Below, in pieces: positions 1-64,000 of a stretch of DNA of 64,000 nt; positions within the stretch are counted from its first letter, which is position 1, and each line of letters opens with the position of its first letter. The notes beneath the pieces are model-generated. The model saw only the letters and a program-made list of their open reading frames with translations, was not told the DNA's origin and searched no databases. A program made the position numbers and the translations under genes. The DNA is from an uncultured virus (IMG/VR IMGVR_UViG_3300022660_003376) (Duplodnaviria > Heunggongvirae > Uroviricota > Caudoviricetes). The stretch lies in the IMG/VR virus record IMGVR_UViG_3300022660_003376; one strand, given 5' to 3'.

Positions 1-1
1 T

Positions 2-202
2 AAAAGTTTAAGAATACAGACTCCAGATGGTTTCTGTATATATGCAAACCCAGACGCTAACGGTGAGTCAATGGGGCATACTGTTGATATAACTGGCGTA
101 TTGAGGTTTTGGTATGGTACTTTCATAATAACGAAGGAGACTGGCGAGGTTTTGCAGGATATGTCGGAGACAGACCTACATAATTTTGCGATGGCTTCGT
201 AG
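2..202 (+). CDS. 3' end of a hypothetical protein (partial, enters from left edge; weak DUF3846-like resemblance)
   Basis: Frame 2 is open from base 2 to TAG at 200-202 (...RFWYGTFIITKETGEVLQDMSETDLHNFAMAS*); not in the ORF track. Confidence 0.55.
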   Translation, partial: KSLRIQTPDGFCIYANPDANGESMGHTVDITGVLRFWYGTFIITKETGEVLQDMSETDLHNFAMAS

Positions 203-218
203 TGTTGGAGGTGGTATA

Positions 219-479
219 ATGCAGTCACAAAACCCTTATAGGATACTTGGGGTATCTGAGGGTGCTAGTTTGGCGGAGTGCAAGAGTGCATATAAGAAGA
301 GGATGCGAGAGCGTCATCCAGACTTCGGTAAGTCTGAGGATGATATAAAACAACGTGAGATTGACTCAAAGCTTTTGAATGAGGCTATGAGTATAATAGC
401 ACAAAGGTTTAAGTCAGGGGTAAAACCTGTTTCTCGTCAAACTACATTTACACACAAGGATTTGTTCACGTTTATGTAA
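219..479 (+). CDS. Small J-domain (DnaJ-like) co-chaperone
   Basis: NPYRILGV...KSAYKKRMRERHPD J-domain signature with HPD; GGAGG upstream of ATG 219 (track start 186 is probably too early). Confidence 0.85.
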   Translation: MQSQNPYRILGVSEGASLAECKSAYKKRMRERHPDFGKSEDDIKQREIDSKLLNEAMSIIAQRFKSGVKPVSRQTTFTHKDLFTFM

Positions 480-558
480 TAACTATCTCGTGAGATTTCA
501 CGTTAGTTAATATATAATAAATATAAAATATATTTTTAAAATTAAAGGAGAAGATATT

Positions 559-984
559 ATGGCTTCAGAATTTATAGTAAATAAGATAGTAAGTAAAGAA
601 TGGGTGAAGAAAGGTTTCTATGTAAAAGGCGGTAGATTCTACTTCGCTACACAGGAATATGATGTGAATGACAGCAAGGTAGCTGTTTTCTTTACAACAG
701 ACATGGCTTTTCTGTTCCACGATGATAATGGTAACTTTAGCATGAAAGATATGATGTCCTTTGCATCAGGTGCTGGAAATGTAGGTACAAGATTCCCTTG
801 TGACTATGATGACAATTACGATGTCCTTGTAAGACCTTACGCAGGCGAGTCAGGTTTCATAAATACTGCTAAACTCGAAGCACTTGGTCTTACAGAGTAT
901 ACAGAAGACATGATTGCGAGAGTTAAAGACCTTGCAGATTATGATAAAGGGTATGATAAAGCAACTGGGGAAGACTTAGATTAA
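559..984 (+). CDS. Hypothetical protein, 141 aa
   Basis: AAGGAG RBS, clean ORF, followed by terminator. Confidence 0.8.
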   Translation: MASEFIVNKIVSKEWVKKGFYVKGGRFYFATQEYDVNDSKVAVFFTTDMAFLFHDDNGNFSMKDMMSFASGAGNVGTRFPCDYDDNYDVLVRPYAGESGFINTAKLEALGLTEYTEDMIARVKDLADYDKGYDKATGEDLD

Positions 985-996
985 TTTCAGGCAGTT

Positions 997-1031
997 AAAA
1001 AGGGTGTAGGTTTAGGCTTACACCCTATTTT
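997..1031 (+). terminator. Intrinsic terminator
   Basis: agggtgtagg/cttacaccct stem followed by T tract. Confidence 0.75.
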
Positions 1032-1092
1032 GTTATAAAAATAAAAAGTGTAGATATTTCGTTAGATTTATAAAAAATATGTAAGTTACCTA

Positions 1093-1121
1093 TTGACAAT
1101 GTATAAGTTATATGGTATAAT
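1093..1121 (+). promoter_or_regulatory. Consensus sigmaA promoter with extended -10
   Basis: TTGACA-17 bp-TATAAT with TG at -15/-14. Confidence 0.85.
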
Positions 1122-1165
1122 AGTATCATAATAAAAATTAAATAAAAAACTTTGGAGGTTAAAAA

Positions 1166-2482
1166 ATGAAAACATCACTAACATTGGCTCAGAAAGCTAT
1201 ATTGGAGGCAATTCCAGAAGAATTTGACCTTATAGATGACGTTTGCTTTATTGAAAACAAATCAGATGTTGTAAGGTACGTTTGCGAAAAAGCGAATTTA
1301 GATTCTGAGGATGTGCCTAATGTCATTAAAACCATTAATCAAAGGGGTAGAGAAGAAAAACATTATACCTATTTTGCCGTTGATGGCTACGAAGTGGATA
1401 GTGACGATGAGTCATCCCACTATAAGCTATTAAACACAGGTTACACCTGTGGGGGTAAACCTATATACTTATCTTTGTACCGTTTCGGTTCAGATTGGAA
1501 AGGTGCATACGTTGTGACTTTGGCTGAATTTATTGAGATGTCAAATAAATATTATAGTCAGCAGGTAATGAAATCCGACAATTCAAAATATATGTCGGAG
1601 CGTGAGGAAACGCCTTTTGAACAGAAAATAAACAAATCTAAGAAAGCGGTAGTAACACAGGAGTCACTTGAAATCGCACCTAAAAATAAGGAGTGGCAGG
1701 AAGTCACTAATTATATCAGACTTATGTGTAACTCTCCGTCGTGGGTATTTGATACAGTTGATAAATTGGTATCATATTTGTACGCTTTAGAGTTGAGAAT
1801 ACTCGGTAGAGTAAGAAAATCATACGAGACGGGCATTGAAAGTGATTCTTTCCGCTTAAGTGCTGATAAGTCGAATATTTACTTCAATTTGGGTATCACA
1901 AATAAGTTTGGTAAATCAATATATGCGATTGCTACAACTGATTATGATAGTAATACAGATACATACAAGTTCACAAATGTTCATGTCGTAAGATGCAGGG
2001 ATATGTTTCTGGAGTATAATTTTAGTAATACAGACGCTAATTTTAAACCTGTATTTACATCATTCTTTGATGCAGACAGTGGTGAAACACCAATTTTCAC
2101 AAGTTGTTTATCTGATGTAGATATGGAAAATCCAAACTCCATAACACATTGTATGATAGACAATGTATCTAGATTGCCGAAGTACATTCAGAATATGTCG
2201 GAAGACGAAAGAGTAGATTTATATTTTAAGAAGATACAGTTAAGTTTTGAAAGGCATGCTGTGGATTCATTCTATTTCAAGCCATTCTACTGTATTAAAA
2301 ACGATGCTATAGAGTACATAATTCCTATATATGAAAATGATGATGTTAGCGGTAAGATTGAATATGGTTTCATACTTGGAAAATCACCAAGAGGCTTTTG
2401 GGGTATCTATACCGTACTGACACCAGAGCAGTGTAAGAACAACATTCAGGTTGTTCAGCCATTCAGTAATGTAAATATATAA
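1166..2482 (+). CDS. DUF3825-like domain protein
   Basis: C-terminal half has FNLGITNKFGKSIYA, HCMIDNVSRLP, PFY..IEYIIPIY, YTVLT motifs resembling DUF3825; GGAGG RBS. Confidence 0.55.
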   Translation: MKTSLTLAQKAILEAIPEEFDLIDDVCFIENKSDVVRYVCEKANLDSEDVPNVIKTINQRGREEKHYTYFAVDGYEVDSDDESSHYKLLNTGYTCGGKPIYLSLYRFGSDWKGAYVVTLAEFIEMSNKYYSQQVMKSDNSKYMSEREETPFEQKINKSKKAVVTQESLEIAPKNKEWQEVTNYIRLMCNSPSWVFDTVDKLVSYLYALELRILGRVRKSYETGIESDSFRLSADKSNIYFNLGITNKFGKSIYAIATTDYDSNTDTYKFTNVHVVRCRDMFLEYNFSNTDANFKPVFTSFFDADSGETPIFTSCLSDVDMENPNSITHCMIDNVSRLPKYIQNMSEDERVDLYFKKIQLSFERHAVDSFYFKPFYCIKNDAIEYIIPIYENDDVSGKIEYGFILGKSPRGFWGIYTVLTPEQCKNNIQVVQPFSNVNI

Positions 2483-2490
2483 TAAATATC

Positions 2491-2526
2491 GGGTAGGGAG
2501 ACTAAAATCTCTCTACCTTTTATTTT
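2491..2526 (+). terminator. Intrinsic terminator
   Basis: ggtagggaga/tctctctacc stem followed by T tract. Confidence 0.75.
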
Positions 2527-3014
2527 ATGCGTATATTTTATAACAATATAAAAATACATATGATGTAATATAATTTCTATATGAAATATAAAAATATGGC
2601 ATACTGATACACAAAAATGCAACCCTTTGATTTATATGCTTTTAGGGCATAAATCAGGGGTTATTTTGCTTGTATTGCTTTGGGTACGTATACTTACATT
2701 ACCCCTGTAATCCGTGCGTATTTTGGCTGTTTGTTTGGCTCTGTAAACTGCAAATAAAATTAAAATTACGAGTTATATATTGTTTGGTGGAGTCAATATT
2801 TCAATATGTGCTTATTCTATGGTTTAAAGCGAAAAATGCTTTAGATTGGCGATTTTTTAATAAGATTGCTGTTCTGAGATGAAAAAATATGTGTTAGAAG
2901 TGGCTTGAAAATCGTTCGCATTTTTGCATAAGTTTTTTCTTCATTTTCGAAGATTTGTTTTGGGGCTGAGTAGGAAATTGACTCTTTTGGGGTATTATTT
3001 GCTTAAAAATTTTG

Positions 3015-3505
3015 TTGTTTTGATACTGGAATGCATTGAATTGCATCGAATACGGGCTGTTATGATACTGGAATGTGCTGAATTGTATCAAATATTGGCT
3101 GTTCTGATACTGAAATGTGTTGATTTGTATTAAATACTGGCTGTTGTGATACTGAAATGCGTTGAACTGATATTAAATACTGTTTGTTTTGATACTGGAA
3201 TGCGTTGAATTGATATTAACTTCGTTTGTGTTGATACAAAATTTATTTGTTTTAATCCTAAACAACATTTGAATTGAGTATAAACTCACTTGAATTGATA
3301 TTGACATCGTTTGTTTTGAGTATAAACTTCTTTGAAAATAAGTTATTTTTGTTTGAATTGATTTCAGCGACTAGAATGATATCAAATCTGGTTTGAAATG
3401 AGTCTAGCATAATTTGAATTGAGTATAAACAAAATTGAATTTACATTAAAATATTTGAATTGATACTTCACCTATTTGAATTGATACAATAATTGATTGA
3501 ATTGA
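3015..3505. repeat. Helically phased array: ~24 TTGAATTGA/TTGTTTTGA-like motifs at ~21-bp period (first half is 5-6 copies of a 42-bp unit)
   Basis: tgatac(tg) at 3021, 3063, 3105, 3147, 3190, 3232; ttgaattga-like motifs at 3269, 3290, 3311, 3332, 3353, 3393, 3414, 3435, 3455, 3476, 3497. Confidence 0.9.
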
Positions 3506-3858
3506 TGAAAGCAGACTATTTGAGGTCAGCTTTGCTTTGAAGTTTTGTCGTTTTGCTATGATACAGTATAGCCTTTACAAAATGAGGTATTAAGTCTATG
3601 TGGTTTATGTGCTAGTCTTAACAATGACATTCGTATTGAAATCGTATATAATCTATTGTTTGTGTTTGAGTGTCTATAGTTTAATATTGTTCTTATTTAA
3701 TATATCAAAATAATGTGTGTCAGTGCTACAATAATATATTGAAAATACTTGACCACAGTGCATAAGATGTGTGGCAGGGGAGTACGAAGTAAATATAATT
3801 GTGTGTCACACAGGCAATTGAGATTATTATGTTCTGTAGTGTTGCTTATGCTTATGTT

Positions 3859-4110
3859 CATGCAGGCAGGGTGTGAGTCTAAGTCAGTTTATAAGAGTGG
3901 TGTGAGTCTGAGTCAGTTTATAAGAGTGATGTAGTTAAGTTTGTCTTTGTATGAGTCTATTATGTGATATTTACAGCACATGCAAGTAGGGTGTGAGTCT
4001 AATTTAGTATACAATGGTGATATAGCTAAGTTTATCTTTATATGAGTCTATTATGTGGCACTTATAACACAATATTGGCGTTAAGTAGACGAGTTTATCT
4101 TTATATGAGT
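3859..4110. repeat. Nested direct repeats rich in TGAGTC
   Basis: 29-bp tandem ggtgtgagtct(a/g)agtcagtttataagagt at 3870 and 3899 inside a longer unit starting catgca at 3859 and 3979; partial third copy at about 4091-4110. Confidence 0.8.
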
Positions 4111-4854
4111 TTATTTGGAACATTGTTTTTAACACATGAGTTTGAGCATGTAAGTTTTGTTCATAATATTATGTTGGTACATGTAGACACTATAAGGATA
4201 TAAGTTTGCTTGTCCATTTAAATTCATTCTGTTTTCCAAGTCAGTTGTAATCCACCTTTAGAGTATAAGAATGGACTTGTGTTTGTATACCGTTCATTCC
4301 ACCATCAGTCACAGTACAGACATATTGAGTATGAGGTCATACACTCTGCTTCATAAGTGAGAAAAACTACATCTTTAGGGTATCTATTACTGATTTAATA
4401 TTTAATTTGTTATATGAGAAGCACACCTACACCATTAAACATATACAATAATGAGTCGTGTATTATCGATAGTCATTAACATATATAAAACAACTGAAGT
4501 TTGGGTATCTATTTCTGAGACATTGTATTATATGGTCTGTAGGCTAACAAGCGTTAATATCACGTTAGCCCATGCCTAACTTTATATTGGGTATCTATAA
4601 AAGTTTTTTGAAAAGTGCGGATTTCGGGTCGATTTCGGGGCTTTTTGAAAAAACAATGTTATCTGCACACGGAAAAGTGGCTATTGGGTGTATTTTTGCA
4701 ATAAAATCGCTAACTTTGAGTGTAAATATTTTTGTTGATGCGTTTATATAAATCGTGATATAAAATACACAAAATCGAGTCAATATTTATCGTTGATTTG
4801 TAATAATTGTTTTGACGCTATTTATTTTATAAGTTACATAAGGAGGATTTTAAT

Positions 4855-5523
4855 ATGCGTTATATTTTTTCTCTCGTAAGAGAAGCGAGATTACACTTGA
4901 ATGGGGAGAAGTCAGTGATTCCCGAACGTTTGGAGTTAATGGACATCATCGAAGACTTTGTAAACTCAGGTAGTTATACAAAGTGTAAGCAGTTTAAGAA
5001 GTTACTTGAGGTACGAAACGAGGCAATAGTAAAACAGGCAGAGCATTTGGGTTTAAAAGAAACTAATGTTAGACGTATTCGTTCAGAACTTACAGCTGAT
5101 GCTTTGAGTGTGTTGGGTGATAATACAATTGATATTGTAATGCACGGTTCAGATGATAATGTTCGCAGATGCTTACAGGAGGTTAAGTACAATGTTTTAA
5201 CGAAGAGTACATTGGATTTATTTTCACATGAGTTCTTAACGAAAGTTCGTGATATCAATATTGATGATACAACAACTTTTTCTGTAACGGATTGTGTTCC
5301 TGAGTTGGCTTTGCTTTATTGGTTATCTAATGAACGTTTAATTGATTTGCTTTCTAATGTAGACTTGGAAAGATTAAAATATTTATTAAATTGCATTGAC
5401 GGTAAGTCGGGAACTTCACAGGATAAGGTTAAGATATTACGCATTATTCTCAATGATGATTTATTCAAGAACTTGAAGCCTGAGATGAGAGAGAAGTTTA
5501 ACTTTCCACCTAAAAGGGATTAA
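4855..5523 (+). CDS. Hypothetical protein with possible helix-turn-helix
   Basis: AGGAGG RBS; segment IVKQAEHLGLKETNVRRIRSEL resembles an HTH. Confidence 0.6.
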   Translation: MRYIFSLVREARLHLNGEKSVIPERLELMDIIEDFVNSGSYTKCKQFKKLLEVRNEAIVKQAEHLGLKETNVRRIRSELTADALSVLGDNTIDIVMHGSDDNVRRCLQEVKYNVLTKSTLDLFSHEFLTKVRDINIDDTTTFSVTDCVPELALLYWLSNERLIDLLSNVDLERLKYLLNCIDGKSGTSQDKVKILRIILNDDLFKNLKPEMREKFNFPPKRD

Positions 5524-5600
5524 ACCAAGTAAAAACTGTTTATATTTTTTGAGATGTTATAAAAAATATTAAGAAATATAAAGGAATTTGCAAGATACTA

Positions 5601-5629
5601 TTGACATATTTGAGAATTTATGTTATAAT
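5601..5629 (+). promoter_or_regulatory. Consensus sigmaA promoter with extended -10
   Basis: TTGACA-17 bp-TATAAT, TGtTATAAT. Confidence 0.85.
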
Positions 5630-5664
5630 AGTATTAATGAAATAAATCAATTGGAGGTTATGAA

Positions 5665-6951
5665 ATGAAAACTATACAAATATCAGAAATATATCCTGTA
5701 CATAAGGTACATTTAGCAAGTGAGTTGGTTTATATTTGCGAGTTAGCAAAATACGCATTTATAAATCATCAAACACAAATAAGTTTAGATGGAGTTATTT
5801 TAAGTGACGTACTGAAGAAGTCAAAGTATTGGCTTTTCTATAAGATTGCTGTAATTAATAAGTGGGTTACAGGCGTACCTGAGTGCGAACCTGTAAGTGA
5901 AATGGAGATGCATTGCAAAGATATATGTAATGTTTTAATTACAGATGAAGAAATTGAATATGATAAGGCGGAATGGAGTAGACGTGCATCGGATGAAGAG
6001 TTTAATTTTTTCACGCCTGTTGCAACTCAGGTATTTTTGTTCATTGATAAAGACCTTATAACATGGTCTTTAAATGGGTTTGAGGACAAGCACAGTATGA
6101 TTCAGTCTACATCTTTATTAGAGAATAACGCTACACAGCGATTTGTTTCTTTAGTAGCATATGTTGCAATAGAGAGATTTTTCGCAAATAATGTTTTTAG
6201 ATTTAAGCTGATTTGTGATTACACAGTTGCATATAGACAGCTATGTATGGCTGATATTATCTGTTTATGTGAGAGAACCAACGCATTAGACGATTGGTTC
6301 ACACTTGAGTATAACTGTTCTCCAGCAGAGCAAAAGAGAATGGGATATGAGGCTTGGTGGCATATGGGTCACGAGATGGGCTTCATGGACAGGGAATATA
6401 CTGATGATGAGAAGAAAATACACCTTAAGAAGTTGGACATACAAGTAGGAGACGTTGTTTGTTACTTTAAAAGAAAAGCTTCTCATAAAAGTAATTTCAT
6501 AAAGAGCATAGATTACTCAAACTTTGCTATTGTTCGTGCAATAACAAAGAAGGGTATCTCACTAGATAAGGTGCTTACAATGAAGACACCTTATGCTAGG
6601 CAAAAAGAGTTTGATGCTCTGAAAACAGCTGAAAAGGCTATGTTTAAGGGTCAGTACAAAACAGACTCGTACAATTATGAGTTAGTTACTATACCGTGGA
6701 TGGACTTAGGCATAGACTTCATGATGTATAAGGAATTAGACTTCATCACTCCTGTTCAGTTAGACAACAAGACTACAATGCCAGTGTTATCTAAGAAGGA
6801 TAATAAAGAAATCTTAGTGGAAGTTGACGCACCTAATTTCTTATATTGGTTATTTAGTGAATATAAGGTATCGTTCAACAAAGACAGGTTTGTCGAGAGA
6901 TATCTCAGCAGTAAGCCAGTTTATGAGAGATATCTCGAAGGGGAGTTCTAA
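5665..6951 (+). CDS. Hypothetical protein, 428 aa
   Basis: GGAGG RBS, own promoter and terminator; no family recognised. Confidence 0.8.
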   Translation: MKTIQISEIYPVHKVHLASELVYICELAKYAFINHQTQISLDGVILSDVLKKSKYWLFYKIAVINKWVTGVPECEPVSEMEMHCKDICNVLITDEEIEYDKAEWSRRASDEEFNFFTPVATQVFLFIDKDLITWSLNGFEDKHSMIQSTSLLENNATQRFVSLVAYVAIERFFANNVFRFKLICDYTVAYRQLCMADIICLCERTNALDDWFTLEYNCSPAEQKRMGYEAWWHMGHEMGFMDREYTDDEKKIHLKKLDIQVGDVVCYFKRKASHKSNFIKSIDYSNFAIVRAITKKGISLDKVLTMKTPYARQKEFDALKTAEKAMFKGQYKTDSYNYELVTIPWMDLGIDFMMYKELDFITPVQLDNKTTMPVLSKKDNKEILVEVDAPNFLYWLFSEYKVSFNKDRFVERYLSSKPVYERYLEGEF

Positions 6952-6962
6952 TTAAAATTAAG

Positions 6963-6999
6963 AGGGTTGTCTTGGGTATCCGAGACAGCCCTAGTTCTG
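6963..6999 (+). terminator. Probable intrinsic terminator
   Basis: agggttgtcttgg/ccgagacagccct stem directly after stop codon. Confidence 0.6.
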
Positions 7000-7018
7000 T
7001 TTGCAAGAAAGACAAGAA

Positions 7019-7091
7019 TTGAAATAATACAAAGCAAAATTGAATATAAGTTAGACGTATTTTGATTTGATTTCAAAATAAATTGAAATGA
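7019..7091. repeat. Four TTGA(A/T)(A/T)TGA-like motifs in 21-22 bp phase upstream of the helicase gene
   Basis: Motifs at 7019, 7040, 7062, 7083; same core as the 3015-3505 array. Confidence 0.6.
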
Positions 7092-7222
7092 TTTCAAACA
7101 AAAACTTCAATGAGTACGACTTATAACTCATAAGGTGTGCTATATTTAGTTATCAAGTTTTGTTTTTGAGATTTTATATAAGGCTCTATGTATGGTATAT
7201 AAAAATTCAAGGAGGTATTTTT

Positions 7223-9571
7223 ATGGGTGCTTTAGATAAATTGCAGATGTACAGTGCTAAGAAAGAGAATGCTCTTGTTAGTCCTGTAGCTGAATACTTT
7301 GATATAAAATCACCAGAGGGGTATTTCTTAAACACAATACACAATTTAGGGTATCGCATTGTGGAGACAACGTATACTCAGGGCGATAAGGTATTGACTA
7401 AGTCTGAGTATGATGCTCTTGAGGATAAGGCAGGCGTTGAAGTAGGTACTCAATTGACTGAACTCGCTAAGATGCTTACGACAAAAGGCGATATGCTTGC
7501 CAACTCTACAGCAGGTAGTGGTAAAACTACTGCATTAATATTTAGGATAATGAGAGACATAGCAACTGGTGAAGCAACTAAGAAGGTTACCTTACCAGAT
7601 GGTACAACAGTATCAACGTTGGATTCGATATTTGTTGGGACATTCCTTAAAACTGGTGCAGACGAGTTAAAACAGAAGCTAGCTTCATGGCAGAGAAATC
7701 TCAAATATTTTGTGACCGCAGACCGCATACAATTTGGTACATTGCATGCTGAATTTAAACGTGCTTTAAATGCTTTAGGAGCACCAACACCTATAGGTTC
7801 TGCCGATGCTATATCTAGATGTCTTAAACGTGCAATAGACGACCTTAGTATAAAGCGTGATGGAAGTTATGCTTTAACTTATGAAGACTATAGAACAATT
7901 GAAAGTATAGTTTCTTTCTACAGAAACAGGTTAGACAACGATAAGTACAACCATCCGTCAGCAAAGGACTATGGTTTAACTCCATTGATACTCGATAGTT
8001 TAGTAACTAAGTTTGCTAATGAGCGAAAAGCTGAGGGTATCATGGACTTTGAGGATTTGCAAGAATTACTTTACAAGTATTTATATGTAACTCCAAATCC
8101 AGATATACAGAATTTCATTGCTTCGAGATACAAGTTTATGTATTTGGATGAGTTTCAGGATACTTCTCAGATACAGTATGCAATATTGAAGTTTTACATG
8201 AGGGGTAGGTTAGCTATTAACCGTTCAGGTGAGGCAATGCCTGTTGGAATGGAGACTGGTTTGTATACTGGCGAGGAGACTAGTGGCAAAATCATTGCAG
8301 TTGGCGATGACGACCAGTCAGTTTATAGATGGAGAGGCTCGGATATCGACATTATCATTAAGAACTTTCCAGAAGACTTTAAACCACAAATTGTACAGTT
8401 AAGTACAAACTATCGTTGCCCATCCAACATTCTCAATCCTATTAAGACAAGTATTGTAAAGAATACTGATAGATTTCCAAAGAACCTTAGGTCTAGTCGA
8501 GAAGGCGGTGAGTTCCACGCATATACTGCTTTAACAGTGCAAGTTATGATAGAGCATTTATTACAGCAGATAGAGGAAGATACTCTTAACGGTAAGTCTG
8601 TAGCAATACTTTGCAGAACAAACTTTGACGGGGTAATACCTGCGTTAATGTTGGAGATGTCAGGTAAGTATCAATTCAGTGTTTCTTCGGAGGCTATGAC
8701 ATTGAGTAGTGCAATGCCGAAAACGGTAATAAATTGTGCAAGACTATTTACAGATAGGACATCACAGTATGTAATAAATACTTTGAAGCTCTTTGTAGAT
8801 AGGTCAGACCAATGGTCTGTACAGGAACTTGTAAAGCGTTTAAAGGCAGACGCTTCAATGGGTGTGGGTAGGTCAGTATTTGATATAGCCCCTGAGGATT
8901 TGGCATATTCTAGCCCTAAACTTGCTACGCTTATAAAGACGTTGAAGACATATCTGTACGATAGTAACGGAAATGCAATTAAAGGCGGAGACATCGAGGC
9001 ATTAAAGGTGTTATACTTAAAACTCCTTATAGATGTATATGATGGTGATTCTGCTTATTGTTCGAAGATACGTGCATATATACAGGCGGTTCTGTATGTA
9101 TTGAAGGTGAGAAAGTTTACGTCAGCAGATGATTTCCTCTCAACCATGAGTGATTGGAATGATTGTCTAAATGCGAGGGTAGGTAAGGCATACAAGGTAA
9201 AAATAGCAACGGTGCATGAGTTTAAGGGTAAGGAAGCTGATTGCTGTTACATTTGGCATGATTCACGTGATTTATTCCCTGCAAGTAAGACAAACACTAC
9301 TGTAAAGGTAGATTTCGAGGAAGAGCGTAGGGTACATTACATTGCTTGTACTCGTGCGAGGGAGAAGAGTATAGTATACGCTCTTGCTAAGAACGCAGGG
9401 GAATTCTTTTATGAACTGGATTGCACTCCAGAGTTAATAAGACCAGTCAACAAGGGTAAATTATCTGGTGTAAGTCAGGAAGCTGAGTTCACAAACACAG
9501 ACCCACTTGATGTATTAATCGAAAACTACAGACAGAAAGAGACAGAAAAAGAAGCAGAAACTGTGAGTTAA
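7223..9571 (+). CDS. UvrD/PcrA/Rep-family superfamily 1 DNA helicase
   Basis: STAGSGKTT, LDEFQDTS, VGDDDQSVYRWRG, LSTNYRC, TVHEFKGKE, EERRVHYIACTRA motifs; GGAGG before ATG 7223. Confidence 0.95.
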   Translation: MGALDKLQMYSAKKENALVSPVAEYFDIKSPEGYFLNTIHNLGYRIVETTYTQGDKVLTKSEYDALEDKAGVEVGTQLTELAKMLTTKGDMLANSTAGSGKTTALIFRIMRDIATGEATKKVTLPDGTTVSTLDSIFVGTFLKTGADELKQKLASWQRNLKYFVTADRIQFGTLHAEFKRALNALGAPTPIGSADAISRCLKRAIDDLSIKRDGSYALTYEDYRTIESIVSFYRNRLDNDKYNHPSAKDYGLTPLILDSLVTKFANERKAEGIMDFEDLQELLYKYLYVTPNPDIQNFIASRYKFMYLDEFQDTSQIQYAILKFYMRGRLAINRSGEAMPVGMETGLYTGEETSGKIIAVGDDDQSVYRWRGSDIDIIIKNFPEDFKPQIVQLSTNYRCPSNILNPIKTSIVKNTDRFPKNLRSSREGGEFHAYTALTVQVMIEHLLQQIEEDTLNGKSVAILCRTNFDGVIPALMLEMSGKYQFSVSSEAMTLSSAMPKTVINCARLFTDRTSQYVINTLKLFVDRSDQWSVQELVKRLKADASMGVGRSVFDIAPEDLAYSSPKLATLIKTLKTYLYDSNGNAIKGGDIEALKVLYLKLLIDVYDGDSAYCSKIRAYIQAVLYVLKVRKFTSADDFLSTMSDWNDCLNARVGKAYKVKIATVHEFKGKEADCCYIWHDSRDLFPASKTNTTVKVDFEEERRVHYIACTRAREKSIVYALAKNAGEFFYELDCTPELIRPVNKGKLSGVSQEAEFTNTDPLDVLIENYRQKETEKEAETVS

Positions 9572-9830
9572 AATAATATAAATCGAGTCTTTATCTTACG
9601 AAGTTAATAAAGTTTAAAATAATGTTAAACATACGTAGTTATATGTAGTGTAAATTGCGTATAACTGTAGATAATTGTTGAAATGTTGAAAACTTTGTTG
9701 ATTTGTTGAATAGTAAGTGCAAGACTCGATTTGTGCTGTCTTGAGAAAGGGATATGTAGGGTGATAAATGTATAATTGTTGAGTTCAGCATATTTTTCGT
9801 AAGAAAATATAAATTTTTTGCAAGAAAGTG

Positions 9831-9859
9831 TTGACATATATGAGTTTTTATGGTATAAT
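9831..9859 (+). promoter_or_regulatory. Consensus sigmaA promoter with extended -10
   Basis: TTGACA-17 bp-TATAAT, TGgTATAAT. Confidence 0.85.
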
Positions 9860-9936
9860 ATTAATATGGAAAAACAAAAGGGGCTTCGCACACCCTCACA
9901 ACATTATACTATTATTTATCACAGGAGGTTTAAATT

Positions 9937-10680
9937 ATGTTATTTGTTGCTTCGGAAAAAAGAGAGTTCAGTCGCTCTCAGGCAAAAGGATTTAAAACAT
10001 TGAGTTTGAAGTCAGAAGACTTTGAAAATGGTAGTACCGTTAATTTTTCATTTGATGGTGATGTAATTAAAGGTAATCTTGCCGAAATCCAAGAGACTGA
10101 AGCTTCGGCTTCAGAGTATTCCTTTATAGTGAAAGAGTTTGGGGTATTCTCTGATTATCCTAGTCGTTTAGAAGTTATGTTCTTAGACGATTATATGTTA
10201 GTTACATTAATAGAGGGTGCAATACTGATAAACTTGGGTGGTGAGATACTCACCGCTACAAACGGTATCGATGATAGCACATTACCGAAGCCTACTTTAA
10301 ACAAGATTTATTGGGTCAAACCCGATAATCTCCGTACATATGCGAGAATTTGGCTAGGAGAATTAAAAGATTTTACAGACGATTATTTAATTTCGTTTAT
10401 TGCGAAATATTCTGGCGGTTCAGACCGTTATGGTCATGCTAATGGTATTAATGTATCATTAGCTGGTGATTTAATAGACATCTCAAACGGTGCTGTTACT
10501 AAATATAAAAACTTTTTAGAGCGTCAGAAAGTTACACAGGCATCTAAAGACTTTATAAAGAGTGTTTTAGCACCTGTTTCATCATCAGAAGACGATTTTG
10601 TTTATAATGAGGATGACTATGATGACGATGAAAACTATGACGATGAGGACGAAGATTATGACGATGATGATTTTATCTAA
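9937..10680 (+). CDS. Hypothetical protein with Asp/Glu-rich C-terminal tail
   Basis: AGGAGG RBS; ends ...DDEDEDYDDDDFI. Confidence 0.8.
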   Translation: MLFVASEKREFSRSQAKGFKTLSLKSEDFENGSTVNFSFDGDVIKGNLAEIQETEASASEYSFIVKEFGVFSDYPSRLEVMFLDDYMLVTLIEGAILINLGGEILTATNGIDDSTLPKPTLNKIYWVKPDNLRTYARIWLGELKDFTDDYLISFIAKYSGGSDRYGHANGINVSLAGDLIDISNGAVTKYKNFLERQKVTQASKDFIKSVLAPVSSSEDDFVYNEDDYDDDENYDDEDEDYDDDDFI

Positions 10681-10772
10681 GTCCGTAAGTTTGTTTGAAA
10701 AATACACGATTTACTAATATAAAGGGGTATACCTATAAAAAGGTAGCCCCTATTTTAGTTGGAGGTGATATA

Positions 10773-12305
10773 ATGCATTTTATTGAAGAGGCTAAGTTAA
10801 TGCTTGAAGATAATATAAAGGGTAGGCGAGTATTGATTTATGGTGACCCAGACGTAGATGGTATGGTTTCTTTGTTATTGGTCACACATCTATTAAACGG
10901 TATGGGTATCGAATACGCTTATTATGTAAATGAGAACAGGCATCACGGGTTTGTATTAGAGCCAGCGATGCTCAGAGACAGTTTTATAATCTGTGTTGAC
11001 TTTGAGGTAAAGCAGGATATACTTGAAGCACTTGTTGCAGAGGGTAGCTATGTGCTTAGTTTAGACCACCATGATATACAGTCCGAGCCTATAAAGATAT
11101 ATAATTCCGAAGGTAAATTGGGAGGTATCGTAATAAATAATCAGTATCCATTTGAACCAGATGAAGACAGGTACTTGTCAGGTGCAGGTGTTGTATATGA
11201 GGTGTTTGGAGAAATGTATCCAACATATAAGTCAAAGGAAAGGGAAGCCTTAGTAGGAATTACTTTGTTATCTGATGCGAGAGCAATTGAGAACAAGAAA
11301 GCTAGGGCTTATCTTAAAACATTATACAACTCAGATGCTCAATCGGGGTATCTTGGGTATTTAGTCAATAATGTAATAACTGTAGATTATAGTTTCGGAG
11401 CACCTAAGTTCGATAGAAACTTTGTAGACTACACATTCTCTCCAAGAATAAACTCATTGTTACGCTTTGGTTATGAAAATGAAGCTCTTGATTTTATATT
11501 AGGCAAAGGTTTAGCTGTACAGGGTACTAAAGAAAGACAGACCGATTTACTCCAGACAATTAAAGCAAGAGCGAGTTATTTGGATTTAGAGAATATCAAG
11601 GTCATCGCTGTAAATATGGACTCTTTTTCTGACTATGCAGATATAAGACTTGATAATTTTATTGGGTTATTGTGCAATGACGTAAAGGGTAATGGTAAGT
11701 CAGTGCTTGGTTTTACGTACAGTGGCAACACAATAGGCAGAGCATCATTTAGAGGTAGGTATGATGATGTCAAATATCGTGAGATGGCATTATCTTTAGG
11801 TTTAGACGCTCAAGGTCACTCTGGTGCATTTGGTATATTGAACTTTAATCCTACAAAAGAATTATGGAGTAGGCTGAATGAAGCTGTGGGTATTGCAGAC
11901 GGAAGTCACACGCAAACGGTGAAAGTAATTGAGACGAGTAATTTAGCCTTTACAATCTTACAGAAAGGTTTACATACTGCTACGGAAAATTGCTATGTGC
12001 GAGATATGTATCGAACATATTTTAAATACACTGGTAGTAAAGCTATAATTTTGAAGGAGACATATAAAACAGAGCCTTTAACACAGGAAGAAATAGCAAG
12101 AGGTATCAAGTATGATAAGTTAGTGAATAAGATACCTCATAAATATATACTTTCCTCTGATGGAAAGCGAGTACCTAAGTTTATTGAGTATTCTGTCGAT
12201 GGGCAGAGAGTAAAATCATTTGGTACATCAATAAGTGAGGGGTATATTTTGCCTATGCTTGAGAAGGGAGGCTTACAGTTATATGTGAAAGATGCAATAG
12301 ATTAA
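10773..12305 (+). CDS. recJ: RecJ-like DHH-family single-stranded DNA exonuclease
   Basis: IYGDPDVDG, LDHH, SGAGV, SPRINS, ASFRG, GHSGAFG motifs; GGAGG before ATG 10773. Confidence 0.85.
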   Translation: MHFIEEAKLMLEDNIKGRRVLIYGDPDVDGMVSLLLVTHLLNGMGIEYAYYVNENRHHGFVLEPAMLRDSFIICVDFEVKQDILEALVAEGSYVLSLDHHDIQSEPIKIYNSEGKLGGIVINNQYPFEPDEDRYLSGAGVVYEVFGEMYPTYKSKEREALVGITLLSDARAIENKKARAYLKTLYNSDAQSGYLGYLVNNVITVDYSFGAPKFDRNFVDYTFSPRINSLLRFGYENEALDFILGKGLAVQGTKERQTDLLQTIKARASYLDLENIKVIAVNMDSFSDYADIRLDNFIGLLCNDVKGNGKSVLGFTYSGNTIGRASFRGRYDDVKYREMALSLGLDAQGHSGAFGILNFNPTKELWSRLNEAVGIADGSHTQTVKVIETSNLAFTILQKGLHTATENCYVRDMYRTYFKYTGSKAIILKETYKTEPLTQEEIARGIKYDKLVNKIPHKYILSSDGKRVPKFIEYSVDGQRVKSFGTSISEGYILPMLEKGGLQLYVKDAID

Positions 12306-12346
12306 GGAGGCAGATAAAATAATATTAATAATGAGGGTGATATTGT

Positions 12347-13243
12347 ATGAAGACGAGAGCAAAATCAAGTGCGAGAGCAAAAGGTAGATTTATAGGTATT
12401 CTTATTTCTTTGTTTTTAATTGTAGTAGTTTGTTTAATGACGGCATATGCTACGGCTGAGAATAAGAAGACTATTTCAGTTGTAAGGTTGAAGAATTCTG
12501 TTTCGGCTAATGCTATCATAACGGAGGATATGATAGAGGAATACGAGATGTACTATAAAGAGTTTGAGCAGTATGCGGTTTTAACCTTTACAGACGGCTC
12601 ACGCAGAAGTGTAGTTGCGACATGGGAGGATAGAAACAATATAGTTGGCAAGAGATACGCAGCATACTACTTAAGAGAGGGTACTGTGTTGTTCTGGGAC
12701 TCAACAGTATCTCAGCAAGTTAAGAAAAACTCTTATTTATACTCAATGGATGGCGAGTTGCTTAATATCAAGATGAATACATCTGATTTCGGAGACATGG
12801 TAGTTCCAGGCGATACTTTAAATATTCGTTGTAGATATGCAAAAACTAGCTATGACTTGCCAAGTGAGGAGCAGTACAAGCTTTCACTTGAGAACAATAC
12901 TGCTTTAAATCCAGTTTCAACATTAGTTACTGAGATGTTATTCTCTGAGGTAACAGTACTTGATATGTTAAACAGTGCAGGCAACTCAATATTTGATATT
13001 TACTATTCATACATAAGTATGAGTAAGGCACAGCAGAATGCTTGCTTACAGAGTGAGGAGTTTCTTTCTTCAGTTAGACCAAGTACAATTTTGCTTGAAG
13101 TAACTGCCGAAGAAGCTGACAGATTTATGGAGATACAGGGGTATGCTCCTGAGTATCTTATGACTTTGCTACCAAGAACAGGTGGTAGTAGTATAATTGA
13201 GTCGTTGGCTGATATTCAGTCAGCATTGCATGGAACGAAGTAG
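12347..13243 (+). CDS. CpaB/RcpC-like pilus assembly protein (N-terminal TM plus SAF-like domain)
   Basis: Single N-terminal TM, SANAIITEDMI (SAF-like), VVPGDTLNI, LFSEVTVLD, ILLEVTAEEA; first gene of the Tad-like operon. Confidence 0.7.
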   Translation: MKTRAKSSARAKGRFIGILISLFLIVVVCLMTAYATAENKKTISVVRLKNSVSANAIITEDMIEEYEMYYKEFEQYAVLTFTDGSRRSVVATWEDRNNIVGKRYAAYYLREGTVLFWDSTVSQQVKKNSYLYSMDGELLNIKMNTSDFGDMVVPGDTLNIRCRYAKTSYDLPSEEQYKLSLENNTALNPVSTLVTEMLFSEVTVLDMLNSAGNSIFDIYYSYISMSKAQQNACLQSEEFLSSVRPSTILLEVTAEEADRFMEIQGYAPEYLMTLLPRTGGSSIIESLADIQSALHGTK

Positions 13244-13254
13244 GGGAGGTAGCG

Positions 13255-14316
13255 ATGGGCTTATTCAAAAAAGAGTACTCTCCGACAAATCCTACAGACA
13301 TATTGACAAATATCTTTAGGACGATGTCTGGTGATACATTGAGTAGAACGCTCAGATACAACATATTTTACAAAATAGTTGCGTTTAAGGGTGTTAAAGA
13401 CGGTCTTGGGTGTTCAACTATAGTTGCTAATACTGCGTTAGCTTTGGCTAAGGCAGGTATAAATGTATGTGTCGTAGACACGAGCATACTTAATCCATGT
13501 CAGAATGATTTATTACATACGAACTACATGGATATAAACGAGAAGAAGCAGGAAGACTGGTTTACTCTCGGTCATACTGAGAAGACTGTATTAAATCAGT
13601 CGGGGCTAAACAGTCGTATTTCTGTTTTGGCGTTTAAGAACAGGACGATAGTGGACTTAGCGTCTACTTTAGACAGTGATGCGTTGGTATCTTTGGCTTA
13701 TTCACAGTTAGCAACTAAGTTTGACATAATATTGGTTGACGTATGTGCTGAGACATCAAATATATGCATGGCAAGTATGCAGTATGCACATAAGATTATA
13801 CAGGTATGGAGTAATGCACCTCATGTTATGAAAAACGTAGATGAGTTTATAAAGAATACGTCAATAATGTCTATTCCTTTAAACAAGATGCGTTATGTTA
13901 TAACATCCATGACGATTGATGACATACCTATGGACTGGAAGAATGTATTAAATCAGTACAAGTTTAAACATCTTGCACATGTGGGTATGTCTTTGGAGAT
14001 TGCGAGAATACTTGCAACAGGCAAGATAGTGTATGAATTTGCATCAAACAGCAAAGACGTGCAGGAGTTTAATGAGTGCATACTTGATATAGTGACTCAC
14101 TTAGTATTACCTACGAAGGATATCAAGGAAGTTAAAATGACAGACTTAGATAACATGGGTATCTCTGACGGAAGATTAAGTGGGGTATTTCTTAGGGAAC
14201 ATGCTGATACTTCTAAGGACTTTCCAGAGGTATCGTGGCAGACTAAGGAGGGTAATGAAGAGAGGCAGATGCTACGAGATGTAGCGGAGCAGATAGAGTT
14301 AGGAGGCGACAGTTAA
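13255..14316 (+). CDS. CpaE/TadZ-like MinD/ParA-fold protein with degenerate Walker A
   Basis: IVAFKGVKDGLGCSTIVANTALALA, VCVVD, FDIILVD. Confidence 0.75.
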   Translation: MGLFKKEYSPTNPTDILTNIFRTMSGDTLSRTLRYNIFYKIVAFKGVKDGLGCSTIVANTALALAKAGINVCVVDTSILNPCQNDLLHTNYMDINEKKQEDWFTLGHTEKTVLNQSGLNSRISVLAFKNRTIVDLASTLDSDALVSLAYSQLATKFDIILVDVCAETSNICMASMQYAHKIIQVWSNAPHVMKNVDEFIKNTSIMSIPLNKMRYVITSMTIDDIPMDWKNVLNQYKFKHLAHVGMSLEIARILATGKIVYEFASNSKDVQEFNECILDIVTHLVLPTKDIKEVKMTDLDNMGISDGRLSGVFLREHADTSKDFPEVSWQTKEGNEERQMLRDVAEQIELGGDS

Positions 14317-15909
14317 TTGCTTAGTTTAAACACAATTTACTTATCCCAGCAGAAATATGGTGTTAGCGTGACACAGTTATCTGACAAAGACAGAATAAAC
14401 TATGGTTTATATCTTGCGAATTGTCGTAATTACATAAGTGATAAAACGCCAGCCGATTATTTCAACTGGGAAAGGCAGAAGCAAATGAGTTTCTCCGAGA
14501 CACTTATAATACAGTATGTTACGAGTAACGAGAAGGAAGTAGATGGCTTTATAACTGATACAGGCGAATTTTTAATAACAGAGTTAATAGACCGTTTGAA
14601 GACGGACATAATTGACTTTGGTATTCTTCGTAAGGCGTTGGATGATGATGAAGTGCAGGAGATACAGATAAATGATTACAAGTCTATCTGGATTGTTAAG
14701 AATGGTAAGAGCATGATATACACTGATGATTTGGGTAAGCCATATCAGTTTGTTTCTGATGATGAACTTCACGCAACAATAGACAGACTTGTATTTAACA
14801 ACAAATCTGGTGCTCAGTCAGCACGTATGACTACTGAGAACCCATTATTGAATACAAGAACATCTAACAATGGCTTTCGTGTATCAGGTGTAAACCACTC
14901 AGCAGTAACTCCAGACATGAGGGTAGGTTTTGATTTCCCTGTAACAACAATTACAATACGTAAATATGCACCAAGTAGACTTACGTTTTCTGACTTTATA
15001 GAAAACGGAACTTTAACGGAAGAAATGGCTCAGTTCCTTAAGATATGTGGTGGTTCAAATATAAAACTGGCATGTGTCGGACCGACTTCTTCTGGTAAGA
15101 CTACATTATTAAATGCGATAGTATGGGAAATCCCTAAGGAACAGCGATTAATACTTATTCAGAACCCAACGGAAATAATGGTATATGAGCGTTCTGAGGA
15201 GACGGGTACTAATCTTAGAAACACGGTACATTGGGAAGCAAGTGACCTTAGTGCTAAGGCACAGGGAGAGCCAACAACGCCTACGATGAGTAACTTTATT
15301 GCTCATTCATTGCGTAATACACCTGATGTTATAATTCCAGGTGAAGTTAGAACACCTGAGGAGTTCTTCCAGATGAACAGAGCCTTAAAGACAGGTCATA
15401 GGGTATTAACTACATTCCATGCTACAGATGGTGCTGATGCTATTGAGCGTATGGCAACTGAACTGGCGACATTGGGAGGTAGTATTCAGGACTATGTAAG
15501 TTCGCTTGTACGAAGCTTGGATATCATAGTTACGCAGATAAAATTTCCAGACGGTAAGCGTAGGGTTTCTTCGATTGAGGAGTTGACTGGTGGAGTTGAT
15601 AAGAACGGAAGAGCAGAAACGAGGGTACTCTTTAAGTTTGAATTGACTGGTGTTACAGACAGGGACGAGTACGGTAATATAACTAATGTACATGGTGAAT
15701 TTAAGAAAGTGTCAAGTATAAGTGATTCTTTAGTGCAAAAGTTTTATCAGTCAGGTGTTACAAGAGAAGAGTTACTGCCTTTCTTATCGGGTACTGACGC
15801 ATCTGGAAAGTATGAGGCATCCGACCAAGCATACAAGGGTATGTCATTAGACGATTTTAATGCTGGTCTGGATACGGTTTCGCATACGCTTGAAGGGGAG
15901 TTGATATAA
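14317..15909 (+). CDS. CpaF/TadA (VirB11-family) secretion ATPase
   Basis: EIQIN, ITIRKY, GPTSSGKTTLL, LRNTPDVIIPGEVR, TGH, TTFHA; TTG start abutting the previous stop with AGGAGG RBS. Confidence 0.93.
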   Translation: MLSLNTIYLSQQKYGVSVTQLSDKDRINYGLYLANCRNYISDKTPADYFNWERQKQMSFSETLIIQYVTSNEKEVDGFITDTGEFLITELIDRLKTDIIDFGILRKALDDDEVQEIQINDYKSIWIVKNGKSMIYTDDLGKPYQFVSDDELHATIDRLVFNNKSGAQSARMTTENPLLNTRTSNNGFRVSGVNHSAVTPDMRVGFDFPVTTITIRKYAPSRLTFSDFIENGTLTEEMAQFLKICGGSNIKLACVGPTSSGKTTLLNAIVWEIPKEQRLILIQNPTEIMVYERSEETGTNLRNTVHWEASDLSAKAQGEPTTPTMSNFIAHSLRNTPDVIIPGEVRTPEEFFQMNRALKTGHRVLTTFHATDGADAIERMATELATLGGSIQDYVSSLVRSLDIIVTQIKFPDGKRRVSSIEELTGGVDKNGRAETRVLFKFELTGVTDRDEYGNITNVHGEFKKVSSISDSLVQKFYQSGVTREELLPFLSGTDASGKYEASDQAYKGMSLDDFNAGLDTVSHTLEGELI

Positions 15910-16853
15910 TGCAGAAGATAACAACACTTGTAACAATTATCGTATTTATTGCTTTGGTATATTTCTTTTCATTTCAGTTTCAAAAGGCAATCACGAGTGC
16001 GTTGACTGCAATATCTAAGAAGATTGGTGTATTCTCTGCAAACAGGGAATACGCTATTCAGAGATATGTATATTTACATCGTAGAAGTTTTATATCCAAG
16101 GCGTATTACTGGATAAATGAGCAGTTAGTTGCGAGTGGCTTGAAGAGAGCAGGCGTAACGCCTGTAGGCTACATATTATTTTGGTTATCCGTTTCTGCGG
16201 TGATAACAATAGTTACGGCATTCACAACAAATCTGCGAGGTATACTTGTGCTAATAACGTTTATTGCGTTGTTTATTGTGTTCTTGACTTTAACACGAGT
16301 TTTTGTATCAAGTCAGATGGAACGCAGAGAAAACGAGATTATGGACGCACTAGACCTAATCATACCTGAGTTAGGTTCTGGTGTAAAACGTGCTATAGCG
16401 ATGTATGTTGATAACTTTGCACCGTCAATACAGGGTGAGTTTAAGGTATTCTTATCAAACATACAAGATAGAGGTTACACATTCCCTGACGCTATGTATA
16501 TTTTATCTGATAACTTGGGTATGATATTCAGGGACTTTGCTCAAAAGGCGATATCATATGAGGCACAGGGTGATAAAGAGATGCTTGGGGTGTTTGATGA
16601 TATTGTAGAGACAAACCGTCAGAGACGTGAGTTGAGATACATAAACGCATCAACATTTCGTTCTTTGAGATTGTCATTCTCACTTTCGAGTATAATAGTT
16701 GTAGTTTATTTCATCATAATGATGGCAAGTGATGGTTTCAGCAGATACTTCTTCTTGACTACAGACCTTGGAGTATTTTTATTGGTTGTGATACTCTTGA
16801 TTATATTTGGTGTATTCTCATATATTGCAACAATAAAGTCGAGGGAACTATAG
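15909..16853 (+). CDS. TadB-like inner-membrane platform protein
   Basis: Multi-TM, follows TadA, DALDLI..LGSG and terminal TM pair typical of the T2SSF/TadB fold. Confidence 0.7.
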   Translation: MQKITTLVTIIVFIALVYFFSFQFQKAITSALTAISKKIGVFSANREYAIQRYVYLHRRSFISKAYYWINEQLVASGLKRAGVTPVGYILFWLSVSAVITIVTAFTTNLRGILVLITFIALFIVFLTLTRVFVSSQMERRENEIMDALDLIIPELGSGVKRAIAMYVDNFAPSIQGEFKVFLSNIQDRGYTFPDAMYILSDNLGMIFRDFAQKAISYEAQGDKEMLGVFDDIVETNRQRRELRYINASTFRSLRLSFSLSSIIVVVYFIIMMASDGFSRYFFLTTDLGVFLLVVILLIIFGVFSYIATIKSREL

Positions 16854-16868
16854 TTTAGGAGGTAGTTT

Positions 16869-17813
16869 ATGTATTATGTAGTTGTTGGTATATTATTGAC
16901 ATATGCTGTATTTAACATACTTAGACTATTTGGTGTGTTTGAGAAGTCATCGGGTACTGCAGGGTTAAAGGCAAATGCGACACAGGACAAGAAGAAACAG
17001 CGTAAGCGAAAATTTGAAATTGCTAAGTTACGCTTTTATACTTCGCTAACTGACTTAGTGCAGGGTATCGCTATGACTGAAGACGGGTATGTTGAATTGA
17101 AGTTTTTAATAGATAGATTAGAGATACGAAGCAGTGTACTTGACAGACTTCTCACTCCAGCGGAGTTGAGAGGTCGTCAGTTAGTGTTCTTCTTAATATC
17201 GCTTATATGCGTACCGCTGATAGTGTTTAGCAAGCTATTTTTGGTGATAGGTTGTGCAACAGCAATAGTAGGTTGCATTTATATAACAGTTTTGAGAGAG
17301 AAAGTAAGTAAGGAAGATGATATAATAAACCTACATTTTATCGATTTATACTTGCTTATGTATTCAAAGCTACGTCAAGGCAGTAAGGCGAGATTGCAGA
17401 AGGTAGTTGAGTCTTATATAGAAACTCTGAGGGTATCCTCTAACGTAGAAGTTCAGGCTACAATGATGAAGTTTGCAAAGTTTTTTGTGAGTAATTTGTC
17501 TATGTACGAAGACCATGTTGCTGTACCGATGCTCAGAGAGCGTTACAAGTCGGCAGTTATAGTGAATTTCTGCAATATAGCAACTCAAGCTTTGCAGGGT
17601 ATCGATAATGCGGATAGTTTGCTTACATTGAAGCAGGAGTTGATGCGTAGAAAGTCAAGTAAGATGAGGGAGAATGCTGAACGTTTAAGACAAAAGGGTG
17701 AGAAAGCAATATACATGATTTATGTTGTTCTCTTTATCTTGATACTTGTTAGTTGGTATTCAAAGATGCCAGCTGATATGTTTGATACAATCCATTCAAT
17801 GTTAGGTTCATAG
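16869..17813 (+). CDS. TadC-like inner-membrane platform protein
   Basis: Second multi-TM protein of the same size following TadB. Confidence 0.65.
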   Translation: MYYVVVGILLTYAVFNILRLFGVFEKSSGTAGLKANATQDKKKQRKRKFEIAKLRFYTSLTDLVQGIAMTEDGYVELKFLIDRLEIRSSVLDRLLTPAELRGRQLVFFLISLICVPLIVFSKLFLVIGCATAIVGCIYITVLREKVSKEDDIINLHFIDLYLLMYSKLRQGSKARLQKVVESYIETLRVSSNVEVQATMMKFAKFFVSNLSMYEDHVAVPMLRERYKSAVIVNFCNIATQALQGIDNADSLLTLKQELMRRKSSKMRENAERLRQKGEKAIYMIYVVLFILILVSWYSKMPADMFDTIHSMLGS

Positions 17814-17826
17814 GAGGTGATATAGT

Positions 17827-18177
17827 TTGAATGGTATTGTTCGAGATGTTTTCATAGTTGTTGCATCTATGTTAATAGCCGTGTTACTTTACACATTATT
17901 TTTCGTAGGTGACAACTGTGCAATGGTACACATATGTAACGCTATTGAGAGACCTGTAGCTAAGTATTATAACGACATGGCACTCTACCCCAGTGTACAT
18001 GCAGATGAAGGTTTAGCTGAGTCTTTAGGTGTTACGTTTGCAGACGGCAATGATTTTGATGGAAGTGCATCAAAGGATAATGCAAGTTCTGCATCAACTT
18101 ACTCTACTGGTTGGTTTACCTCTGAGGATATACATTCAAATACTGATAGTGACGAGTTGTCGATAAGGGATTATTAA
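17827..18177 (+). CDS. Pilin-like protein (paralog of 18389)
   Basis: Short, N-terminal hydrophobic helix; aligns with 18389 (V..VF...A....LFF.....N.I...V.K.Y); AGGAGG RBS with TTG start. Confidence 0.55.
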   Translation: MNGIVRDVFIVVASMLIAVLLYTLFFVGDNCAMVHICNAIERPVAKYYNDMALYPSVHADEGLAESLGVTFADGNDFDGSASKDNASSASTYSTGWFTSEDIHSNTDSDELSIRDY

Positions 18178-18184
18178 CTCCTCA

Positions 18185-18354
18185 GAAATTTTAGAAATTT
18201 GTTGAGATGTTTCTTTAAAAGTATAATATCTCAATAAATTTATAAAATTTCAGGAATAATATTCCCTAGAAATTTTAAGCAAAGGTATCCTTATTTTGTA
18301 GTTTTTAAAACCTTTGCTAGTTCATTAAGTGTCGACCAACAGACTATTCTGTTG
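18185..18354 (+). promoter_or_regulatory. Three consecutive stem-loops upstream of the candidate major pilin
   Basis: 24-bp arms 18185-18208/18228-18251 (2 mismatches); agcaaaggt/acctttgct 18278-18319; caacaga/tctgttg 18337-18354. Confidence 0.6.
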
Positions 18355-18388
18355 CTTGATAAATATTATTATTTAGGAGGACTCGGTA

Positions 18389-18670
18389 ATGAGTAAGACG
18401 GTAAAAACAGTATTTGGGTTATTGGCTACTATCGTAGCAGTATTCCTTATATGGCAGTTGGTATTTAATGATGGTGGTATTCTTAAGACAGGATACAACA
18501 GCATAGCAAACGGTGTCAATAAGCAGTATGCTAAGATTGCAGGTACTGGTGAAACACTTATGCCACTGTGGGATGCGACTGGTGCAGAAACAAACGGTGG
18601 TGCATTTGATATTGATACAAGTGCTAGTGGTGGAGGAGCAGGAGCACCTGTAGCACCTGTATCTCCGTAA
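18389..18670 (+). CDS. Candidate major Flp-like pilin
   Basis: 93 aa, N-terminal hydrophobic helix, strong AGGAGG RBS, own downstream terminator, within Tad operon. Confidence 0.6.
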   Translation: MSKTVKTVFGLLATIVAVFLIWQLVFNDGGILKTGYNSIANGVNKQYAKIAGTGETLMPLWDATGAETNGGAFDIDTSASGGGAGAPVAPVSP

Positions 18671-18687
18671 GTAAGAAAATTTTAATT

Positions 18688-18734
18688 AAACTAAGGGGTA
18701 GGCTGTTATGATACAGCTTACCCTTAGTTTGTTT
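18688..18734 (+). terminator. Intrinsic terminator/attenuator after pilin gene
   Basis: aaactaagggg-taggctgt / acagctta-cccttagttt stem. Confidence 0.7.
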
Positions 18735-18755
18735 AAGGGGGGTTTATGAGTTTGA

Positions 18756-19268
18756 ATGAATAGAATAGTATATAATGCTTTCAAGGCTGTTGCATTATCT
18801 ATAATCTTTATAGTAATTTGGAGTTTAGCGTTCTATTTAATGAAGGTGTACTCCCTCAATCAGAAGATAGAGAGTGTTATGAGTACAATGCAACAGGAGG
18901 TTAGCAAGAATAACTATTTACCAGAGTCAACATATGATATGTATGAAGCTATGCTGATAGACTTAGCCACAGACATGAATGGTTTGAATGATACTTTCGT
19001 GCTTGGTTTCAACATAAACTATGAGCATGAGAGTAAATACGCTCCTACAGGTACTGGGGACGTAACATATGTTCGTCAGCTCAATACAGCAGGAAATTAC
19101 GGTGATATAGCTGTTATCGAGTTAGAGGTGTATATAAACGCTTTGTCATGGACATACAATCGCTCAGTAGACGGTGCAATGAACCAAGTTGAGCCAGATA
19201 GTAAGACTATAACAATGACATATACATATCAAGTACCGTGCTTACGTTATATAAGTATAACGGGGTAA
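18756..19268 (+). CDS. TadE/minor pilin-like protein
   Basis: N-terminal TM, amphipathic helix, C-terminal beta-rich region; position in Tad operon. Confidence 0.5.
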   Translation: MNRIVYNAFKAVALSIIFIVIWSLAFYLMKVYSLNQKIESVMSTMQQEVSKNNYLPESTYDMYEAMLIDLATDMNGLNDTFVLGFNINYEHESKYAPTGTGDVTYVRQLNTAGNYGDIAVIELEVYINALSWTYNRSVDGAMNQVEPDSKTITMTYTYQVPCLRYISITG

Positions 19269-19285
19269 TGTAAGGGGGTACTAAT

Positions 19286-20707
19286 GTGAGAGTAAGGTTA
19301 AAGGGTGTTATTGTAACGTTAATCGTTAATGCTTTTGCTTTAATGACAGTAGATGTAGTATCCGAGATAAATAAATTACAGAGTGGTATGGAGAGACTTG
19401 ATTATATCTTTGATAACTCTGTAGATATGGCGATACAAAATTCAATGGCTTCGGAGGAATTCTTTAGCGATGAGTTTCAGCACAAACTTGGGTCTTATGC
19501 GACAAATGGTGTTAGTGCGAGTCCAATAACCGCAAATCTAATGATATTGCGTGATGGTTGGGTACGTGGCAACTCATACATAATGACGATGTATTGTGGT
19601 GAGCATGGTATGTTTCCTTTAACGCAGTCAGCGTATGATACATTTGCCGAGGGTATTACGACTGAGGATGTATATGAGTACTTATTTGGTACAGTTGGTG
19701 ATGATACGGGTAGTTCAGCGTTACTTTGGGCTAATTTAAACTATGATGGTTTATATGTGCATGATATAACTGCAAGAATACCGAATAAAGACTTTAAGGA
19801 ATACTATATGGGTGTAGGTAAGACGATTACCTCAACGCAGTTTGTAAGGGAAAAGACAGTTGATAGTTGGACATTAAAAGAGACTGAATTGCCAGTCTTA
19901 GCACAAATGGGTTTAAAGCTTGATGCTATAAACGAGTCCAACTTAGGTGCATCTGAGACAGGTGCAAACTATGTTTCTGTAGTACATAGAGGTAAGTTGC
20001 TAAGTGGTAGTTTGGATAGGTCTAGTTATTACTTGACTCCATATTCGTTAGGCGTGACATATTTACCGTTAGACGTATTAATGGTAAATATAAGAGCCAA
20101 CTTAGAGAATACAATACGTTTTTCTAAGTGCAAGCAACTTGGAAACGATGCATCAGATATAATTGGTTCACAGCTAATGGAAACATACAAGTCAGCTGAT
20201 GGTTGTATAAAAACAGACTATTATGTTGATAGTGCAGGAAATCCTGTATCAGACCCAATAGAGCATAAGGGTAGTGCATTCACATGGGGTAGTGATACTG
20301 TAAGGATGATGAATGATGGGCAAGTGGAATATGATTTAACCACGCTTCAGGTTAAGGTAGATTACTTCACAGTAGACTTCTATGACAACAATAACTGGAG
20401 AATAGTAAGTGCTGTAGAGGGTGCAATACCGTACAGTTCTGACTTTACAGAGTTACCTAATAAGCTCAGGGAAACAGACACATCTGAAAATCCAGACGGT
20501 AATAGAATAGTTGCAAGAGTATCAGCAAAGATACGTTTGCATATCCCGTATAAATCATCAGTAATGCAGTGGTACATTAATAAATATGGTGTTTCTACTA
20601 CAGAGCATTATGATATTGCAAGATACGGTAGTGCTACAGGTGATGTTATAACTGATGCAGACGGTGTATGGTACTACTATACAACATATGTATCGATTTC
20701 GAGATAA
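19286..20707 (+). CDS. TadG/adhesin-like membrane-anchored protein
   Basis: N-terminal hydrophobic segment and large extracellular domain at the end of the Tad operon; GTG start. Confidence 0.45.
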   Translation: MRVRLKGVIVTLIVNAFALMTVDVVSEINKLQSGMERLDYIFDNSVDMAIQNSMASEEFFSDEFQHKLGSYATNGVSASPITANLMILRDGWVRGNSYIMTMYCGEHGMFPLTQSAYDTFAEGITTEDVYEYLFGTVGDDTGSSALLWANLNYDGLYVHDITARIPNKDFKEYYMGVGKTITSTQFVREKTVDSWTLKETELPVLAQMGLKLDAINESNLGASETGANYVSVVHRGKLLSGSLDRSSYYLTPYSLGVTYLPLDVLMVNIRANLENTIRFSKCKQLGNDASDIIGSQLMETYKSADGCIKTDYYVDSAGNPVSDPIEHKGSAFTWGSDTVRMMNDGQVEYDLTTLQVKVDYFTVDFYDNNNWRIVSAVEGAIPYSSDFTELPNKLRETDTSENPDGNRIVARVSAKIRLHIPYKSSVMQWYINKYGVSTTEHYDIARYGSATGDVITDADGVWYYYTTYVSISR

Positions 20708-20718
20708 GGGGGTATGTT

Positions 20719-21243
20719 ATGGAAAGCAGGCAGTTAGTGGTAGTTTCTGAGGTAGACAACTTGGAGTTCTTGAAGTTACATGGTTTTAGCCCTGTGGAGT
20801 TTTACACTGACGTTAATATGTTTAAGAAAAAGTCAATCTTCTTTAACAATGCTATAGTGTTATTTATAACTCAGGGTAATTGTTATTTTTCGAGGAAACA
20901 GCTATTAGATTTATATAATCACATGGTATCCAGAGCAGAAGACGACAGTGACACTGGGGTATATGATGCTTTGTTATTATCTGATACAGTAATTCCAACT
21001 TGTAAGGATTATTTATACTATGAGGATTATCCACTGGCAGTTACAAGATACGGTGGTAGGTTTGCAAAGAGCAAAGCTCTTGACTTATTAAAGATGTTGG
21101 AGTATGATGCAAGTCCAACAACTGTAAGATACCTAAAGGATAGCGATTATGGTTTCAACGACTCTGCCTTAGAACTTGTTCGTTCACCAAGAGAGCAGGA
21201 AGAAGAGTTGATATCCAAGATAAAAATACCCGATATAGTATAA
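20719..21243 (+). CDS. Hypothetical protein (last gene of Tad operon)
   Basis: AGGGGG RBS before ATG 20719. Confidence 0.7.
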   Translation: MESRQLVVVSEVDNLEFLKLHGFSPVEFYTDVNMFKKKSIFFNNAIVLFITQGNCYFSRKQLLDLYNHMVSRAEDDSDTGVYDALLLSDTVIPTCKDYLYYEDYPLAVTRYGGRFAKSKALDLLKMLEYDASPTTVRYLKDSDYGFNDSALELVRSPREQEEELISKIKIPDIV

Positions 21244-21272
21244 CGTCATAAGTTATGCTATAAGCTATGTTG

Positions 21273-21308
21273 TATGGTGTGTGATTTATTGTCACGCACC
21301 ATATTTTT
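21273..21308 (+). terminator. Terminator of the Tad operon
   Basis: tatggtgtgtga/tcacgcaccata stem followed by T tract. Confidence 0.7.
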
Positions 21309-21321
21309 GTGATATTGAGGT

Positions 21322-21372
21322 TTGAATTGATTCTAGCAAAAATTGAATTGATTCGGGACAAAATTGTTATTA
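21322..21372. promoter_or_regulatory. Phased TTGAATTGA motifs upstream of parM (candidate parC/operator)
   Basis: ttgaattga at 21322 and 21343, ttgttatta at 21364: 21-bp period, same motif as the 3015-3505 array. Confidence 0.6.
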
Positions 21373-21439
21373 GTTTTGTTTTCATATTGCTGATATGGTG
21401 ATATATTTACAACTATTTATATTGTAGGAGGTATTCAAC

Positions 21440-22642
21440 ATGGTATCAGGAAAGGGAAGGGTAGTTATCGATTTTGGTAACAGCCAGACAAGATGTTCTG
21501 TTTTGTTCGGAAAGGATAAGACAGGAAAATATCATGAGAAGAATTTTGTTCTTTCAAATAGGTTTGCGTTAGTGGATAGCAATTATACACTTCCAGCAGA
21601 CTATGATGAAGAGACAAGTAGTATTCTTCATTGCAAAGCCGTAGTTGACGGTAAAGCATTTGAGAGTACAATTGCAAACGGTGAAGTGCAGTTAAGAGAG
21701 TTCAATACTTCTCCGTTAAGACCAAGTGCATTGGAGAAGAAGCATAAGAGTGTAACAACAGCTTGCTCATTTCAGTTAGCTATGCTTCATGCGTTCAAGG
21801 CTGTAGCGAGACTATCGAGGGTATCATCTCTTGATGCTTTAGATATAAGTTGGACTATAGTTGCTCTGTTACCCCCAGGAGATTTCTCTGAGGAGAGCAG
21901 AGATGAGTTTACAGCTCTTATAAAGAGTGTTGAGTCTGTAAAGACTAACAACGTAGACTTAAAAATAAATATTGATTCTGTAAAGATACTGCCAGAAGGT
22001 TTCTGTGCTTTTATAGGCTGTATTTTCGATAGAGGTCAGGTAATACGTCCAGAGCAGAAGTATATGCTCTCAGAAACAACACTGGTATTTGATATAGGTG
22101 CTGGTACAACTGACATTATGATTATCAAGGATAATCGTACAATAAACAATACGATGTACACTATCGAAAAGGGTGGAAATAACGTAACTCAGACAGTTAA
22201 GCGTGAGTTGAGAAAAATGGGTATCGTTATTCAGGAAACCGAACTCAACGAGGGTATCGCTACTGGCTATATAAAAGACGGTGCAAAGACTCTTGATATA
22301 TCAAAGCTTATTACTAAGGCTAAAGAGGAACTTGCAAATGCTCTTGTTTCAGAAGCGAAAGGTTACTTCGAAGACATTCAATTCCCTATAAGAAGTATTG
22401 GTAGGGTACTTTGTTGTGGTGGCGGTGCAATGTCATCAACTGAAGGTGGTACAACTGCAGTGAGTGAGGGTATCGTTACATTCCTTAAAACATTGTCACC
22501 GAACATTGAGATGGTAGAGTATCCTGATAAGCAAGTAACTAAGTTTAACGAAGACGGTACTCCTTACACAGAGGTAGTGAAAATCTCACCAAGAGATTTA
22601 AATATCGTTGGTGCAAGTATACTTGCTGAGGTTATGCCATGA
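21440..22642 (+). CDS. parM: ParM/StbA-family actin-like ATPase
   Basis: VVIDFGNSQT, ILPEG, VFDIGAGTTD, CCGGGA actin-fold motifs. Confidence 0.85.
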   Translation: MVSGKGRVVIDFGNSQTRCSVLFGKDKTGKYHEKNFVLSNRFALVDSNYTLPADYDEETSSILHCKAVVDGKAFESTIANGEVQLREFNTSPLRPSALEKKHKSVTTACSFQLAMLHAFKAVARLSRVSSLDALDISWTIVALLPPGDFSEESRDEFTALIKSVESVKTNNVDLKINIDSVKILPEGFCAFIGCIFDRGQVIRPEQKYMLSETTLVFDIGAGTTDIMIIKDNRTINNTMYTIEKGGNNVTQTVKRELRKMGIVIQETELNEGIATGYIKDGAKTLDISKLITKAKEELANALVSEAKGYFEDIQFPIRSIGRVLCCGGGAMSSTEGGTTAVSEGIVTFLKTLSPNIEMVEYPDKQVTKFNEDGTPYTEVVKISPRDLNIVGASILAEVMP

Positions 22643-25197
22643 TATTCTTATCAGAAAGATTACCAGATGATGCGGTAGTTTTCATAAAAGAGTTTATAAG
22701 TAAATTTACCGATACAGAGTATGAAACGTTGACACAAAACTCTGTTATTGGTAAGTTGTCTTATAAAGCTATGTATCCAGACGTAGAACTGGTATTTCTC
22801 GATAAGGGGATGTATGAGTTATGTTCTTCGAAGAGCATAGAAATACTGGATACTGTTAAAGTTCACAGGTACGTTGACATAAATTCACTTGAAGTTTTTC
22901 TTAAAGATTTCTATGGTGATTCTGAGTTAGTGGTTAATATTGATGAGGATTTATTGGTTTCGCAGGGTCAGAGTGAGTCAGAACTTGAGGAAGAAATAAA
23001 CTCTCTCAAAGTGCAGTTATCAACTGCTCAGTTTACAATCAGTAATTTACAGGCTCAAATTGCACAGCATGATGATGGTGAGATAAACGACCTAGTACAA
23101 ACAATTGCTGAATTGAGACGTGAACTTGAGGAAAAAGATGAAGCACTTAGGGATAATTCAGTTGAAGCTATTTCTCAGGAAGATTATTCTTTAGTAAAAG
23201 AAGAACTTACTAGGGTTCAGAGTAAGAATGAAGAGTTGAGTACCAAGCTAGAAGCACAAACGGGTACTATTACTGCTCTTGAGAATGATAATGCTAATCT
23301 TAGAGATGATTGCTCAGGTCTTAAATCAAAGGTTGAGGAACTTAGTATTCGGAATGCACAATACGAGACTGCAAATACTGAGTTAAAAACAACTTTAAAG
23401 GATGTAGATACACAATTAAAGCAGATGCAGGATGAGTCTACAGAGAAGTTAGATTTAGTTAATGAGTTGTCTGAAAAGAGTAAAGCATTGGAAGCCTTAC
23501 AGGAACAGTACGACATTATTGTAGATGACTTGGGTACGGCGAATAAGTCAATAACAAGTTTGAAAGATGAAGTTACTGGGCTTGATAATCTTTGCAAGGA
23601 CAAAGACGCTGAAATAGATAATTTAAAGGGTACTATAGACGACTGCTTATCTACATATAAGTTGACTACACAGGAATTGAATGATGAGATTTCTCAATTA
23701 AAAGATAAGTTGAAGACCCAGGAAGGTTTGACTGAGGTAGCCGAGTCTGAGGTTACAAAGCATCAGGGTGAAATTTCTCAATTAAAAGATGATTTAAGGA
23801 TTCAGAAAGGCTTAACTGAAGATTTTATGAGTAAAACCCTAGAGGTTCAGAATGAAAATTGTCAGTTGAAAGCTAGTTTAGAAATTCAAGAAGACTTAAA
23901 TAATGAGCTTAAGGCTAAGGTTGATACCTTGGAAGTAAAACTTGATGATAAAGATGAGTATTACATAAACAAGATGAAGTCCATCGAGGATGACTTAAAA
24001 GAAAAGCTTGATGATAAGGATAAGGATTGTACAAGCAAGATAAAGTCTATCGAGGATGATTTAAATGAAAGGCTTGATGAGGTAGCGTCTTTAAAGAAAG
24101 ATTTAAAAGAAAAGGTTGCTGAGATAGCATCTTTAAATAAAGACTTAAAAGCTTCCGCTGAGAGAGAAAAACTAGGCAATGATGCTATAATAGAAAATGC
24201 AAAACTAAGGGGTACTATTACGACATTAGAGCAACAAGAGGAGAAGTTGAGGAATAAGAATTCGGAACAAGCCAATGAGATAACAAGGCTTAAAACAAGT
24301 GAAATAAACGGCTCGGTAGTTGCTAGACTACAGGATGAATTAGCTAAATGCAACAATAAATTAACAACTAATGAAAAGCTATATGCAGACAAGGAAATGA
24401 GATTAAACGGAAATATAAAATTACTACAAGCTGAATTAAAAGATGCTAGACAGGAAGCAACAGATATAAGAACGGAGTTGACACAAACAAAAGCAAAATT
24501 AACTGAGATACGTAACTCTGTGTTCACATCTTTATCTGATGTATCTAAGCCTAAGAATAGTATCTCAATACTACTTAAAACGCCTGATAAGGTATACAAT
24601 AATATGTATGCAGTTGCTTCGGGTAGTCCTGAAAGTGATGCTTTATTATATTCTACACTGAGTAAGCATGCTAAGGCAAATCCGAAGAAGAGTTTTCTCA
24701 TTGTAGACTTGGCACATCAGACCTATATTGATAGGGAGTTTGTTATAAACAAAGTAGTTTCACCGATAGCTTGGTTACAGGGTACAGACACACCTGATAA
24801 GTACTTAGCATCAACAGGGCTTAGTAATGTAAAAGTTATGGCAACATCGTTAAATTATTTCAATGAGTTAGCCTTTTTAGAGGTATCTTGGGTTCAGCGA
24901 CTTGAGGAATTATCTCATATGGCGGATACAGTAATAATATCCGTTGGTTCATTAGGTGGTATAGTTACAGGAATACTCTTTAGTTCGTTTACAAAAGCAA
25001 TGAGAGGAAATGTAATAGTGAAAACCTCTCCTATAAGTTTGAGAACGGCAATTGTTAATCTCAGTGGTTTAACAAATTGCAAGACCTTGACAGTATCTTG
25101 TTCAGAACCTACTGTTGCTTCGGAGAAATTATTTAATTCATTAAAGGCTAAATGGGAGGATGTGCGTATATTGAACGAGGGTACATCTATATTCTAG
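22639..25197 (+). CDS. Long coiled-coil protein with C-terminal degenerate MinD/ParA-like domain
   Basis: About 500 aa of heptad-rich sequence; C-terminal YAVASGSPES, FLIVDL, ADTVIISVG; overlaps parM stop (ATGA). Confidence 0.7.
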   Translation: MIFLSERLPDDAVVFIKEFISKFTDTEYETLTQNSVIGKLSYKAMYPDVELVFLDKGMYELCSSKSIEILDTVKVHRYVDINSLEVFLKDFYGDSELVVNIDEDLLVSQGQSESELEEEINSLKVQLSTAQFTISNLQAQIAQHDDGEINDLVQTIAELRRELEEKDEALRDNSVEAISQEDYSLVKEELTRVQSKNEELSTKLEAQTGTITALENDNANLRDDCSGLKSKVEELSIRNAQYETANTELKTTLKDVDTQLKQMQDESTEKLDLVNELSEKSKALEALQEQYDIIVDDLGTANKSITSLKDEVTGLDNLCKDKDAEIDNLKGTIDDCLSTYKLTTQELNDEISQLKDKLKTQEGLTEVAESEVTKHQGEISQLKDDLRIQKGLTEDFMSKTLEVQNENCQLKASLEIQEDLNNELKAKVDTLEVKLDDKDEYYINKMKSIEDDLKEKLDDKDKDCTSKIKSIEDDLNERLDEVASLKKDLKEKVAEIASLNKDLKASAEREKLGNDAIIENAKLRGTITTLEQQEEKLRNKNSEQANEITRLKTSEINGSVVARLQDELAKCNNKLTTNEKLYADKEMRLNGNIKLLQAELKDARQEATDIRTELTQTKAKLTEIRNSVFTSLSDVSKPKNSISILLKTPDKVYNNMYAVASGSPESDALLYSTLSKHAKANPKKSFLIVDLAHQTYIDREFVINKVVSPIAWLQGTDTPDKYLASTGLSNVKVMATSLNYFNELAFLEVSWVQRLEELSHMADTVIISVGSLGGIVTGILFSSFTKAMRGNVIVKTSPISLRTAIVNLSGLTNCKTLTVSCSEPTVASEKLFNSLKAKWEDVRILNEGTSIF

Positions 25198-25219
25198 CTT
25201 AGAAAGGAGTGCGTAGTAG

Positions 25220-26164
25220 ATGTCGAGGGTAGGAACGTCTTTAATCTTTGAAGACGAGGATTTCTATGAGGAATACATATTACCGCTGAAGTTAAATAAA
25301 CAGTTGTCACCTTTCTTAATTAAGTTACTTAGGGCATACTTTTTAGATGATAATGTTCGACAGGCAGTAGATAGTTTTGACCTTGAGGATATAATGTTTT
25401 CAGATACAGGTAGCGATAACTTTTCGGATATACTTGCTGATGCACGAAACACATTGGCAATGATGTCAGTGCTTTCTGAAAGTATGGAGGATGAGATAAA
25501 AGCAGGTAAGACTGATATAGATGGTATGTTATCGAAGATTTCAACAATAAATACAGAGCGAGAGTACCGTGAGGAAACTGAAGAAACAGAAGAAGTTATG
25601 GCACTTCCAGTTAAGGAAGCCGAGCCTGTTACGGAGACAGAACCTACTACAGCTACAAAACCGAGTGCAACAGAAGATAATGCGAGGGTAGAGGCACTGG
25701 AGAAATCCGTAGAAGACTTATCCAAGGGTATGTCGGATATGCAGGCGATGTTTATGACATTCATGCAGAGTATGCAGGCACAGGCAGTACCACCTCAGAC
25801 TATTGTTCCAGCTCCGATAACAGCTACCAACGAGTCGGTAGGGGTTGCTGAGGTTGCGGAAGAGTCAGTTGAGATTACGGAAGAGCCGATAGTAGTCGCT
25901 TCTGAGTCAGTTACGACTGTTGAGGAGTCGGTTATGATTGTTGAGGAGTCGGTTATGGTTCAGCCAACAGCAGAAACTACTACATCAACTGAAGATATAG
26001 TTGAAAAACAGGAGACAGAAGTCGCTCATAGAAGTCATCTTGAAATCATTGCGGATATCAATGAAAAATACGGCTCGCAGTCAGATGAACCTGTAAGTAC
26101 CGAAACAGAAGAACTTGAGGATGGTACAAACAGTCTTTTGACGTTTTTATCCGACTTTGATTAA
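25220..26164 (+). CDS. Candidate ParR-like adaptor (N-terminal ribbon-helix-helix, acidic disordered C-terminus)
   Basis: RVGTSLIF-EDEDFYEEYILPLK-QLSPFLIKLLRAYF has a beta-alpha-alpha pattern; same operon as parM. Confidence 0.45.
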   Translation: MSRVGTSLIFEDEDFYEEYILPLKLNKQLSPFLIKLLRAYFLDDNVRQAVDSFDLEDIMFSDTGSDNFSDILADARNTLAMMSVLSESMEDEIKAGKTDIDGMLSKISTINTEREYREETEETEEVMALPVKEAEPVTETEPTTATKPSATEDNARVEALEKSVEDLSKGMSDMQAMFMTFMQSMQAQAVPPQTIVPAPITATNESVGVAEVAEESVEITEEPIVVASESVTTVEESVMIVEESVMVQPTAETTTSTEDIVEKQETEVAHRSHLEIIADINEKYGSQSDEPVSTETEELEDGTNSLLTFLSDFD

Positions 26165-26178
26165 GGAGGTAAAAATAC

Positions 26179-28101
26179 ATGGATGGTAGAAGTAACAATA
26201 ATCAGATAAATAAACCCCAGAGTAGACCACAAAGGTCTACTACTGGTTTACCCAATCCTAATGAGCCTGTACGCAGACCTCAGATGAAGCAACAGGGAGA
26301 GGGTAACACACAGAAGCAGACACAACAACCAAGGCAGTATACACCGCCTACTCCACAAGTAAAAGAGGTTACATCCCCACAGGAACAGCCTGTTGGGGAG
26401 AGTAGACCCAAGAAAAAGAAGGGTAAGTTTATAGCGTTAGGTATTGCGGTTTTCCTTGTGGTTGGTGCTTTTGGTATAAGAGCGTACAACAAATCGAAGC
26501 CAGCACCTGTGGTAAAGCCTGAGATGGTTGAAAATTTACCATATGACAGTACTGGCAGATATGCTCTTGATACATATTTAGGGTACTTAAAGGAGTATGA
26601 TGCAACTGAAATATTCAAGGTAGCTCCGAACTCATGGGTAGGTAAGGAGTGGAAATACAGTAACTCACTTGAGTTACGTCAGAATTGGATAAAATCAGTG
26701 TGTGCTTATTTAAATTTTGAGTATCCTACATACAATGCTTTAGACACAAACGGAAATGAGTTTATTGATGAAAACGGTAGCACAGTTCAGTTGCAATCTG
26801 ATATGCTTAAAAATGAGTCAATAAAGGTAACTGTAGTAGATTATGCAACAATGGCTGTTACAATGCGTGAGGATAAAGAGCAGATACTTAGTGCATATAA
26901 GGCATCGGGGTATTCTCCTGAAGATTACACGTATAATGAGGAAATGGTCGAGTTAATGTTGGATTATTTACTTTCAAAGTCCAATTATCCTACTAAGGTA
27001 GTTGAACTTACAATTCCGATAGAGAGTGCCACATCTAAGACTGAAACTGTTGAAGCAGATAATACAGATAACACTATGAGTTACATTGGAGCGTATCAAA
27101 TTGCGGATGACTCTGAACTTGATAAGCTATTGTTTTCTTCGGATGAGTTTCACGACTTATGTGATACATATTCGGATTTAATTGCAGAATACGAGTATAG
27201 CGTAAGTAAGACAGCTTACAATGAGGCTGTTGCTAAACAAAATGAGGAGAAGAAGGCTGATGCTGATGCATTAACGGCAAGGCTTGAGGCAGAGGAAATA
27301 ACTCAATTGGAGTATGATTTATTGAATGCTGAAACTCGTTTTACTGAGGAAGAACTCAACAAGAAAATAGAGGAAGAGGACTTAGACATCTCTGATACTG
27401 TAAAAACAGAGTTAATGCAACCTAAGAAGGAGTATCCAGAAATACCGCCTTTAAAGAGCAAGGCAGATATGTTTGGTACTGAGAGTGTAGTTCATTATAC
27501 ATGGTGCGGTGCGTATTTCTGTAAGAATGAATATGAGGGTGATTTAAATACTGAACCACAAGTTGGTGATGGTACATTTGAATTGCCAGCAGGTGTGGGC
27601 ACTTCAATAGTTACTAAAGCTTTATGTTCAGATGGTTTATGGCATGATATAAAAGTGACTTTGATGAATTACTGTACTGGCGAAGATGCAATAGTTTATG
27701 CTCAGAAGTATTCAGAGAAGAATAGAGGTTGGGATAAGGATAGTCTTACTCAATTAATTTGCTATGAGGTACAAATAGAAAACCTTGAGGGTATCGAGAT
27801 ATCATTGGATTCGCAGATGTTTTTATCGGATAAAAACAGTAATAAATCCACGAGAACTGGTTCAATATTTGGATTTACTGAGTCAATAACCTTAAAACCA
27901 TACGAAACTGGTTATATCAACGATTGGGCTACATCGACTGAGTTACCATACAAGTACTTGTGTTGGGGTAGTGAGTTTTCAAGAGAGTACCCGATAGTGT
28001 GGTTCAGGGTACTGGCAGGCAGTGGCGAAGAAATTGAGGAATATGATGCTACAGCATCATATGTTGGAATACAAAATTCAGTTGTAAAAGACGAAGAGTA
28101 G
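26179..28101 (+). CDS. Membrane-anchored extracellular protein, possible C-terminal Ig-like (DUF4352-type) domain
   Basis: Pro/Gln-rich N-terminus, KKKKGK then TM helix; CYEVQIENL and TLKPYETG at the C-terminus. Confidence 0.6.
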   Translation: MDGRSNNNQINKPQSRPQRSTTGLPNPNEPVRRPQMKQQGEGNTQKQTQQPRQYTPPTPQVKEVTSPQEQPVGESRPKKKKGKFIALGIAVFLVVGAFGIRAYNKSKPAPVVKPEMVENLPYDSTGRYALDTYLGYLKEYDATEIFKVAPNSWVGKEWKYSNSLELRQNWIKSVCAYLNFEYPTYNALDTNGNEFIDENGSTVQLQSDMLKNESIKVTVVDYATMAVTMREDKEQILSAYKASGYSPEDYTYNEEMVELMLDYLLSKSNYPTKVVELTIPIESATSKTETVEADNTDNTMSYIGAYQIADDSELDKLLFSSDEFHDLCDTYSDLIAEYEYSVSKTAYNEAVAKQNEEKKADADALTARLEAEEITQLEYDLLNAETRFTEEELNKKIEEEDLDISDTVKTELMQPKKEYPEIPPLKSKADMFGTESVVHYTWCGAYFCKNEYEGDLNTEPQVGDGTFELPAGVGTSIVTKALCSDGLWHDIKVTLMNYCTGEDAIVYAQKYSEKNRGWDKDSLTQLICYEVQIENLEGIEISLDSQMFLSDKNSNKSTRTGSIFGFTESITLKPYETGYINDWATSTELPYKYLCWGSEFSREYPIVWFRVLAGSGEEIEEYDATASYVGIQNSVVKDEE

Positions 28102-28220
28102 TAGACAACAAGTATAGGCAATATTGTATTGCTTATACTGAAATACATTATATAAAACATAGTGTATTTCAGTATGAGTTATGCTTTTCTGAGGAAAACC
28201 TCATGAAATAAATAGTTGGC

Positions 28221-28250
28221 AAGAAGGGTACTCTCATGAGTACCTTTTTT
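28221..28250 (+). terminator. Intrinsic terminator
   Basis: aagaagggtactc/gagtacctttttt. Confidence 0.8.
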
Positions 28251-28803
28251 GTTGTAACCTAAGTATTTTCTGCATTTTCGGAGATTTTTAAAATAGAGTT
28301 GACTTCTCGATATTTTCTGTAATTTAAATATGAAAAGAGGGCAAGGCGACTTTATAAGACTGCTTTCGTCAGTTTAATGAAAGCTATGTAATTTTATAGC
28401 ATTTGAAGTGCAATATTAAAAATATTTTTATAAAACTGATTTCAAAACTTTTAGATAATTTGTATTTTTCGTAGTTCTGATGGTTGAAAATATCGTTGCT
28501 AATTTTAAACGTGTTATTATATAAGTTAGTTGTAGTTGAACCGTAATACTTACTTATATAACGGAGAGTATTTTGTGGAGGTGTGCATATGTATAGTTTA
28601 GTAAACTCGGTAAGTGCAGACATATTTTTAGTATATAATATGGTATAAGGGGATGCTCAAGAATTGTCTTAATGTGCAGATAACTTATCTGTAAGTATAC
28701 TAATCAGTTAAGTATATTGTTCTAAGCATATAAGAAATAGCTACACATGATATTTAGTGCAAGATAAATTGTATTATACAAATAAATTTTGGAGGAGTAT
28801 ATT

Positions 28804-29949
28804 ATGTTCAAAAGGAGTACTACAGACTCACGAAGAGTCAGGATAGTAGACTACGCACATATGGCTTGGTCGTATGCACATGGTAATGCAACACCGCTAA
28901 GTTGTATGTTAGAGGTTAATGGTGTAAAGCAAGTTGTGGATACAACAATCCCAGCGTATACAATAAAGGCGTTAAACAGATATGCAAAGAACGGGGTGTA
29001 TCCGCTAGTAGTTTGTTTTGATAGTAAGGGTTGTTCAGCCTGTCGAAAGGTGTATTTTTCGAAGATATGGGGTATCGATTCAGAGGCTCAGTGCAAAGGT
29101 TATAAGGCTAGACGAGAGTTACCAAGCGGTAGTTTCTTTGATGGAATAAATATAACATCAAGCTTTTTGGTTGAGGCAGGTGTAACTGTTCTCAAGGCAG
29201 AGCACTATGAGGCAGATGACTTAGTAAAGGCTAGTGTTGACGCAGCCAAAAGAATGTATCCCGATTTACCGATAGACATAATTACAGGCGACCATGACCT
29301 TGTTCCGTTGGTAGATGAACAAGTAAGTGTATATCTAAGAAGTGTTAAGACTACATGGGCTGAAAGTAGAGACATAGAAATTCCACACTATGTTCAGATA
29401 ACACCTAAGAACTATCAGGAACATCTGCAGGGTCTAAGTACATATAAGACAAGCAAGTTACAGATTCCATACAACACTGTATTACTTGCTAAGTTACTCA
29501 GAGGGGATAAATCAGACGAAATTCCAGGCAAGTCAGATTGGAAGCCTAAGGTGTATAATCAGCTGATAGATATTCTACAGGCTGAAGAAGACATAGAAAA
29601 CTTATTTGTATATGATGCACCTGTAAAGAATATAGTATACAAGGACAGTTGGTTACCTGTACCGAGTGATAAGATAGCAACAACTCCAAGAGACCAGATG
29701 ATGGTTAAGTGGGGTGAACCGCCAGCTTTAACGAGAATATGTGAGGTACTGAGTAAATACTGTGAAGAAGACGACATAAATCACATAAGAAACATATATA
29801 ACGGAATAAATCTAAACGGTGCTTTCACAGGTTTACCAGACGGGTACAATAGAAGTCCAGCTGTAGTTACAGCCGAGATAAAAGGGTACTCACCGATTAG
29901 GTTGCAGGCTGTAGTATCTAAGTTAGGGATTAACATACCTAATGTATGA
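28804..29949 (+). CDS. Stand-alone 5'-3' exonuclease / flap endonuclease (PolA N-terminal-like)
   Basis: IVD, VVCFD, YKARR, YEADD, TGDHD, LRGDKSDEIPG acidic motifs; GGAGGAG before ATG 28804. Confidence 0.9.
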   Translation: MFKRSTTDSRRVRIVDYAHMAWSYAHGNATPLSCMLEVNGVKQVVDTTIPAYTIKALNRYAKNGVYPLVVCFDSKGCSACRKVYFSKIWGIDSEAQCKGYKARRELPSGSFFDGINITSSFLVEAGVTVLKAEHYEADDLVKASVDAAKRMYPDLPIDIITGDHDLVPLVDEQVSVYLRSVKTTWAESRDIEIPHYVQITPKNYQEHLQGLSTYKTSKLQIPYNTVLLAKLLRGDKSDEIPGKSDWKPKVYNQLIDILQAEEDIENLFVYDAPVKNIVYKDSWLPVPSDKIATTPRDQMMVKWGEPPALTRICEVLSKYCEEDDINHIRNIYNGINLNGAFTGLPDGYNRSPAVVTAEIKGYSPIRLQAVVSKLGINIPNV

Positions 29950-29951
29950 CG

Positions 29952-29990
29952 AAAAAGGGTAGTTCTGCAAGGTTTGAACTACTCTTTTTT
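29952..29990 (+). terminator. Intrinsic terminator
   Basis: aaaaagggtagttc/gaactactctttttt. Confidence 0.75.
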
Positions 29991-30085
29991 ATGATATTTT
30001 TAAAAATGCACTTGATACCGACCTATATAAGTAGTTGGGTAAGAGTAGTTAAAACTACTAGACTAATTATATGGAGGTGTTTTAT

Positions 30086-30913
30086 ATGCAGAGTTTGGAG
30101 CAGATTTTTGCAAAGGAATTCAAGCAAATGGTACAGGAGAGGCAGGCAATGTCTGGGGTACTAGACATAAGAGGAATAGCAGTGCCTAAGTTTGCTTGTG
30201 GCATAGACAGCAAAAGACGTATCTTAATCAAAGGAATAGACGATGAGTTCTATGGTAAACTCAACGATGAGCCTGTAGTTTACTGGGCAAGACCTAATCT
30301 TAGGAGACGTAAATTTGGTGCAGGGGGAGCATTTTTAAAAGATAAGAACGGAAACCTTATAATAGAAGACGTTGCTTTACCGCAGGGTAGTGTAGCTGTG
30401 ATATCGAAACGAAGAATAGGTGTGCCATTGAAGCATAAGCCTAGTGATGATGGTCTAAAATACATAGACTGTGTAGGTAAGAGTGAAAGCATAAAGTATA
30501 TTTATACAATACCTAAAAAGTACTGTTATTTAATGAAGCAGTGTGCGTTTGTTATAAGTCTTACGAGGCTTAGAAATTTTTATGCTGGTTGTTCAACAGT
30601 ATTGCAGAGTGGTCATACTGTATATGTATATGTAATACCATACAATCCTATGAAGGAGTCACACAATTACAGGGTACTGGCTACAAAAACGAGTTGTAAT
30701 TTCAAGGATGAGTTTAATCAGTTAATGCAATTTTGGATAGACAACAATATTACATTTAAAACTGCTGATACAATGTTGGTTGAACCGATAAACGGCTCAT
30801 ATAGTGTATCATTTCGTGAATTTCCAACGAGTATGACTGAGTTTATGAGTTATGATTTGGAGAAGTCGATGGCAGTGACAACTGAGGATTTAACGGATGC
30901 TGATATATTATAA
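30086..30913 (+). CDS. Hypothetical protein
   Basis: GGAGG before ATG 30086. Confidence 0.75.
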   Translation: MQSLEQIFAKEFKQMVQERQAMSGVLDIRGIAVPKFACGIDSKRRILIKGIDDEFYGKLNDEPVVYWARPNLRRRKFGAGGAFLKDKNGNLIIEDVALPQGSVAVISKRRIGVPLKHKPSDDGLKYIDCVGKSESIKYIYTIPKKYCYLMKQCAFVISLTRLRNFYAGCSTVLQSGHTVYVYVIPYNPMKESHNYRVLATKTSCNFKDEFNQLMQFWIDNNITFKTADTMLVEPINGSYSVSFREFPTSMTEFMSYDLEKSMAVTTEDLTDADIL

Positions 30914-30934
30914 TAGTTTTTAGGAGGTAATACT

Positions 30935-31228
30935 ATGATTGATGCAACGCTTTTTCAGACTAATTTTCATACACAGCCTTTGGAGGTAATGGGTGCAGGC
31001 TTACACAGATTTGATGTTTATGTGCAGACTGGTTCTTCATTAGCTAAGTATATTGTTTACGGAGAGGATTATAATGAGGCTATAAGGACATTCTGTTTTA
31101 GGTTTCAATTAAAGTATTCTGGTAAGAAGAAGTTCACAAATAGGGGAGTTCAGGCTTACAGGGTATCTGTAAGGGGTTTAAATCGCCTTAAAATATGTGA
31201 TGATTGTGTAATTAAGATGGTGATATAA
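30935..31228 (+). CDS. Hypothetical protein, 97 aa
   Basis: AGGAGG RBS. Confidence 0.7.
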   Translation: MIDATLFQTNFHTQPLEVMGAGLHRFDVYVQTGSSLAKYIVYGEDYNEAIRTFCFRFQLKYSGKKKFTNRGVQAYRVSVRGLNRLKICDDCVIKMVI

Positions 31229-31231
31229 ATA

Positions 31232-31507
31232 ATGAGTTATTTTGACGTTAAAGCGATGGTATTGACATCGCAGACAGTGGGTATATACGGTTCTGGTATA
31301 ACTGAATTTTGGTTAGTTCAGACTACACCACAGGGCTTATTGAGATATGTTATCAGAGCAATGAGTGCTTCAGACGCATTAGTTATTGCAGAGCAATGCA
31401 TAGGTACTCCTTTGGTAAGGTTTGATACTTTAGCAGACGGAAATATAAAAGTAGAATTTGCTGGTTTAAACATGAATGACTGGTATCTATTCACTGGATG
31501 GAATTGA
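31232..31507 (+). CDS. Hypothetical protein, 91 aa (weakly similar to 30935)
   Basis: Closely coupled ORF; VQT...L.(K/R)Y(I/V)(V/I) motif shared with 30935. Confidence 0.65.
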   Translation: MSYFDVKAMVLTSQTVGIYGSGITEFWLVQTTPQGLLRYVIRAMSASDALVIAEQCIGTPLVRFDTLADGNIKVEFAGLNMNDWYLFTGWN

Positions 31508-31562
31508 TGAAATAAAAATTCGAGATTTTTTGTTAGACCTGAAGAAATTTTGTAAGATACTA

Positions 31563-31591
31563 TTGACAATTAATAAGTTTTATGTTATAAT
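31563..31591 (+). promoter_or_regulatory. Consensus sigmaA promoter with extended -10
   Basis: TTGACA-17 bp-TATAAT, TGtTATAAT. Confidence 0.85.
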
Positions 31592-31619
31592 ATAACTATG
31601 AAAAGGAGGTATTAATACT

Positions 31620-32018
31620 ATGCTACAAGAAAATACGGCTTATATCAAGGTCTTTGGTTCACAAGGCTGTGCTATAATGTACAACAATGTAACTTACAGA
31701 TTTGATATGATAGGTAACTTTATTGGTGTTGTACCGTCAATTTGTATTGGTTGTGTGCCAGTGAGTATTGTGAGCATAGCAACTTGCTCAGGGTATTGTG
31801 AGATTGGTGTTTCTATCGGAAATACTTTTAAAAAATACACTAGCGAGTTGTCAATACCAGAAATATTGGGTAGTATATCGAAGTTCGATTTTTATTCTAG
31901 ACTGTTACGAAGAAATGTAACTGTAGGGGATAAGACTATAAGACAAGTTCTTTTAGTATGCAATACCAATTCAAATCCAATGTTATATTTAGAGAGACTA
32001 AAACTTAAAGAGGGGTAG
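31620..32018 (+). CDS. Hypothetical protein, 132 aa
   Basis: AAGGAGGT RBS downstream of promoter. Confidence 0.75.
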   Translation: MLQENTAYIKVFGSQGCAIMYNNVTYRFDMIGNFIGVVPSICIGCVPVSIVSIATCSGYCEIGVSIGNTFKKYTSELSIPEILGSISKFDFYSRLLRRNVTVGDKTIRQVLLVCNTNSNPMLYLERLKLKEG

Positions 32019-32023
32019 TAGAG

Positions 32024-33559
32024 ATGTTTGTTACAATTTCGGGTTTACGACAAGGAATTGAAATAGATAGAGATAGATTAAAAGAGTGTCTAACGAGATA
32101 CAACTGTATCTTGTCTAATGCTTCAATGCAGTTATATAATGAGGCGTATTTAAGTACGCCTGAGTTTGATGAAAAGGAAGTTAAACTTGCAATAACACAG
32201 GAGTTCCCAGAGTTTTGTAAGTATTTAATGGACGTAAGTACAGGCGAGTATCCTTGGAGCAGGGATATGCTTACTTACGCTAAGTTGAAAACAAGAAGTA
32301 TGGAAGGCGGTGCGGAGTTTGGAAGAATACTGTCTATATTTTCTGAGGCTTTATTAGCAAAGGAAAACGTGGGTATTTTAACAAATATCGTTAAGAGAAT
32401 AGCGATGCATTCTTCTAGACCACAAATTATTAAGCCGAGATTCAGTACTAGTTGTTGGCTAACTGACTTATCTGTGTACGGTTGCAACTCAGACATATTT
32501 ATCGATATCTTGAAAAGAAATCAAAACACAGAAATCCAGTGTATTGATACTCGAATTTACATGAGAGACTACATAATAACAAAGTATATGGGTATCTCTC
32601 AGGAGAAGTTAGATGCAAGTACAGGCTCAAGTGGGTTCTTCATAAAGGGTATTTCTAGGGATGAGGAACTGAGTTTGATACATTTAATAGCTACAAATTC
32701 TGTTGAGTGTGATACAAAGTTTGGTCAAAGATACACAAAGAAGCGTAATGCAGAGTACAAAGAAGATTTTGAAAGCATGCATGTGCAGACTAGACCTGCA
32801 TTTGATACACAGGTGTTTGTAGATACACTTGATATCAGAAACGAAGCCATAAGTAAGGAAAGGGATAAACTTAAGGCACAGGGTTTAAGTTATAAGTCAT
32901 TCTTCATAACACCTTATGCGGTGTATCTCGAAGTTAGCAATCCTACAGCCAAAGGAGATACAAGACAAGCATTAACTGGTTCAGGTCAGTATATAATTGA
33001 TGCTTGTGGCGAAGTTGATTTACAGTTACACAACTTAATATCGGGTATTTCGGGTGAGTTTATATCCAAGAAACAAGTTGAAAAGAAAGGGTATCATCCT
33101 ATTGCTTCACCTGTGCAGATAAAACATCTCACATACAAGGCAGATGGAAGTGTTAATATTACGCAGATACCTTATTACAGATTATCTGATGTACTTTACA
33201 ACGATGCTAAGAATGCAGACGGCGAATACATCTCAAAACAAATAGACTCATCAATAAAGACGGGTACATTGAAGTATGTATCTGAAGAAGATATTCTTAA
33301 ACACTTTAATGCTAAGGATAGACTAGATTTATTTGATGTAATAAGAGGTAAAGTACGCTTACATTCTCCTGAGTGCTTTAAGACTTACTACAGAGATTTT
33401 GTTGCCGATTTAGTATGTGCTTATTTATATTTAAATTTAGCGAATACTGAGTATGTATTCAGAAATTCGTTTTATGAGTATCTTCCAGAGTCAGCACGAA
33501 ACAAGGCATTTTTGGAGGCAGAAAGAATTTACCAGACTCATAAAAACAGTATAAGTTAA
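32024..33559 (+). CDS. Hypothetical protein; possibly inactivated family A DNA polymerase fold
   Basis: GIEIDRDRL, IKPRF and CIDTRIY occur in PolA-like order; catalytic motifs not intact. Confidence 0.35.
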   Translation: MFVTISGLRQGIEIDRDRLKECLTRYNCILSNASMQLYNEAYLSTPEFDEKEVKLAITQEFPEFCKYLMDVSTGEYPWSRDMLTYAKLKTRSMEGGAEFGRILSIFSEALLAKENVGILTNIVKRIAMHSSRPQIIKPRFSTSCWLTDLSVYGCNSDIFIDILKRNQNTEIQCIDTRIYMRDYIITKYMGISQEKLDASTGSSGFFIKGISRDEELSLIHLIATNSVECDTKFGQRYTKKRNAEYKEDFESMHVQTRPAFDTQVFVDTLDIRNEAISKERDKLKAQGLSYKSFFITPYAVYLEVSNPTAKGDTRQALTGSGQYIIDACGEVDLQLHNLISGISGEFISKKQVEKKGYHPIASPVQIKHLTYKADGSVNITQIPYYRLSDVLYNDAKNADGEYISKQIDSSIKTGTLKYVSEEDILKHFNAKDRLDLFDVIRGKVRLHSPECFKTYYRDFVADLVCAYLYLNLANTEYVFRNSFYEYLPESARNKAFLEAERIYQTHKNSIS

Positions 33560-33567
33560 AAATAACT

Positions 33568-33602
33568 ATAACCTAGTTCTTAATTAGAGCTAGGTTATTT
33601 TT
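33568..33602 (+). terminator. Intrinsic terminator
   Basis: ataacctagttct/agagctaggttat followed by T tract. Confidence 0.75.
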
Positions 33603-33704
33603 GCTTGAATTTGATTTAGGTTTTAAATTTAATGATTTCTACATATAGATATTGATATATTAAAAAATAGACTATATTTGTATGAATATGATGGAGGTGG
33701 CATA

Positions 33705-34262
33705 ATGACACATACAAGACAAGGGTATTTATTCAATGCACAGCGATGCGGTAACATGTTTGGCATTATGGAGGAGTATAAGGTCAAATATGTAGGCACA
33801 ACAATACGAGTTAAAGCATTATTCGGAGTAGACAAACACGGTATTCCATTATCTTCGAGCATTTTCAGAGACGGTAGGTTTGTATCGTTATCCACACATT
33901 TAGCTAATAGTGCGGATTATGTTGTTGAGTTTGATAAGTTTTTAAACTCACACAAGCCGACTTACTCGTTGTGTGATGGTTTATTTATAATGTGTTCTCT
34001 TGAAGGCTGTTATGATACGGCTACGCAGACATGGTTAGCAGACAAAACAAACTTAGACATGTTTATGGTAAAAGCGGTAACAGATACTAAATATGGTTTC
34101 TCTGCTTTATGTAATATAATAAAGACAACTACTGGTTTAAATACTAACTGTGTAACACCGTCAATATATACTATGTACTACAATACGATACTGGGTAATA
34201 TGGTTCAGTGCATACAGAACCGTTCTGCGTTTATATCTAACAGATTGAGACTAATGAACTAG
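33705..34262 (+). CDS. Hypothetical protein
   Basis: GGAGG before ATG 33705. Confidence 0.7.
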   Translation: MTHTRQGYLFNAQRCGNMFGIMEEYKVKYVGTTIRVKALFGVDKHGIPLSSSIFRDGRFVSLSTHLANSADYVVEFDKFLNSHKPTYSLCDGLFIMCSLEGCYDTATQTWLADKTNLDMFMVKAVTDTKYGFSALCNIIKTTTGLNTNCVTPSIYTMYYNTILGNMVQCIQNRSAFISNRLRLMN

Positions 34263-34391
34263 GTTACTTTATGCTACAATTTCGGGGTATGTTTACTGCC
34301 AGATGTAAGGCATACATATTTAATGATATTTTGTGTGATATTCGTTATAAATAATATAAATTAAAATTTATCCTGAAATGAGGTATAATAT

Positions 34392-35693
34392 ATGAACGAA
34401 GACATGGAAAAAGTATATGGCTTAAAGGGTCTTGTGAAGTCATTTGCTATAGATAATGAGTTTACGAGAATACTTAATAAAGGCTGTAATATGATGGGTA
34501 GTAACCTTAAATGCTTTGCTATGGGTTGCTCTCCACAGCAAGACAAATGGGGAGTTACTGATTTAGCCGAGTTTAATGGTTTTTATGATTCCTCAAAGAG
34601 TTTGTTTGATGAGATAGTAGCCTACCGTAGACAAGTATACTCTAATGTATATTCTGGTTTAGCGGACACTCCAGCGATAAACGTGGCTTTATTTTATGAC
34701 TATTTACTTTCAGTATCTGCTTGTTATGTTGAGTATGCGAGGGTAGTAACAAAGGGTAATACTACGCAGAAGAAGTATTTCAAGGGTATATACACAAAGA
34801 ACCCTGCGATAATGGCATCATGGATGGGTACATCTGCTAATGAGATGCAGGCTAAATACGGCTCAAAGGTTTCGCAGTTACCATCAGACTTTGCAACTAG
34901 CAGGGTAAAAGTAGTTTGTCTTGATACTAGTAAGGGTAGTAACACAATTAAAGTACCGAGAGAAGCTCTTGATTGTTCTAGTATCACGTGCGTACCGTTG
35001 TTTATGCAGTATGCATTTATCTGTGGTATTTGGACAAGACTTGAAAAGGGTATCTTAAAATTCACATATTTAAAGGATAATGATACTGAAAGAGAGTTAT
35101 GTTCAACTGTAAACTTTGAGATACTGCGAGATTACTATGATGATAAATTTATATATCATATGTTGACTGGCGTAGACGCTTTTTCAGTAAATCAGGGCGG
35201 TATGCAGTTGTCAGCGAAGCAGTCCAGAGGGTATGTTCGTCTACCAGAGTTAGGTTGTTCAAAATTTGATAAGTCGGGTGTAAGAGCACTTAATATATGC
35301 AGGCTGTTGGGTGTTGAGGAGATAGACTCAGTGCCGAGAACGTTTATAAACGTTAATCTTGATGATGTTGTACCTAATTTCAAGGTATATGTTGATAAAT
35401 TGCTTTACAGTAATTCAGATATGCTGTACGACATGGCTAGTGCCTTATTCAATGAGACAGTATCGCCTGATGACGATAGTGCAGTAGTTGTTGCAAACAG
35501 GCTGACGGAATATGCAACTAGCAACGAGGTGATTCTTACAACAACATTCAGACGTTCTCTGCATATGTTTATGATATCAAATCCGCAGTGGTTTGACAAT
35601 TATACAGGTGAGATGTTTGTGGGTACTAATGATGAGCAGGCTAGACCGAAGACACAGAGCGTAGGAATTACTGAAGAGTACATGGATTTTTAG
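34392..35693 (+). CDS. Protein with WYL_2/DUF2693-like Sm/SH3-fold domain(s); paralog of 38224
   Basis: LEKGILKFTYLKDNDTERELCST resembles DUF2693; PELGCSKFDKSGVRALN matches PSVGASIYSSGVTNIN of 38224. Confidence 0.5.
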   Translation: MNEDMEKVYGLKGLVKSFAIDNEFTRILNKGCNMMGSNLKCFAMGCSPQQDKWGVTDLAEFNGFYDSSKSLFDEIVAYRRQVYSNVYSGLADTPAINVALFYDYLLSVSACYVEYARVVTKGNTTQKKYFKGIYTKNPAIMASWMGTSANEMQAKYGSKVSQLPSDFATSRVKVVCLDTSKGSNTIKVPREALDCSSITCVPLFMQYAFICGIWTRLEKGILKFTYLKDNDTERELCSTVNFEILRDYYDDKFIYHMLTGVDAFSVNQGGMQLSAKQSRGYVRLPELGCSKFDKSGVRALNICRLLGVEEIDSVPRTFINVNLDDVVPNFKVYVDKLLYSNSDMLYDMASALFNETVSPDDDSAVVVANRLTEYATSNEVILTTTFRRSLHMFMISNPQWFDNYTGEMFVGTNDEQARPKTQSVGITEEYMDF

Positions 35694-35798
35694 ATGTGTT
35701 AAACAGCTTAATCATTAATGAAAATAAATGAGTTTGCTATAGTATGATATAGTGGATTTAAATACTGTGTTTAGATAGCAAACGGAAAGGTATGCGAT

Positions 35799-37145
35799 AT
35801 GTTTTATATAAGTAGTGTAAACGGAAATCAAATCGGGGTATATGATACAGATGACAAGGTAGAGGAGACTGTAACCTCTGCCGAACTTTGTGAGTACATG
35901 TCATTGGGTATTGCGATAGTCGGTGCAGTTATGGAAGGTAGTGTGGTTTCCTTAACTGTACACGAAAATACAGGAGCAGAGGATAGTATAGCACCAACAA
36001 TCAGAAAGCCAAACAGATATAGTTTTGATATGTCTAAGGGTGGTGAGATACTGGCAGAGGTAGAGGAAACAGAGGTTATCGAAGAAGATGACTTGGATGA
36101 TGATAGTATCCCTATGGAAGAGCCAGAGACTGTGGAAGTTGAAGAGGAAGATGATGATATTCCTATGGTAGAGTCAGAGACTGAAGAAGATGATGTGGAT
36201 GATGATTGGGATACTCCTATGGTAGAGTCAGAGACTGAAGAAGATGATGTTGAAGAGGATATTCCAGCAGTTACTGAGACAGAAGATATTCCAGAATATG
36301 AAGATATTCCAGAATATGAAGATATTCCAGAAGTTGAAGAGGATATTCCAGCAGTTACTGAGACAGAAGATATTCCAGAATATGAAGATATTCCAGATGT
36401 TGAAGAGGATATTCCAGCAGTTACTGAGACAGAAGATATTCCAGAGTATGAAGAAGATACTGTAGAAGATGTAGACACAATAGGTATCGACTCAGAAAGC
36501 AAACAATCTGAGGGTACTCCTAAAGTAAATACATCAGACATAATTCAAGTAACACCAAAAGAAAGCACTAGGGTATCAGAGTTCGATGACTTGCAGAGAT
36601 TAATAAACAATATCGTTAAGTCACAGCTAAACAGTACTACAGACGAAGTGCAAAAATGTGATAAAGCCGATATAGTTGTGAGTGTCAATGAAAACCCGAA
36701 GGCTAAAATGGATAAATCAGATTTTGAACTCACGGAAGCTCAGATGGAACTTATTCGAAGCCACAATTTAATTTTAATAATACGTGATACTACAACCTGT
36801 GCGGAGGAGCGTTACACATTTGAGGAGACACCTATAAGAAGCAGACTTCTCACAGGTAGTCTTGTTGTATTTGCTTGTAGTGATGACTATTTATACTTTG
36901 TGGGTAGGGATATACGCATATCGTTACCTAGCAATGTAATCGCAGATTACGAAGTGAAGGATACATTACTTTATGCGTTAGATACAATAATTGATGTATC
37001 AGACGGAAAACAGTCTGATGTTTCTCTGTATGGTAAGTGTACAGGTAAGGGAAACTGTAATATACAGGTTTTTGCACCATTCGCAGACGAACTTGGTCTG
37101 GATGGTCAGAGATACGAAGTTATCTTTACTTATAGAAAAGAATAA
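35799..37145 (+). CDS. Protein with N-terminal GVxDTDD domain and acidic tandem repeats
   Basis: IGVYDTDDKVEE shared with 37752; EEDIPAVTETEDIPEY repeats. Confidence 0.75.
   Translation: MFYISSVNGNQIGVYDTDDKVEETVTSAELCEYMSLGIAIVGAVMEGSVVSLTVHENTGAEDSIAPTIRKPNRYSFDMSKGGEILAEVEETEVIEEDDLDDDSIPMEEPETVEVEEEDDDIPMVESETEEDDVDDDWDTPMVESETEEDDVEEDIPAVTETEDIPEYEDIPEYEDIPEVEEDIPAVTETEDIPEYEDIPDVEEDIPAVTETEDIPEYEEDTVEDVDTIGIDSESKQSEGTPKVNTSDIIQVTPKESTRVSEFDDLQRLINNIVKSQLNSTTDEVQKCDKADIVVSVNENPKAKMDKSDFELTEAQMELIRSHNLILIIRDTTTCAEERYTFEETPIRSRLLTGSLVVFACSDDYLYFVGRDIRISLPSNVIADYEVKDTLLYALDTIIDVSDGKQSDVSLYGKCTGKGNCNIQVFAPFADELGLDGQRYEVIFTYRKE
36155..36460 (+). repeat. Intragenic tandem repeats (PMVESETEEDDV x2; EEDIPAVTETEDIPEY x3)
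   Basis: Near-identical nucleotide copies of gttgaagaggatattccagcagttactgagacagaagatattccaga. Confidence 0.9.
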
Positions 37146-37182
37146 AATCTCTGAGATTTCTTAAAAATATGTTAGTTACATA

Positions 37183-37211
37183 TTGACAAATCTAAGATTT
37201 TATGGTATAAT
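37183..37211 (+). promoter_or_regulatory. Consensus sigmaA promoter with extended -10
   Basis: TTGACA-17 bp-TATAAT, TGgTATAAT. Confidence 0.85.
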
Positions 37212-37266
37212 ATAGGTATAGATAAAGTACGCAAATTATATTAAATTAAATTCGGAGGTGTCACAT

Positions 37267-37563
37267 ATGACTAACAGAAACGCTTCTAGGGCGTATCATT
37301 CTGTTTCGCACCAGATTGATATTGCCAAGAGTATTTCAAGAAAATCGGAATTTGACTCAATTTGCCTGATTCTAGGTAGATTGACATTCTTTATCCTAGC
37401 CATTGTACTAGGGTATCATACCTTTATATTGGTATTTGATGATATACTGAGATTGTGTAAGGGCATCTTAGTTTTTACTGTAAACAATATTCCTATATTG
37501 TCGCTATCGGCTATAGGCATATTTGCTTTTAGCAGAATTTTGAGGGATAGCAAGCACAAGTAA
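37267..37563 (+). CDS. Small two-TM membrane protein
   Basis: GGAGG before ATG 37267; two hydrophobic segments; monocistronic. Confidence 0.7.
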   Translation: MTNRNASRAYHSVSHQIDIAKSISRKSEFDSICLILGRLTFFILAIVLGYHTFILVFDDILRLCKGILVFTVNNIPILSLSAIGIFAFSRILRDSKHK

Positions 37564-37572
37564 TTACAAAGG

Positions 37573-37603
37573 AAGACTAGTCTACAATGGACTAGTCTTT
37601 TTT
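37573..37603 (+). terminator. Intrinsic terminator
   Basis: aagactagtc/gactagtctttttt. Confidence 0.8.
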
Positions 37604-37751
37604 ATTTATGAGTATTTTTGTCGGAATAGCGGATAAAGCGTTTTGTTGGGATATCAGCTTTATATTTTATTAGATTTATTTTGGAGAGTGCAATATTATT
37701 TTAAGTATGTACTTGGTTATAAACGAAAAAATAAAATATGGAGGTTTTGAT

Positions 37752-38207
37752 ATGTTTATAGTAATTGCTAAGACGGCATCATTATATGGTGTAATAGATA
37801 CAGATGATTTAGTTGTTGATTGGTTTGATGCCACCACTTTAAGAGAGTATGCGACTGAACTCAACATAGAGATACATGGGGTTACGAAGACTGGGGAAAT
37901 CTATGTAAATCAGGCATATTATATGCCTTTTTATGAGGTAAAATTAAATCGTGTATCTATGGATATATTCTCTATGACGACTGCAATACGTTCAGGTGTA
38001 AGAGGTGTAGTAGAGTTTGCAGTAGCTCAGAAGTTATACAAAATGCGTTTACTCATAAAGACACCTGTGCAGATGGGAAAGAGTTATATGATTGGGGATA
38101 GGAAATTAATTGCTGAAATGGACGGGCACTTAGTTAAGCTGAGTAACGGTATATGCACAATACTACCGCCAAACGTATTTAGCAAATTTGCAAATTACTT
38201 TAAATAG
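37752..38207 (+). CDS. Hypothetical protein with N-terminal GVxDTDD domain
   Basis: YGVIDTDDLVVD...LREY...IEIHGV; GGAGG before ATG 37752. Confidence 0.75.
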   Translation: MFIVIAKTASLYGVIDTDDLVVDWFDATTLREYATELNIEIHGVTKTGEIYVNQAYYMPFYEVKLNRVSMDIFSMTTAIRSGVRGVVEFAVAQKLYKMRLLIKTPVQMGKSYMIGDRKLIAEMDGHLVKLSNGICTILPPNVFSKFANYFK

Positions 38208-38223
38208 GGGGGTACTTTAAAAA

Positions 38224-39861
38224 ATGTTAGCTAGAAATCACATATGCCTTTTGCAGAGTCAATATTTCAAGCAGTTGCAGGAGCAACATATGCAGACAGG
38301 CTTACGAGGGGATAATATTTCTGTTTTGCTTTCAATACCAGATATGTTTGCAAGAAACAACTCTATGATGTATGATTTTGCATGCGAAAGTTATAAGTTA
38401 TTTGTTAGCAAGGGTTTTTGTTCACCTGATATATTTCAGACTAATTATATGCAGTTAGCTATATACGGCGTAACGCTGAGTAATTATTTTATAGGTTTTA
38501 ACTTAGAGACTGAGGAGGCTGATTTATACACTTCGTCTTATTATTTACTTACTCAATTGGCGACAAGAGGTCTGTTGATGGGTAAGAGAACGGCAATAGC
38601 GACTGAGATGGCTACAATAGAGGAAGTTTTGGTATCTGGCAACAGAATAGCGAGAAGTCTTAAAGAGGGCGACAGAATACAGGCTGTAAGACTGGATTAT
38701 GAGTATACAAGTGGCAAGTTAATATTCAAGCCTACAGTTCCACGTTCTCAATTAGACTTTAAGAGATATTGCTTTGTAGCGTTACCTGCGGTGCAACAGG
38801 CGATGACTACGTTAAACGAGCAGATACAGGACAAAGTTTTAGAGGTAACAATGGGTGATAAGATACGTTATATCACAAAGAGTTTCCCTATATTATCAAT
38901 GGTATATGGCGAGCAGAGGGCTAAACATCTTATAACGGCAACATTTGATTCGAGGACATTTAGATTCCTTGCACCAAGTGTAGGTGCGAGTATATATTCA
39001 TCGGGTGTTACCAATATAAACTTAGCTTTAGTCGATAGGATTAGGGTAGCGACATTGAGTGATATAGATTTGAGTGAGGTTAAGTTAGATACTTCTAGAG
39101 CAGTAGATTACATTAAGGATAAAATACCTAATTTAAACGAGCAGGCTTTAAGGGAAGTTGCAGAATATCTGGGTATCTCTATAAGAAACTACAGTAACTT
39201 AGACTGCTTACAAATATTTAAAAATGGTTTGGCTATGGTATCAAATCACCGAGCGTATGGTGCAATCAAGGAGTTCCCACAATACTTTAACATGGCTGAG
39301 TTCAAAGGGTATGCTCCAAGGTATTCTAGTGGTGAACAGGTAGACATACCGCAAACAATGCAGGAGTTAGATGAACTATTTAAGACAGGTATATTTAGGG
39401 TTATGTTGAGGACAAAGAAGGGTAGTATGACATCTATAGTATGCACAAACTCCTCAAAGTGTTTGGCTCAGATATATGGTTCTGATTATTATGCTAAGTT
39501 TGAGTCAGCTGGAAATAAGCTAAGAAGACTTGATTATATTGTAAAGACAAAATATGCTGATGGCATAGACACAGATACTTTAAATAATTTAATAAGGTCG
39601 TATAATTTAGTTGGCGAAGTGCAGGAGATGTTTGAGTTAGTTGACGATTATGATACTGTAACATATGACATGGTGCATAAGGCGATTGCAAGGGAGTTAT
39701 ATCTTATACAGGAGAGAACAACTGTAATAAAGCAGACAGACCTTATAACCGTTAGAAACTGTGAATGTGACGTAGATAATCCTGTTCCTGCAACATTTTA
39801 CAAATCAATAAATCCGAGAGCAATTACGGGTATTGTTAGATTAAGTAGAAATCAGTCATAA
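38224..39861 (+). CDS. Protein with repeated WYL_2-like domains; paralog of 34392
   Basis: FKTGIFRVMLRTKKGSMTSIVCTNS; shared block with 34392. Confidence 0.5.
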   Translation: MLARNHICLLQSQYFKQLQEQHMQTGLRGDNISVLLSIPDMFARNNSMMYDFACESYKLFVSKGFCSPDIFQTNYMQLAIYGVTLSNYFIGFNLETEEADLYTSSYYLLTQLATRGLLMGKRTAIATEMATIEEVLVSGNRIARSLKEGDRIQAVRLDYEYTSGKLIFKPTVPRSQLDFKRYCFVALPAVQQAMTTLNEQIQDKVLEVTMGDKIRYITKSFPILSMVYGEQRAKHLITATFDSRTFRFLAPSVGASIYSSGVTNINLALVDRIRVATLSDIDLSEVKLDTSRAVDYIKDKIPNLNEQALREVAEYLGISIRNYSNLDCLQIFKNGLAMVSNHRAYGAIKEFPQYFNMAEFKGYAPRYSSGEQVDIPQTMQELDELFKTGIFRVMLRTKKGSMTSIVCTNSSKCLAQIYGSDYYAKFESAGNKLRRLDYIVKTKYADGIDTDTLNNLIRSYNLVGEVQEMFELVDDYDTVTYDMVHKAIARELYLIQERTTVIKQTDLITVRNCECDVDNPVPATFYKSINPRAITGIVRLSRNQS

Positions 39862-39865
39862 AAGT

Positions 39866-39903
39866 AAAGAACTGCCTAGTTTTTCAATTAGGTAGTTCTT
39901 TTT
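39866..39903 (+). terminator. Intrinsic terminator
   Basis: aaagaactgccta/taggtagttcttt. Confidence 0.75.
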
Positions 39904-39956
39904 ATGTGTAAAATAAAAATATATCTTTGGGAGAAAAAATAAGGAGGTGTTTATTA

Positions 39957-41777
39957 TTGTTAGATACGTACATGCAATACCTAACGGATATAGTGTTATG
40001 CTTAGAAAAGCATGATGTCAGCATAGATACAGACTTATTATTTAATACCTCTGACTACAGTGATATGTACATGGGTATCAGAGCGTTAGAAGGGTATTTG
40101 AGGTTAAATGATATTCTTTCTGTTGCTAAGAGTCCGAAGAAAATCGTGATATTAGATACTGAAAGTCAAGTCTTATTCTCCGAAGTGCTTCAACGTGAAA
40201 TTTCGAGTAATTTTGGCGTTAGTTTGGGTGATTTGGTACATTCAGATACTAATGAAATATGCAATCCAAGCGATGAAAACAATATGCAGGAACAGGAAGA
40301 CTCCACTACAAGTCATTCGCTCATTTTAACAGACGAGGAGTTAGAGGATACAGACGCTCTGGAATTGCAGTGTTTTCAGCGTTTGATGTCTAATTTTGAT
40401 GAAAACGGTATGCCTATTGTAGATTTAGATGACGATGCTGATGATGATATTATTCGGTTCGAGGAATATGCTTCAGAAGATTGGTCACCGTCTATGGATG
40501 CAGAGGATGATGAATTAGACGATAGTATCGATGAAGAAGACGATGATGGTTGGGAAGAGGAGTCTAACGAGGGTATGGCTGAATACGCCACAGAAGCAGA
40601 AGACGATTTTGAACCTGAGGAAGACGATGATGGTTGGGAAGAGGAGTCAGAAGGGACAGGAGAGGATGTATCTGAAGACGATTTCGAGCCTGAGGAAGAC
40701 GATGGTGATTGGGACGAAGAGTCTAGTGAGGGTATGGATGAATACACCGCAGAAGCAGAAGATGATTTCGAACCTGAAGAAGACGATGATGACTGGGAGG
40801 AGGAGTCTGACGAGGTCGGTGAAGACGATTTTGAACCTGAAGAAGATGATGATGATGACTGGGATGAAGAGTCTGATGAGGATGCGAATAACCATATTAC
40901 AGAACCAGAAGACGATTTCGAACCCGAAGAAGATGATGACGATGATTGGTCTGAGGAAGATACATCAGAAGCAACAGATGTCTTTGAACCAGAAGATGAC
41001 TTCGAACCTGAGGAAGACGATGAAGACGACTGGTCTAGTGGTACTGATGATTTAGAGGAAAACACATCAGAAGACGATTTCGAACCTGAGGAAGATGATG
41101 ACGATGACTGGGGTAGTGATAATTTTGCTTCTGAAGATGGTTTCAATTCCGATGAAGACGATTTCGAACCAGAAGAAGACGATGACGATGACTGGGGTAG
41201 CGAGGGTCAAGATGTTCAAACAACCGATGATACCGACTGGTTAGAGGAAGACGATGATGAAGACGGCGACTGGGATAGTCCAGAAAATATAAATAATTCT
41301 TCAGACTCTTTCTCAAATGGTCTAGGTAACAGTAATTCTTGTGAGCCAGAAGATAGGAATGTTGGTGGTACGACACGGAGTATTCTGAATTGGAGAAGCG
41401 GTAATAGGGAGTGGGAAAGAACACAACGAGGCAGTAACCCATATGAAGACTACGATTCTTCACAGGATACTTATGTTGACCCTGCTGATTTTATCGACTT
41501 AGACGAAGATAGATTGCAGGAAACACCACAACCCAACTGGGTATCTCGCAGTTCTTTAAACGAAGATTGCTCATTTGGTCACGATACTTATAATAATCGT
41601 GGCGATACAAGAGCAAATCCTGAGTTTTCATGCGAGGCAGGTTGTTCTGAACAGAATTTCGATGAAGTTCTTGCCGATAACATAACAAATATGGCAGACA
41701 AGGCTGTAAAAGGGTTATTTAAGATAGGCAACAGCATAAAGAACAAATTCCGAAATTCAGGCAACAACGGTAACTAA
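39957..41777 (+). CDS. Extremely acidic repeat protein (EDDFEPEEDDDxW x8)
   Basis: AGGAGGT before TTG 39957; about 250-aa Asp/Glu tract with periodic Phe and Trp. Confidence 0.8.
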   Translation: MLDTYMQYLTDIVLCLEKHDVSIDTDLLFNTSDYSDMYMGIRALEGYLRLNDILSVAKSPKKIVILDTESQVLFSEVLQREISSNFGVSLGDLVHSDTNEICNPSDENNMQEQEDSTTSHSLILTDEELEDTDALELQCFQRLMSNFDENGMPIVDLDDDADDDIIRFEEYASEDWSPSMDAEDDELDDSIDEEDDDGWEEESNEGMAEYATEAEDDFEPEEDDDGWEEESEGTGEDVSEDDFEPEEDDGDWDEESSEGMDEYTAEAEDDFEPEEDDDDWEEESDEVGEDDFEPEEDDDDDWDEESDEDANNHITEPEDDFEPEEDDDDDWSEEDTSEATDVFEPEDDFEPEEDDEDDWSSGTDDLEENTSEDDFEPEEDDDDDWGSDNFASEDGFNSDEDDFEPEEDDDDDWGSEGQDVQTTDDTDWLEEDDDEDGDWDSPENINNSSDSFSNGLGNSNSCEPEDRNVGGTTRSILNWRSGNREWERTQRGSNPYEDYDSSQDTYVDPADFIDLDEDRLQETPQPNWVSRSSLNEDCSFGHDTYNNRGDTRANPEFSCEAGCSEQNFDEVLADNITNMADKAVKGLFKIGNSIKNKFRNSGNNGN

Positions 41778-41822
41778 TTTAAAAATGACTATAAGTTTAG
41801 TCAAAAATAACGGAGGTATACT

Positions 41823-42788
41823 ATGAGTATTAAGAAGAAACAGGAAATCAACGAACAGATTGCAAGTCTTTATGAGCAGTACGGTGAGGGTTTTGAGACT
41901 CTCAAGGAAGCAAGAAAGTCTGACATTGAGGGTATCGATGTAAATGACGGTAAAGCATCTGATAAGTTCATTGCTTCTCTCAGAGAAAAGCTTGAGACAG
42001 TAGCAAGAGGTGTAGTAGGTGGGGTATCTAAGTTTAGCTCATCTTACAAGATAATCCTCACACCAGACGGAGGTATTGACAGAATTGAATATACAATCAA
42101 GTCACCTATCCGTGCTAAAGTACCATACAGTTATACAGAGTACATAGATGGCAAAAGTGATATCTTTGATGAAATGGCTAAGACTTTTGCAGTAGGTCTT
42201 GTTGGTCTTTATCAGGTTAATACAGCACATGAAAACATTGAGGCACTCAATGAGGCTCTTACAGAGATTTTCGATGCTGAAGATATAAAGGCAAGATTTA
42301 AATTTGCTGTAAGTGACAAGTACGTTACTGAAATCACTAATGAGTGCGTAACATTCGGTGTTTCTATTGAGAATGCTTTCAGTGTAAGCGGACTCGAAAT
42401 CTTCAGAAGTGGTAACGAATGGGAAGACTGCTGTAGAGCCGAAGAGATAGGTCGTATAATCTCAGCAGTGAAGTCAGCAGATACTACTGTAAAGCTTATT
42501 AAAGCCAATATTGACATTGTAAAGGCTATGGTAGGTCACAAGTCAATGAAGAGAGCAGACTCTCTTATCCGTAAGGCATACAGCAAGAAGGCTCAGTACA
42601 TACCAGACAAGGGTGGTGTAGGTTACTTCGAAGCTGATATTAAGGTTGACGGTGAAGACGTAAGTATCTTTGCTCTTGTTGGTAAGGATGCAGACGGTAA
42701 CATGTCTGTAGTGCTTAATCCATTTAACATCAGCACTCTGTTTAACATTGAGTATGATGTACTTGCCAACATACCTAAGACTAAATAA
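41823..42788 (+). CDS. Hypothetical protein, 321 aa
   Basis: GGAGG RBS; clean ORF. Confidence 0.8.
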   Translation: MSIKKKQEINEQIASLYEQYGEGFETLKEARKSDIEGIDVNDGKASDKFIASLREKLETVARGVVGGVSKFSSSYKIILTPDGGIDRIEYTIKSPIRAKVPYSYTEYIDGKSDIFDEMAKTFAVGLVGLYQVNTAHENIEALNEALTEIFDAEDIKARFKFAVSDKYVTEITNECVTFGVSIENAFSVSGLEIFRSGNEWEDCCRAEEIGRIISAVKSADTTVKLIKANIDIVKAMVGHKSMKRADSLIRKAYSKKAQYIPDKGGVGYFEADIKVDGEDVSIFALVGKDADGNMSVVLNPFNISTLFNIEYDVLANIPKTK

Positions 42789-42793
42789 TTAAT

Positions 42794-43288
42794 ATGACAC
42801 ACAAAAAAGCTGGTGTAATTATAGCAGTAGCTATTGTAGGTTTAGCTTTGTTGATATATGGGGTATCACACATCAAGGTTGTGCGTAAACCTCAGGCAGA
42901 TACAAAGCAACCTCAGGCTACTGCGGTAGTTACTGAGGTGTCTAAGAAGCAGAAGCAAGATAAAAACAACGAGTCAAGCTCAAGCACAAGCATTCCTGAT
43001 TCAGACTTACCTTTAGTAGAGATAATAGCTGAGGATAAGTTGGACTATAACTCTGTAGACCAGACAACAACAGGTGTAGTAAAGAGTAAGAAGTGCTATT
43101 TATCAGGTAATCAAGTTGTACATCTCATTGAGATTGAAGCAACAATGGGTACTAGCAAAAATAATGTGCTATATTTCTGTTCATATTCTGTATATGAGCA
43201 ATTATATGAGGGTGAGATTTTAAATCTTGTTTACAGACAGACGACAGCAAATACATATGCTGTAATATCAGTGTCAAGGGATGCTTAA
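42794..43288 (+). CDS. Membrane-anchored protein with C-terminal beta-rich (OB-like) domain
   Basis: N-terminal TM; TTTGVVKSK...YEQLYEGEILNLVY. Confidence 0.6.
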   Translation: MTHKKAGVIIAVAIVGLALLIYGVSHIKVVRKPQADTKQPQATAVVTEVSKKQKQDKNNESSSSTSIPDSDLPLVEIIAEDKLDYNSVDQTTTGVVKSKKCYLSGNQVVHLIEIEATMGTSKNNVLYFCSYSVYEQLYEGEILNLVYRQTTANTYAVISVSRDA

Positions 43289-43513
43289 ATCACGGTAAAA
43301 CATATATTCTAGCGTAAACGGGTACGCTTGCGTTAGTTTATGCCTATACTGTGTATTTATAAATTATTTTTTCGTGAGTTAATCTCGTGAAAATGAAAAA
43401 ATACTCATAAAATTTTTGTGTCATTAAATTTAAGGCGGTGAAATCTGACGCAAGGGTATTTAGGATTTGCTGTAAAAATGCAGAAAAATTTTGAGAAATT
43501 TTTTCAAAAAGAG

Positions 43514-43542
43514 TTGACAAGCTCAGTTGGGTATGCTATAAT
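43514..43542 (+). promoter_or_regulatory. Consensus sigmaA promoter with extended -10
   Basis: TTGACA-17 bp-TATAAT, TGcTATAAT. Confidence 0.85.
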
Positions 43543-43643
43543 AGAAACATACCAATCGAGGTAAGTCATACAAGTAAAATCATTCACAAGGTTGATTTTA
43601 CCACACAATTTAATTTTATAAGTTTTAATGGGAGGTATAAGTC

Positions 43644-44438
43644 ATGGGACTTAAATCACAAATCGAACAGATGAACCAGAACAACAGTAATGCAACAGCA
43701 GGTGCAACACCGTCAGGCGTATCAGCTCCAGCAGGTGTAACACCACCAGTTCAGACAGCTACATCAAGTGGCGATAGAGCGAAAGCTTTTAAGAACCACG
43801 GTTCAGCTCTTATTGCTCAGATGAGTGATGAAGACAGAGCAAAGCTCGGCTCGATGTCTAACACACTCACATTCGTAAAGTGTGCAGGTGACCCACAGAA
43901 ACAGCAGTCTAAGACAACTCAGGGCAAGGCTGAGCCAAGCCACAAGGTTGTTGGTTACCTTTTCAAATCATCAGTAGACATTACAGTGCCATTTGCACCA
44001 CTTAAGCAGGGTTGTACTTGCCCAACAGACGTTGAGGAAAGAACAGACCGTGAAGTAAAAGCAGGTGAAGTGTTCGTACTTAACAACGTTGAAACAGCAA
44101 TGCTTCTCGGTAGACCTGAATATTCAGGTAAGGCTAGCGGTGAAGGTGGAAAGGTCGTAACACTTACTGTTAAGGCATCAAAGAGCAGTAAGAATGCTCT
44201 CTTACCAGTACTCCGCACTCCTGATGGCTCAATCAAGGACGGTATGGATTTGATAGCTACTAAGACTGTAGGTGCAGACGGTAAGGACGTTTGGGAACTC
44301 AAGGAGTTCTACAAGGAGTCTTATGGTGCTTACTACCAGAAGAGAACAGCTGTTCGCTCAGGTAAATCAGCATCATCATCTCTTGAAAGCTGTGTATCTT
44401 TGGCAGCAGCATTCAACGAGATGTACAACAAGAAGTAA
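43644..44438 (+). CDS. Hypothetical protein, probably highly expressed
   Basis: Perfect promoter, GGGAGGT RBS, frequent AAC/TTC/TAC codons, double terminator. Confidence 0.8.
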   Translation: MGLKSQIEQMNQNNSNATAGATPSGVSAPAGVTPPVQTATSSGDRAKAFKNHGSALIAQMSDEDRAKLGSMSNTLTFVKCAGDPQKQQSKTTQGKAEPSHKVVGYLFKSSVDITVPFAPLKQGCTCPTDVEERTDREVKAGEVFVLNNVETAMLLGRPEYSGKASGEGGKVVTLTVKASKSSKNALLPVLRTPDGSIKDGMDLIATKTVGADGKDVWELKEFYKESYGAYYQKRTAVRSGKSASSSLESCVSLAAAFNEMYNKK

Positions 44439-44610
44439 GATTTACATTTTTTCTCTTAGAAAGGCTATACTTTACGTGTAGCCTTTCTTTTTTGTTGCTT
44501 AGTTTCAGTGGTAAGTATTCCGCCACCGATTTTGAGATTTAAATATTTTTCTATTAGAAAGGCTACGTATGGTATGTAGCCTTTTATTTTTGAGTTTTAG
44601 TGCAAGGTGC
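44438..44610 (+). terminator. Tandemly duplicated intrinsic terminator
   Basis: agaaaggcta...tagcctttc at 44458-44493 and agaaaggcta...tagcctttt at 44556-44591, within an about 97-bp direct duplication. Confidence 0.8.
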
Positions 44611-44774
44611 AGGGTACTATATGTAATTACTTTATAAAATTTATATACAAAACAAAGTTGGGTATCGTTATAATATTAGACTAAGTATTAAACACGTAAA
44701 ACAGTTACAAAAATATAAGGTAATTCTCGGTATATCAAGTCAATATTTCATAAAAATATAAAGGAGAATTAAAA

Positions 44775-46127
44775 ATGGCAGATTTGTCATACGCAAGAAA
44801 ATACAGACCTGCGACAATGAAAGGGTACATTGGAAACGATAAAGTTAAAAAGACTGCTTTTGCATCTTTAAAAAGAAACATTAGACCGCAGGTTATTTTA
44901 CTTGAGGGTTCAAGTGGTTGTGGTAAAACCACATTTGCTCGTCTTTTAGCCAAGGAATATCTATGTGAGAATAGGGATGTAGAGACTGGAGCGTGTGGTT
45001 GTTGTCCAAACTGTGTTGCTTTGGAGGAGTATATACATACGGGCGTTACTGATATGCTTCAATCAGTTAAAGAAATAAACATCGCAGACCAGAGTGGTAA
45101 GCGTGATATTGATACTGTATTAGATGATATGCTTATTCCAACATTTGATGGTGAGTGGAAAGTGTATATATTTGACGAATGTCACATGGCTACACCTCAG
45201 GCACAGAATAGAATGCTAAAAATAGTGGAAGAACCGCCTGAGAATGTTCTGATACTGTTTTGCACTACAAATCCAGAGGCTATGCTTGATACCTTGATAA
45301 ACAGATGTCAGTTATCGCTTCATGTAAGAAAGCCGTCTGTATCTGAGTTAGGTGGTTTGTTAAGGGGTGTTTGTTCTGCTGAGGAAGTAGACTGTGATAT
45401 AAAGGGCGTAAACTTTATAGCAAACAGGGCTAACTTGACAATACGTAAGGCGTTATCTTACTTAGAGAGGGTAGTTACTGAGCGTGGGAGTGCATATTAC
45501 GAAGACGCTATTAGTGTATTTGAGGAGATATCAGATGCACAAATCATTCAGTTTTACAAGAAGCTGATAGGTACACCAGAGTATGATGCGAACGGTAATA
45601 TAAAGAGACACTCAAACGGCACAGCGATTTACAAGCGAGACATATTAGGGTATGTAACTTTACTACATCAGATAAAAACTTCTCTTGAGTTAAAACTATT
45701 CGTGCAGAGTTTAACTGACTTCACGATTAAAGGGTTGTATGTAATTAATCAGATAAATCTTGATGGGGTATCTGACGGTGAGTTAAGTATATACAGGGAG
45801 ATATTTGGTTCATTTTCTATAGAGCAGATTGCTAGTTTGTTGCACAAACTTACAACACTAAGGAATGGCGATATCGAGACTGAGTTGTTACTCTTGGGTT
45901 ACACTGGTTTACTGCCATACAGAGAAGAAGCAAATCCAATAACGACAGGTACTGGTTTAGATTACAACCCATCTGAGTTAAACATGGAAAGTAAACGTGA
46001 GTCTAAAAGCCGTGAGGAAGCAAGGAAAGAAAATCAGGCAAATGGGATAACTAGAATAGAGGAGATGTCGGAGCAGATGGATTTTTCTGCTTTGCAGGCT
46101 ATGTTTGGCGGTGCAACAGTTGTATAA
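44775..46127 (+). CDS. dnaX: DNA polymerase III gamma/tau-like clamp-loader subunit
   Basis: ARKYRP, GSSGCGKTTFAR, ACGCCPNC zinc module, KVYIFDECHM, LKIVEEPP, NRC. Confidence 0.9.
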   Translation: MADLSYARKYRPATMKGYIGNDKVKKTAFASLKRNIRPQVILLEGSSGCGKTTFARLLAKEYLCENRDVETGACGCCPNCVALEEYIHTGVTDMLQSVKEINIADQSGKRDIDTVLDDMLIPTFDGEWKVYIFDECHMATPQAQNRMLKIVEEPPENVLILFCTTNPEAMLDTLINRCQLSLHVRKPSVSELGGLLRGVCSAEEVDCDIKGVNFIANRANLTIRKALSYLERVVTERGSAYYEDAISVFEEISDAQIIQFYKKLIGTPEYDANGNIKRHSNGTAIYKRDILGYVTLLHQIKTSLELKLFVQSLTDFTIKGLYVINQINLDGVSDGELSIYREIFGSFSIEQIASLLHKLTTLRNGDIETELLLLGYTGLLPYREEANPITTGTGLDYNPSELNMESKRESKSREEARKENQANGITRIEEMSEQMDFSALQAMFGGATVV

Positions 46128-46206
46128 AAAATAATTATAAGATTATTATTTTTATATGCTACATTGTTGTAAATTATAAAATAAATATTTTAAGGAGGTT
46201 TTTCTT

Positions 46207-46971
46207 ATGAAACAGATACGGAGATTTCTCTTAACTCTTGTGGTAGTTTTAATTATGAGTTTTGGGACAGGAGCTTCAGTATTTGCAACCGAGGACTTAG
46301 ACGGTTTGACAGGTGATAACCAGAGTTCTCAAAGTGACGATGTAGGTGCTTTAGGTGAAGCACTCAGGGGGTATCAGCCAGTTTCAGATGAGAATGTTAG
46401 GGAAGCTCAGAAGATAGCAAGTCCTATAACAAACATAATCGGAAACTTAGTTGGTGTGATTACACTTGTAGTTGGTGGCGGTATATTCTTAGTTACTGCT
46501 CTTGACTTTGTGTACATTGCGTTGCCACCTTTCCGAGGGGTACTTACATCAAGATGGCAGTTCATCTCTGATGAAGCTATTGCAGTTGTTCAGCCACCGA
46601 TGCAGAATGCTCAGGCAGGCGTAAACGGTATGAATGGCATGAATGGCATGGGTATGAACGGCATGGGAGGCATGGGCAGATACGGCGGTATGAATGGCAT
46701 GAACGGTATGGGTGGCATGTCAGGCATGGGTGGCATGTCAGGTATGAACGGCATGAATGGTATGAACGGTATGAATGCTCAGGGACAGCCTACATTCAAG
46801 AGTTGTATAACTACATACTTTAAGAAGAGAATTGTATTCGTAGTTATATTTACTATAGCGTTAATTCTGCTTACAAGCTCGGCACTCACAGGTGTTGGTA
46901 TCAATCTGGCACAACTCTTGTTTAACGTAATCGAGAAAATCAATGAGGCTATAAACAACGTTAAGATTTAA
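46207..46971 (+). CDS. VirB2-like membrane protein paralog 1, with Gly-Met-Asn repeat insert
   Basis: Signal peptide, two hydrophobic segments, LDFVYIALP..R / ISDEA / YFKKR motifs. Confidence 0.5.
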   Translation: MKQIRRFLLTLVVVLIMSFGTGASVFATEDLDGLTGDNQSSQSDDVGALGEALRGYQPVSDENVREAQKIASPITNIIGNLVGVITLVVGGGIFLVTALDFVYIALPPFRGVLTSRWQFISDEAIAVVQPPMQNAQAGVNGMNGMNGMGMNGMGGMGRYGGMNGMNGMGGMSGMGGMSGMNGMNGMNGMNAQGQPTFKSCITTYFKKRIVFVVIFTIALILLTSSALTGVGINLAQLLFNVIEKINEAINNVKI

Positions 46972-47000
46972 TAGTGCTTAACAGAATACAGATTATGAAT

Positions 47001-47034
47001 GGTGAGTATATTTTATAATATGCTCACCTTTTTC
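47001..47034 (+). terminator. Intrinsic terminator
   Basis: ggtgagtatatt/aatatgctcacc followed by T tract. Confidence 0.75.
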
Positions 47035-47102
47035 ATTTATTTTATGATATTACGGTAAATAGGTATAAAAAATAAGTTGAAATATGAGAGGTAAATGGAA
47101 AA

Positions 47103-47327
47103 ATGAATGTATTAGCAAGTTTTATGTCAGATTTCTCTATGGTATTTGCCGACAATATAGCATTTAAGTATTTTTTCAAGGTACTAATAGTATTCGCTAT
47201 ATTTGGTGTGATATGCTATGTAGGGTACAGGGTAATTTCCAAGAGAAAGGCTATAAAGGCTCAGGAAAGGGCACGTCAGAGGGAGATTGCTCGTGCTGAA
47301 CGCAGAAAGAGAATGTTTCAGCAATAA
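47103..47327 (+). CDS. Small membrane protein with basic C-terminal tail
   Basis: Single TM followed by R/K-rich helix. Confidence 0.65.
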   Translation: MNVLASFMSDFSMVFADNIAFKYFFKVLIVFAIFGVICYVGYRVISKRKAIKAQERARQREIARAERRKRMFQQ

Positions 47328-47350
47328 GATTGAAACGGAGGTGATTTAGG

Positions 47351-47632
47351 TTGGGCTTTGAGTCTATACCTTTAATCAAAGCTAGGTTTATGAAAAACCC
47401 TAAGCAACAAAGTCAGCGTATTGAGAAAAACAAAGTGAGGTCAGCCATTATGGAGATGTGTCAGGAGTACTTACGTAATCCCGATGATATACTCACATTC
47501 GAGGCGTTACCTAATGCATTAGACGCAACAATCGAGGTAATAACCGAACCTTTATTGTTAGATAGGTACGATTTTCAGCAGTATAGTGAGACTTTGTTCA
47601 TGGTTAAACTGCGAGAGTTTGATATTCTGTAA
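47351..47632 (+). CDS. Hypothetical protein, 93 aa
   Basis: GGAGGTG RBS, TTG start. Confidence 0.7.
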   Translation: MGFESIPLIKARFMKNPKQQSQRIEKNKVRSAIMEMCQEYLRNPDDILTFEALPNALDATIEVITEPLLLDRYDFQQYSETLFMVKLREFDIL

Positions 47633-47653
47633 AAGAGGAGGTAAGTATATAAG

Positions 47654-48178
47654 ATGGAAGAGTATGTAGAGAAGAAACTTTCAATGTATTCGAGGCGTTG
47701 GAGGCTTGCTGAGAAGTTCAACCTTGAGAAGACAAAGGTAAGAACTATAATCGATACATACATTGAAATGTGTCGTGAGGATTTACTGAGTGGGCATATA
47801 GTGCAGATATTTGGGTTAGTTAAATTAGTACCTGAGAACGCTGTAGACGACTTTGTAGCTACGACAGCATGGTATAGTAAGCGTTTAGCAAAGGATACAT
47901 CGATACCGTACAATACAATTTTATGTGTATTGAAGGAGTATCAGGAGGATATGCGAGACGAGTTACTTAGTGGGAAGAATGTGACTATTCCTAGGTTAGC
48001 TAGTCTATTTGCCTTGCAAAAAGGCGATGGGTATGTGGTACATTCACGTATATCTGAGACAATACACCAAGAAATTTCACAGGGAAGTCGAGACGTGACA
48101 GGGGTACGAGCACATTCAAGTAAATTATTACGGCAGTGTATTTCTGCTATTGTCAGGGAAGATGAGGAGGCAGGCTAA
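47654..48178 (+). CDS. Tandem HU/IHF-like DNA-binding protein
   Basis: Two internal repeats: IIDTYIEMCREDLLSGHIVQIFGLVKL and VLKEYQEDMRDELLSGKNVTIPRLASL. Confidence 0.55.
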   Translation: MEEYVEKKLSMYSRRWRLAEKFNLEKTKVRTIIDTYIEMCREDLLSGHIVQIFGLVKLVPENAVDDFVATTAWYSKRLAKDTSIPYNTILCVLKEYQEDMRDELLSGKNVTIPRLASLFALQKGDGYVVHSRISETIHQEISQGSRDVTGVRAHSSKLLRQCISAIVREDEEAG

Positions 48179-48924
48179 TGACGGGCGATACACACAGAGA
48201 GGGTGGTATGCTTGTTAGTTTAGCAGGCTTTTTACTCTTAAAGAATAACAACCTATTGCTTCCAGACGTAAATGAAGCAATACAGTTGCTTATTATATAT
48301 CCTTTCGCTTTATGGGGTAGTACAGCAAGCGACTTAGACCATAAGTTAGACTCAGCACCGTCTAAGGACGTGTTTAGTCGTATAATATCTAGGTCATTGC
48401 ATCTCACCTCAAAGACGAGAGATAAGATGGAAAATATGAGAGGGGGAGGTAAGAAATCACCAATATATCATTTACTGGGTATATTTGATGCATCGCATCG
48501 AAGTTGGCAGACTCACTCAGATTTAACGCTATTTGTGATATTGACTATCTTATGGGGGTTAGTCACGGACAGGTTTAGCGTAGGTTTTACTGGGGTAGAT
48601 ACTGCCTTAGCATCTTTAGTCTTAATGGGTATCGGTTTAGGTGTTACGGCACACTTAATATTAGATATGCTAACGCCACAAGGCGTATGGTGTACGATAG
48701 GTGTTGCGTTGAACAAGCTTTTAAGCCTGCTATTTAGGCGAGAGATACATTTACTACCTGAGAAGTTAAAACTTGTTCCTAAGTGGAGTTTGTTTACAAC
48801 GGGTTCTACGTGGGAAGATATAGTATGTAAGATACTAGGCTTCTTAAAGGTAGTGTCGGTAGTTTATTTAGGGATAAAAATAATTTGTCCTGAGATTTTC
48901 CCATACGAAATAAAATTTATATAA
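48178..48924 (+). CDS. YdjM/DUF457-family membrane-bound metal-dependent hydrolase
   Basis: MTGDTH, SDLDH, HRSWQTHS, HLILDMLTPQGV. Confidence 0.85.
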   Translation: MTGDTHREGGMLVSLAGFLLLKNNNLLLPDVNEAIQLLIIYPFALWGSTASDLDHKLDSAPSKDVFSRIISRSLHLTSKTRDKMENMRGGGKKSPIYHLLGIFDASHRSWQTHSDLTLFVILTILWGLVTDRFSVGFTGVDTALASLVLMGIGLGVTAHLILDMLTPQGVWCTIGVALNKLLSLLFRREIHLLPEKLKLVPKWSLFTTGSTWEDIVCKILGFLKVVSVVYLGIKIICPEIFPYEIKFI

Positions 48925-48940
48925 GACGGAGGAAAGACAC

Positions 48941-49786
48941 ATGAATTTTAAGAAGATGATTAAGAGAGTTGTAGTATCCACAACACTTGCTTTATCCATG
49001 ATAGTTTCATCTGGCATAACAGCAAGTGCTAACACAAGTGCACAAGCTTACGCTAAGTTGGGTACATATGTAGGTTCAGCTGGTAACGATGCCAACCTTA
49101 ATGACGGTAAGGGTAAAGACAAAATTTATATGCTTGAAGGTGGCGGTACGGCAACTTATGAAAATATCGTTGATGCTAACGGTATACCTACGAATACCTT
49201 TGCACAGCTCACTGCGAAGGATAAGGAAGAATGTTTATCAGACATGATAGGGTATGCAGATGAAGCTATAAAAAACTATAGTTCTTCAGATGGTGTTACA
49301 GAAGACGTAAAGACAACATGGCTTGAAGACGTACAGAGTTGTAATGGAGTTGGACCTCAGTTGCTCAGTACACTCTTACAGAATACTAAACCAGACTACG
49401 CAACTGCAAACAGAATATACGCACCTTTTTCAGGCGTGGTAGGTACAATTTTAGCTTTGGCATCAATACTGATACTTGCGTTTTTGACAATATCAATAGG
49501 TTTGGACTTAGCATACATAGCTATTCCATTCGTAAGACTTATGTTTGGTGATTCAAACGACAGACCTAAGGTTATTTCATATGAAGCTTATTCTGCGGTT
49601 CAGGAAGCTGAGAATGGTGGTAGTGGTGATGGCAAGGGTAATAAGGTTGCCGTTGGTCAGTACTTCAAGAAGAAGGTTGTAGCTATTATAATCCTCTGTA
49701 TCTGCTTATTGTACTTGATTCAGGGTCAGATATTCACTCTCGTAGGTTGGATTCTTAACTTGCTCAGAGGTTTCCTTGGATTCTAA
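48941..49786 (+). CDS. VirB2-like membrane protein paralog 2
   Basis: Signal peptide; LDLAYIAIPFVR / KVISYEA / YFKKK motifs between two hydrophobic segments. Confidence 0.5.
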   Translation: MNFKKMIKRVVVSTTLALSMIVSSGITASANTSAQAYAKLGTYVGSAGNDANLNDGKGKDKIYMLEGGGTATYENIVDANGIPTNTFAQLTAKDKEECLSDMIGYADEAIKNYSSSDGVTEDVKTTWLEDVQSCNGVGPQLLSTLLQNTKPDYATANRIYAPFSGVVGTILALASILILAFLTISIGLDLAYIAIPFVRLMFGDSNDRPKVISYEAYSAVQEAENGGSGDGKGNKVAVGQYFKKKVVAIIILCICLLYLIQGQIFTLVGWILNLLRGFLGF

Positions 49787-49801
49787 GGAGGAGAACAATA
49801 G

Positions 49802-50650
49802 ATGGTTAGTAGAAAGAACCTAACCGTAGTTATAAAAACAGGGATAGTTGTACTTCTATCCCTGCTAAATTTTATATTTACAAGTACGGTAGTTTTAGTG
49901 AATGCAAGTAGTGACCCTTTAATACACATAAAAGTCGGTTCGGGTATCTCTCAGGTAAACAATATCTTTAGTGAGATAAACAGTATCTGTAGAGATAACG
50001 GCTTAACAGCATTTGCAACAGTTTACGCATCATCAGACCCGAATGCAGGTATCGCAGTTGCTGAAGGTGAGTGTGTTATACAGTTACACATGGTAAATTA
50101 CAAGGCTTGGACTAGTGATAACAAGAAACTTATCATGGGCGAGACTTTGAATAAGATAAATAACAGTTCGCTACCTCAGCGTATACGCTTAAAGTTATAT
50201 AACTTTGTGGCAGAGCAGGATAATGCAACATCTGCGTTAGTGAGACAGTTATCACAAGATGTAAATGCCGATTATGCAACAGCGTACACATGGTTCAAAC
50301 CATTTACAGGCGGTATAAGTACAGTATTTGGGGTACTGACACTGGCAATTTTCACGTTCATAGCGTTTACTATGATACTTGACTTAGGCTATTTAGTATT
50401 GCCTTTCTTTCGGTTATGCTTAGATAGGACAGATGGCAAGAAACCGAAGGTAGTATCTAACGAGGCATTTAAGGCATTGCAGGAGGCTGAGCAAGGAAAT
50501 ACTGAAGGAAAGCAAGTAGTAGGTATATACTTTAAGAACAAAACAGTTCAGTTGTTTATATTGATGCTTTGTCTGACATATTTGGTCGGTGGTAAGATTT
50601 ATACATTAATAGCATGGCTTGTTGATAGTTTTCAGAGTGCCATTGGATAG
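49802..50650 (+). CDS. VirB2-like membrane protein paralog 3
   Basis: LDLGYLVLPFFR / KVVSNEA / YFKNK; clear paralog of 48941. Confidence 0.5.
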   Translation: MVSRKNLTVVIKTGIVVLLSLLNFIFTSTVVLVNASSDPLIHIKVGSGISQVNNIFSEINSICRDNGLTAFATVYASSDPNAGIAVAEGECVIQLHMVNYKAWTSDNKKLIMGETLNKINNSSLPQRIRLKLYNFVAEQDNATSALVRQLSQDVNADYATAYTWFKPFTGGISTVFGVLTLAIFTFIAFTMILDLGYLVLPFFRLCLDRTDGKKPKVVSNEAFKALQEAEQGNTEGKQVVGIYFKNKTVQLFILMLCLTYLVGGKIYTLIAWLVDSFQSAIG

Positions 50651-50679
50651 AAAGCGAGGAAATATAAGATGTTTAAAAG

Positions 50680-51018
50680 ATGTTTAAAAATGAAACTTTG
50701 AGTTTAAGTTGTAAGGTACTGTATGTGGCATTACTTATAGCAGAGATTATAAACGTAAGGGTATTCGGAGCAGAGATAAGTACAGGGTTTAAGGCGTTCT
50801 TCCTTTTCGGGTGTCTGTATTTTGCTGTGGCAATGTTTGTAGACCTTGCTTTTATAGTAGTAGGAAGTGGTGCTAAGGGAAAGCCTTTCGGTGTATCTCG
50901 TGATGCGTATGCATGCAAGATTAACAATGCTACACAAAAGAGTGCGTTATCTGCTTATACACAGAAGCGTGTACCTGTAGTGTTTTACTTGATAGCGTTA
51001 TTGCTTATCTGCTTGTAA
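50680..51018 (+). CDS. Short divergent paralog 4 of the same membrane protein family
   Basis: VDLAFIV / KPFGVSRDA / YTQKR. Confidence 0.5.
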   Translation: MFKNETLSLSCKVLYVALLIAEIINVRVFGAEISTGFKAFFLFGCLYFAVAMFVDLAFIVVGSGAKGKPFGVSRDAYACKINNATQKSALSAYTQKRVPVVFYLIALLLICL

Positions 51019-51044
51019 TACACAAATAAATAAGACAGCATGAG

Positions 51045-51099
51045 TAACTAGGTAGTAGGATAGAGTTTAAGTTATATCCTAACTGCCTAGTTATTTTTT
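51045..51099 (+). terminator. Intrinsic terminator
   Basis: taactaggtagt-aggata / tatcct-aactgcctagtta followed by T tract. Confidence 0.7.
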
Positions 51100-51143
51100 G
51101 ATTTATATATTATATTATGTAAATCAATATAAAGGAGGAAACT

Positions 51144-54100
51144 ATGGGTAGTTTTAAGAAGAAACAAAAGAGATTACTGTCTGGGGTACTGAGTACTTTA
51201 GTAGGATTATCTATTCTTCCGAACATGAGTTTGGGGACGGTTCACGCTGACTCCACAGATAGATTGGCAGTCAATATAAAGTGGGCACAGAATAAAGGTT
51301 TTGAAGATATGTTGGATGAGGATTTATCAGGGTATACAAGTGAAGACTTGAGAATGATTGGTGTTTTCTTATCCAACTTCTATTCTCCATTCAGTACTTG
51401 CATTGGTAAGTCGGATACAACTGGTGCGGAAGAGACAATGAAAAACATGGTTGATGCTTTAACAGACCAGTGTAATTTCGAGCAGGACGTTGCAGAGCAT
51501 TTCGTAAAGCTGATATGGGATATGAGTTCCGAGACTGTGAAACCGTTGTATTTTGCGAAGATAAATGATAATGTGTCAGGTAAGGATAGTGCAGGCGATT
51601 ATGCAGGTGATAAAAACATCATAGAGTCTGAACATTTGGTTAAGGACATAAGTGTTAATAACATAGTTACACCTAATGCAGATGGCTTGGTTGAGGCGAC
51701 TATGTATAATTTTCTGTTATTCACAGCAGGAAGTTTAGGAGACTCACAGCCCTTAGCTGATTTTACAAAAGATTATGGTGGGGTAGACGATTATGATGCA
51801 GACATACATAGTGGTTTTAAGTCTTTTGCGATGTTTTGGCAGGATGATGCTAAGAAAGACCACATTGTATGGTCTAACACAGTCGGTTCTCCAAAAAATA
51901 AAAATAAAAAGGGTAATTTGTTTACGGCTTCAACAATAGCATACGGAATTCTAAACGATAAGTTATCTTACGATTATGGCTTAGGTGGTTCAAGTGTGTT
52001 GGCAGTTGATTTGGAAACATACGAGGACTTATCTGAGAAAGACCAGGAATTAACTTGGATAATGAATTCAAAGCTGTATGTAGACTGCTTTGGTAACATA
52101 ATAATGGACAATGGGGTATTGCAGACGGTAGTATTACCAGCCTGTCAGAACCCTTATGCATGGTATGATTATGCATCGGGTGTTGAGAGTGCTGGTAAAT
52201 ACGTTAATATGTGTAATCTCTACATGTTAGGTGAAGCTTCAGAGGGTCATATAGAACTAAAGGATAAAAACATATGGGATTTAACAGCAGACCCAGAAGG
52301 TGTGTACAACAGTAGTACGCCTGTACCATCAACAATACCTAAAGAGCACATAGAGTATGAGTTCTACGCAGGTAAGTGTTCATTATTTAATCTTGATAAG
52401 TTTAGACTGTATTACGGTAGGACAAAAACTGAGGTTGATACTACATTTGGACCTTTTAACTCCGAGATGAGTGAACGTCAGAAGGCTATTTTCGGTAAGA
52501 ATGGCTATTTCTCTGTTGAAGCAGGTGGGGAGGCTTACGAGTTTATGTCGTGGCACTGTTTTGCAGATGGTGCATGGTCAGGCAAAGACTACAGGTCACC
52601 TAGAAATTTTGACTTTGGTGGTGATGAAAGTATTAAATGGTATGACCCTTGGTTTTATAAGGGTACTTTCAATGATTTGGTTATTATAGATAGTATTAAT
52701 GCTTTCGAGAAAGACTCTAGTACTATAAAGACAACTACGGTATTTGGTCACGATGGTGAGGTATTAGGTGGAAACACATTACCTAGTCCGACATTCAGCA
52801 ACATAAAAGAGAGAAATGCTTTTACTAAGTTATCGGGTTCATCTTCGAAGGCATATCTTACATCTATATTTTTATCATATGTATATGCTTACTATGATGA
52901 TTCCACAGGTGAAGACAGAAAAGTATCTTGGGCATACAATAAAGAAGCATTCCCTGAGATAAAAGGAGAAATTGATTGGTCTGACATTGAGATTAGTACA
53001 AATAAGCTATACGATGAAACATTGTCTTTAACTAATATGTATTTGAACCCGACTGAAAATGACGGTATATTCAAGGTATGGTTCAAAAACAAATTGACAG
53101 CAGTGCTTGTAGGTTGTCATGAGGATATGGTAGGTAAGACAAGTGCTGTAAGTACAACGGGTTCAACGAAGTATGTAGGCTTTTCGGGGTATGTTACACT
53201 ACCTAATCTTGATGACTTAGAATGGACGGCATTCTTACTAGGTATGTATGATAACTTAGTTGTATATTTTATTATAATAATGCTGTTAATCCTCTTAGGA
53301 TACAAGATGCTTGGCTCTATAACATGGCAGGGCTTCATGTTAAGTGGTTTGTTATTCGCATTTTGTGCATACTTGCCACCAAGATTGATAAATGCTACAG
53401 TTGATGGTTCAAACACTATATGCAATGCTTTCTATGGTGATAAATTCACATATTGGGCGTTAGTACAGCATGAGCAATACGTAAGTGCTATTAATTCAGC
53501 TATAGAAGAGGATAATGAGTGGAGTTATCTTGCTTCTGTATTTAAGGAGCAGGCGAAGGACTCAGCTGAAAATTATGCATTGGTTACTGTAAGATGGCAG
53601 TGCCCGAAGAAAGAAAACTATTGGGCAGATGTAAAAGAAGAATTATCAGATGTATCTAATGGCAGAATAGATAAATTTGTTATGCCGTTTGCTAGGGATA
53701 CTGTAGACGGTGAGACTTATACAGATGTCGCAAACAATCAGTACTTATATCGTAGTTATACAGACTTAGGTACTTATGCGAATTCCTTATATAAGAATGG
53801 TGCAATGGTGTCATTAAATGGGGTAGGCGATAGGTTTAACAGCACTACGACTGGTATATCGTTTAATGGTTTGCGTGAGAGTTTATTATCTAGAGGTTTT
53901 ACTGGTACTAAGTTTAATACAGACGCAAAGAACAAGTGGATACAGGCATATCGTGAACCATATCTTACAGATGGTTCAGCGTTAGGTGTAACAACATACT
54001 CTGAGTATGGCACAAGAACTGCAACATCTATTTTGGATTCAATATATCTTGGTTTTACCTTTGATACGGCTAGAACTGATGACAGATTGGTAAGAAACAA

Positions 54101-56468
54101 TATTGCTTATATATCGGATTCAGATAGGTTTAAAACAAATAGAAGAATGCTTGATTTCTCTTACAATGCTTCAGTCAATACAGCTTGGGAGCGAGGTTTG
54201 GCTGATGTAAATACAGCAGGCGTTGGTAGGGATTACATAGCGTTTAATGAGGTATATGGTGTACCGTTGAGTGCATTTAATACTACATTAGCTAAAGTAA
54301 ACGGTAGAGGAGACGGCTCACTTGGGGGTACTTCTGTTGAAGAGTTTAAGAAGGATTCAGATGTAGCATCTCTGGTATTTGCAAATTATACTGAGTCACC
54401 GTTTATGTACTTTAGTTATAATCTGAATGACCAATTATCCTCTGCTTCACTAAGAGGTGAGGCATCAACATATAAGGATTTATTCTTATTACCTGACGGT
54501 AGTTACTTCTATAATATGCTTACTACTAATTCAGATGGTACAGTTTCGAGTACAAACTCTGGAAAACCTGCGAGTGACGGCTTTGGTGAGTTACGTGACT
54601 TCATGGATATAAGAACATTGTTTTATGTGGTAATACCATACTTAAGAAGTATAAATGATGTTGTGCTTCAGTATGATGAAACTTATGGTTTATTTATGTA
54701 TGATGGTGTTGAGTTGGAGTATGACTCTGATAACAACATTATTTTACCTGAGGAGTTAAAGGATAATCTTACTTCGATTCCATACGGAGCATCATCCGAG
54801 AACGGCAATGGCGGTGAAGCGTATTATAAGTATATACACAATTGGGAAGTAGCTCAGTTATTGAATATGTATACACCTTGGGTAGACATTATGTATGACT
54901 GTGAGTACTCAGAGGGCGAAACAATATATGTTCTTGGCGAGGAGTTTTATGTAGCAGACCCATTAGACCCATTGTCATATTACGAACAGGATATTGATGG
55001 TGAGATTATAGCAGGGCGTGAAATGATTTTCTCTCGTTCCGAGATGGCTTACTTCGGCTTACGCATGGAAGATTTAACTCAGGTAGAACAGAAAATCATA
55101 ACTTTAAACGATAATTGTTATGCTGAATTGTTGCAAATTCTTGATTATTATAATTTCCAGCCCGAAGTGCTAAATACTGCAATTGCGATGCTTGAGACAT
55201 TTGAGTTCAATCGTTTGTTTAGCGAAACTTCACTTATAGGTAAAGACCATGTGCTTTATCCGCAGAACTATGAACTTAAGAACTTCAGTTATGACGCTTA
55301 CTTACGTTTAATCCTTGCAGGCTCTACAGGTCATGATTTAAGTAAGATTGATGAAGCTGATATATACACAACAGTAGTTAAGAACAGCAGTGTTCTTACA
55401 GGTGCTTTATTTGTAGTACTTGATTTGTTTGCTGTATATGCAATACCAGCGTTAAAACTATTCTTTGTGCTTGCAATATTCTTCATAGGTATTTTGATGA
55501 TATTAGTTGCATCAATTAAACTCGAAGTTAAGATATCATCGGCTTTGATGGATAGCTTGGTTAAGCCGTTGGTGAAATTCTTCGGAGTTACAGTGGGTAT
55601 GGCTTGGTTAGTTTCGTTGTTTATGTACGATGGAAACACCGCAGTTACTGGCAGAGCAACACGAGTTATCAGTCTAGGCGACCCAACGATGGTTACATTG
55701 CTTATGTTAATCTTAAATATCGCTGTGTTAGTTCTTTATTTTGAGATATGTAGGTCAGTATTTAAGGATTGCTTAAAATATGCAAAAGCAGTGGGTACTT
55801 CAATCAGTGGTACTATTGCAGGTGTAGGTTCAATGCTTAATGTAGGTAGACATATAGGTAGACAGATACAGCATAGTGCTGATAGAGCGACTATGAGAAA
55901 GTTTTTGAAAGATGGTGCTAAAGGTGGTTCTGATGGTTCAGCATCGGGTGGTTCAGCATCAGGTGGTTTGGGTAGTGTAGGCTCTGCTATAGGTTCTGGG
56001 GTATCTAAGATGACTGCAAAAATACCTGAACGCAAAGCAGAAACTGTCGGTGATAATAAGTATAACAGAAAGATTGCAAGGGCAAAAGAAAAGTACGATA
56101 GCAAGCTTTCAAAGGGCACAGACAAACTTGTTAAGAGGGAGGATGTTAATAACAGGCGTAATGACTTGAGAAATGCGTTACGTACTCACAGTAATGATAC
56201 ATCTATAAATCCTATACAGCGTAAGCTGTATGGAAAACGTGCTGATTTTCTCGATAAACGTCAGGCAAGAGGTGAAGCAAAGCTTGAGAAGAAGTATAAC
56301 AGGCTTGAGACTAAAGACTCTAGCAGAAGTGCTCGTCTTGAGAAGAAGATGCAGAAATACAACAGTAAGAGTGTTAAGAGAGATAATACTCTTGCTCGTA
56401 GAAGTGAAATTAAGTCTGCTTCAAAAGCGTATAAAGACGCTAAGAAGATGAAGTTAGGTAAGAAGTAA
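51144..56468 (+). CDS. Very large polytopic membrane protein (VirB6/TraG-like channel or mating-pair component)
   Basis: Signal peptide, two large extracellular regions, two TM clusters, Gly-rich then Lys/Arg-rich C-terminal tail; upstream of hydrolase and VirB4-like genes. Confidence 0.5.
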   Translation: MGSFKKKQKRLLSGVLSTLVGLSILPNMSLGTVHADSTDRLAVNIKWAQNKGFEDMLDEDLSGYTSEDLRMIGVFLSNFYSPFSTCIGKSDTTGAEETMKNMVDALTDQCNFEQDVAEHFVKLIWDMSSETVKPLYFAKINDNVSGKDSAGDYAGDKNIIESEHLVKDISVNNIVTPNADGLVEATMYNFLLFTAGSLGDSQPLADFTKDYGGVDDYDADIHSGFKSFAMFWQDDAKKDHIVWSNTVGSPKNKNKKGNLFTASTIAYGILNDKLSYDYGLGGSSVLAVDLETYEDLSEKDQELTWIMNSKLYVDCFGNIIMDNGVLQTVVLPACQNPYAWYDYASGVESAGKYVNMCNLYMLGEASEGHIELKDKNIWDLTADPEGVYNSSTPVPSTIPKEHIEYEFYAGKCSLFNLDKFRLYYGRTKTEVDTTFGPFNSEMSERQKAIFGKNGYFSVEAGGEAYEFMSWHCFADGAWSGKDYRSPRNFDFGGDESIKWYDPWFYKGTFNDLVIIDSINAFEKDSSTIKTTTVFGHDGEVLGGNTLPSPTFSNIKERNAFTKLSGSSSKAYLTSIFLSYVYAYYDDSTGEDRKVSWAYNKEAFPEIKGEIDWSDIEISTNKLYDETLSLTNMYLNPTENDGIFKVWFKNKLTAVLVGCHEDMVGKTSAVSTTGSTKYVGFSGYVTLPNLDDLEWTAFLLGMYDNLVVYFIIIMLLILLGYKMLGSITWQGFMLSGLLFAFCAYLPPRLINATVDGSNTICNAFYGDKFTYWALVQHEQYVSAINSAIEEDNEWSYLASVFKEQAKDSAENYALVTVRWQCPKKENYWADVKEELSDVSNGRIDKFVMPFARDTVDGETYTDVANNQYLYRSYTDLGTYANSLYKNGAMVSLNGVGDRFNSTTTGISFNGLRESLLSRGFTGTKFNTDAKNKWIQAYREPYLTDGSALGVTTYSEYGTRTATSILDSIYLGFTFDTARTDDRLVRNNIAYISDSDRFKTNRRMLDFSYNASVNTAWERGLADVNTAGVGRDYIAFNEVYGVPLSAFNTTLAKVNGRGDGSLGGTSVEEFKKDSDVASLVFANYTESPFMYFSYNLNDQLSSASLRGEASTYKDLFLLPDGSYFYNMLTTNSDGTVSSTNSGKPASDGFGELRDFMDIRTLFYVVIPYLRSINDVVLQYDETYGLFMYDGVELEYDSDNNIILPEELKDNLTSIPYGASSENGNGGEAYYKYIHNWEVAQLLNMYTPWVDIMYDCEYSEGETIYVLGEEFYVADPLDPLSYYEQDIDGEIIAGREMIFSRSEMAYFGLRMEDLTQVEQKIITLNDNCYAELLQILDYYNFQPEVLNTAIAMLETFEFNRLFSETSLIGKDHVLYPQNYELKNFSYDAYLRLILAGSTGHDLSKIDEADIYTTVVKNSSVLTGALFVVLDLFAVYAIPALKLFFVLAIFFIGILMILVASIKLEVKISSALMDSLVKPLVKFFGVTVGMAWLVSLFMYDGNTAVTGRATRVISLGDPTMVTLLMLILNIAVLVLYFEICRSVFKDCLKYAKAVGTSISGTIAGVGSMLNVGRHIGRQIQHSADRATMRKFLKDGAKGGSDGSASGGSASGGLGSVGSAIGSGVSKMTAKIPERKAETVGDNKYNRKIARAKEKYDSKLSKGTDKLVKREDVNNRRNDLRNALRTHSNDTSINPIQRKLYGKRADFLDKRQARGEAKLEKKYNRLETKDSSRSARLEKKMQKYNSKSVKRDNTLARRSEIKSASKAYKDAKKMKLGKK

Positions 56469-56470
56469 CG

Positions 56471-57475
56471 ATGAGTGTTCTTTTAACGATATTAGGATTT
56501 ATATTAACATTTCCACTTAAAGCAAGCATCAAGGTATTACAGCATAAGCTAAATCAGGTAGATACTGAGGCAGTTGCAGATAAGTTCATAGCTTCACGTT
56601 TAGGTAAGAAAGTTACTAAGACTGGTGGCACTCGAAACAAGAGTGCCACTGGTAAGAGTGAAGATTCAAAAAGTAAATTAGTTAAAGTACTAAAGTTTAC
56701 GATAGCTAGGTTGCAGAGATTATTAAAACTCATAAAAACTGTGACTACAATATCTCAGGTAATAGATATACTTATAGTTATAGTTATAGCTTTGTTGGTG
56801 TTGTTTTTACTTTCGATGATTACCACCGTGGTTATGTTTGTACAAGACGATAAGACGGAGGAAAAGTTTTCTGACGATAATGACATAAGCATAGTACAGC
56901 GTATAGAAACTGATGAAGATGACGAAGACACATCTGAAACTGATGTAGACGGTAGTGACAGTGAAAGTAGCAAGCGACAGGAGTGGATAAAGAACTGCTC
57001 TCGACTGGGTACTTGGTATGCACAAAACATAAAGACTTATCAAGGTAACACATCTGGTAGAGTCGGTACAAGAAAAGGGTATCTTTGTCCGTTGATTAAA
57101 GGCTCAGATGGGCATACTGTGACGGTATACGATGATTGCTCTGCGTTTGTTACAGCTTGTTTGCAGTTGTCAGGCTATTATAGAACTGGAGGCACTGTGT
57201 ATTGCTCTTATGATTATTTAAAGGGCGGTAAGGGTGCTAAGGTACTAGAGAGTGCAGGGTTTGAGCATATAGGAAATCTTGCAAGAAACAAAGCAACACT
57301 TAAGCGTGGCGATATTTTGGCTATTGCAGGGCATGTTGAGATATTCAGTCATTATTCGGATGATTATATTTATTCATGGTCATGGGGTGCGATATATTCA
57401 AGTTTACCTGTTAAGAGGTCTAGGGTAGATAAGGGGTATCAGTACACTGACATATGGAGATTGAAGGAGGGCTAA
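56471..57475 (+). CDS. Membrane-anchored NlpC/P60 / CHAP-type cell-wall hydrolase (VirB1 analogue)
   Basis: YDDCSAFV, RGDILAIAGHVEI, SWG catalytic Cys/His motifs. Confidence 0.75.
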   Translation: MSVLLTILGFILTFPLKASIKVLQHKLNQVDTEAVADKFIASRLGKKVTKTGGTRNKSATGKSEDSKSKLVKVLKFTIARLQRLLKLIKTVTTISQVIDILIVIVIALLVLFLLSMITTVVMFVQDDKTEEKFSDDNDISIVQRIETDEDDEDTSETDVDGSDSESSKRQEWIKNCSRLGTWYAQNIKTYQGNTSGRVGTRKGYLCPLIKGSDGHTVTVYDDCSAFVTACLQLSGYYRTGGTVYCSYDYLKGGKGAKVLESAGFEHIGNLARNKATLKRGDILAIAGHVEIFSHYSDDYIYSWSWGAIYSSLPVKRSRVDKGYQYTDIWRLKEG

Positions 57476-57476
57476 T

Positions 57477-58556
57477 ATGAAACCAGAGCGTGATGATGAG
57501 ACTATTCGATTACCTGTTACATTCGACTATCACGGGGGTAGAGCAGATAATACAAAGAGTAATGTTATAGTTGGTCTAGTTTTATTTGTAATATCTGTAT
57601 TTTTGACGGTTATGTTCTTGAGAAACAAGAACAATCCGTTTACAACCAGATTATTAATGGTTGGTGCAGTTTGGTTAATATATACTGTATTTTTGAGGTT
57701 TAAGTTACTGAGGGAAAGTACCTATAGTGATGCATACGAGACTCTTAAAGAGGTGGATAATATTCCAGATACGAGTTCATTTTGGAACATATATGAGATA
57801 GATGATGTTTATCCTTATGTATGTCATTTTAAGAATGGTCTTGCAGGCGTGTTTATTCGTCTTGAACGAGATGTGGTTGTTGGTAAGCCAGACGACTTAG
57901 CGTATACACATTACGAGGCTATATCTGATGCATACAACGCAGCAGGCTCGTTAAGTATAAACATGGTTCACATAGACTACATGGATAACGTAGGTAACGA
58001 TACAAGAATGCAGAGCAGATATGATAGCTTAGATAATTGCACTAACCCTGATATGCGAGAGGCGATGCTTTCAATATATGCAAACTTACAGGATGATATG
58101 TCGCAGTATTACACGAGTTATGATGTGTATTTGTTCACAACAAAGTTAAAGCAAGACCAGTTGTGGTACAATGTAAAGACTGTAATAGACCGTTTCTTAG
58201 GTGGCAACTATGTATCATACAGTGCTTTAGATATTGATGGTATAAGGTCAACATGTGTAGCTTTATTTAATCTTACTGAGTTTTCTGCAATTGAGGCTTG
58301 TGAAAACACAGTCAAAGGTAAGAGACTCAGGGGTATTGTTCCAATAAGGCTTGAGAATAACGATGGTGTGAGAGAGTTAGGAAAAACTCAGGAGCAGATA
58401 CGTCAGGAACGCTTAGAAGCTGATAGGGCGAAGGCTGAGAAAAAGAATAGGTTATGGAATTTATCAAAAGGTAAGTCGGTGTCTGTGCAGAAGGTTGGAG
58501 ATAAACCTACAAGTGATAGCAACGATACAGATGATATCGATTTAGATGTATTCTAA
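57477..58556 (+). CDS. Two-TM conjugation-associated membrane protein (VirB3/PrgI-like position)
   Basis: Two N-terminal TMs plus cytoplasmic domain, between hydrolase and VirB4-like genes. Confidence 0.4.
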   Translation: MKPERDDETIRLPVTFDYHGGRADNTKSNVIVGLVLFVISVFLTVMFLRNKNNPFTTRLLMVGAVWLIYTVFLRFKLLRESTYSDAYETLKEVDNIPDTSSFWNIYEIDDVYPYVCHFKNGLAGVFIRLERDVVVGKPDDLAYTHYEAISDAYNAAGSLSINMVHIDYMDNVGNDTRMQSRYDSLDNCTNPDMREAMLSIYANLQDDMSQYYTSYDVYLFTTKLKQDQLWYNVKTVIDRFLGGNYVSYSALDIDGIRSTCVALFNLTEFSAIEACENTVKGKRLRGIVPIRLENNDGVRELGKTQEQIRQERLEADRAKAEKKNRLWNLSKGKSVSVQKVGDKPTSDSNDTDDIDLDVF

Positions 58557-58565
58557 GATTTAAAT

Positions 58566-58601
58566 GCAGGATTTCAGTATTAAAAGAAATCCTGTATTTT
58601 T
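58566..58601 (+). terminator. Intrinsic terminator
   Basis: gcaggatttc/gaaatcctgt followed by T tract. Confidence 0.7.
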
Positions 58602-58687
58602 GTCTATTTCTTAGGTTTTTTATTGATATAAAGGATAGAAATAGCGAGTTAAAAATAATTCTATATATTGGCTAGGAGGTTAGAACT

Positions 58688-61447
58688 ATGCATTTGGCAT
58701 TAATTTTTGGAGACAAAGGTAGTAAGGCTGAAGACAAGAGTCATAAGATTAGAAACATGTATAAAAGTAAACATGATGATATAGTTTGTGACTGCTACTC
58801 AAATATTCAGGATTACATAAAAAGCAGTGATGCAAGAAATATTGTGTATGATAGGGTTATACTACTTTCAACTGTCATAAGGCTTAGCATAGAAAGAGAC
58901 TATATCGATTTAGATTCTTACATCAAGAGAAATCCGTCAACAGTTTATGTGGTGATTGCCAGAGTCGATATTGATGATTCCTGTGTTCAGACATTTACAA
59001 GTATTGTAAGGTCAGCATCAATTGCGGTCATACCTGTACACAAAACAACAGGTCAGACATTTGAAGATGCTTTAAATTTTTCTATTACTGAAATAAATAG
59101 TCGATATAATTGTATAACTCAAACAAATATAGAGGTTGAGTATGAAACCTATGCTATGCCAGATTCACAGAGTACCACAGAACCCAAGGCAGAAACGGCT
59201 CAGAAAACAGAGGGTGCTGGTTCGTCTAAAAATAAGAAGTCTAAGAAAAAGAAGCGTCTTTTAGCACGTATCAAAGAGGCATATAAACTTGCAAAGCAAC
59301 AGCGTAAGTTGGAAGAGGAGCAGAAAGCAAGAGAGCAACAGCAGGTAGACAAGTCTATCTCAGAGGGTATGATTGCAGAACCTGTGGCGGAATTTGAGAC
59401 TGAGGAAACGGAAACTATCGCAGAATTTGAGACTGTAGAGGCGGAAGTTGAGGTTGCAGAAATGGAAACTGAAGAAATTTCGTCAAAAGTTGATATTTCT
59501 GAAAATGAAGATAGTTTTGATGAAAATGCTGTAGAAGAGCCCGAAGAAGCATCAGCTTCAATAGCTGATGAAGTTGAAATTTCCGAAGAGGTAGAAGGAG
59601 AAGAAACTAACGATTCAGAGGGTACTTCAATGGCAGTTGAAAATTCCGAGGTTGCTGATACAGGGGAATTTTCCGAAGAATTGACTGAAAATCACGATAT
59701 AAATGTCGATGTATCAAGTTGTGATGACGATGAAAACAACTCTGAAATTTCAACAGAAAATTCTAATGAAACTGAAGAAATTGCTGAAGAAGAGGATAGT
59801 TCTGCATCAGATTTACTTCCCGAAGAGCCAATCAGCTTTGAGGATATAGAAGTGGAAGATGCATCTGATTTCTTTAATAGAATTGCTGATGGTGAGGATT
59901 ACGAAGCAGACATAGAAACTGTAGACTTCGATATTGAAGATGTATCAGACGAAGAAGCACAGGGTACTGATACTGTCGAGCATATTAACGTTTCATTTGA
60001 TGGTGCTTTTGAGGAAGTCACGGTAGAAGATGTAGTTTCTGAGGCAAGTGAAGAAGAACTTGAAGTAAATGCTTCGGAAGCCACAGTTGAGACTATTGAA
60101 CCTGAAGTAAATCCTGCAGTAGTATCTAACGAAGAGTCGGATGTTGTAACTGAGACAACGGCAGTACCAGAAGAAACTGTATCTACAGAAGAACATGAAG
60201 AACATATAGTCGAGGAGATTAATACTACCGAGGAGACTATTCCTACTCCAGACCCTACAGTATCCAATGAAACTCCTAATACAAGGGGTACTGCAAGTTA
60301 TATTTCCGAGGAAGTCACTGACGTTATCGAGGATACATTCAGTATTTCCGACAATGGTACTGTAGAAGACATCTCAGATGACGAATTACTTATTTCAGAC
60401 TGCGAAGAGGTTGCAAGCACTAACTCTAGTGAAACTCCAACTTCTGAGCCCACAAAGCAAAAGAAAAAGGGTATCTCTGGCTTCTTTAAGAGACGCAACA
60501 AGCCTGTTGTTGCTCCAGCTGAGTCAGCTCCAGAGGTAAACAAACAAAATACTGGCGATGTTTCAGACAGCGAAAACAATGGTTATTCACCAGATGATGT
60601 TATCGAAGATATATTTGATTTTGATGGCATCGTAGATATGGATAAAGAGTATCAGCAGGAAGAGATAGTAAGAAACACAAGAATAGTTGAGAAGGTCATT
60701 GAAAAGCCTGTAGAGTCATCCAAAAGTGCAATAGAGCAGATAAAACAGGGTAGAGCCAAGAAAATCATTGTAGTTACAGGCTCTAGGGGTAGCGGTGTAA
60801 CTAGCGTGGCGTATGATATAGCTTTGTTTTTCACAAAATACTGTTCTGTGCTATATGTTGATGGGGATACAGAATTACATGGTTTATTGAACTATGTAGA
60901 CTATCAGCGTGTAGTAGATTACGAAGATATCAAGCTAAAGGGTATCGGTCTTTGTAAGAGTCTTGATGCTTTTCAGAATTGTGTTATAAGATTCGATAAA
61001 AACCTTGATTTATTATTATCTGACTATTTTGTAAAGACTACAGACGATGAGTACATTACGATGCAGAGTGTATTAACAGATATAGCTGTGTCAGGTGATT
61101 ATGGGGTAATTGTATGTGATATACCTATGTGTAAGCTTCATCTCTGTGAGGATTTGCTTATTGCAGGCACTACTGCTTTAGTTGTAGAAGCTTCACAGCG
61201 TGGTTACATGAATTTATGCTGTGATTTTGCAAATAGTGAGTTAAGAAACAAGTACAAGAAGACACTTGTTTCGAGAGGGTCTTTGGTACATACTAAGATT
61301 ACGGACAAGTTCAATGATAAGAACCTAAAGCGTTATGTTTCTCAAATCGTGGACTTTGAGGAGGGTGAGGCTAACTGGTTAGAGATGAAATCTCTTACTA
61401 AGAACGGTTCTATTGATGTGAAGTTTATAGAGGAATTGTTAGAATAA
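58688..61447 (+). CDS. Protein with receiver-like N-terminus, long acidic linker and C-terminal MinD/ParA-like domain
   Basis: IIVVTGSRGSGVTSVA, VLYVDGD, YGVIVCD at the C-terminus; more than 400 aa of Glu-rich low complexity. Confidence 0.7.
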   Translation: MHLALIFGDKGSKAEDKSHKIRNMYKSKHDDIVCDCYSNIQDYIKSSDARNIVYDRVILLSTVIRLSIERDYIDLDSYIKRNPSTVYVVIARVDIDDSCVQTFTSIVRSASIAVIPVHKTTGQTFEDALNFSITEINSRYNCITQTNIEVEYETYAMPDSQSTTEPKAETAQKTEGAGSSKNKKSKKKKRLLARIKEAYKLAKQQRKLEEEQKAREQQQVDKSISEGMIAEPVAEFETEETETIAEFETVEAEVEVAEMETEEISSKVDISENEDSFDENAVEEPEEASASIADEVEISEEVEGEETNDSEGTSMAVENSEVADTGEFSEELTENHDINVDVSSCDDDENNSEISTENSNETEEIAEEEDSSASDLLPEEPISFEDIEVEDASDFFNRIADGEDYEADIETVDFDIEDVSDEEAQGTDTVEHINVSFDGAFEEVTVEDVVSEASEEELEVNASEATVETIEPEVNPAVVSNEESDVVTETTAVPEETVSTEEHEEHIVEEINTTEETIPTPDPTVSNETPNTRGTASYISEEVTDVIEDTFSISDNGTVEDISDDELLISDCEEVASTNSSETPTSEPTKQKKKGISGFFKRRNKPVVAPAESAPEVNKQNTGDVSDSENNGYSPDDVIEDIFDFDGIVDMDKEYQQEEIVRNTRIVEKVIEKPVESSKSAIEQIKQGRAKKIIVVTGSRGSGVTSVAYDIALFFTKYCSVLYVDGDTELHGLLNYVDYQRVVDYEDIKLKGIGLCKSLDAFQNCVIRFDKNLDLLLSDYFVKTTDDEYITMQSVLTDIAVSGDYGVIVCDIPMCKLHLCEDLLIAGTTALVVEASQRGYMNLCCDFANSELRNKYKKTLVSRGSLVHTKITDKFNDKNLKRYVSQIVDFEEGEANWLEMKSLTKNGSIDVKFIEELLE

Positions 61448-61475
61448 GAATGTGGTAGTTTGGAGGAAAGTTTTT

Positions 61476-62747
61476 ATGAGAGCAATTGTGACAACAGACC
61501 AAGCAATACAGCTTAGGGAGTATGAAGGGTATACTATAGTTTCTTCTTTGAAGGAGTTATTTCGTTCAGACGTTACAGATATAGTATTACATACTCCTCA
61601 GGGTAAGCCTCAGGATATTGTATTGGATATCAGTGCTTTGATGAATAACAGACCGAATTTAAAATTGGTTTACATCAACGATAATCCCGTTTCTCTTTTG
61701 AGAATGGCTATAGACAGCTTAAATGGGGTATGCTTGACAAATACAGCCTGTTTGGAGTCTGCAGATGACCTTAACTCTTTGTTTGAGGATTATGCATTAG
61801 TTAATATTCAGGAGGCTACAATGTTGCACAACATTGAGGTACTTCAGAATTTTATAGGTGAGTTTATATCAAGTAACGGTAATGTATCATCTTATAACGT
61901 TACTTCAGCAAAAAGGGCTTTGACTCAGTTACGTGAGGAGGCTCATATACCCTTTGAACAGGCAAGAAAGATAGGTACTACGGCAATGGAAGTATTAAAT
62001 GAAACACAGGATTACCTTAGACAGCTGAATGAGCAGTATATAAAGTTACAGGAACAGCTTAAACTTTTAGAGGGTAAGCCGAAGCCTATAGCACCGTCAT
62101 TCACATCGGGCACTCTGTTTTATCCTACAGTTGAGATAAACAATATACCTTTAACTAAAATACTATATATTAAAGAGTATTCACCTTGCAGGTATTTAAC
62201 TTCATTTTTACTTGCTTACAGGAACTATTTAAATTATAAGCGTAATAAGAGAGTTAAGTTAGTATTTGTAATACAGAGAGGTACTTGCATTTCTAAGAGA
62301 TATGATTTTGCTACGATGATTTCACAGGAGTCTGCAAAAGATGCATCTTTATTTAAGAATGACATAATAGCTGTTAATGTTCCGCAGAAGCAGGTTATTG
62401 AAAGACTTCTTAATAAAGATGGTGGTAACTACGACATAGTTATTTTAGTAGACCGTCTTTACAGTGCGAATATTTTAAAAAGTTCACACAAGAACTTTAA
62501 GAAGCTAGATGCAATATCAGGCAAGAGTGATATTACCAGATACGGCTTAAATACATCAAATGTAATATTACCTCACATAAGTTTATCAGGCAAAGAATTT
62601 GGTTTCATACCTATTATTAAGTCATATCCTGCCGAGGATGAGAACAGCAGATATGTTGCATATCAGCATGCATGTGGCGAAAAGGGTGTTTTGGGTGATA
62701 AAGACAAGTCTTTATACGATAAACTTGATAGTTTAATCGGAATTTAG
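61476..62747 (+). CDS. Hypothetical protein with central coiled coil
   Basis: GGAGG before ATG 61476; receiver-like N-terminus, YDIVILVD in the C-terminal domain. Confidence 0.7.
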   Translation: MRAIVTTDQAIQLREYEGYTIVSSLKELFRSDVTDIVLHTPQGKPQDIVLDISALMNNRPNLKLVYINDNPVSLLRMAIDSLNGVCLTNTACLESADDLNSLFEDYALVNIQEATMLHNIEVLQNFIGEFISSNGNVSSYNVTSAKRALTQLREEAHIPFEQARKIGTTAMEVLNETQDYLRQLNEQYIKLQEQLKLLEGKPKPIAPSFTSGTLFYPTVEINNIPLTKILYIKEYSPCRYLTSFLLAYRNYLNYKRNKRVKLVFVIQRGTCISKRYDFATMISQESAKDASLFKNDIIAVNVPQKQVIERLLNKDGGNYDIVILVDRLYSANILKSSHKNFKKLDAISGKSDITRYGLNTSNVILPHISLSGKEFGFIPIIKSYPAEDENSRYVAYQHACGEKGVLGDKDKSLYDKLDSLIGI

Positions 62748-62762
62748 TTAGGGGGTTAATAG

Positions 62763-64000
62763 ATGTTATTTAGACACAAGAAAAGAACAGTACCAGCGAT
62801 AAAGTTATGGGATAAGATAGTTTCTTGTTGGTTAAGTAAGAATGATAGTACTCATGGTGAGTTACGTTCAGCACCATATTATATGGACATGAAGGGTATT
62901 TATAGTGGCGAGAATAACGTAACTTATGTTTACACAATAGACGGGTATCCTGCTGAGTTAGATATCTCATACAGGAGTTTGCTTCGAAGAGAGTGTAAGG
63001 ACGGGGTACGAATATCGTTCATAAGTACTTTTGACAGACATAGGATACAATGGACATCACCGCAGATGAAATCAAAGCTTCGTACATGGAGATTGCTTGA
63101 CTCTGATGGTGAAGGCGTAGATGCTTATAATATACATGATAACATGGCTATACTCGATAGTCAGGCAAGACGCCGTGAGAGTATAGAGTATCTTACAGAT
63201 GCAGAAATAAGAAGAAGGCGAAAAACCTTTAAGTTTAGAAGTATAATGCTTGTGTCTGGGCAAAGAGGTGATAATTTCAATGATACAATAAAGGAATTGA
63301 CTGAGACCTGTGATGCTATGGGTATAAAGCTAACTAGGGTACTGTTAAATATTCAGGATTATCTGAGTGTGTTTAGTCCGTTTAGTTTAGAGTTTAGTGG
63401 TGATGTGTTAAAGCAATGTGGTAGTAATGTACTTACAGACGAACTGCTTGCAAGGCTAAACACATACGCTCAGGGTACTATCGGTAAGAGAGGTGAGTAT
63501 TGGGGTACTGATATTTATTCATCGTTCCCTTGCTTTAAGGAAGCAAAGAAAACCGCTGAGTCAAATGAAAGTTGGTTGATAACTGCAGAAGCAGGCGGTG
63601 GTAAATCGTTTTTTGTTAAGTCTTTGTGCTTTCAGTTGCTTGCAAATAGTAAGTTTAACGGAACGATAATGGATATCGAAGGTTTTGAGTACATACCGAT
63701 GTCATCTTACTTATCCAATCACGATGACGTGGTAGTTTTAAACATGGCTGAGGGTAGTGGTGTATATTTTGACCCAGTTGAGATAATATTGACTGGAGAC
63801 AAGGATAACGATGAGGGTATGTATAGTTTAAGTACATCATTCACATTGTCAATATTTAAGGTATTGCTTGGAGGGCAGGAAGATGACTGGGTAGACATAG
63901 TTATCAACGATGCAGTAGCTTTAACATACAACAAGCAAGGTGTATTTCAGGAGGATATGAGTACATGGCACAAGTCAAGGGGGTTGACATTGTATGATGT
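62763..64000 (+). CDS. VirB4-like conjugative ATPase (partial, runs off the right edge)
   Basis: ORF MLFRHKKRTVPAIKLWDK... open to the window end; in-frame WLITAEAGGGKSFFVK (Walker A, about 63585), IMDIEGFEY and YFDPVEI match the VirB4 order of motifs; absent from the ORF track. Confidence 0.75.
   Translation, partial: MLFRHKKRTVPAIKLWDKIVSCWLSKNDSTHGELRSAPYYMDMKGIYSGENNVTYVYTIDGYPAELDISYRSLLRRECKDGVRISFISTFDRHRIQWTSPQMKSKLRTWRLLDSDGEGVDAYNIHDNMAILDSQARRRESIEYLTDAEIRRRRKTFKFRSIMLVSGQRGDNFNDTIKELTETCDAMGIKLTRVLLNIQDYLSVFSPFSLEFSGDVLKQCGSNVLTDELLARLNTYAQGTIGKRGEYWGTDIYSSFPCFKEAKKTAESNESWLITAEAGGGKSFFVKSLCFQLLANSKFNGTIMDIEGFEYIPMSSYLSNHDDVVVLNMAEGSGVYFDPVEIILTGDKDNDEGMYSLSTSFTLSIFKVLLGGQEDDWVDIVINDAVALTYNKQGVFQEDMSTWHKSRGLTLYD

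Follow-up and report, generated by a model that had tools for sequence, protein, structure and literature searches.

GGGTA, a selected one-directional word of pXO16-type conjugative megaplasmids, and its possible reading by the plasmids' own DNA machinery

The pentamer GGGTA, in the form GGGTAB, is very probably a positively selected, one-directional word of pXO16-family conjugative megaplasmids, maintained at a constant density and not at fixed positions, and read by a factor encoded by the elements and not by their hosts. It points to an undescribed signal for the plasmids' own DNA machinery, most likely one concerned with the starts of new strands. Sequence comparison places the stretch of DNA analysed here (the window, 64,000 nucleotides) with pXO16, a 350-kb conjugative plasmid of Bacillus thuringiensis, as a relative from the animal gut. 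We used pBTHD789-1 of B. thuringiensis sv. israelensis (NC_018516.1) as the pXO16 sequence, and 21 of the 57 window ORFs match it in strictly increasing order (tblastn, E < 1e-5). All 57 kept ORFs of the window are on the + strand, and the listed - strand ORFs fall inside these. One strand likewise carries 460 of 460 CDS and gene rows among those listed for pXO16 (PLSDB) and 177 of 177 ORFs of G002, a complete 180-kb gut element. The common gene orientation in pXO16 is noted in a passage of a review (PMC6199540). pXO16 resembles the window in that the two are collinear, have their genes all on one strand and share the same core word, but pXO16 has a longer form, A-GGGG-TA-[G/T], which is also placed before about 96 ORF starts.

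The earlier note had described GGGTAY as frequent and strand-polarised in the window. Raw counts on the + vs. - strand are 219 vs. 8 for GGGTA and 151 vs. 3 for GGGTAY (GGGTAT, 101 vs. 2; GGGTAC, 50 vs. 1), with 44 vs. 1 for GGGTAG and 24 vs. 4 for GGGTAA. For the null, synonymous codons were shuffled within each gene (500 shuffles), which keeps the protein sequence and the per-gene codon usage; the gene set, from a greedy call, was the 57 non-overlapping + strand ORFs covering 57,279 of the 64,000 bases. Within these ORFs GGGTA was observed 200 times vs. 81.9 +/- 6.8 expected (z 17.4; top shuffle, 106), and GGGTAY 137 times vs. 46.0 expected, which upholds the description. GGGTAG is also enriched (41 vs. 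12.7) and GGGTAA is not (22 vs. 23.2). The word is GGGTAB, and an A at the next position abolishes the enrichment. In the refined window consensus, GGGTA is preceded by A more than by G or T and rarely by C; it is followed by T more than by C or G and rarely by A, and then by T or C. An unbiased 5-mer scan of the window ranked GGGTA first in enrichment, and the best 7-mers were GGGTATC (41 vs. 5.2 expected) and GGGTACT (31 vs. 4.5 expected). As had been proposed, the word is formed in all three reading frames (36, 51 and 113 copies vs. 10.5, 17.2 and 53.9 expected, each z about 10). The non-coding DNA of the window holds 19 copies vs. 5.2 expected, a 3.6-fold excess that was reached in 0 of 1000 shuffles.

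The codon choices behind these counts agree in large part with those proposed from the sequence. Before TAY, 34 of 54 glycine codons (63%) are GGG, as compared to 11% overall and to 0-33% before codons with other first two letters; the equally common use of GGG before non-TAY codons, named earlier as the outcome against the claim, was not found. Arg-Val is indeed often AGG-GTA (23 of 50), but the same claim for Gly-Val is only partly right, since GGG-GTA accounts for 22 of 109 pairs and GGT-GTA is equally common (25). The rarity of TACCC on the + strand was also correct, with 8 copies instead of the 5 that had been listed, but this rarity is no evidence of selection. TACCC is found 6 times in window genes vs. 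10.8 expected (z -1.7), and in the complete relative G002 49 times vs. 50.8 expected; composition alone explains the rarity. All 32 bins of the window have a G-rich + strand. The features of the window are listed below.

1..64000, + strand: GGGTA field, 219 words in one orientation at a mean spacing of 292 bp (7-22 in each 4 kb), of which 200 fall within + strand ORFs and 19 in non-coding DNA
2700..2704, - strand: reversed copy, one of 8, in AT-rich non-coding DNA ahead of the PcrA-like module
3002..3514, no strand: iteron-like direct repeats in a 21/42-bp register, within a 2.4-kb non-coding region
4378..4387, + strand: non-coding copy 1, extended form GGGTATCTAT
4503..4512, + strand: non-coding copy 2, extended form GGGTATCTAT
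4589..4598, + strand: non-coding copy 3, extended form GGGTATCTAT
7160..9571, + strand: PcrA/UvrD-like helicase, 34% identical to its pXO16 homologue
11345..11360, + strand: pair of GGGTA copies, 9 bases apart, in the RecJ-like gene (GGGGTATCTTGGGTAT)
13255-20707: Tad-like pilus cluster, with no match in pXO16
28789..29949, + strand: FEN-like 5'-3' exonuclease, belonging to the lagging-strand toolkit that the element itself encodes
44775..46127, + strand: DnaX-type clamp loader, 41.5% identical to the pXO16 protein; the marker by which relatives were sought
62763..63998, + strand: VirB4-like ATPase of a tip-type transfer locus (47% identity with pXO16), N-terminal part only, as the window ends within the gene

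Non-coding copies of gggtatctat are present at 4378, 4503 and 4589, as had been reported, and the stretch 11342-11360, which holds the pair in the RecJ-like gene, reads as it had been quoted. The iteron-like repeats are a candidate origin or partition site. The regions syntenic to 2700..2704 in G002 and pXO16 have one reversed copy each, an observation made post hoc with a joint chance of about 0.01.

The word was then compared across the family, for which pXO16, the complete 180-kb G002 and four partial contigs were scanned. GGGTA or an extension of it was the top enriched word of the unbiased scans in every low-GC family member tested. Observed vs. expected counts of the top word were 48 vs. 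21 in L001, 81 vs. 37 in L003 and 84 vs. 36 in L239; GGGTA in L238/G002 gave 481 vs. 227 (z 19-25), and pXO16 gave 492 vs. 115 for GGGGTA (z 49-57) and 315 vs. 47 for AGGGGTA. Over whole records the two strands carry 930 vs. 46 GGGTA and 461 vs. 2 AGGGGTA in pXO16, 526 vs. 54 GGGTA in G002 and 306 vs. 17 GGGTAT in G003. In pXO16 the word shapes the protein sequence as well as the codon choice: protein contexts that permit it are in 1.31-fold excess (z 11.9), vs. 1.04 for a control word. A DNA uptake sequence was considered and rejected. The uptake sequences of Neisseria (DUS) and Pasteurellaceae (USS) resemble GGGTA in having about one copy per 0.3-1 kb, in being written through genes and in being private to one lineage. 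They too are more even than chance, but both of their orientations are used equally, whereas here 96-99% of copies run one way. The strand counts are 219 vs. 8 in the window, 930 vs. 46 in pXO16 and 526 vs. 54 in G002.

Outside the low-GC family the word fades. pBtoxis, which shares the host of pXO16, carries 27 and 15 copies in 50 kb vs. 27.9 and 16.9 expected from composition. The metagenome-assembled genome G001, which holds the locus L161 by binning as the only host link, has 1672 GGGTAT in 3.1 Mb vs. 1327 of the reversed control (1.26-fold). At other loci, of equal or higher skew, copies are about as many as composition predicts. A Bacillus velezensis relative showed no GGGTA enrichment in the codon shuffle (96 vs. 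78, z 2.3), and the word is absent from the high-GC clade of relatives.

We examined how the copies are spaced. In pXO16 the spacing of GGGGTA has a CV of 0.71, the lowest of 84 comparable 6-mers (median 1.05), with a largest gap of 2071 bp; in G002 the CV of GGGTA is 0.74, the lowest of 128 5-mers, with a largest gap of 1277 bp. In each of the two, drawing at random from the positions that synonymous choice permits never gave spacing as even as that observed (0 of 2000 draws). For the window by itself the evenness does not reach significance (CV 0.993 vs. 1.048 +/- 0.078, P 0.24). The density of the word is 1.55-1.87 per kb across all gene-length classes, and its positions are not conserved (4 shared in 9 orthologue pairs). 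Because complete elements combine even spacing, constant density per kb and non-conserved positions, the data argue for a selected, oriented coverage signal with an element-encoded reader. The earlier claim of a selected, oriented signal is therefore well supported by the codon-shuffled null, conservation in a diverged family, absence from a co-resident plasmid and even spacing in two complete relatives.

It is very improbable that there is no signal at all and that GGGTA is a by-product of context-dependent mutation (for example by the element's polymerase), of G-richness or of restriction-site avoidance. The elements are indeed heavily k-mer sculpted. The window lacks GATC, GGCC, CCGG, GCGC and CGCG (0 each vs. 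27-110 expected), avoidance of GATC brings with it a rise in AGAC and GACC words, and strong GC skew alone explains most of the TACCC rarity. However, the GGGTA enrichment survives a null that keeps protein sequence and per-gene codon usage, and no one-mismatch neighbour in the window is depleted to match (biggest deficit 21 vs. an excess of 117); changing a single base at the T or A position gives no enriched word there. Loci of equal or higher skew stay at expectation, and relatives of the same architecture lack the word. Mutation bias does not give even spacing (0 of 2000 permutations), nor does it explain the protein-context excess in pXO16.

A short, G-rich word that is over-represented on the G-rich strand recalls Chi. 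GGGTA might be such a site, at which a helicase-nuclease of the AddAB/RecBCD type at a broken fork or linear end stops degrading and starts recombination, protecting the element; coverage-type spacing would limit DNA loss. The density resembles that of the 5-base Chi of B. subtilis, and in the window a RecJ-like nuclease gene adjoins the UvrD/PcrA-like helicase gene. Chi of E. coli RecBCD and the 5-7-base Chi of Firmicute AddAB also share with GGGTA the one-strand bias, the use of synonymous choice and selection for density instead of position. We nevertheless regard this reading as improbable. The word is not common to pBtoxis nor clearly to the MAG, and because pBtoxis has the same host as pXO16, a host Chi, one of the alternatives raised earlier, is disfavoured. 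Chi words of Firmicutes are not enriched in pXO16 (AGCGG, 83 vs. 51). Neither Pfam nor NCBIfam detected a nuclease domain in the window's UvrD/PcrA-like helicase, including any of the AddA/AddB/RecB type, and no cognate helicase-nuclease was found in the window. Host Chi differs between genera, whereas one GGGTA core is conserved from Bacillus to gut Clostridia-like hosts, and GGGTA is far denser (1 per 0.3-0.5 kb) and more even than Chi.

The second alternative raised earlier, a KOPS-like site, fares no better in its usual role. KOPS and SRS, read by FtsK and SpoIIIE, are polar and G-rich like GGGTA, the 7-8-base AGGGGTA(G/T) of pXO16 is similar in style, and the family encodes an FtsK/SpoIIIE-like ATPase. 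On the complete circles of pXO16 and G002, followed in 10-kb bins, the strand polarity never switches and is uniform throughout. These two members also have no GC-skew inversion and no opposite-strand gene, so a polarity flip at a skew inversion, the check proposed earlier, has no inversion to work on, and a role in pointing to a terminus is excluded. Unlike KOPS/SRS, GGGTA never converges on a terminus, comes with no detected gamma domain and is not depleted in the reversed form; it is also 10-20 times denser than KOPS.

A motor could still use the word in another way. GGGTA may be a distributed one-way loading, direction or entry word that replaces a missing oriT and relaxase, its reader the FtsK/SpoIIIE-like ATPase of the tip-locus transfer machine or a strand-specific nickase such as the ParB_N-HNH protein. 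A plasmid with such a word could begin transfer at any point, with no need of one oriT and a relaxase, and any DNA with chance copies could travel with it. According to the passages available from two reviews (PMC9673590, PMC6199540), pXO16 has no known relaxase or oriT, transfers its 350 kb in 3.5-4 min, and mobilises plasmids without oriT and at least 791 kb of chromosome. The absence of a reported relaxase and oriT speaks for this reading, as does the conservation of FtsK-like and ParB_N-HNH proteins between pXO16 and G002. A directional motor or start-anywhere system would need dense, one-way, evenly spread words, and a short word that arises by chance in any DNA would fit promiscuous mobilisation. 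Several results nonetheless make the reading unlikely. No FtsK gamma-type DNA-reading domain was detected in the pXO16 FtsK-like protein (its sole match at E <= 0.001 is the motor domain PF01580), which may still have a divergent one, and the B. velezensis relative and the high-GC clade have VirB4-like and FtsK-like genes without the word. A wrong-way word should hinder a directional motor, but the reversed word is not counter-selected (49 vs. 50.8 in G002; TACCCC 3 vs. 4.1 in pXO16, a comparison of low power). Uniform polarity on a closed circle does not by itself explain export.

The polarity of the word coincides perfectly with transcription in every element, and GGGUA on long transcripts could be read by an RNA-binding protein, a ribonuclease, the ribosome or RNA polymerase, affecting stability, processing or elongation. 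Of the 461 AGGGGTA copies of pXO16, 96 sit 3-12 nt before a plausible ORF start vs. 2% of random positions, so the word can double as a ribosome-binding site; pXO16 also encodes a SpoVG-family protein. Reading at the RNA level is still rather improbable. Inside genes, true Shine-Dalgarno-like words fall below expectation (GGAGG, 106 vs. 224 for pXO16 and 83 vs. 161 for G002; AGGAGGA, 3 vs. 12.6 in the window), whereas GGGTA exceeds it, and just 3 of the 57 window ORFs carry GGGTA where a ribosome-binding site would lie. Its density follows kb and not gene number, it is independent of reading frame, and its 3.6-fold enrichment in non-coding window DNA is at least as high as in genes.

The earlier note favoured a primase recognition site, and this remains the most plausible mechanism in view of the encoded split primase and the pyrimidine-purine layout of the word; its comparison with T7 does not extend to polarity. 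We tentatively suggest that the reader may be the elements' own DnaG/T7-type primase, starting at 5'-GTA-3'. In this family the primase is divided between two proteins, one with the CHC2 zinc-ribbon and one of the Toprim_2 type, which would work with a DnaB-like helicase and a family-A DNA polymerase. With forks running with transcription, the + strand would be the lagging-strand template. At the start trinucleotide 5'-GTA-3' the 3' A would stay uncopied and the T would pair with ATP. Copying of the G run would then give a primer rich in C (pppACCC for the window, pppACCCC for pXO16), which would bind firmly in AT-rich surroundings, and selection would act to keep one good start site or more in every 1-2 kb.

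Published primase sites, in the passages available from one paper (PMC2978363), show a similar arrangement. Firmicute DnaG starts at d(CTA) or d(TTA) from the middle base, the T7 primase site is d(GTC), a single zinc-domain substitution changes it to d(GTA) or d(GTG), and Okazaki fragments in bacteria are about 1-2 kb. The d(GTA) read by the T7 mutant is the 3' end of GGGTA (PMC2978363, same passages). The invariant G-T-A end fits the d(CTA)/d(TTA)/d(GTC) layout, and the sites of T7 gp4 and Firmicute DnaG share with GGGTA an uncopied 3' purine, a T pairing with the starting ATP and then the primer-templating bases. The preferred T7 word differs from GGGTA only at the last base. The pXO16 family encodes protein domains matching primase: pXO16 has PF01807 zinc-ribbon, PF13155 Toprim_2, DnaB-like and PolA proteins, and G002 has homologues of all four plus a ligase. 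The 64-kb window has genes for the clamp loader and FEN and holds no primase gene. The longest contigs with Toprim_2 homologues (124,082 and 153,432 bases) equal in length those of the window's closest clamp-loader relatives.

Other results count against the primase. The B. velezensis relative has the same split primase yet no word enrichment. The longer T7 words, presumably GGGTC and TGGTC, are only 1.4-fold enriched in T7 with no strand polarity (39 vs. 55 and 79 vs. 62), so that T7, as tested here, differs from the pXO16 family in carrying its primase word without polarity in genes. The specificity of GGGTA covers 5-7 strict bases, and to our knowledge such a word, with preferences 3' of the uncopied A, exceeds the specificity of any known primase site. 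We also know of no genome whose genes carry its primase word in a strand-polarised and evenly spaced manner. There was no sign of selection for single-strand accessibility at the word. Because every gene points one way, polarity relative to replication is inseparable from polarity relative to transcription, and because the skew never inverts on the complete circles of pXO16 and G002, GC skew may reflect transcription. The co-orientation with genes and the G-rich + strand are the sole hints that the word sits on the lagging-strand template.

According to the reviews (PMC9673590, PMC6199540), pXO16 has been under study since 1987 without a known origin of transfer, relaxase or mode of replication. 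Its relatives are common, very large elements of animal gut bacteria, and a conserved, one-way, evenly spaced, codon-shaping word points to a DNA transaction that runs in one direction along the whole molecule. Since pXO16 is culturable, genetically tractable and carries the word at about 930 known sites, the question is testable. In practice GGGTA offers a simple sequence mark for pXO16-family contigs in metagenomes. If the reader is a transfer machine, the word would be a new kind of oriT and would account for the mobilisation of "non-mobilisable" plasmids and of the chromosome. If the reader is a primase, genome-wide selection for priming sites would be seen here for the first time, and no earlier replicon would have been shown to place the start sites of its own primase in its genes.

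GGGTA occurs 219 times on the + strand of the window and 8 times on the - strand, and its form GGGTAY 151 and 3 times, in agreement with the strand-polarised motif described in the earlier note. The GC skew is positive in 32 of 32 two-kb bins (range 0.13 to 0.29). A greedy call gave 57 non-overlapping ORFs, which together cover 57,279 of the 64,000 bases, and the credible genes are all on the + strand. Enrichment was measured against a null in which synonymous codons were shuffled gene by gene, with protein sequence and per-gene codon usage preserved (500 shuffles). The genes contain 200 GGGTA compared to 81.9 ± 6.8 expected (z = 17.4), and no shuffle exceeded 106, so the excess proposed earlier survives the codon-shuffled null. 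Each reading frame is enriched alone (36, 51, and 113 copies vs. 10.5, 17.2, and 53.9 expected), and glycine before Tyr is GGG in 34 of 54 cases compared to 11% of glycines overall; use of all three frames and a preference for GGG before TAY had both been claimed. The word is realised at 197 of the 553 positions permitted by the protein sequence. Non-coding DNA of the window holds 19 copies where 5.2 are expected.

An unbiased scan covering every word of 4 to 7 nt in the window placed GGGTA first among the 5-mers by enrichment, and GGGTATC (41 vs. 5.2) and GGGTACT (31 vs. 4.5) at the head of the 7-mers. GGGTAT, GGGTAC, and GGGTAG are each enriched about three-fold over the codon shuffle, but GGGTAA is not (22 vs. 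23.2 expected in the window genes). The final Y of the original motif thus stands only in part, as G is enriched too and the true form is GGGTAB. The rarity of the reversed word TACCC had been taken as a mark of selection. However, composition suffices to explain it, with 6 copies vs. 10.8 expected in the window genes and 49 vs. 50.8 in those of G002, a complete gut relative. Selection against the reversed word was set aside, the counts being close to expectation and the power low. Among the 15 one-mismatch neighbours of GGGTA in the window, none is depleted enough to match the excess of 117 copies. Therefore, the word does not arise from the avoidance of another word, and restriction-site avoidance was rejected as its source. 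Selection at the protein level was not established in the window (1.11-fold, the same for the reversed word).

No close DNA or protein match of the window was found among known phages, and its 5.5 kb at 22639-28101 showed no DNA similarity to them. The following genes were recognised.

Gene set of the window
PcrA/UvrD-like helicase
RecJ-like nuclease
Tad-type pilus ATPase set
ParM
SMC-like protein
FEN-type exonuclease
DnaX clamp loader
HU-like protein
1774-residue protein
VirB4-like ATPase

Comparison of the window proteins with plasmids by tblastn led to the 350-kb pBTHD789-1 (pXO16) of Bacillus thuringiensis sv. israelensis, which is matched by 21 of the 57 window ORFs in strictly collinear order. 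Window DNA is present in contigs from sequencing runs of animal faeces and bovine gut; no RNA run is among those listed. According to two reviews (PMC9673590; PMC6199540), pXO16 is conjugative, carries a novel tip transfer locus, has all CDS in one common orientation, is transferred in 3.5-4 min, and mobilises plasmids that lack oriT as well as chromosomal DNA of at least 791 kb; neither a relaxase nor an oriT is known for it. The Tad-type pilus cluster (window 13255-20707) is without a tblastn match in pXO16. It contains two membrane proteins of 314 residues each, a ParA/TadZ-like ATPase, a CpaF/TadA-family ATPase, and small ORFs. In pXO16, the matches of its flanking genes enclose about 15 kb (18.4-33.9 kb) without match to any window ORF. 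Two window regions vary in length, 40838-41263 and 46741-46777, inside ORFs 39927-41777 and 46207-46971, respectively. They are acidic low-complexity coding repeats inserted or deleted in contigs of other runs, with many joints and loose ends.

Four relatives retrieved with the clamp loader carry the word on their coding strand.

GGGTA in relatives retrieved with the clamp loader
L001, 14.7 kb: 83 on the coding strand, 4 on the other
L003, 21 kb: 91 on the coding strand, 6 on the other
L161, 8.5 kb: 22 on the coding strand, 0 on the other
L162, 5.6 kb: 13 on the coding strand, 1 on the other

Together with the 2-kb L002, these are the densest five of 225 loci examined; in other loci whose GC skew is as high or higher, the word is at composition expectation. 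Homologue searches also pointed to hundreds of family contigs of 150-330 kb. In IMG/VR, a single-protein scan found no clamp-loader relatives, and the clamp-loader alignment yielded distant dnaX genes only, none of them with the word. The VirB4-like protein as query gave two further IMG/VR members, G002 and G003. The G002 record has terminal repeats, is complete at 179,785 bp, and has 177 of 177 ORFs on one strand; GGGTA occurs 526 vs. 54 times between its strands, and its genes contain 419 GGGTAB vs. 158 expected (z = 23) and 62 GGGTAA vs. 69. The counts of GGGTAT in G003 are 306 vs. 17. Between the strands of the whole pXO16, where GC skew is positive in all 10-kb bins round the circle, the counts are 930 vs. 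46 for GGGTA, 658 vs. 5 for GGGGTA, and 461 vs. 2 for AGGGGTA. The latter occurs 315 times in pXO16 genes compared to 46.9 expected by codon shuffle (z = 55). Unbiased scans returned GGGGTA and AGGGGTA as the top 6-mer and 7-mer of pXO16, and GGGTA as the top 5-mer also in L001, L003, and the further family loci L238 (of G002) and L239. The flanks vary with lineage: A-G-GGGTA-[G/T] in pXO16, GGGTA-T-[C/T] in the window and G002, and GGGTA-T-G in L003.

The word is at composition expectation in pBtoxis, which shares its host with pXO16, and just 1.26-fold above the reversed control word in the MAG containing L161. A 215-kb Bacillus velezensis plasmid with the same gene order has GGGTA 96 vs. 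78 (z = 2.3), and in a 62%-GC clade in IMG/VR the word is absent. From these comparisons, neither host, G-richness, nor one-strand architecture as such makes the word. We consider a non-functional origin of the word most improbable. The distant B. velezensis relative (NZ_CP076292.1, 165001-215000; same gene order, GC skew 0.35) has GGTTAA as its top word (66 vs. 34, z = 7.4; 69 vs. 9 between strands), which likewise ends in T-A after G's. The 62%-GC loci have a VirB4-like protein 33-34% identical and a C-rich coding strand (skew -0.17); their one-sided hexamers GCCCTC, CAGCAG, and CCTACA/G each number about 25-36 vs. 0-1, with mild enrichment over the codon shuffle (z about 5).

Genes of the window, and also those of pXO16 and G002, avoid short restriction-type words to an extreme degree. 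In the window genes, GATC (110 expected), GGCC (27), CCGG (37), GCGC (43), CGCG (32), GAATC (37), GTTAAC (16), and CGACG (27) are absent, and GAGCT occurs twice (39 expected). The raised AGAC and GACC words are a by-product of this avoidance. The 350 kb of pXO16 contain one GATC and no GGCC; 50 kb of pBtoxis contain 105 GATC. Homopolymer runs are strongly depleted in the coding strands as well (in the window, TTTTTT occurs 8 times vs. 42 expected; for AAAAAA, the genes of pXO16 have 25 vs. 788 and those of G002 have 87 vs. 257).

The word is evenly spaced in both complete elements. The spacing CV of GGGGTA in pXO16, 0.71, is the lowest of 84 similarly abundant six-mers (median 1.05), and that of GGGTA in G002, 0.74, is the lowest of 128 five-mers. 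When equal numbers of sites were drawn randomly among protein-permitted positions (2000 draws per element), the CV was 1.05 ± 0.05 compared to observed values of 0.867 (pXO16) and 0.845 (G002), and none of the 2000 draws reached the observed value in either element. In the 64-kb window alone, even spacing was not significant (0.993 vs. 1.048 ± 0.078). The largest gap between GGGGTA sites in pXO16 is 2071 bp vs. about 3450 expected, and that between GGGTA sites in G002 is 1277 bp. Gaps below 53 bp make up 1.2% in pXO16 vs. 9.5% expected; a shortage of very short gaps was not significant in G002. The density in pXO16 is 1.55-1.87 per kb across all gene-length classes, which indicates that the word tracks length, not genes. 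Site positions are not conserved, with 4 sites common across nine orthologue pairs. Protein contexts permitting GGGGTA are 1.31-fold more frequent in pXO16 than after amino-acid shuffle (z = 11.9; control word 1.04), and the pXO16 protein sequences themselves are bent by the word. Taken together, these properties describe a selected, coverage-type, direction-giving signal on DNA or transcript, whose reader is a family-encoded factor.

Replication and transcription polarity are inseparable here, because no family member has other-strand genes; an inverted gene block, sought to separate them, was found neither in pXO16, in G002, nor in any locus. A signal read at the RNA level ranks third and is improbable in our judgment. 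Its variant as a Shine-Dalgarno-like mRNA stabiliser was set aside, as genes contain fewer true Shine-Dalgarno-like words than expected. In pXO16, 96 of 461 AGGGGTA copies lie 3-12 nt ahead of a plausible ORF start (2% of random positions), a number comparable to GGAGG (108 of 207), and AGGGGTA seems to double as ribosome-binding site in about one fifth of the genes. The word is in this position at just 3 of the 57 window ORFs.

We tentatively rank first, at somewhat less than an even chance, that the element's own primase recognises the word as its start site. With T-A at its 3' end, the word has the same layout as the start sites of DnaG and T7. According to PMC2978363, Firmicute DnaG starts at d(CTA) or d(TTA) from the middle base, and T7 primase reads d(GTC), which a single zinc-domain change turns into d(GTA). 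The G run would template a C-rich primer in DNA of 33-37% GC. A putative element-encoded primase, for which the earlier note had suggested looking, is present in pXO16 and G002 as separate CHC2 zinc-ribbon and Toprim_2 proteins, along with a DnaB-like helicase, a family-A polymerase, and a ligase; the window encodes FEN and the clamp loader. Toprim_2 homologues are found on contigs of the same lengths as those of the window's nearest relatives, and the largest word gaps match bacterial Okazaki fragments in length (1-2 kb). However, the words of T7 itself are only 1.4-fold enriched and without polarity, the same split primase occurs in the B. velezensis relative, which lacks the word, and the specificity is unusually strict for a primase. 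Folding also gave no sign of selection for accessibility: relative to shuffled flanks, the single-strand accessibility of the word did not differ consistently (-0.006, p = 0.75, in the window, -0.038 in G002, +0.001 in pXO16; controls alike). With the pXO16 zinc-ribbon protein as query, no match was found in the L161-containing MAG, and a search of a large protein collection gave just 9 relatives (55-95% identity), of which three are named Bacillus. In this Oscillospiraceae MAG (contig C498, 1204-6531), three DNA methyltransferase genes (N6/N4, Dam-like D12, and C5 types) flank the family's Toprim_2 gene, and a serine recombinase gene adjoins them.

A transfer signal for an FtsK-like motor or a nickase ranks second and is rather unlikely, though attractive because pXO16 has no known oriT. 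Of the alternatives in the earlier note, a KOPS-like site is excluded in the role of pointing to a terminus, as the polarity stays uniform all the way round both complete circles. The reading as a Chi-like word, recognised by an unseen nuclease, ranks fourth, and we think it a little less probable still than an RNA-level signal. Host Chi, KOPS, and SRS words, namely AGCGG, GAAGCGG, GAGAAGGG, and GGGNAGGG, were counted in pXO16 and set aside. By raw counts, AGCGG (83 vs. 51) and GAAGCGG (16 vs. 7) are not polar, and the numbers of GAGAAGGG (11 vs. 2) and GGGNAGGG (17 vs. 1) are too small for a judgment.

A 2.4-kb AT-rich non-coding region of the window contains two iteron-like arrays (3002-3514 and 3870-4115), one with 5 copies of a 42-43-nt unit and the other with 7 repeats of a 41-nt unit based on the 21-nt sub-repeat TTTGAATTGAT, as well as three copies of an 82-nt repeat. 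From its sequence, this region is a candidate origin or centromere. A promoter scan found 17 promoter-like sites in the non-coding region vs. 16.4 expected, none of which coincides with any of the three copies of GGGTATCTAT. Ahead of the PcrA-like module, the syntenic AT-rich non-coding region of each element contains a single reversed copy of the word, at 2700 in the window, 11862 in G002, and 12522 in pXO16 (coding-strand coordinate). The copy in G002 abuts GTGGCA-type iterons, and its other strand reads GGGGTATCTA. The joint chance of single reversed copies in the three elements is about 0.01, calculated post hoc; as a hint of the same post hoc kind, they would fit an origin with a leading-strand start.

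Polar over-represented words are already known as Chi, KOPS/SRS, and uptake sequences. Unlike these, GGGTA is private to a plasmid family, very dense, evenly spaced, and without a terminus. No oriented word is described in the literature searched or in the available text of the two pXO16 reviews (PMC9673590; PMC6199540), and the primary pXO16 papers might mention one. The word is robust, is conserved in gut elements as well as in a tractable Bacillus plasmid, and is directly relevant to the unsolved questions of how pXO16 replicates and how it is transferred.
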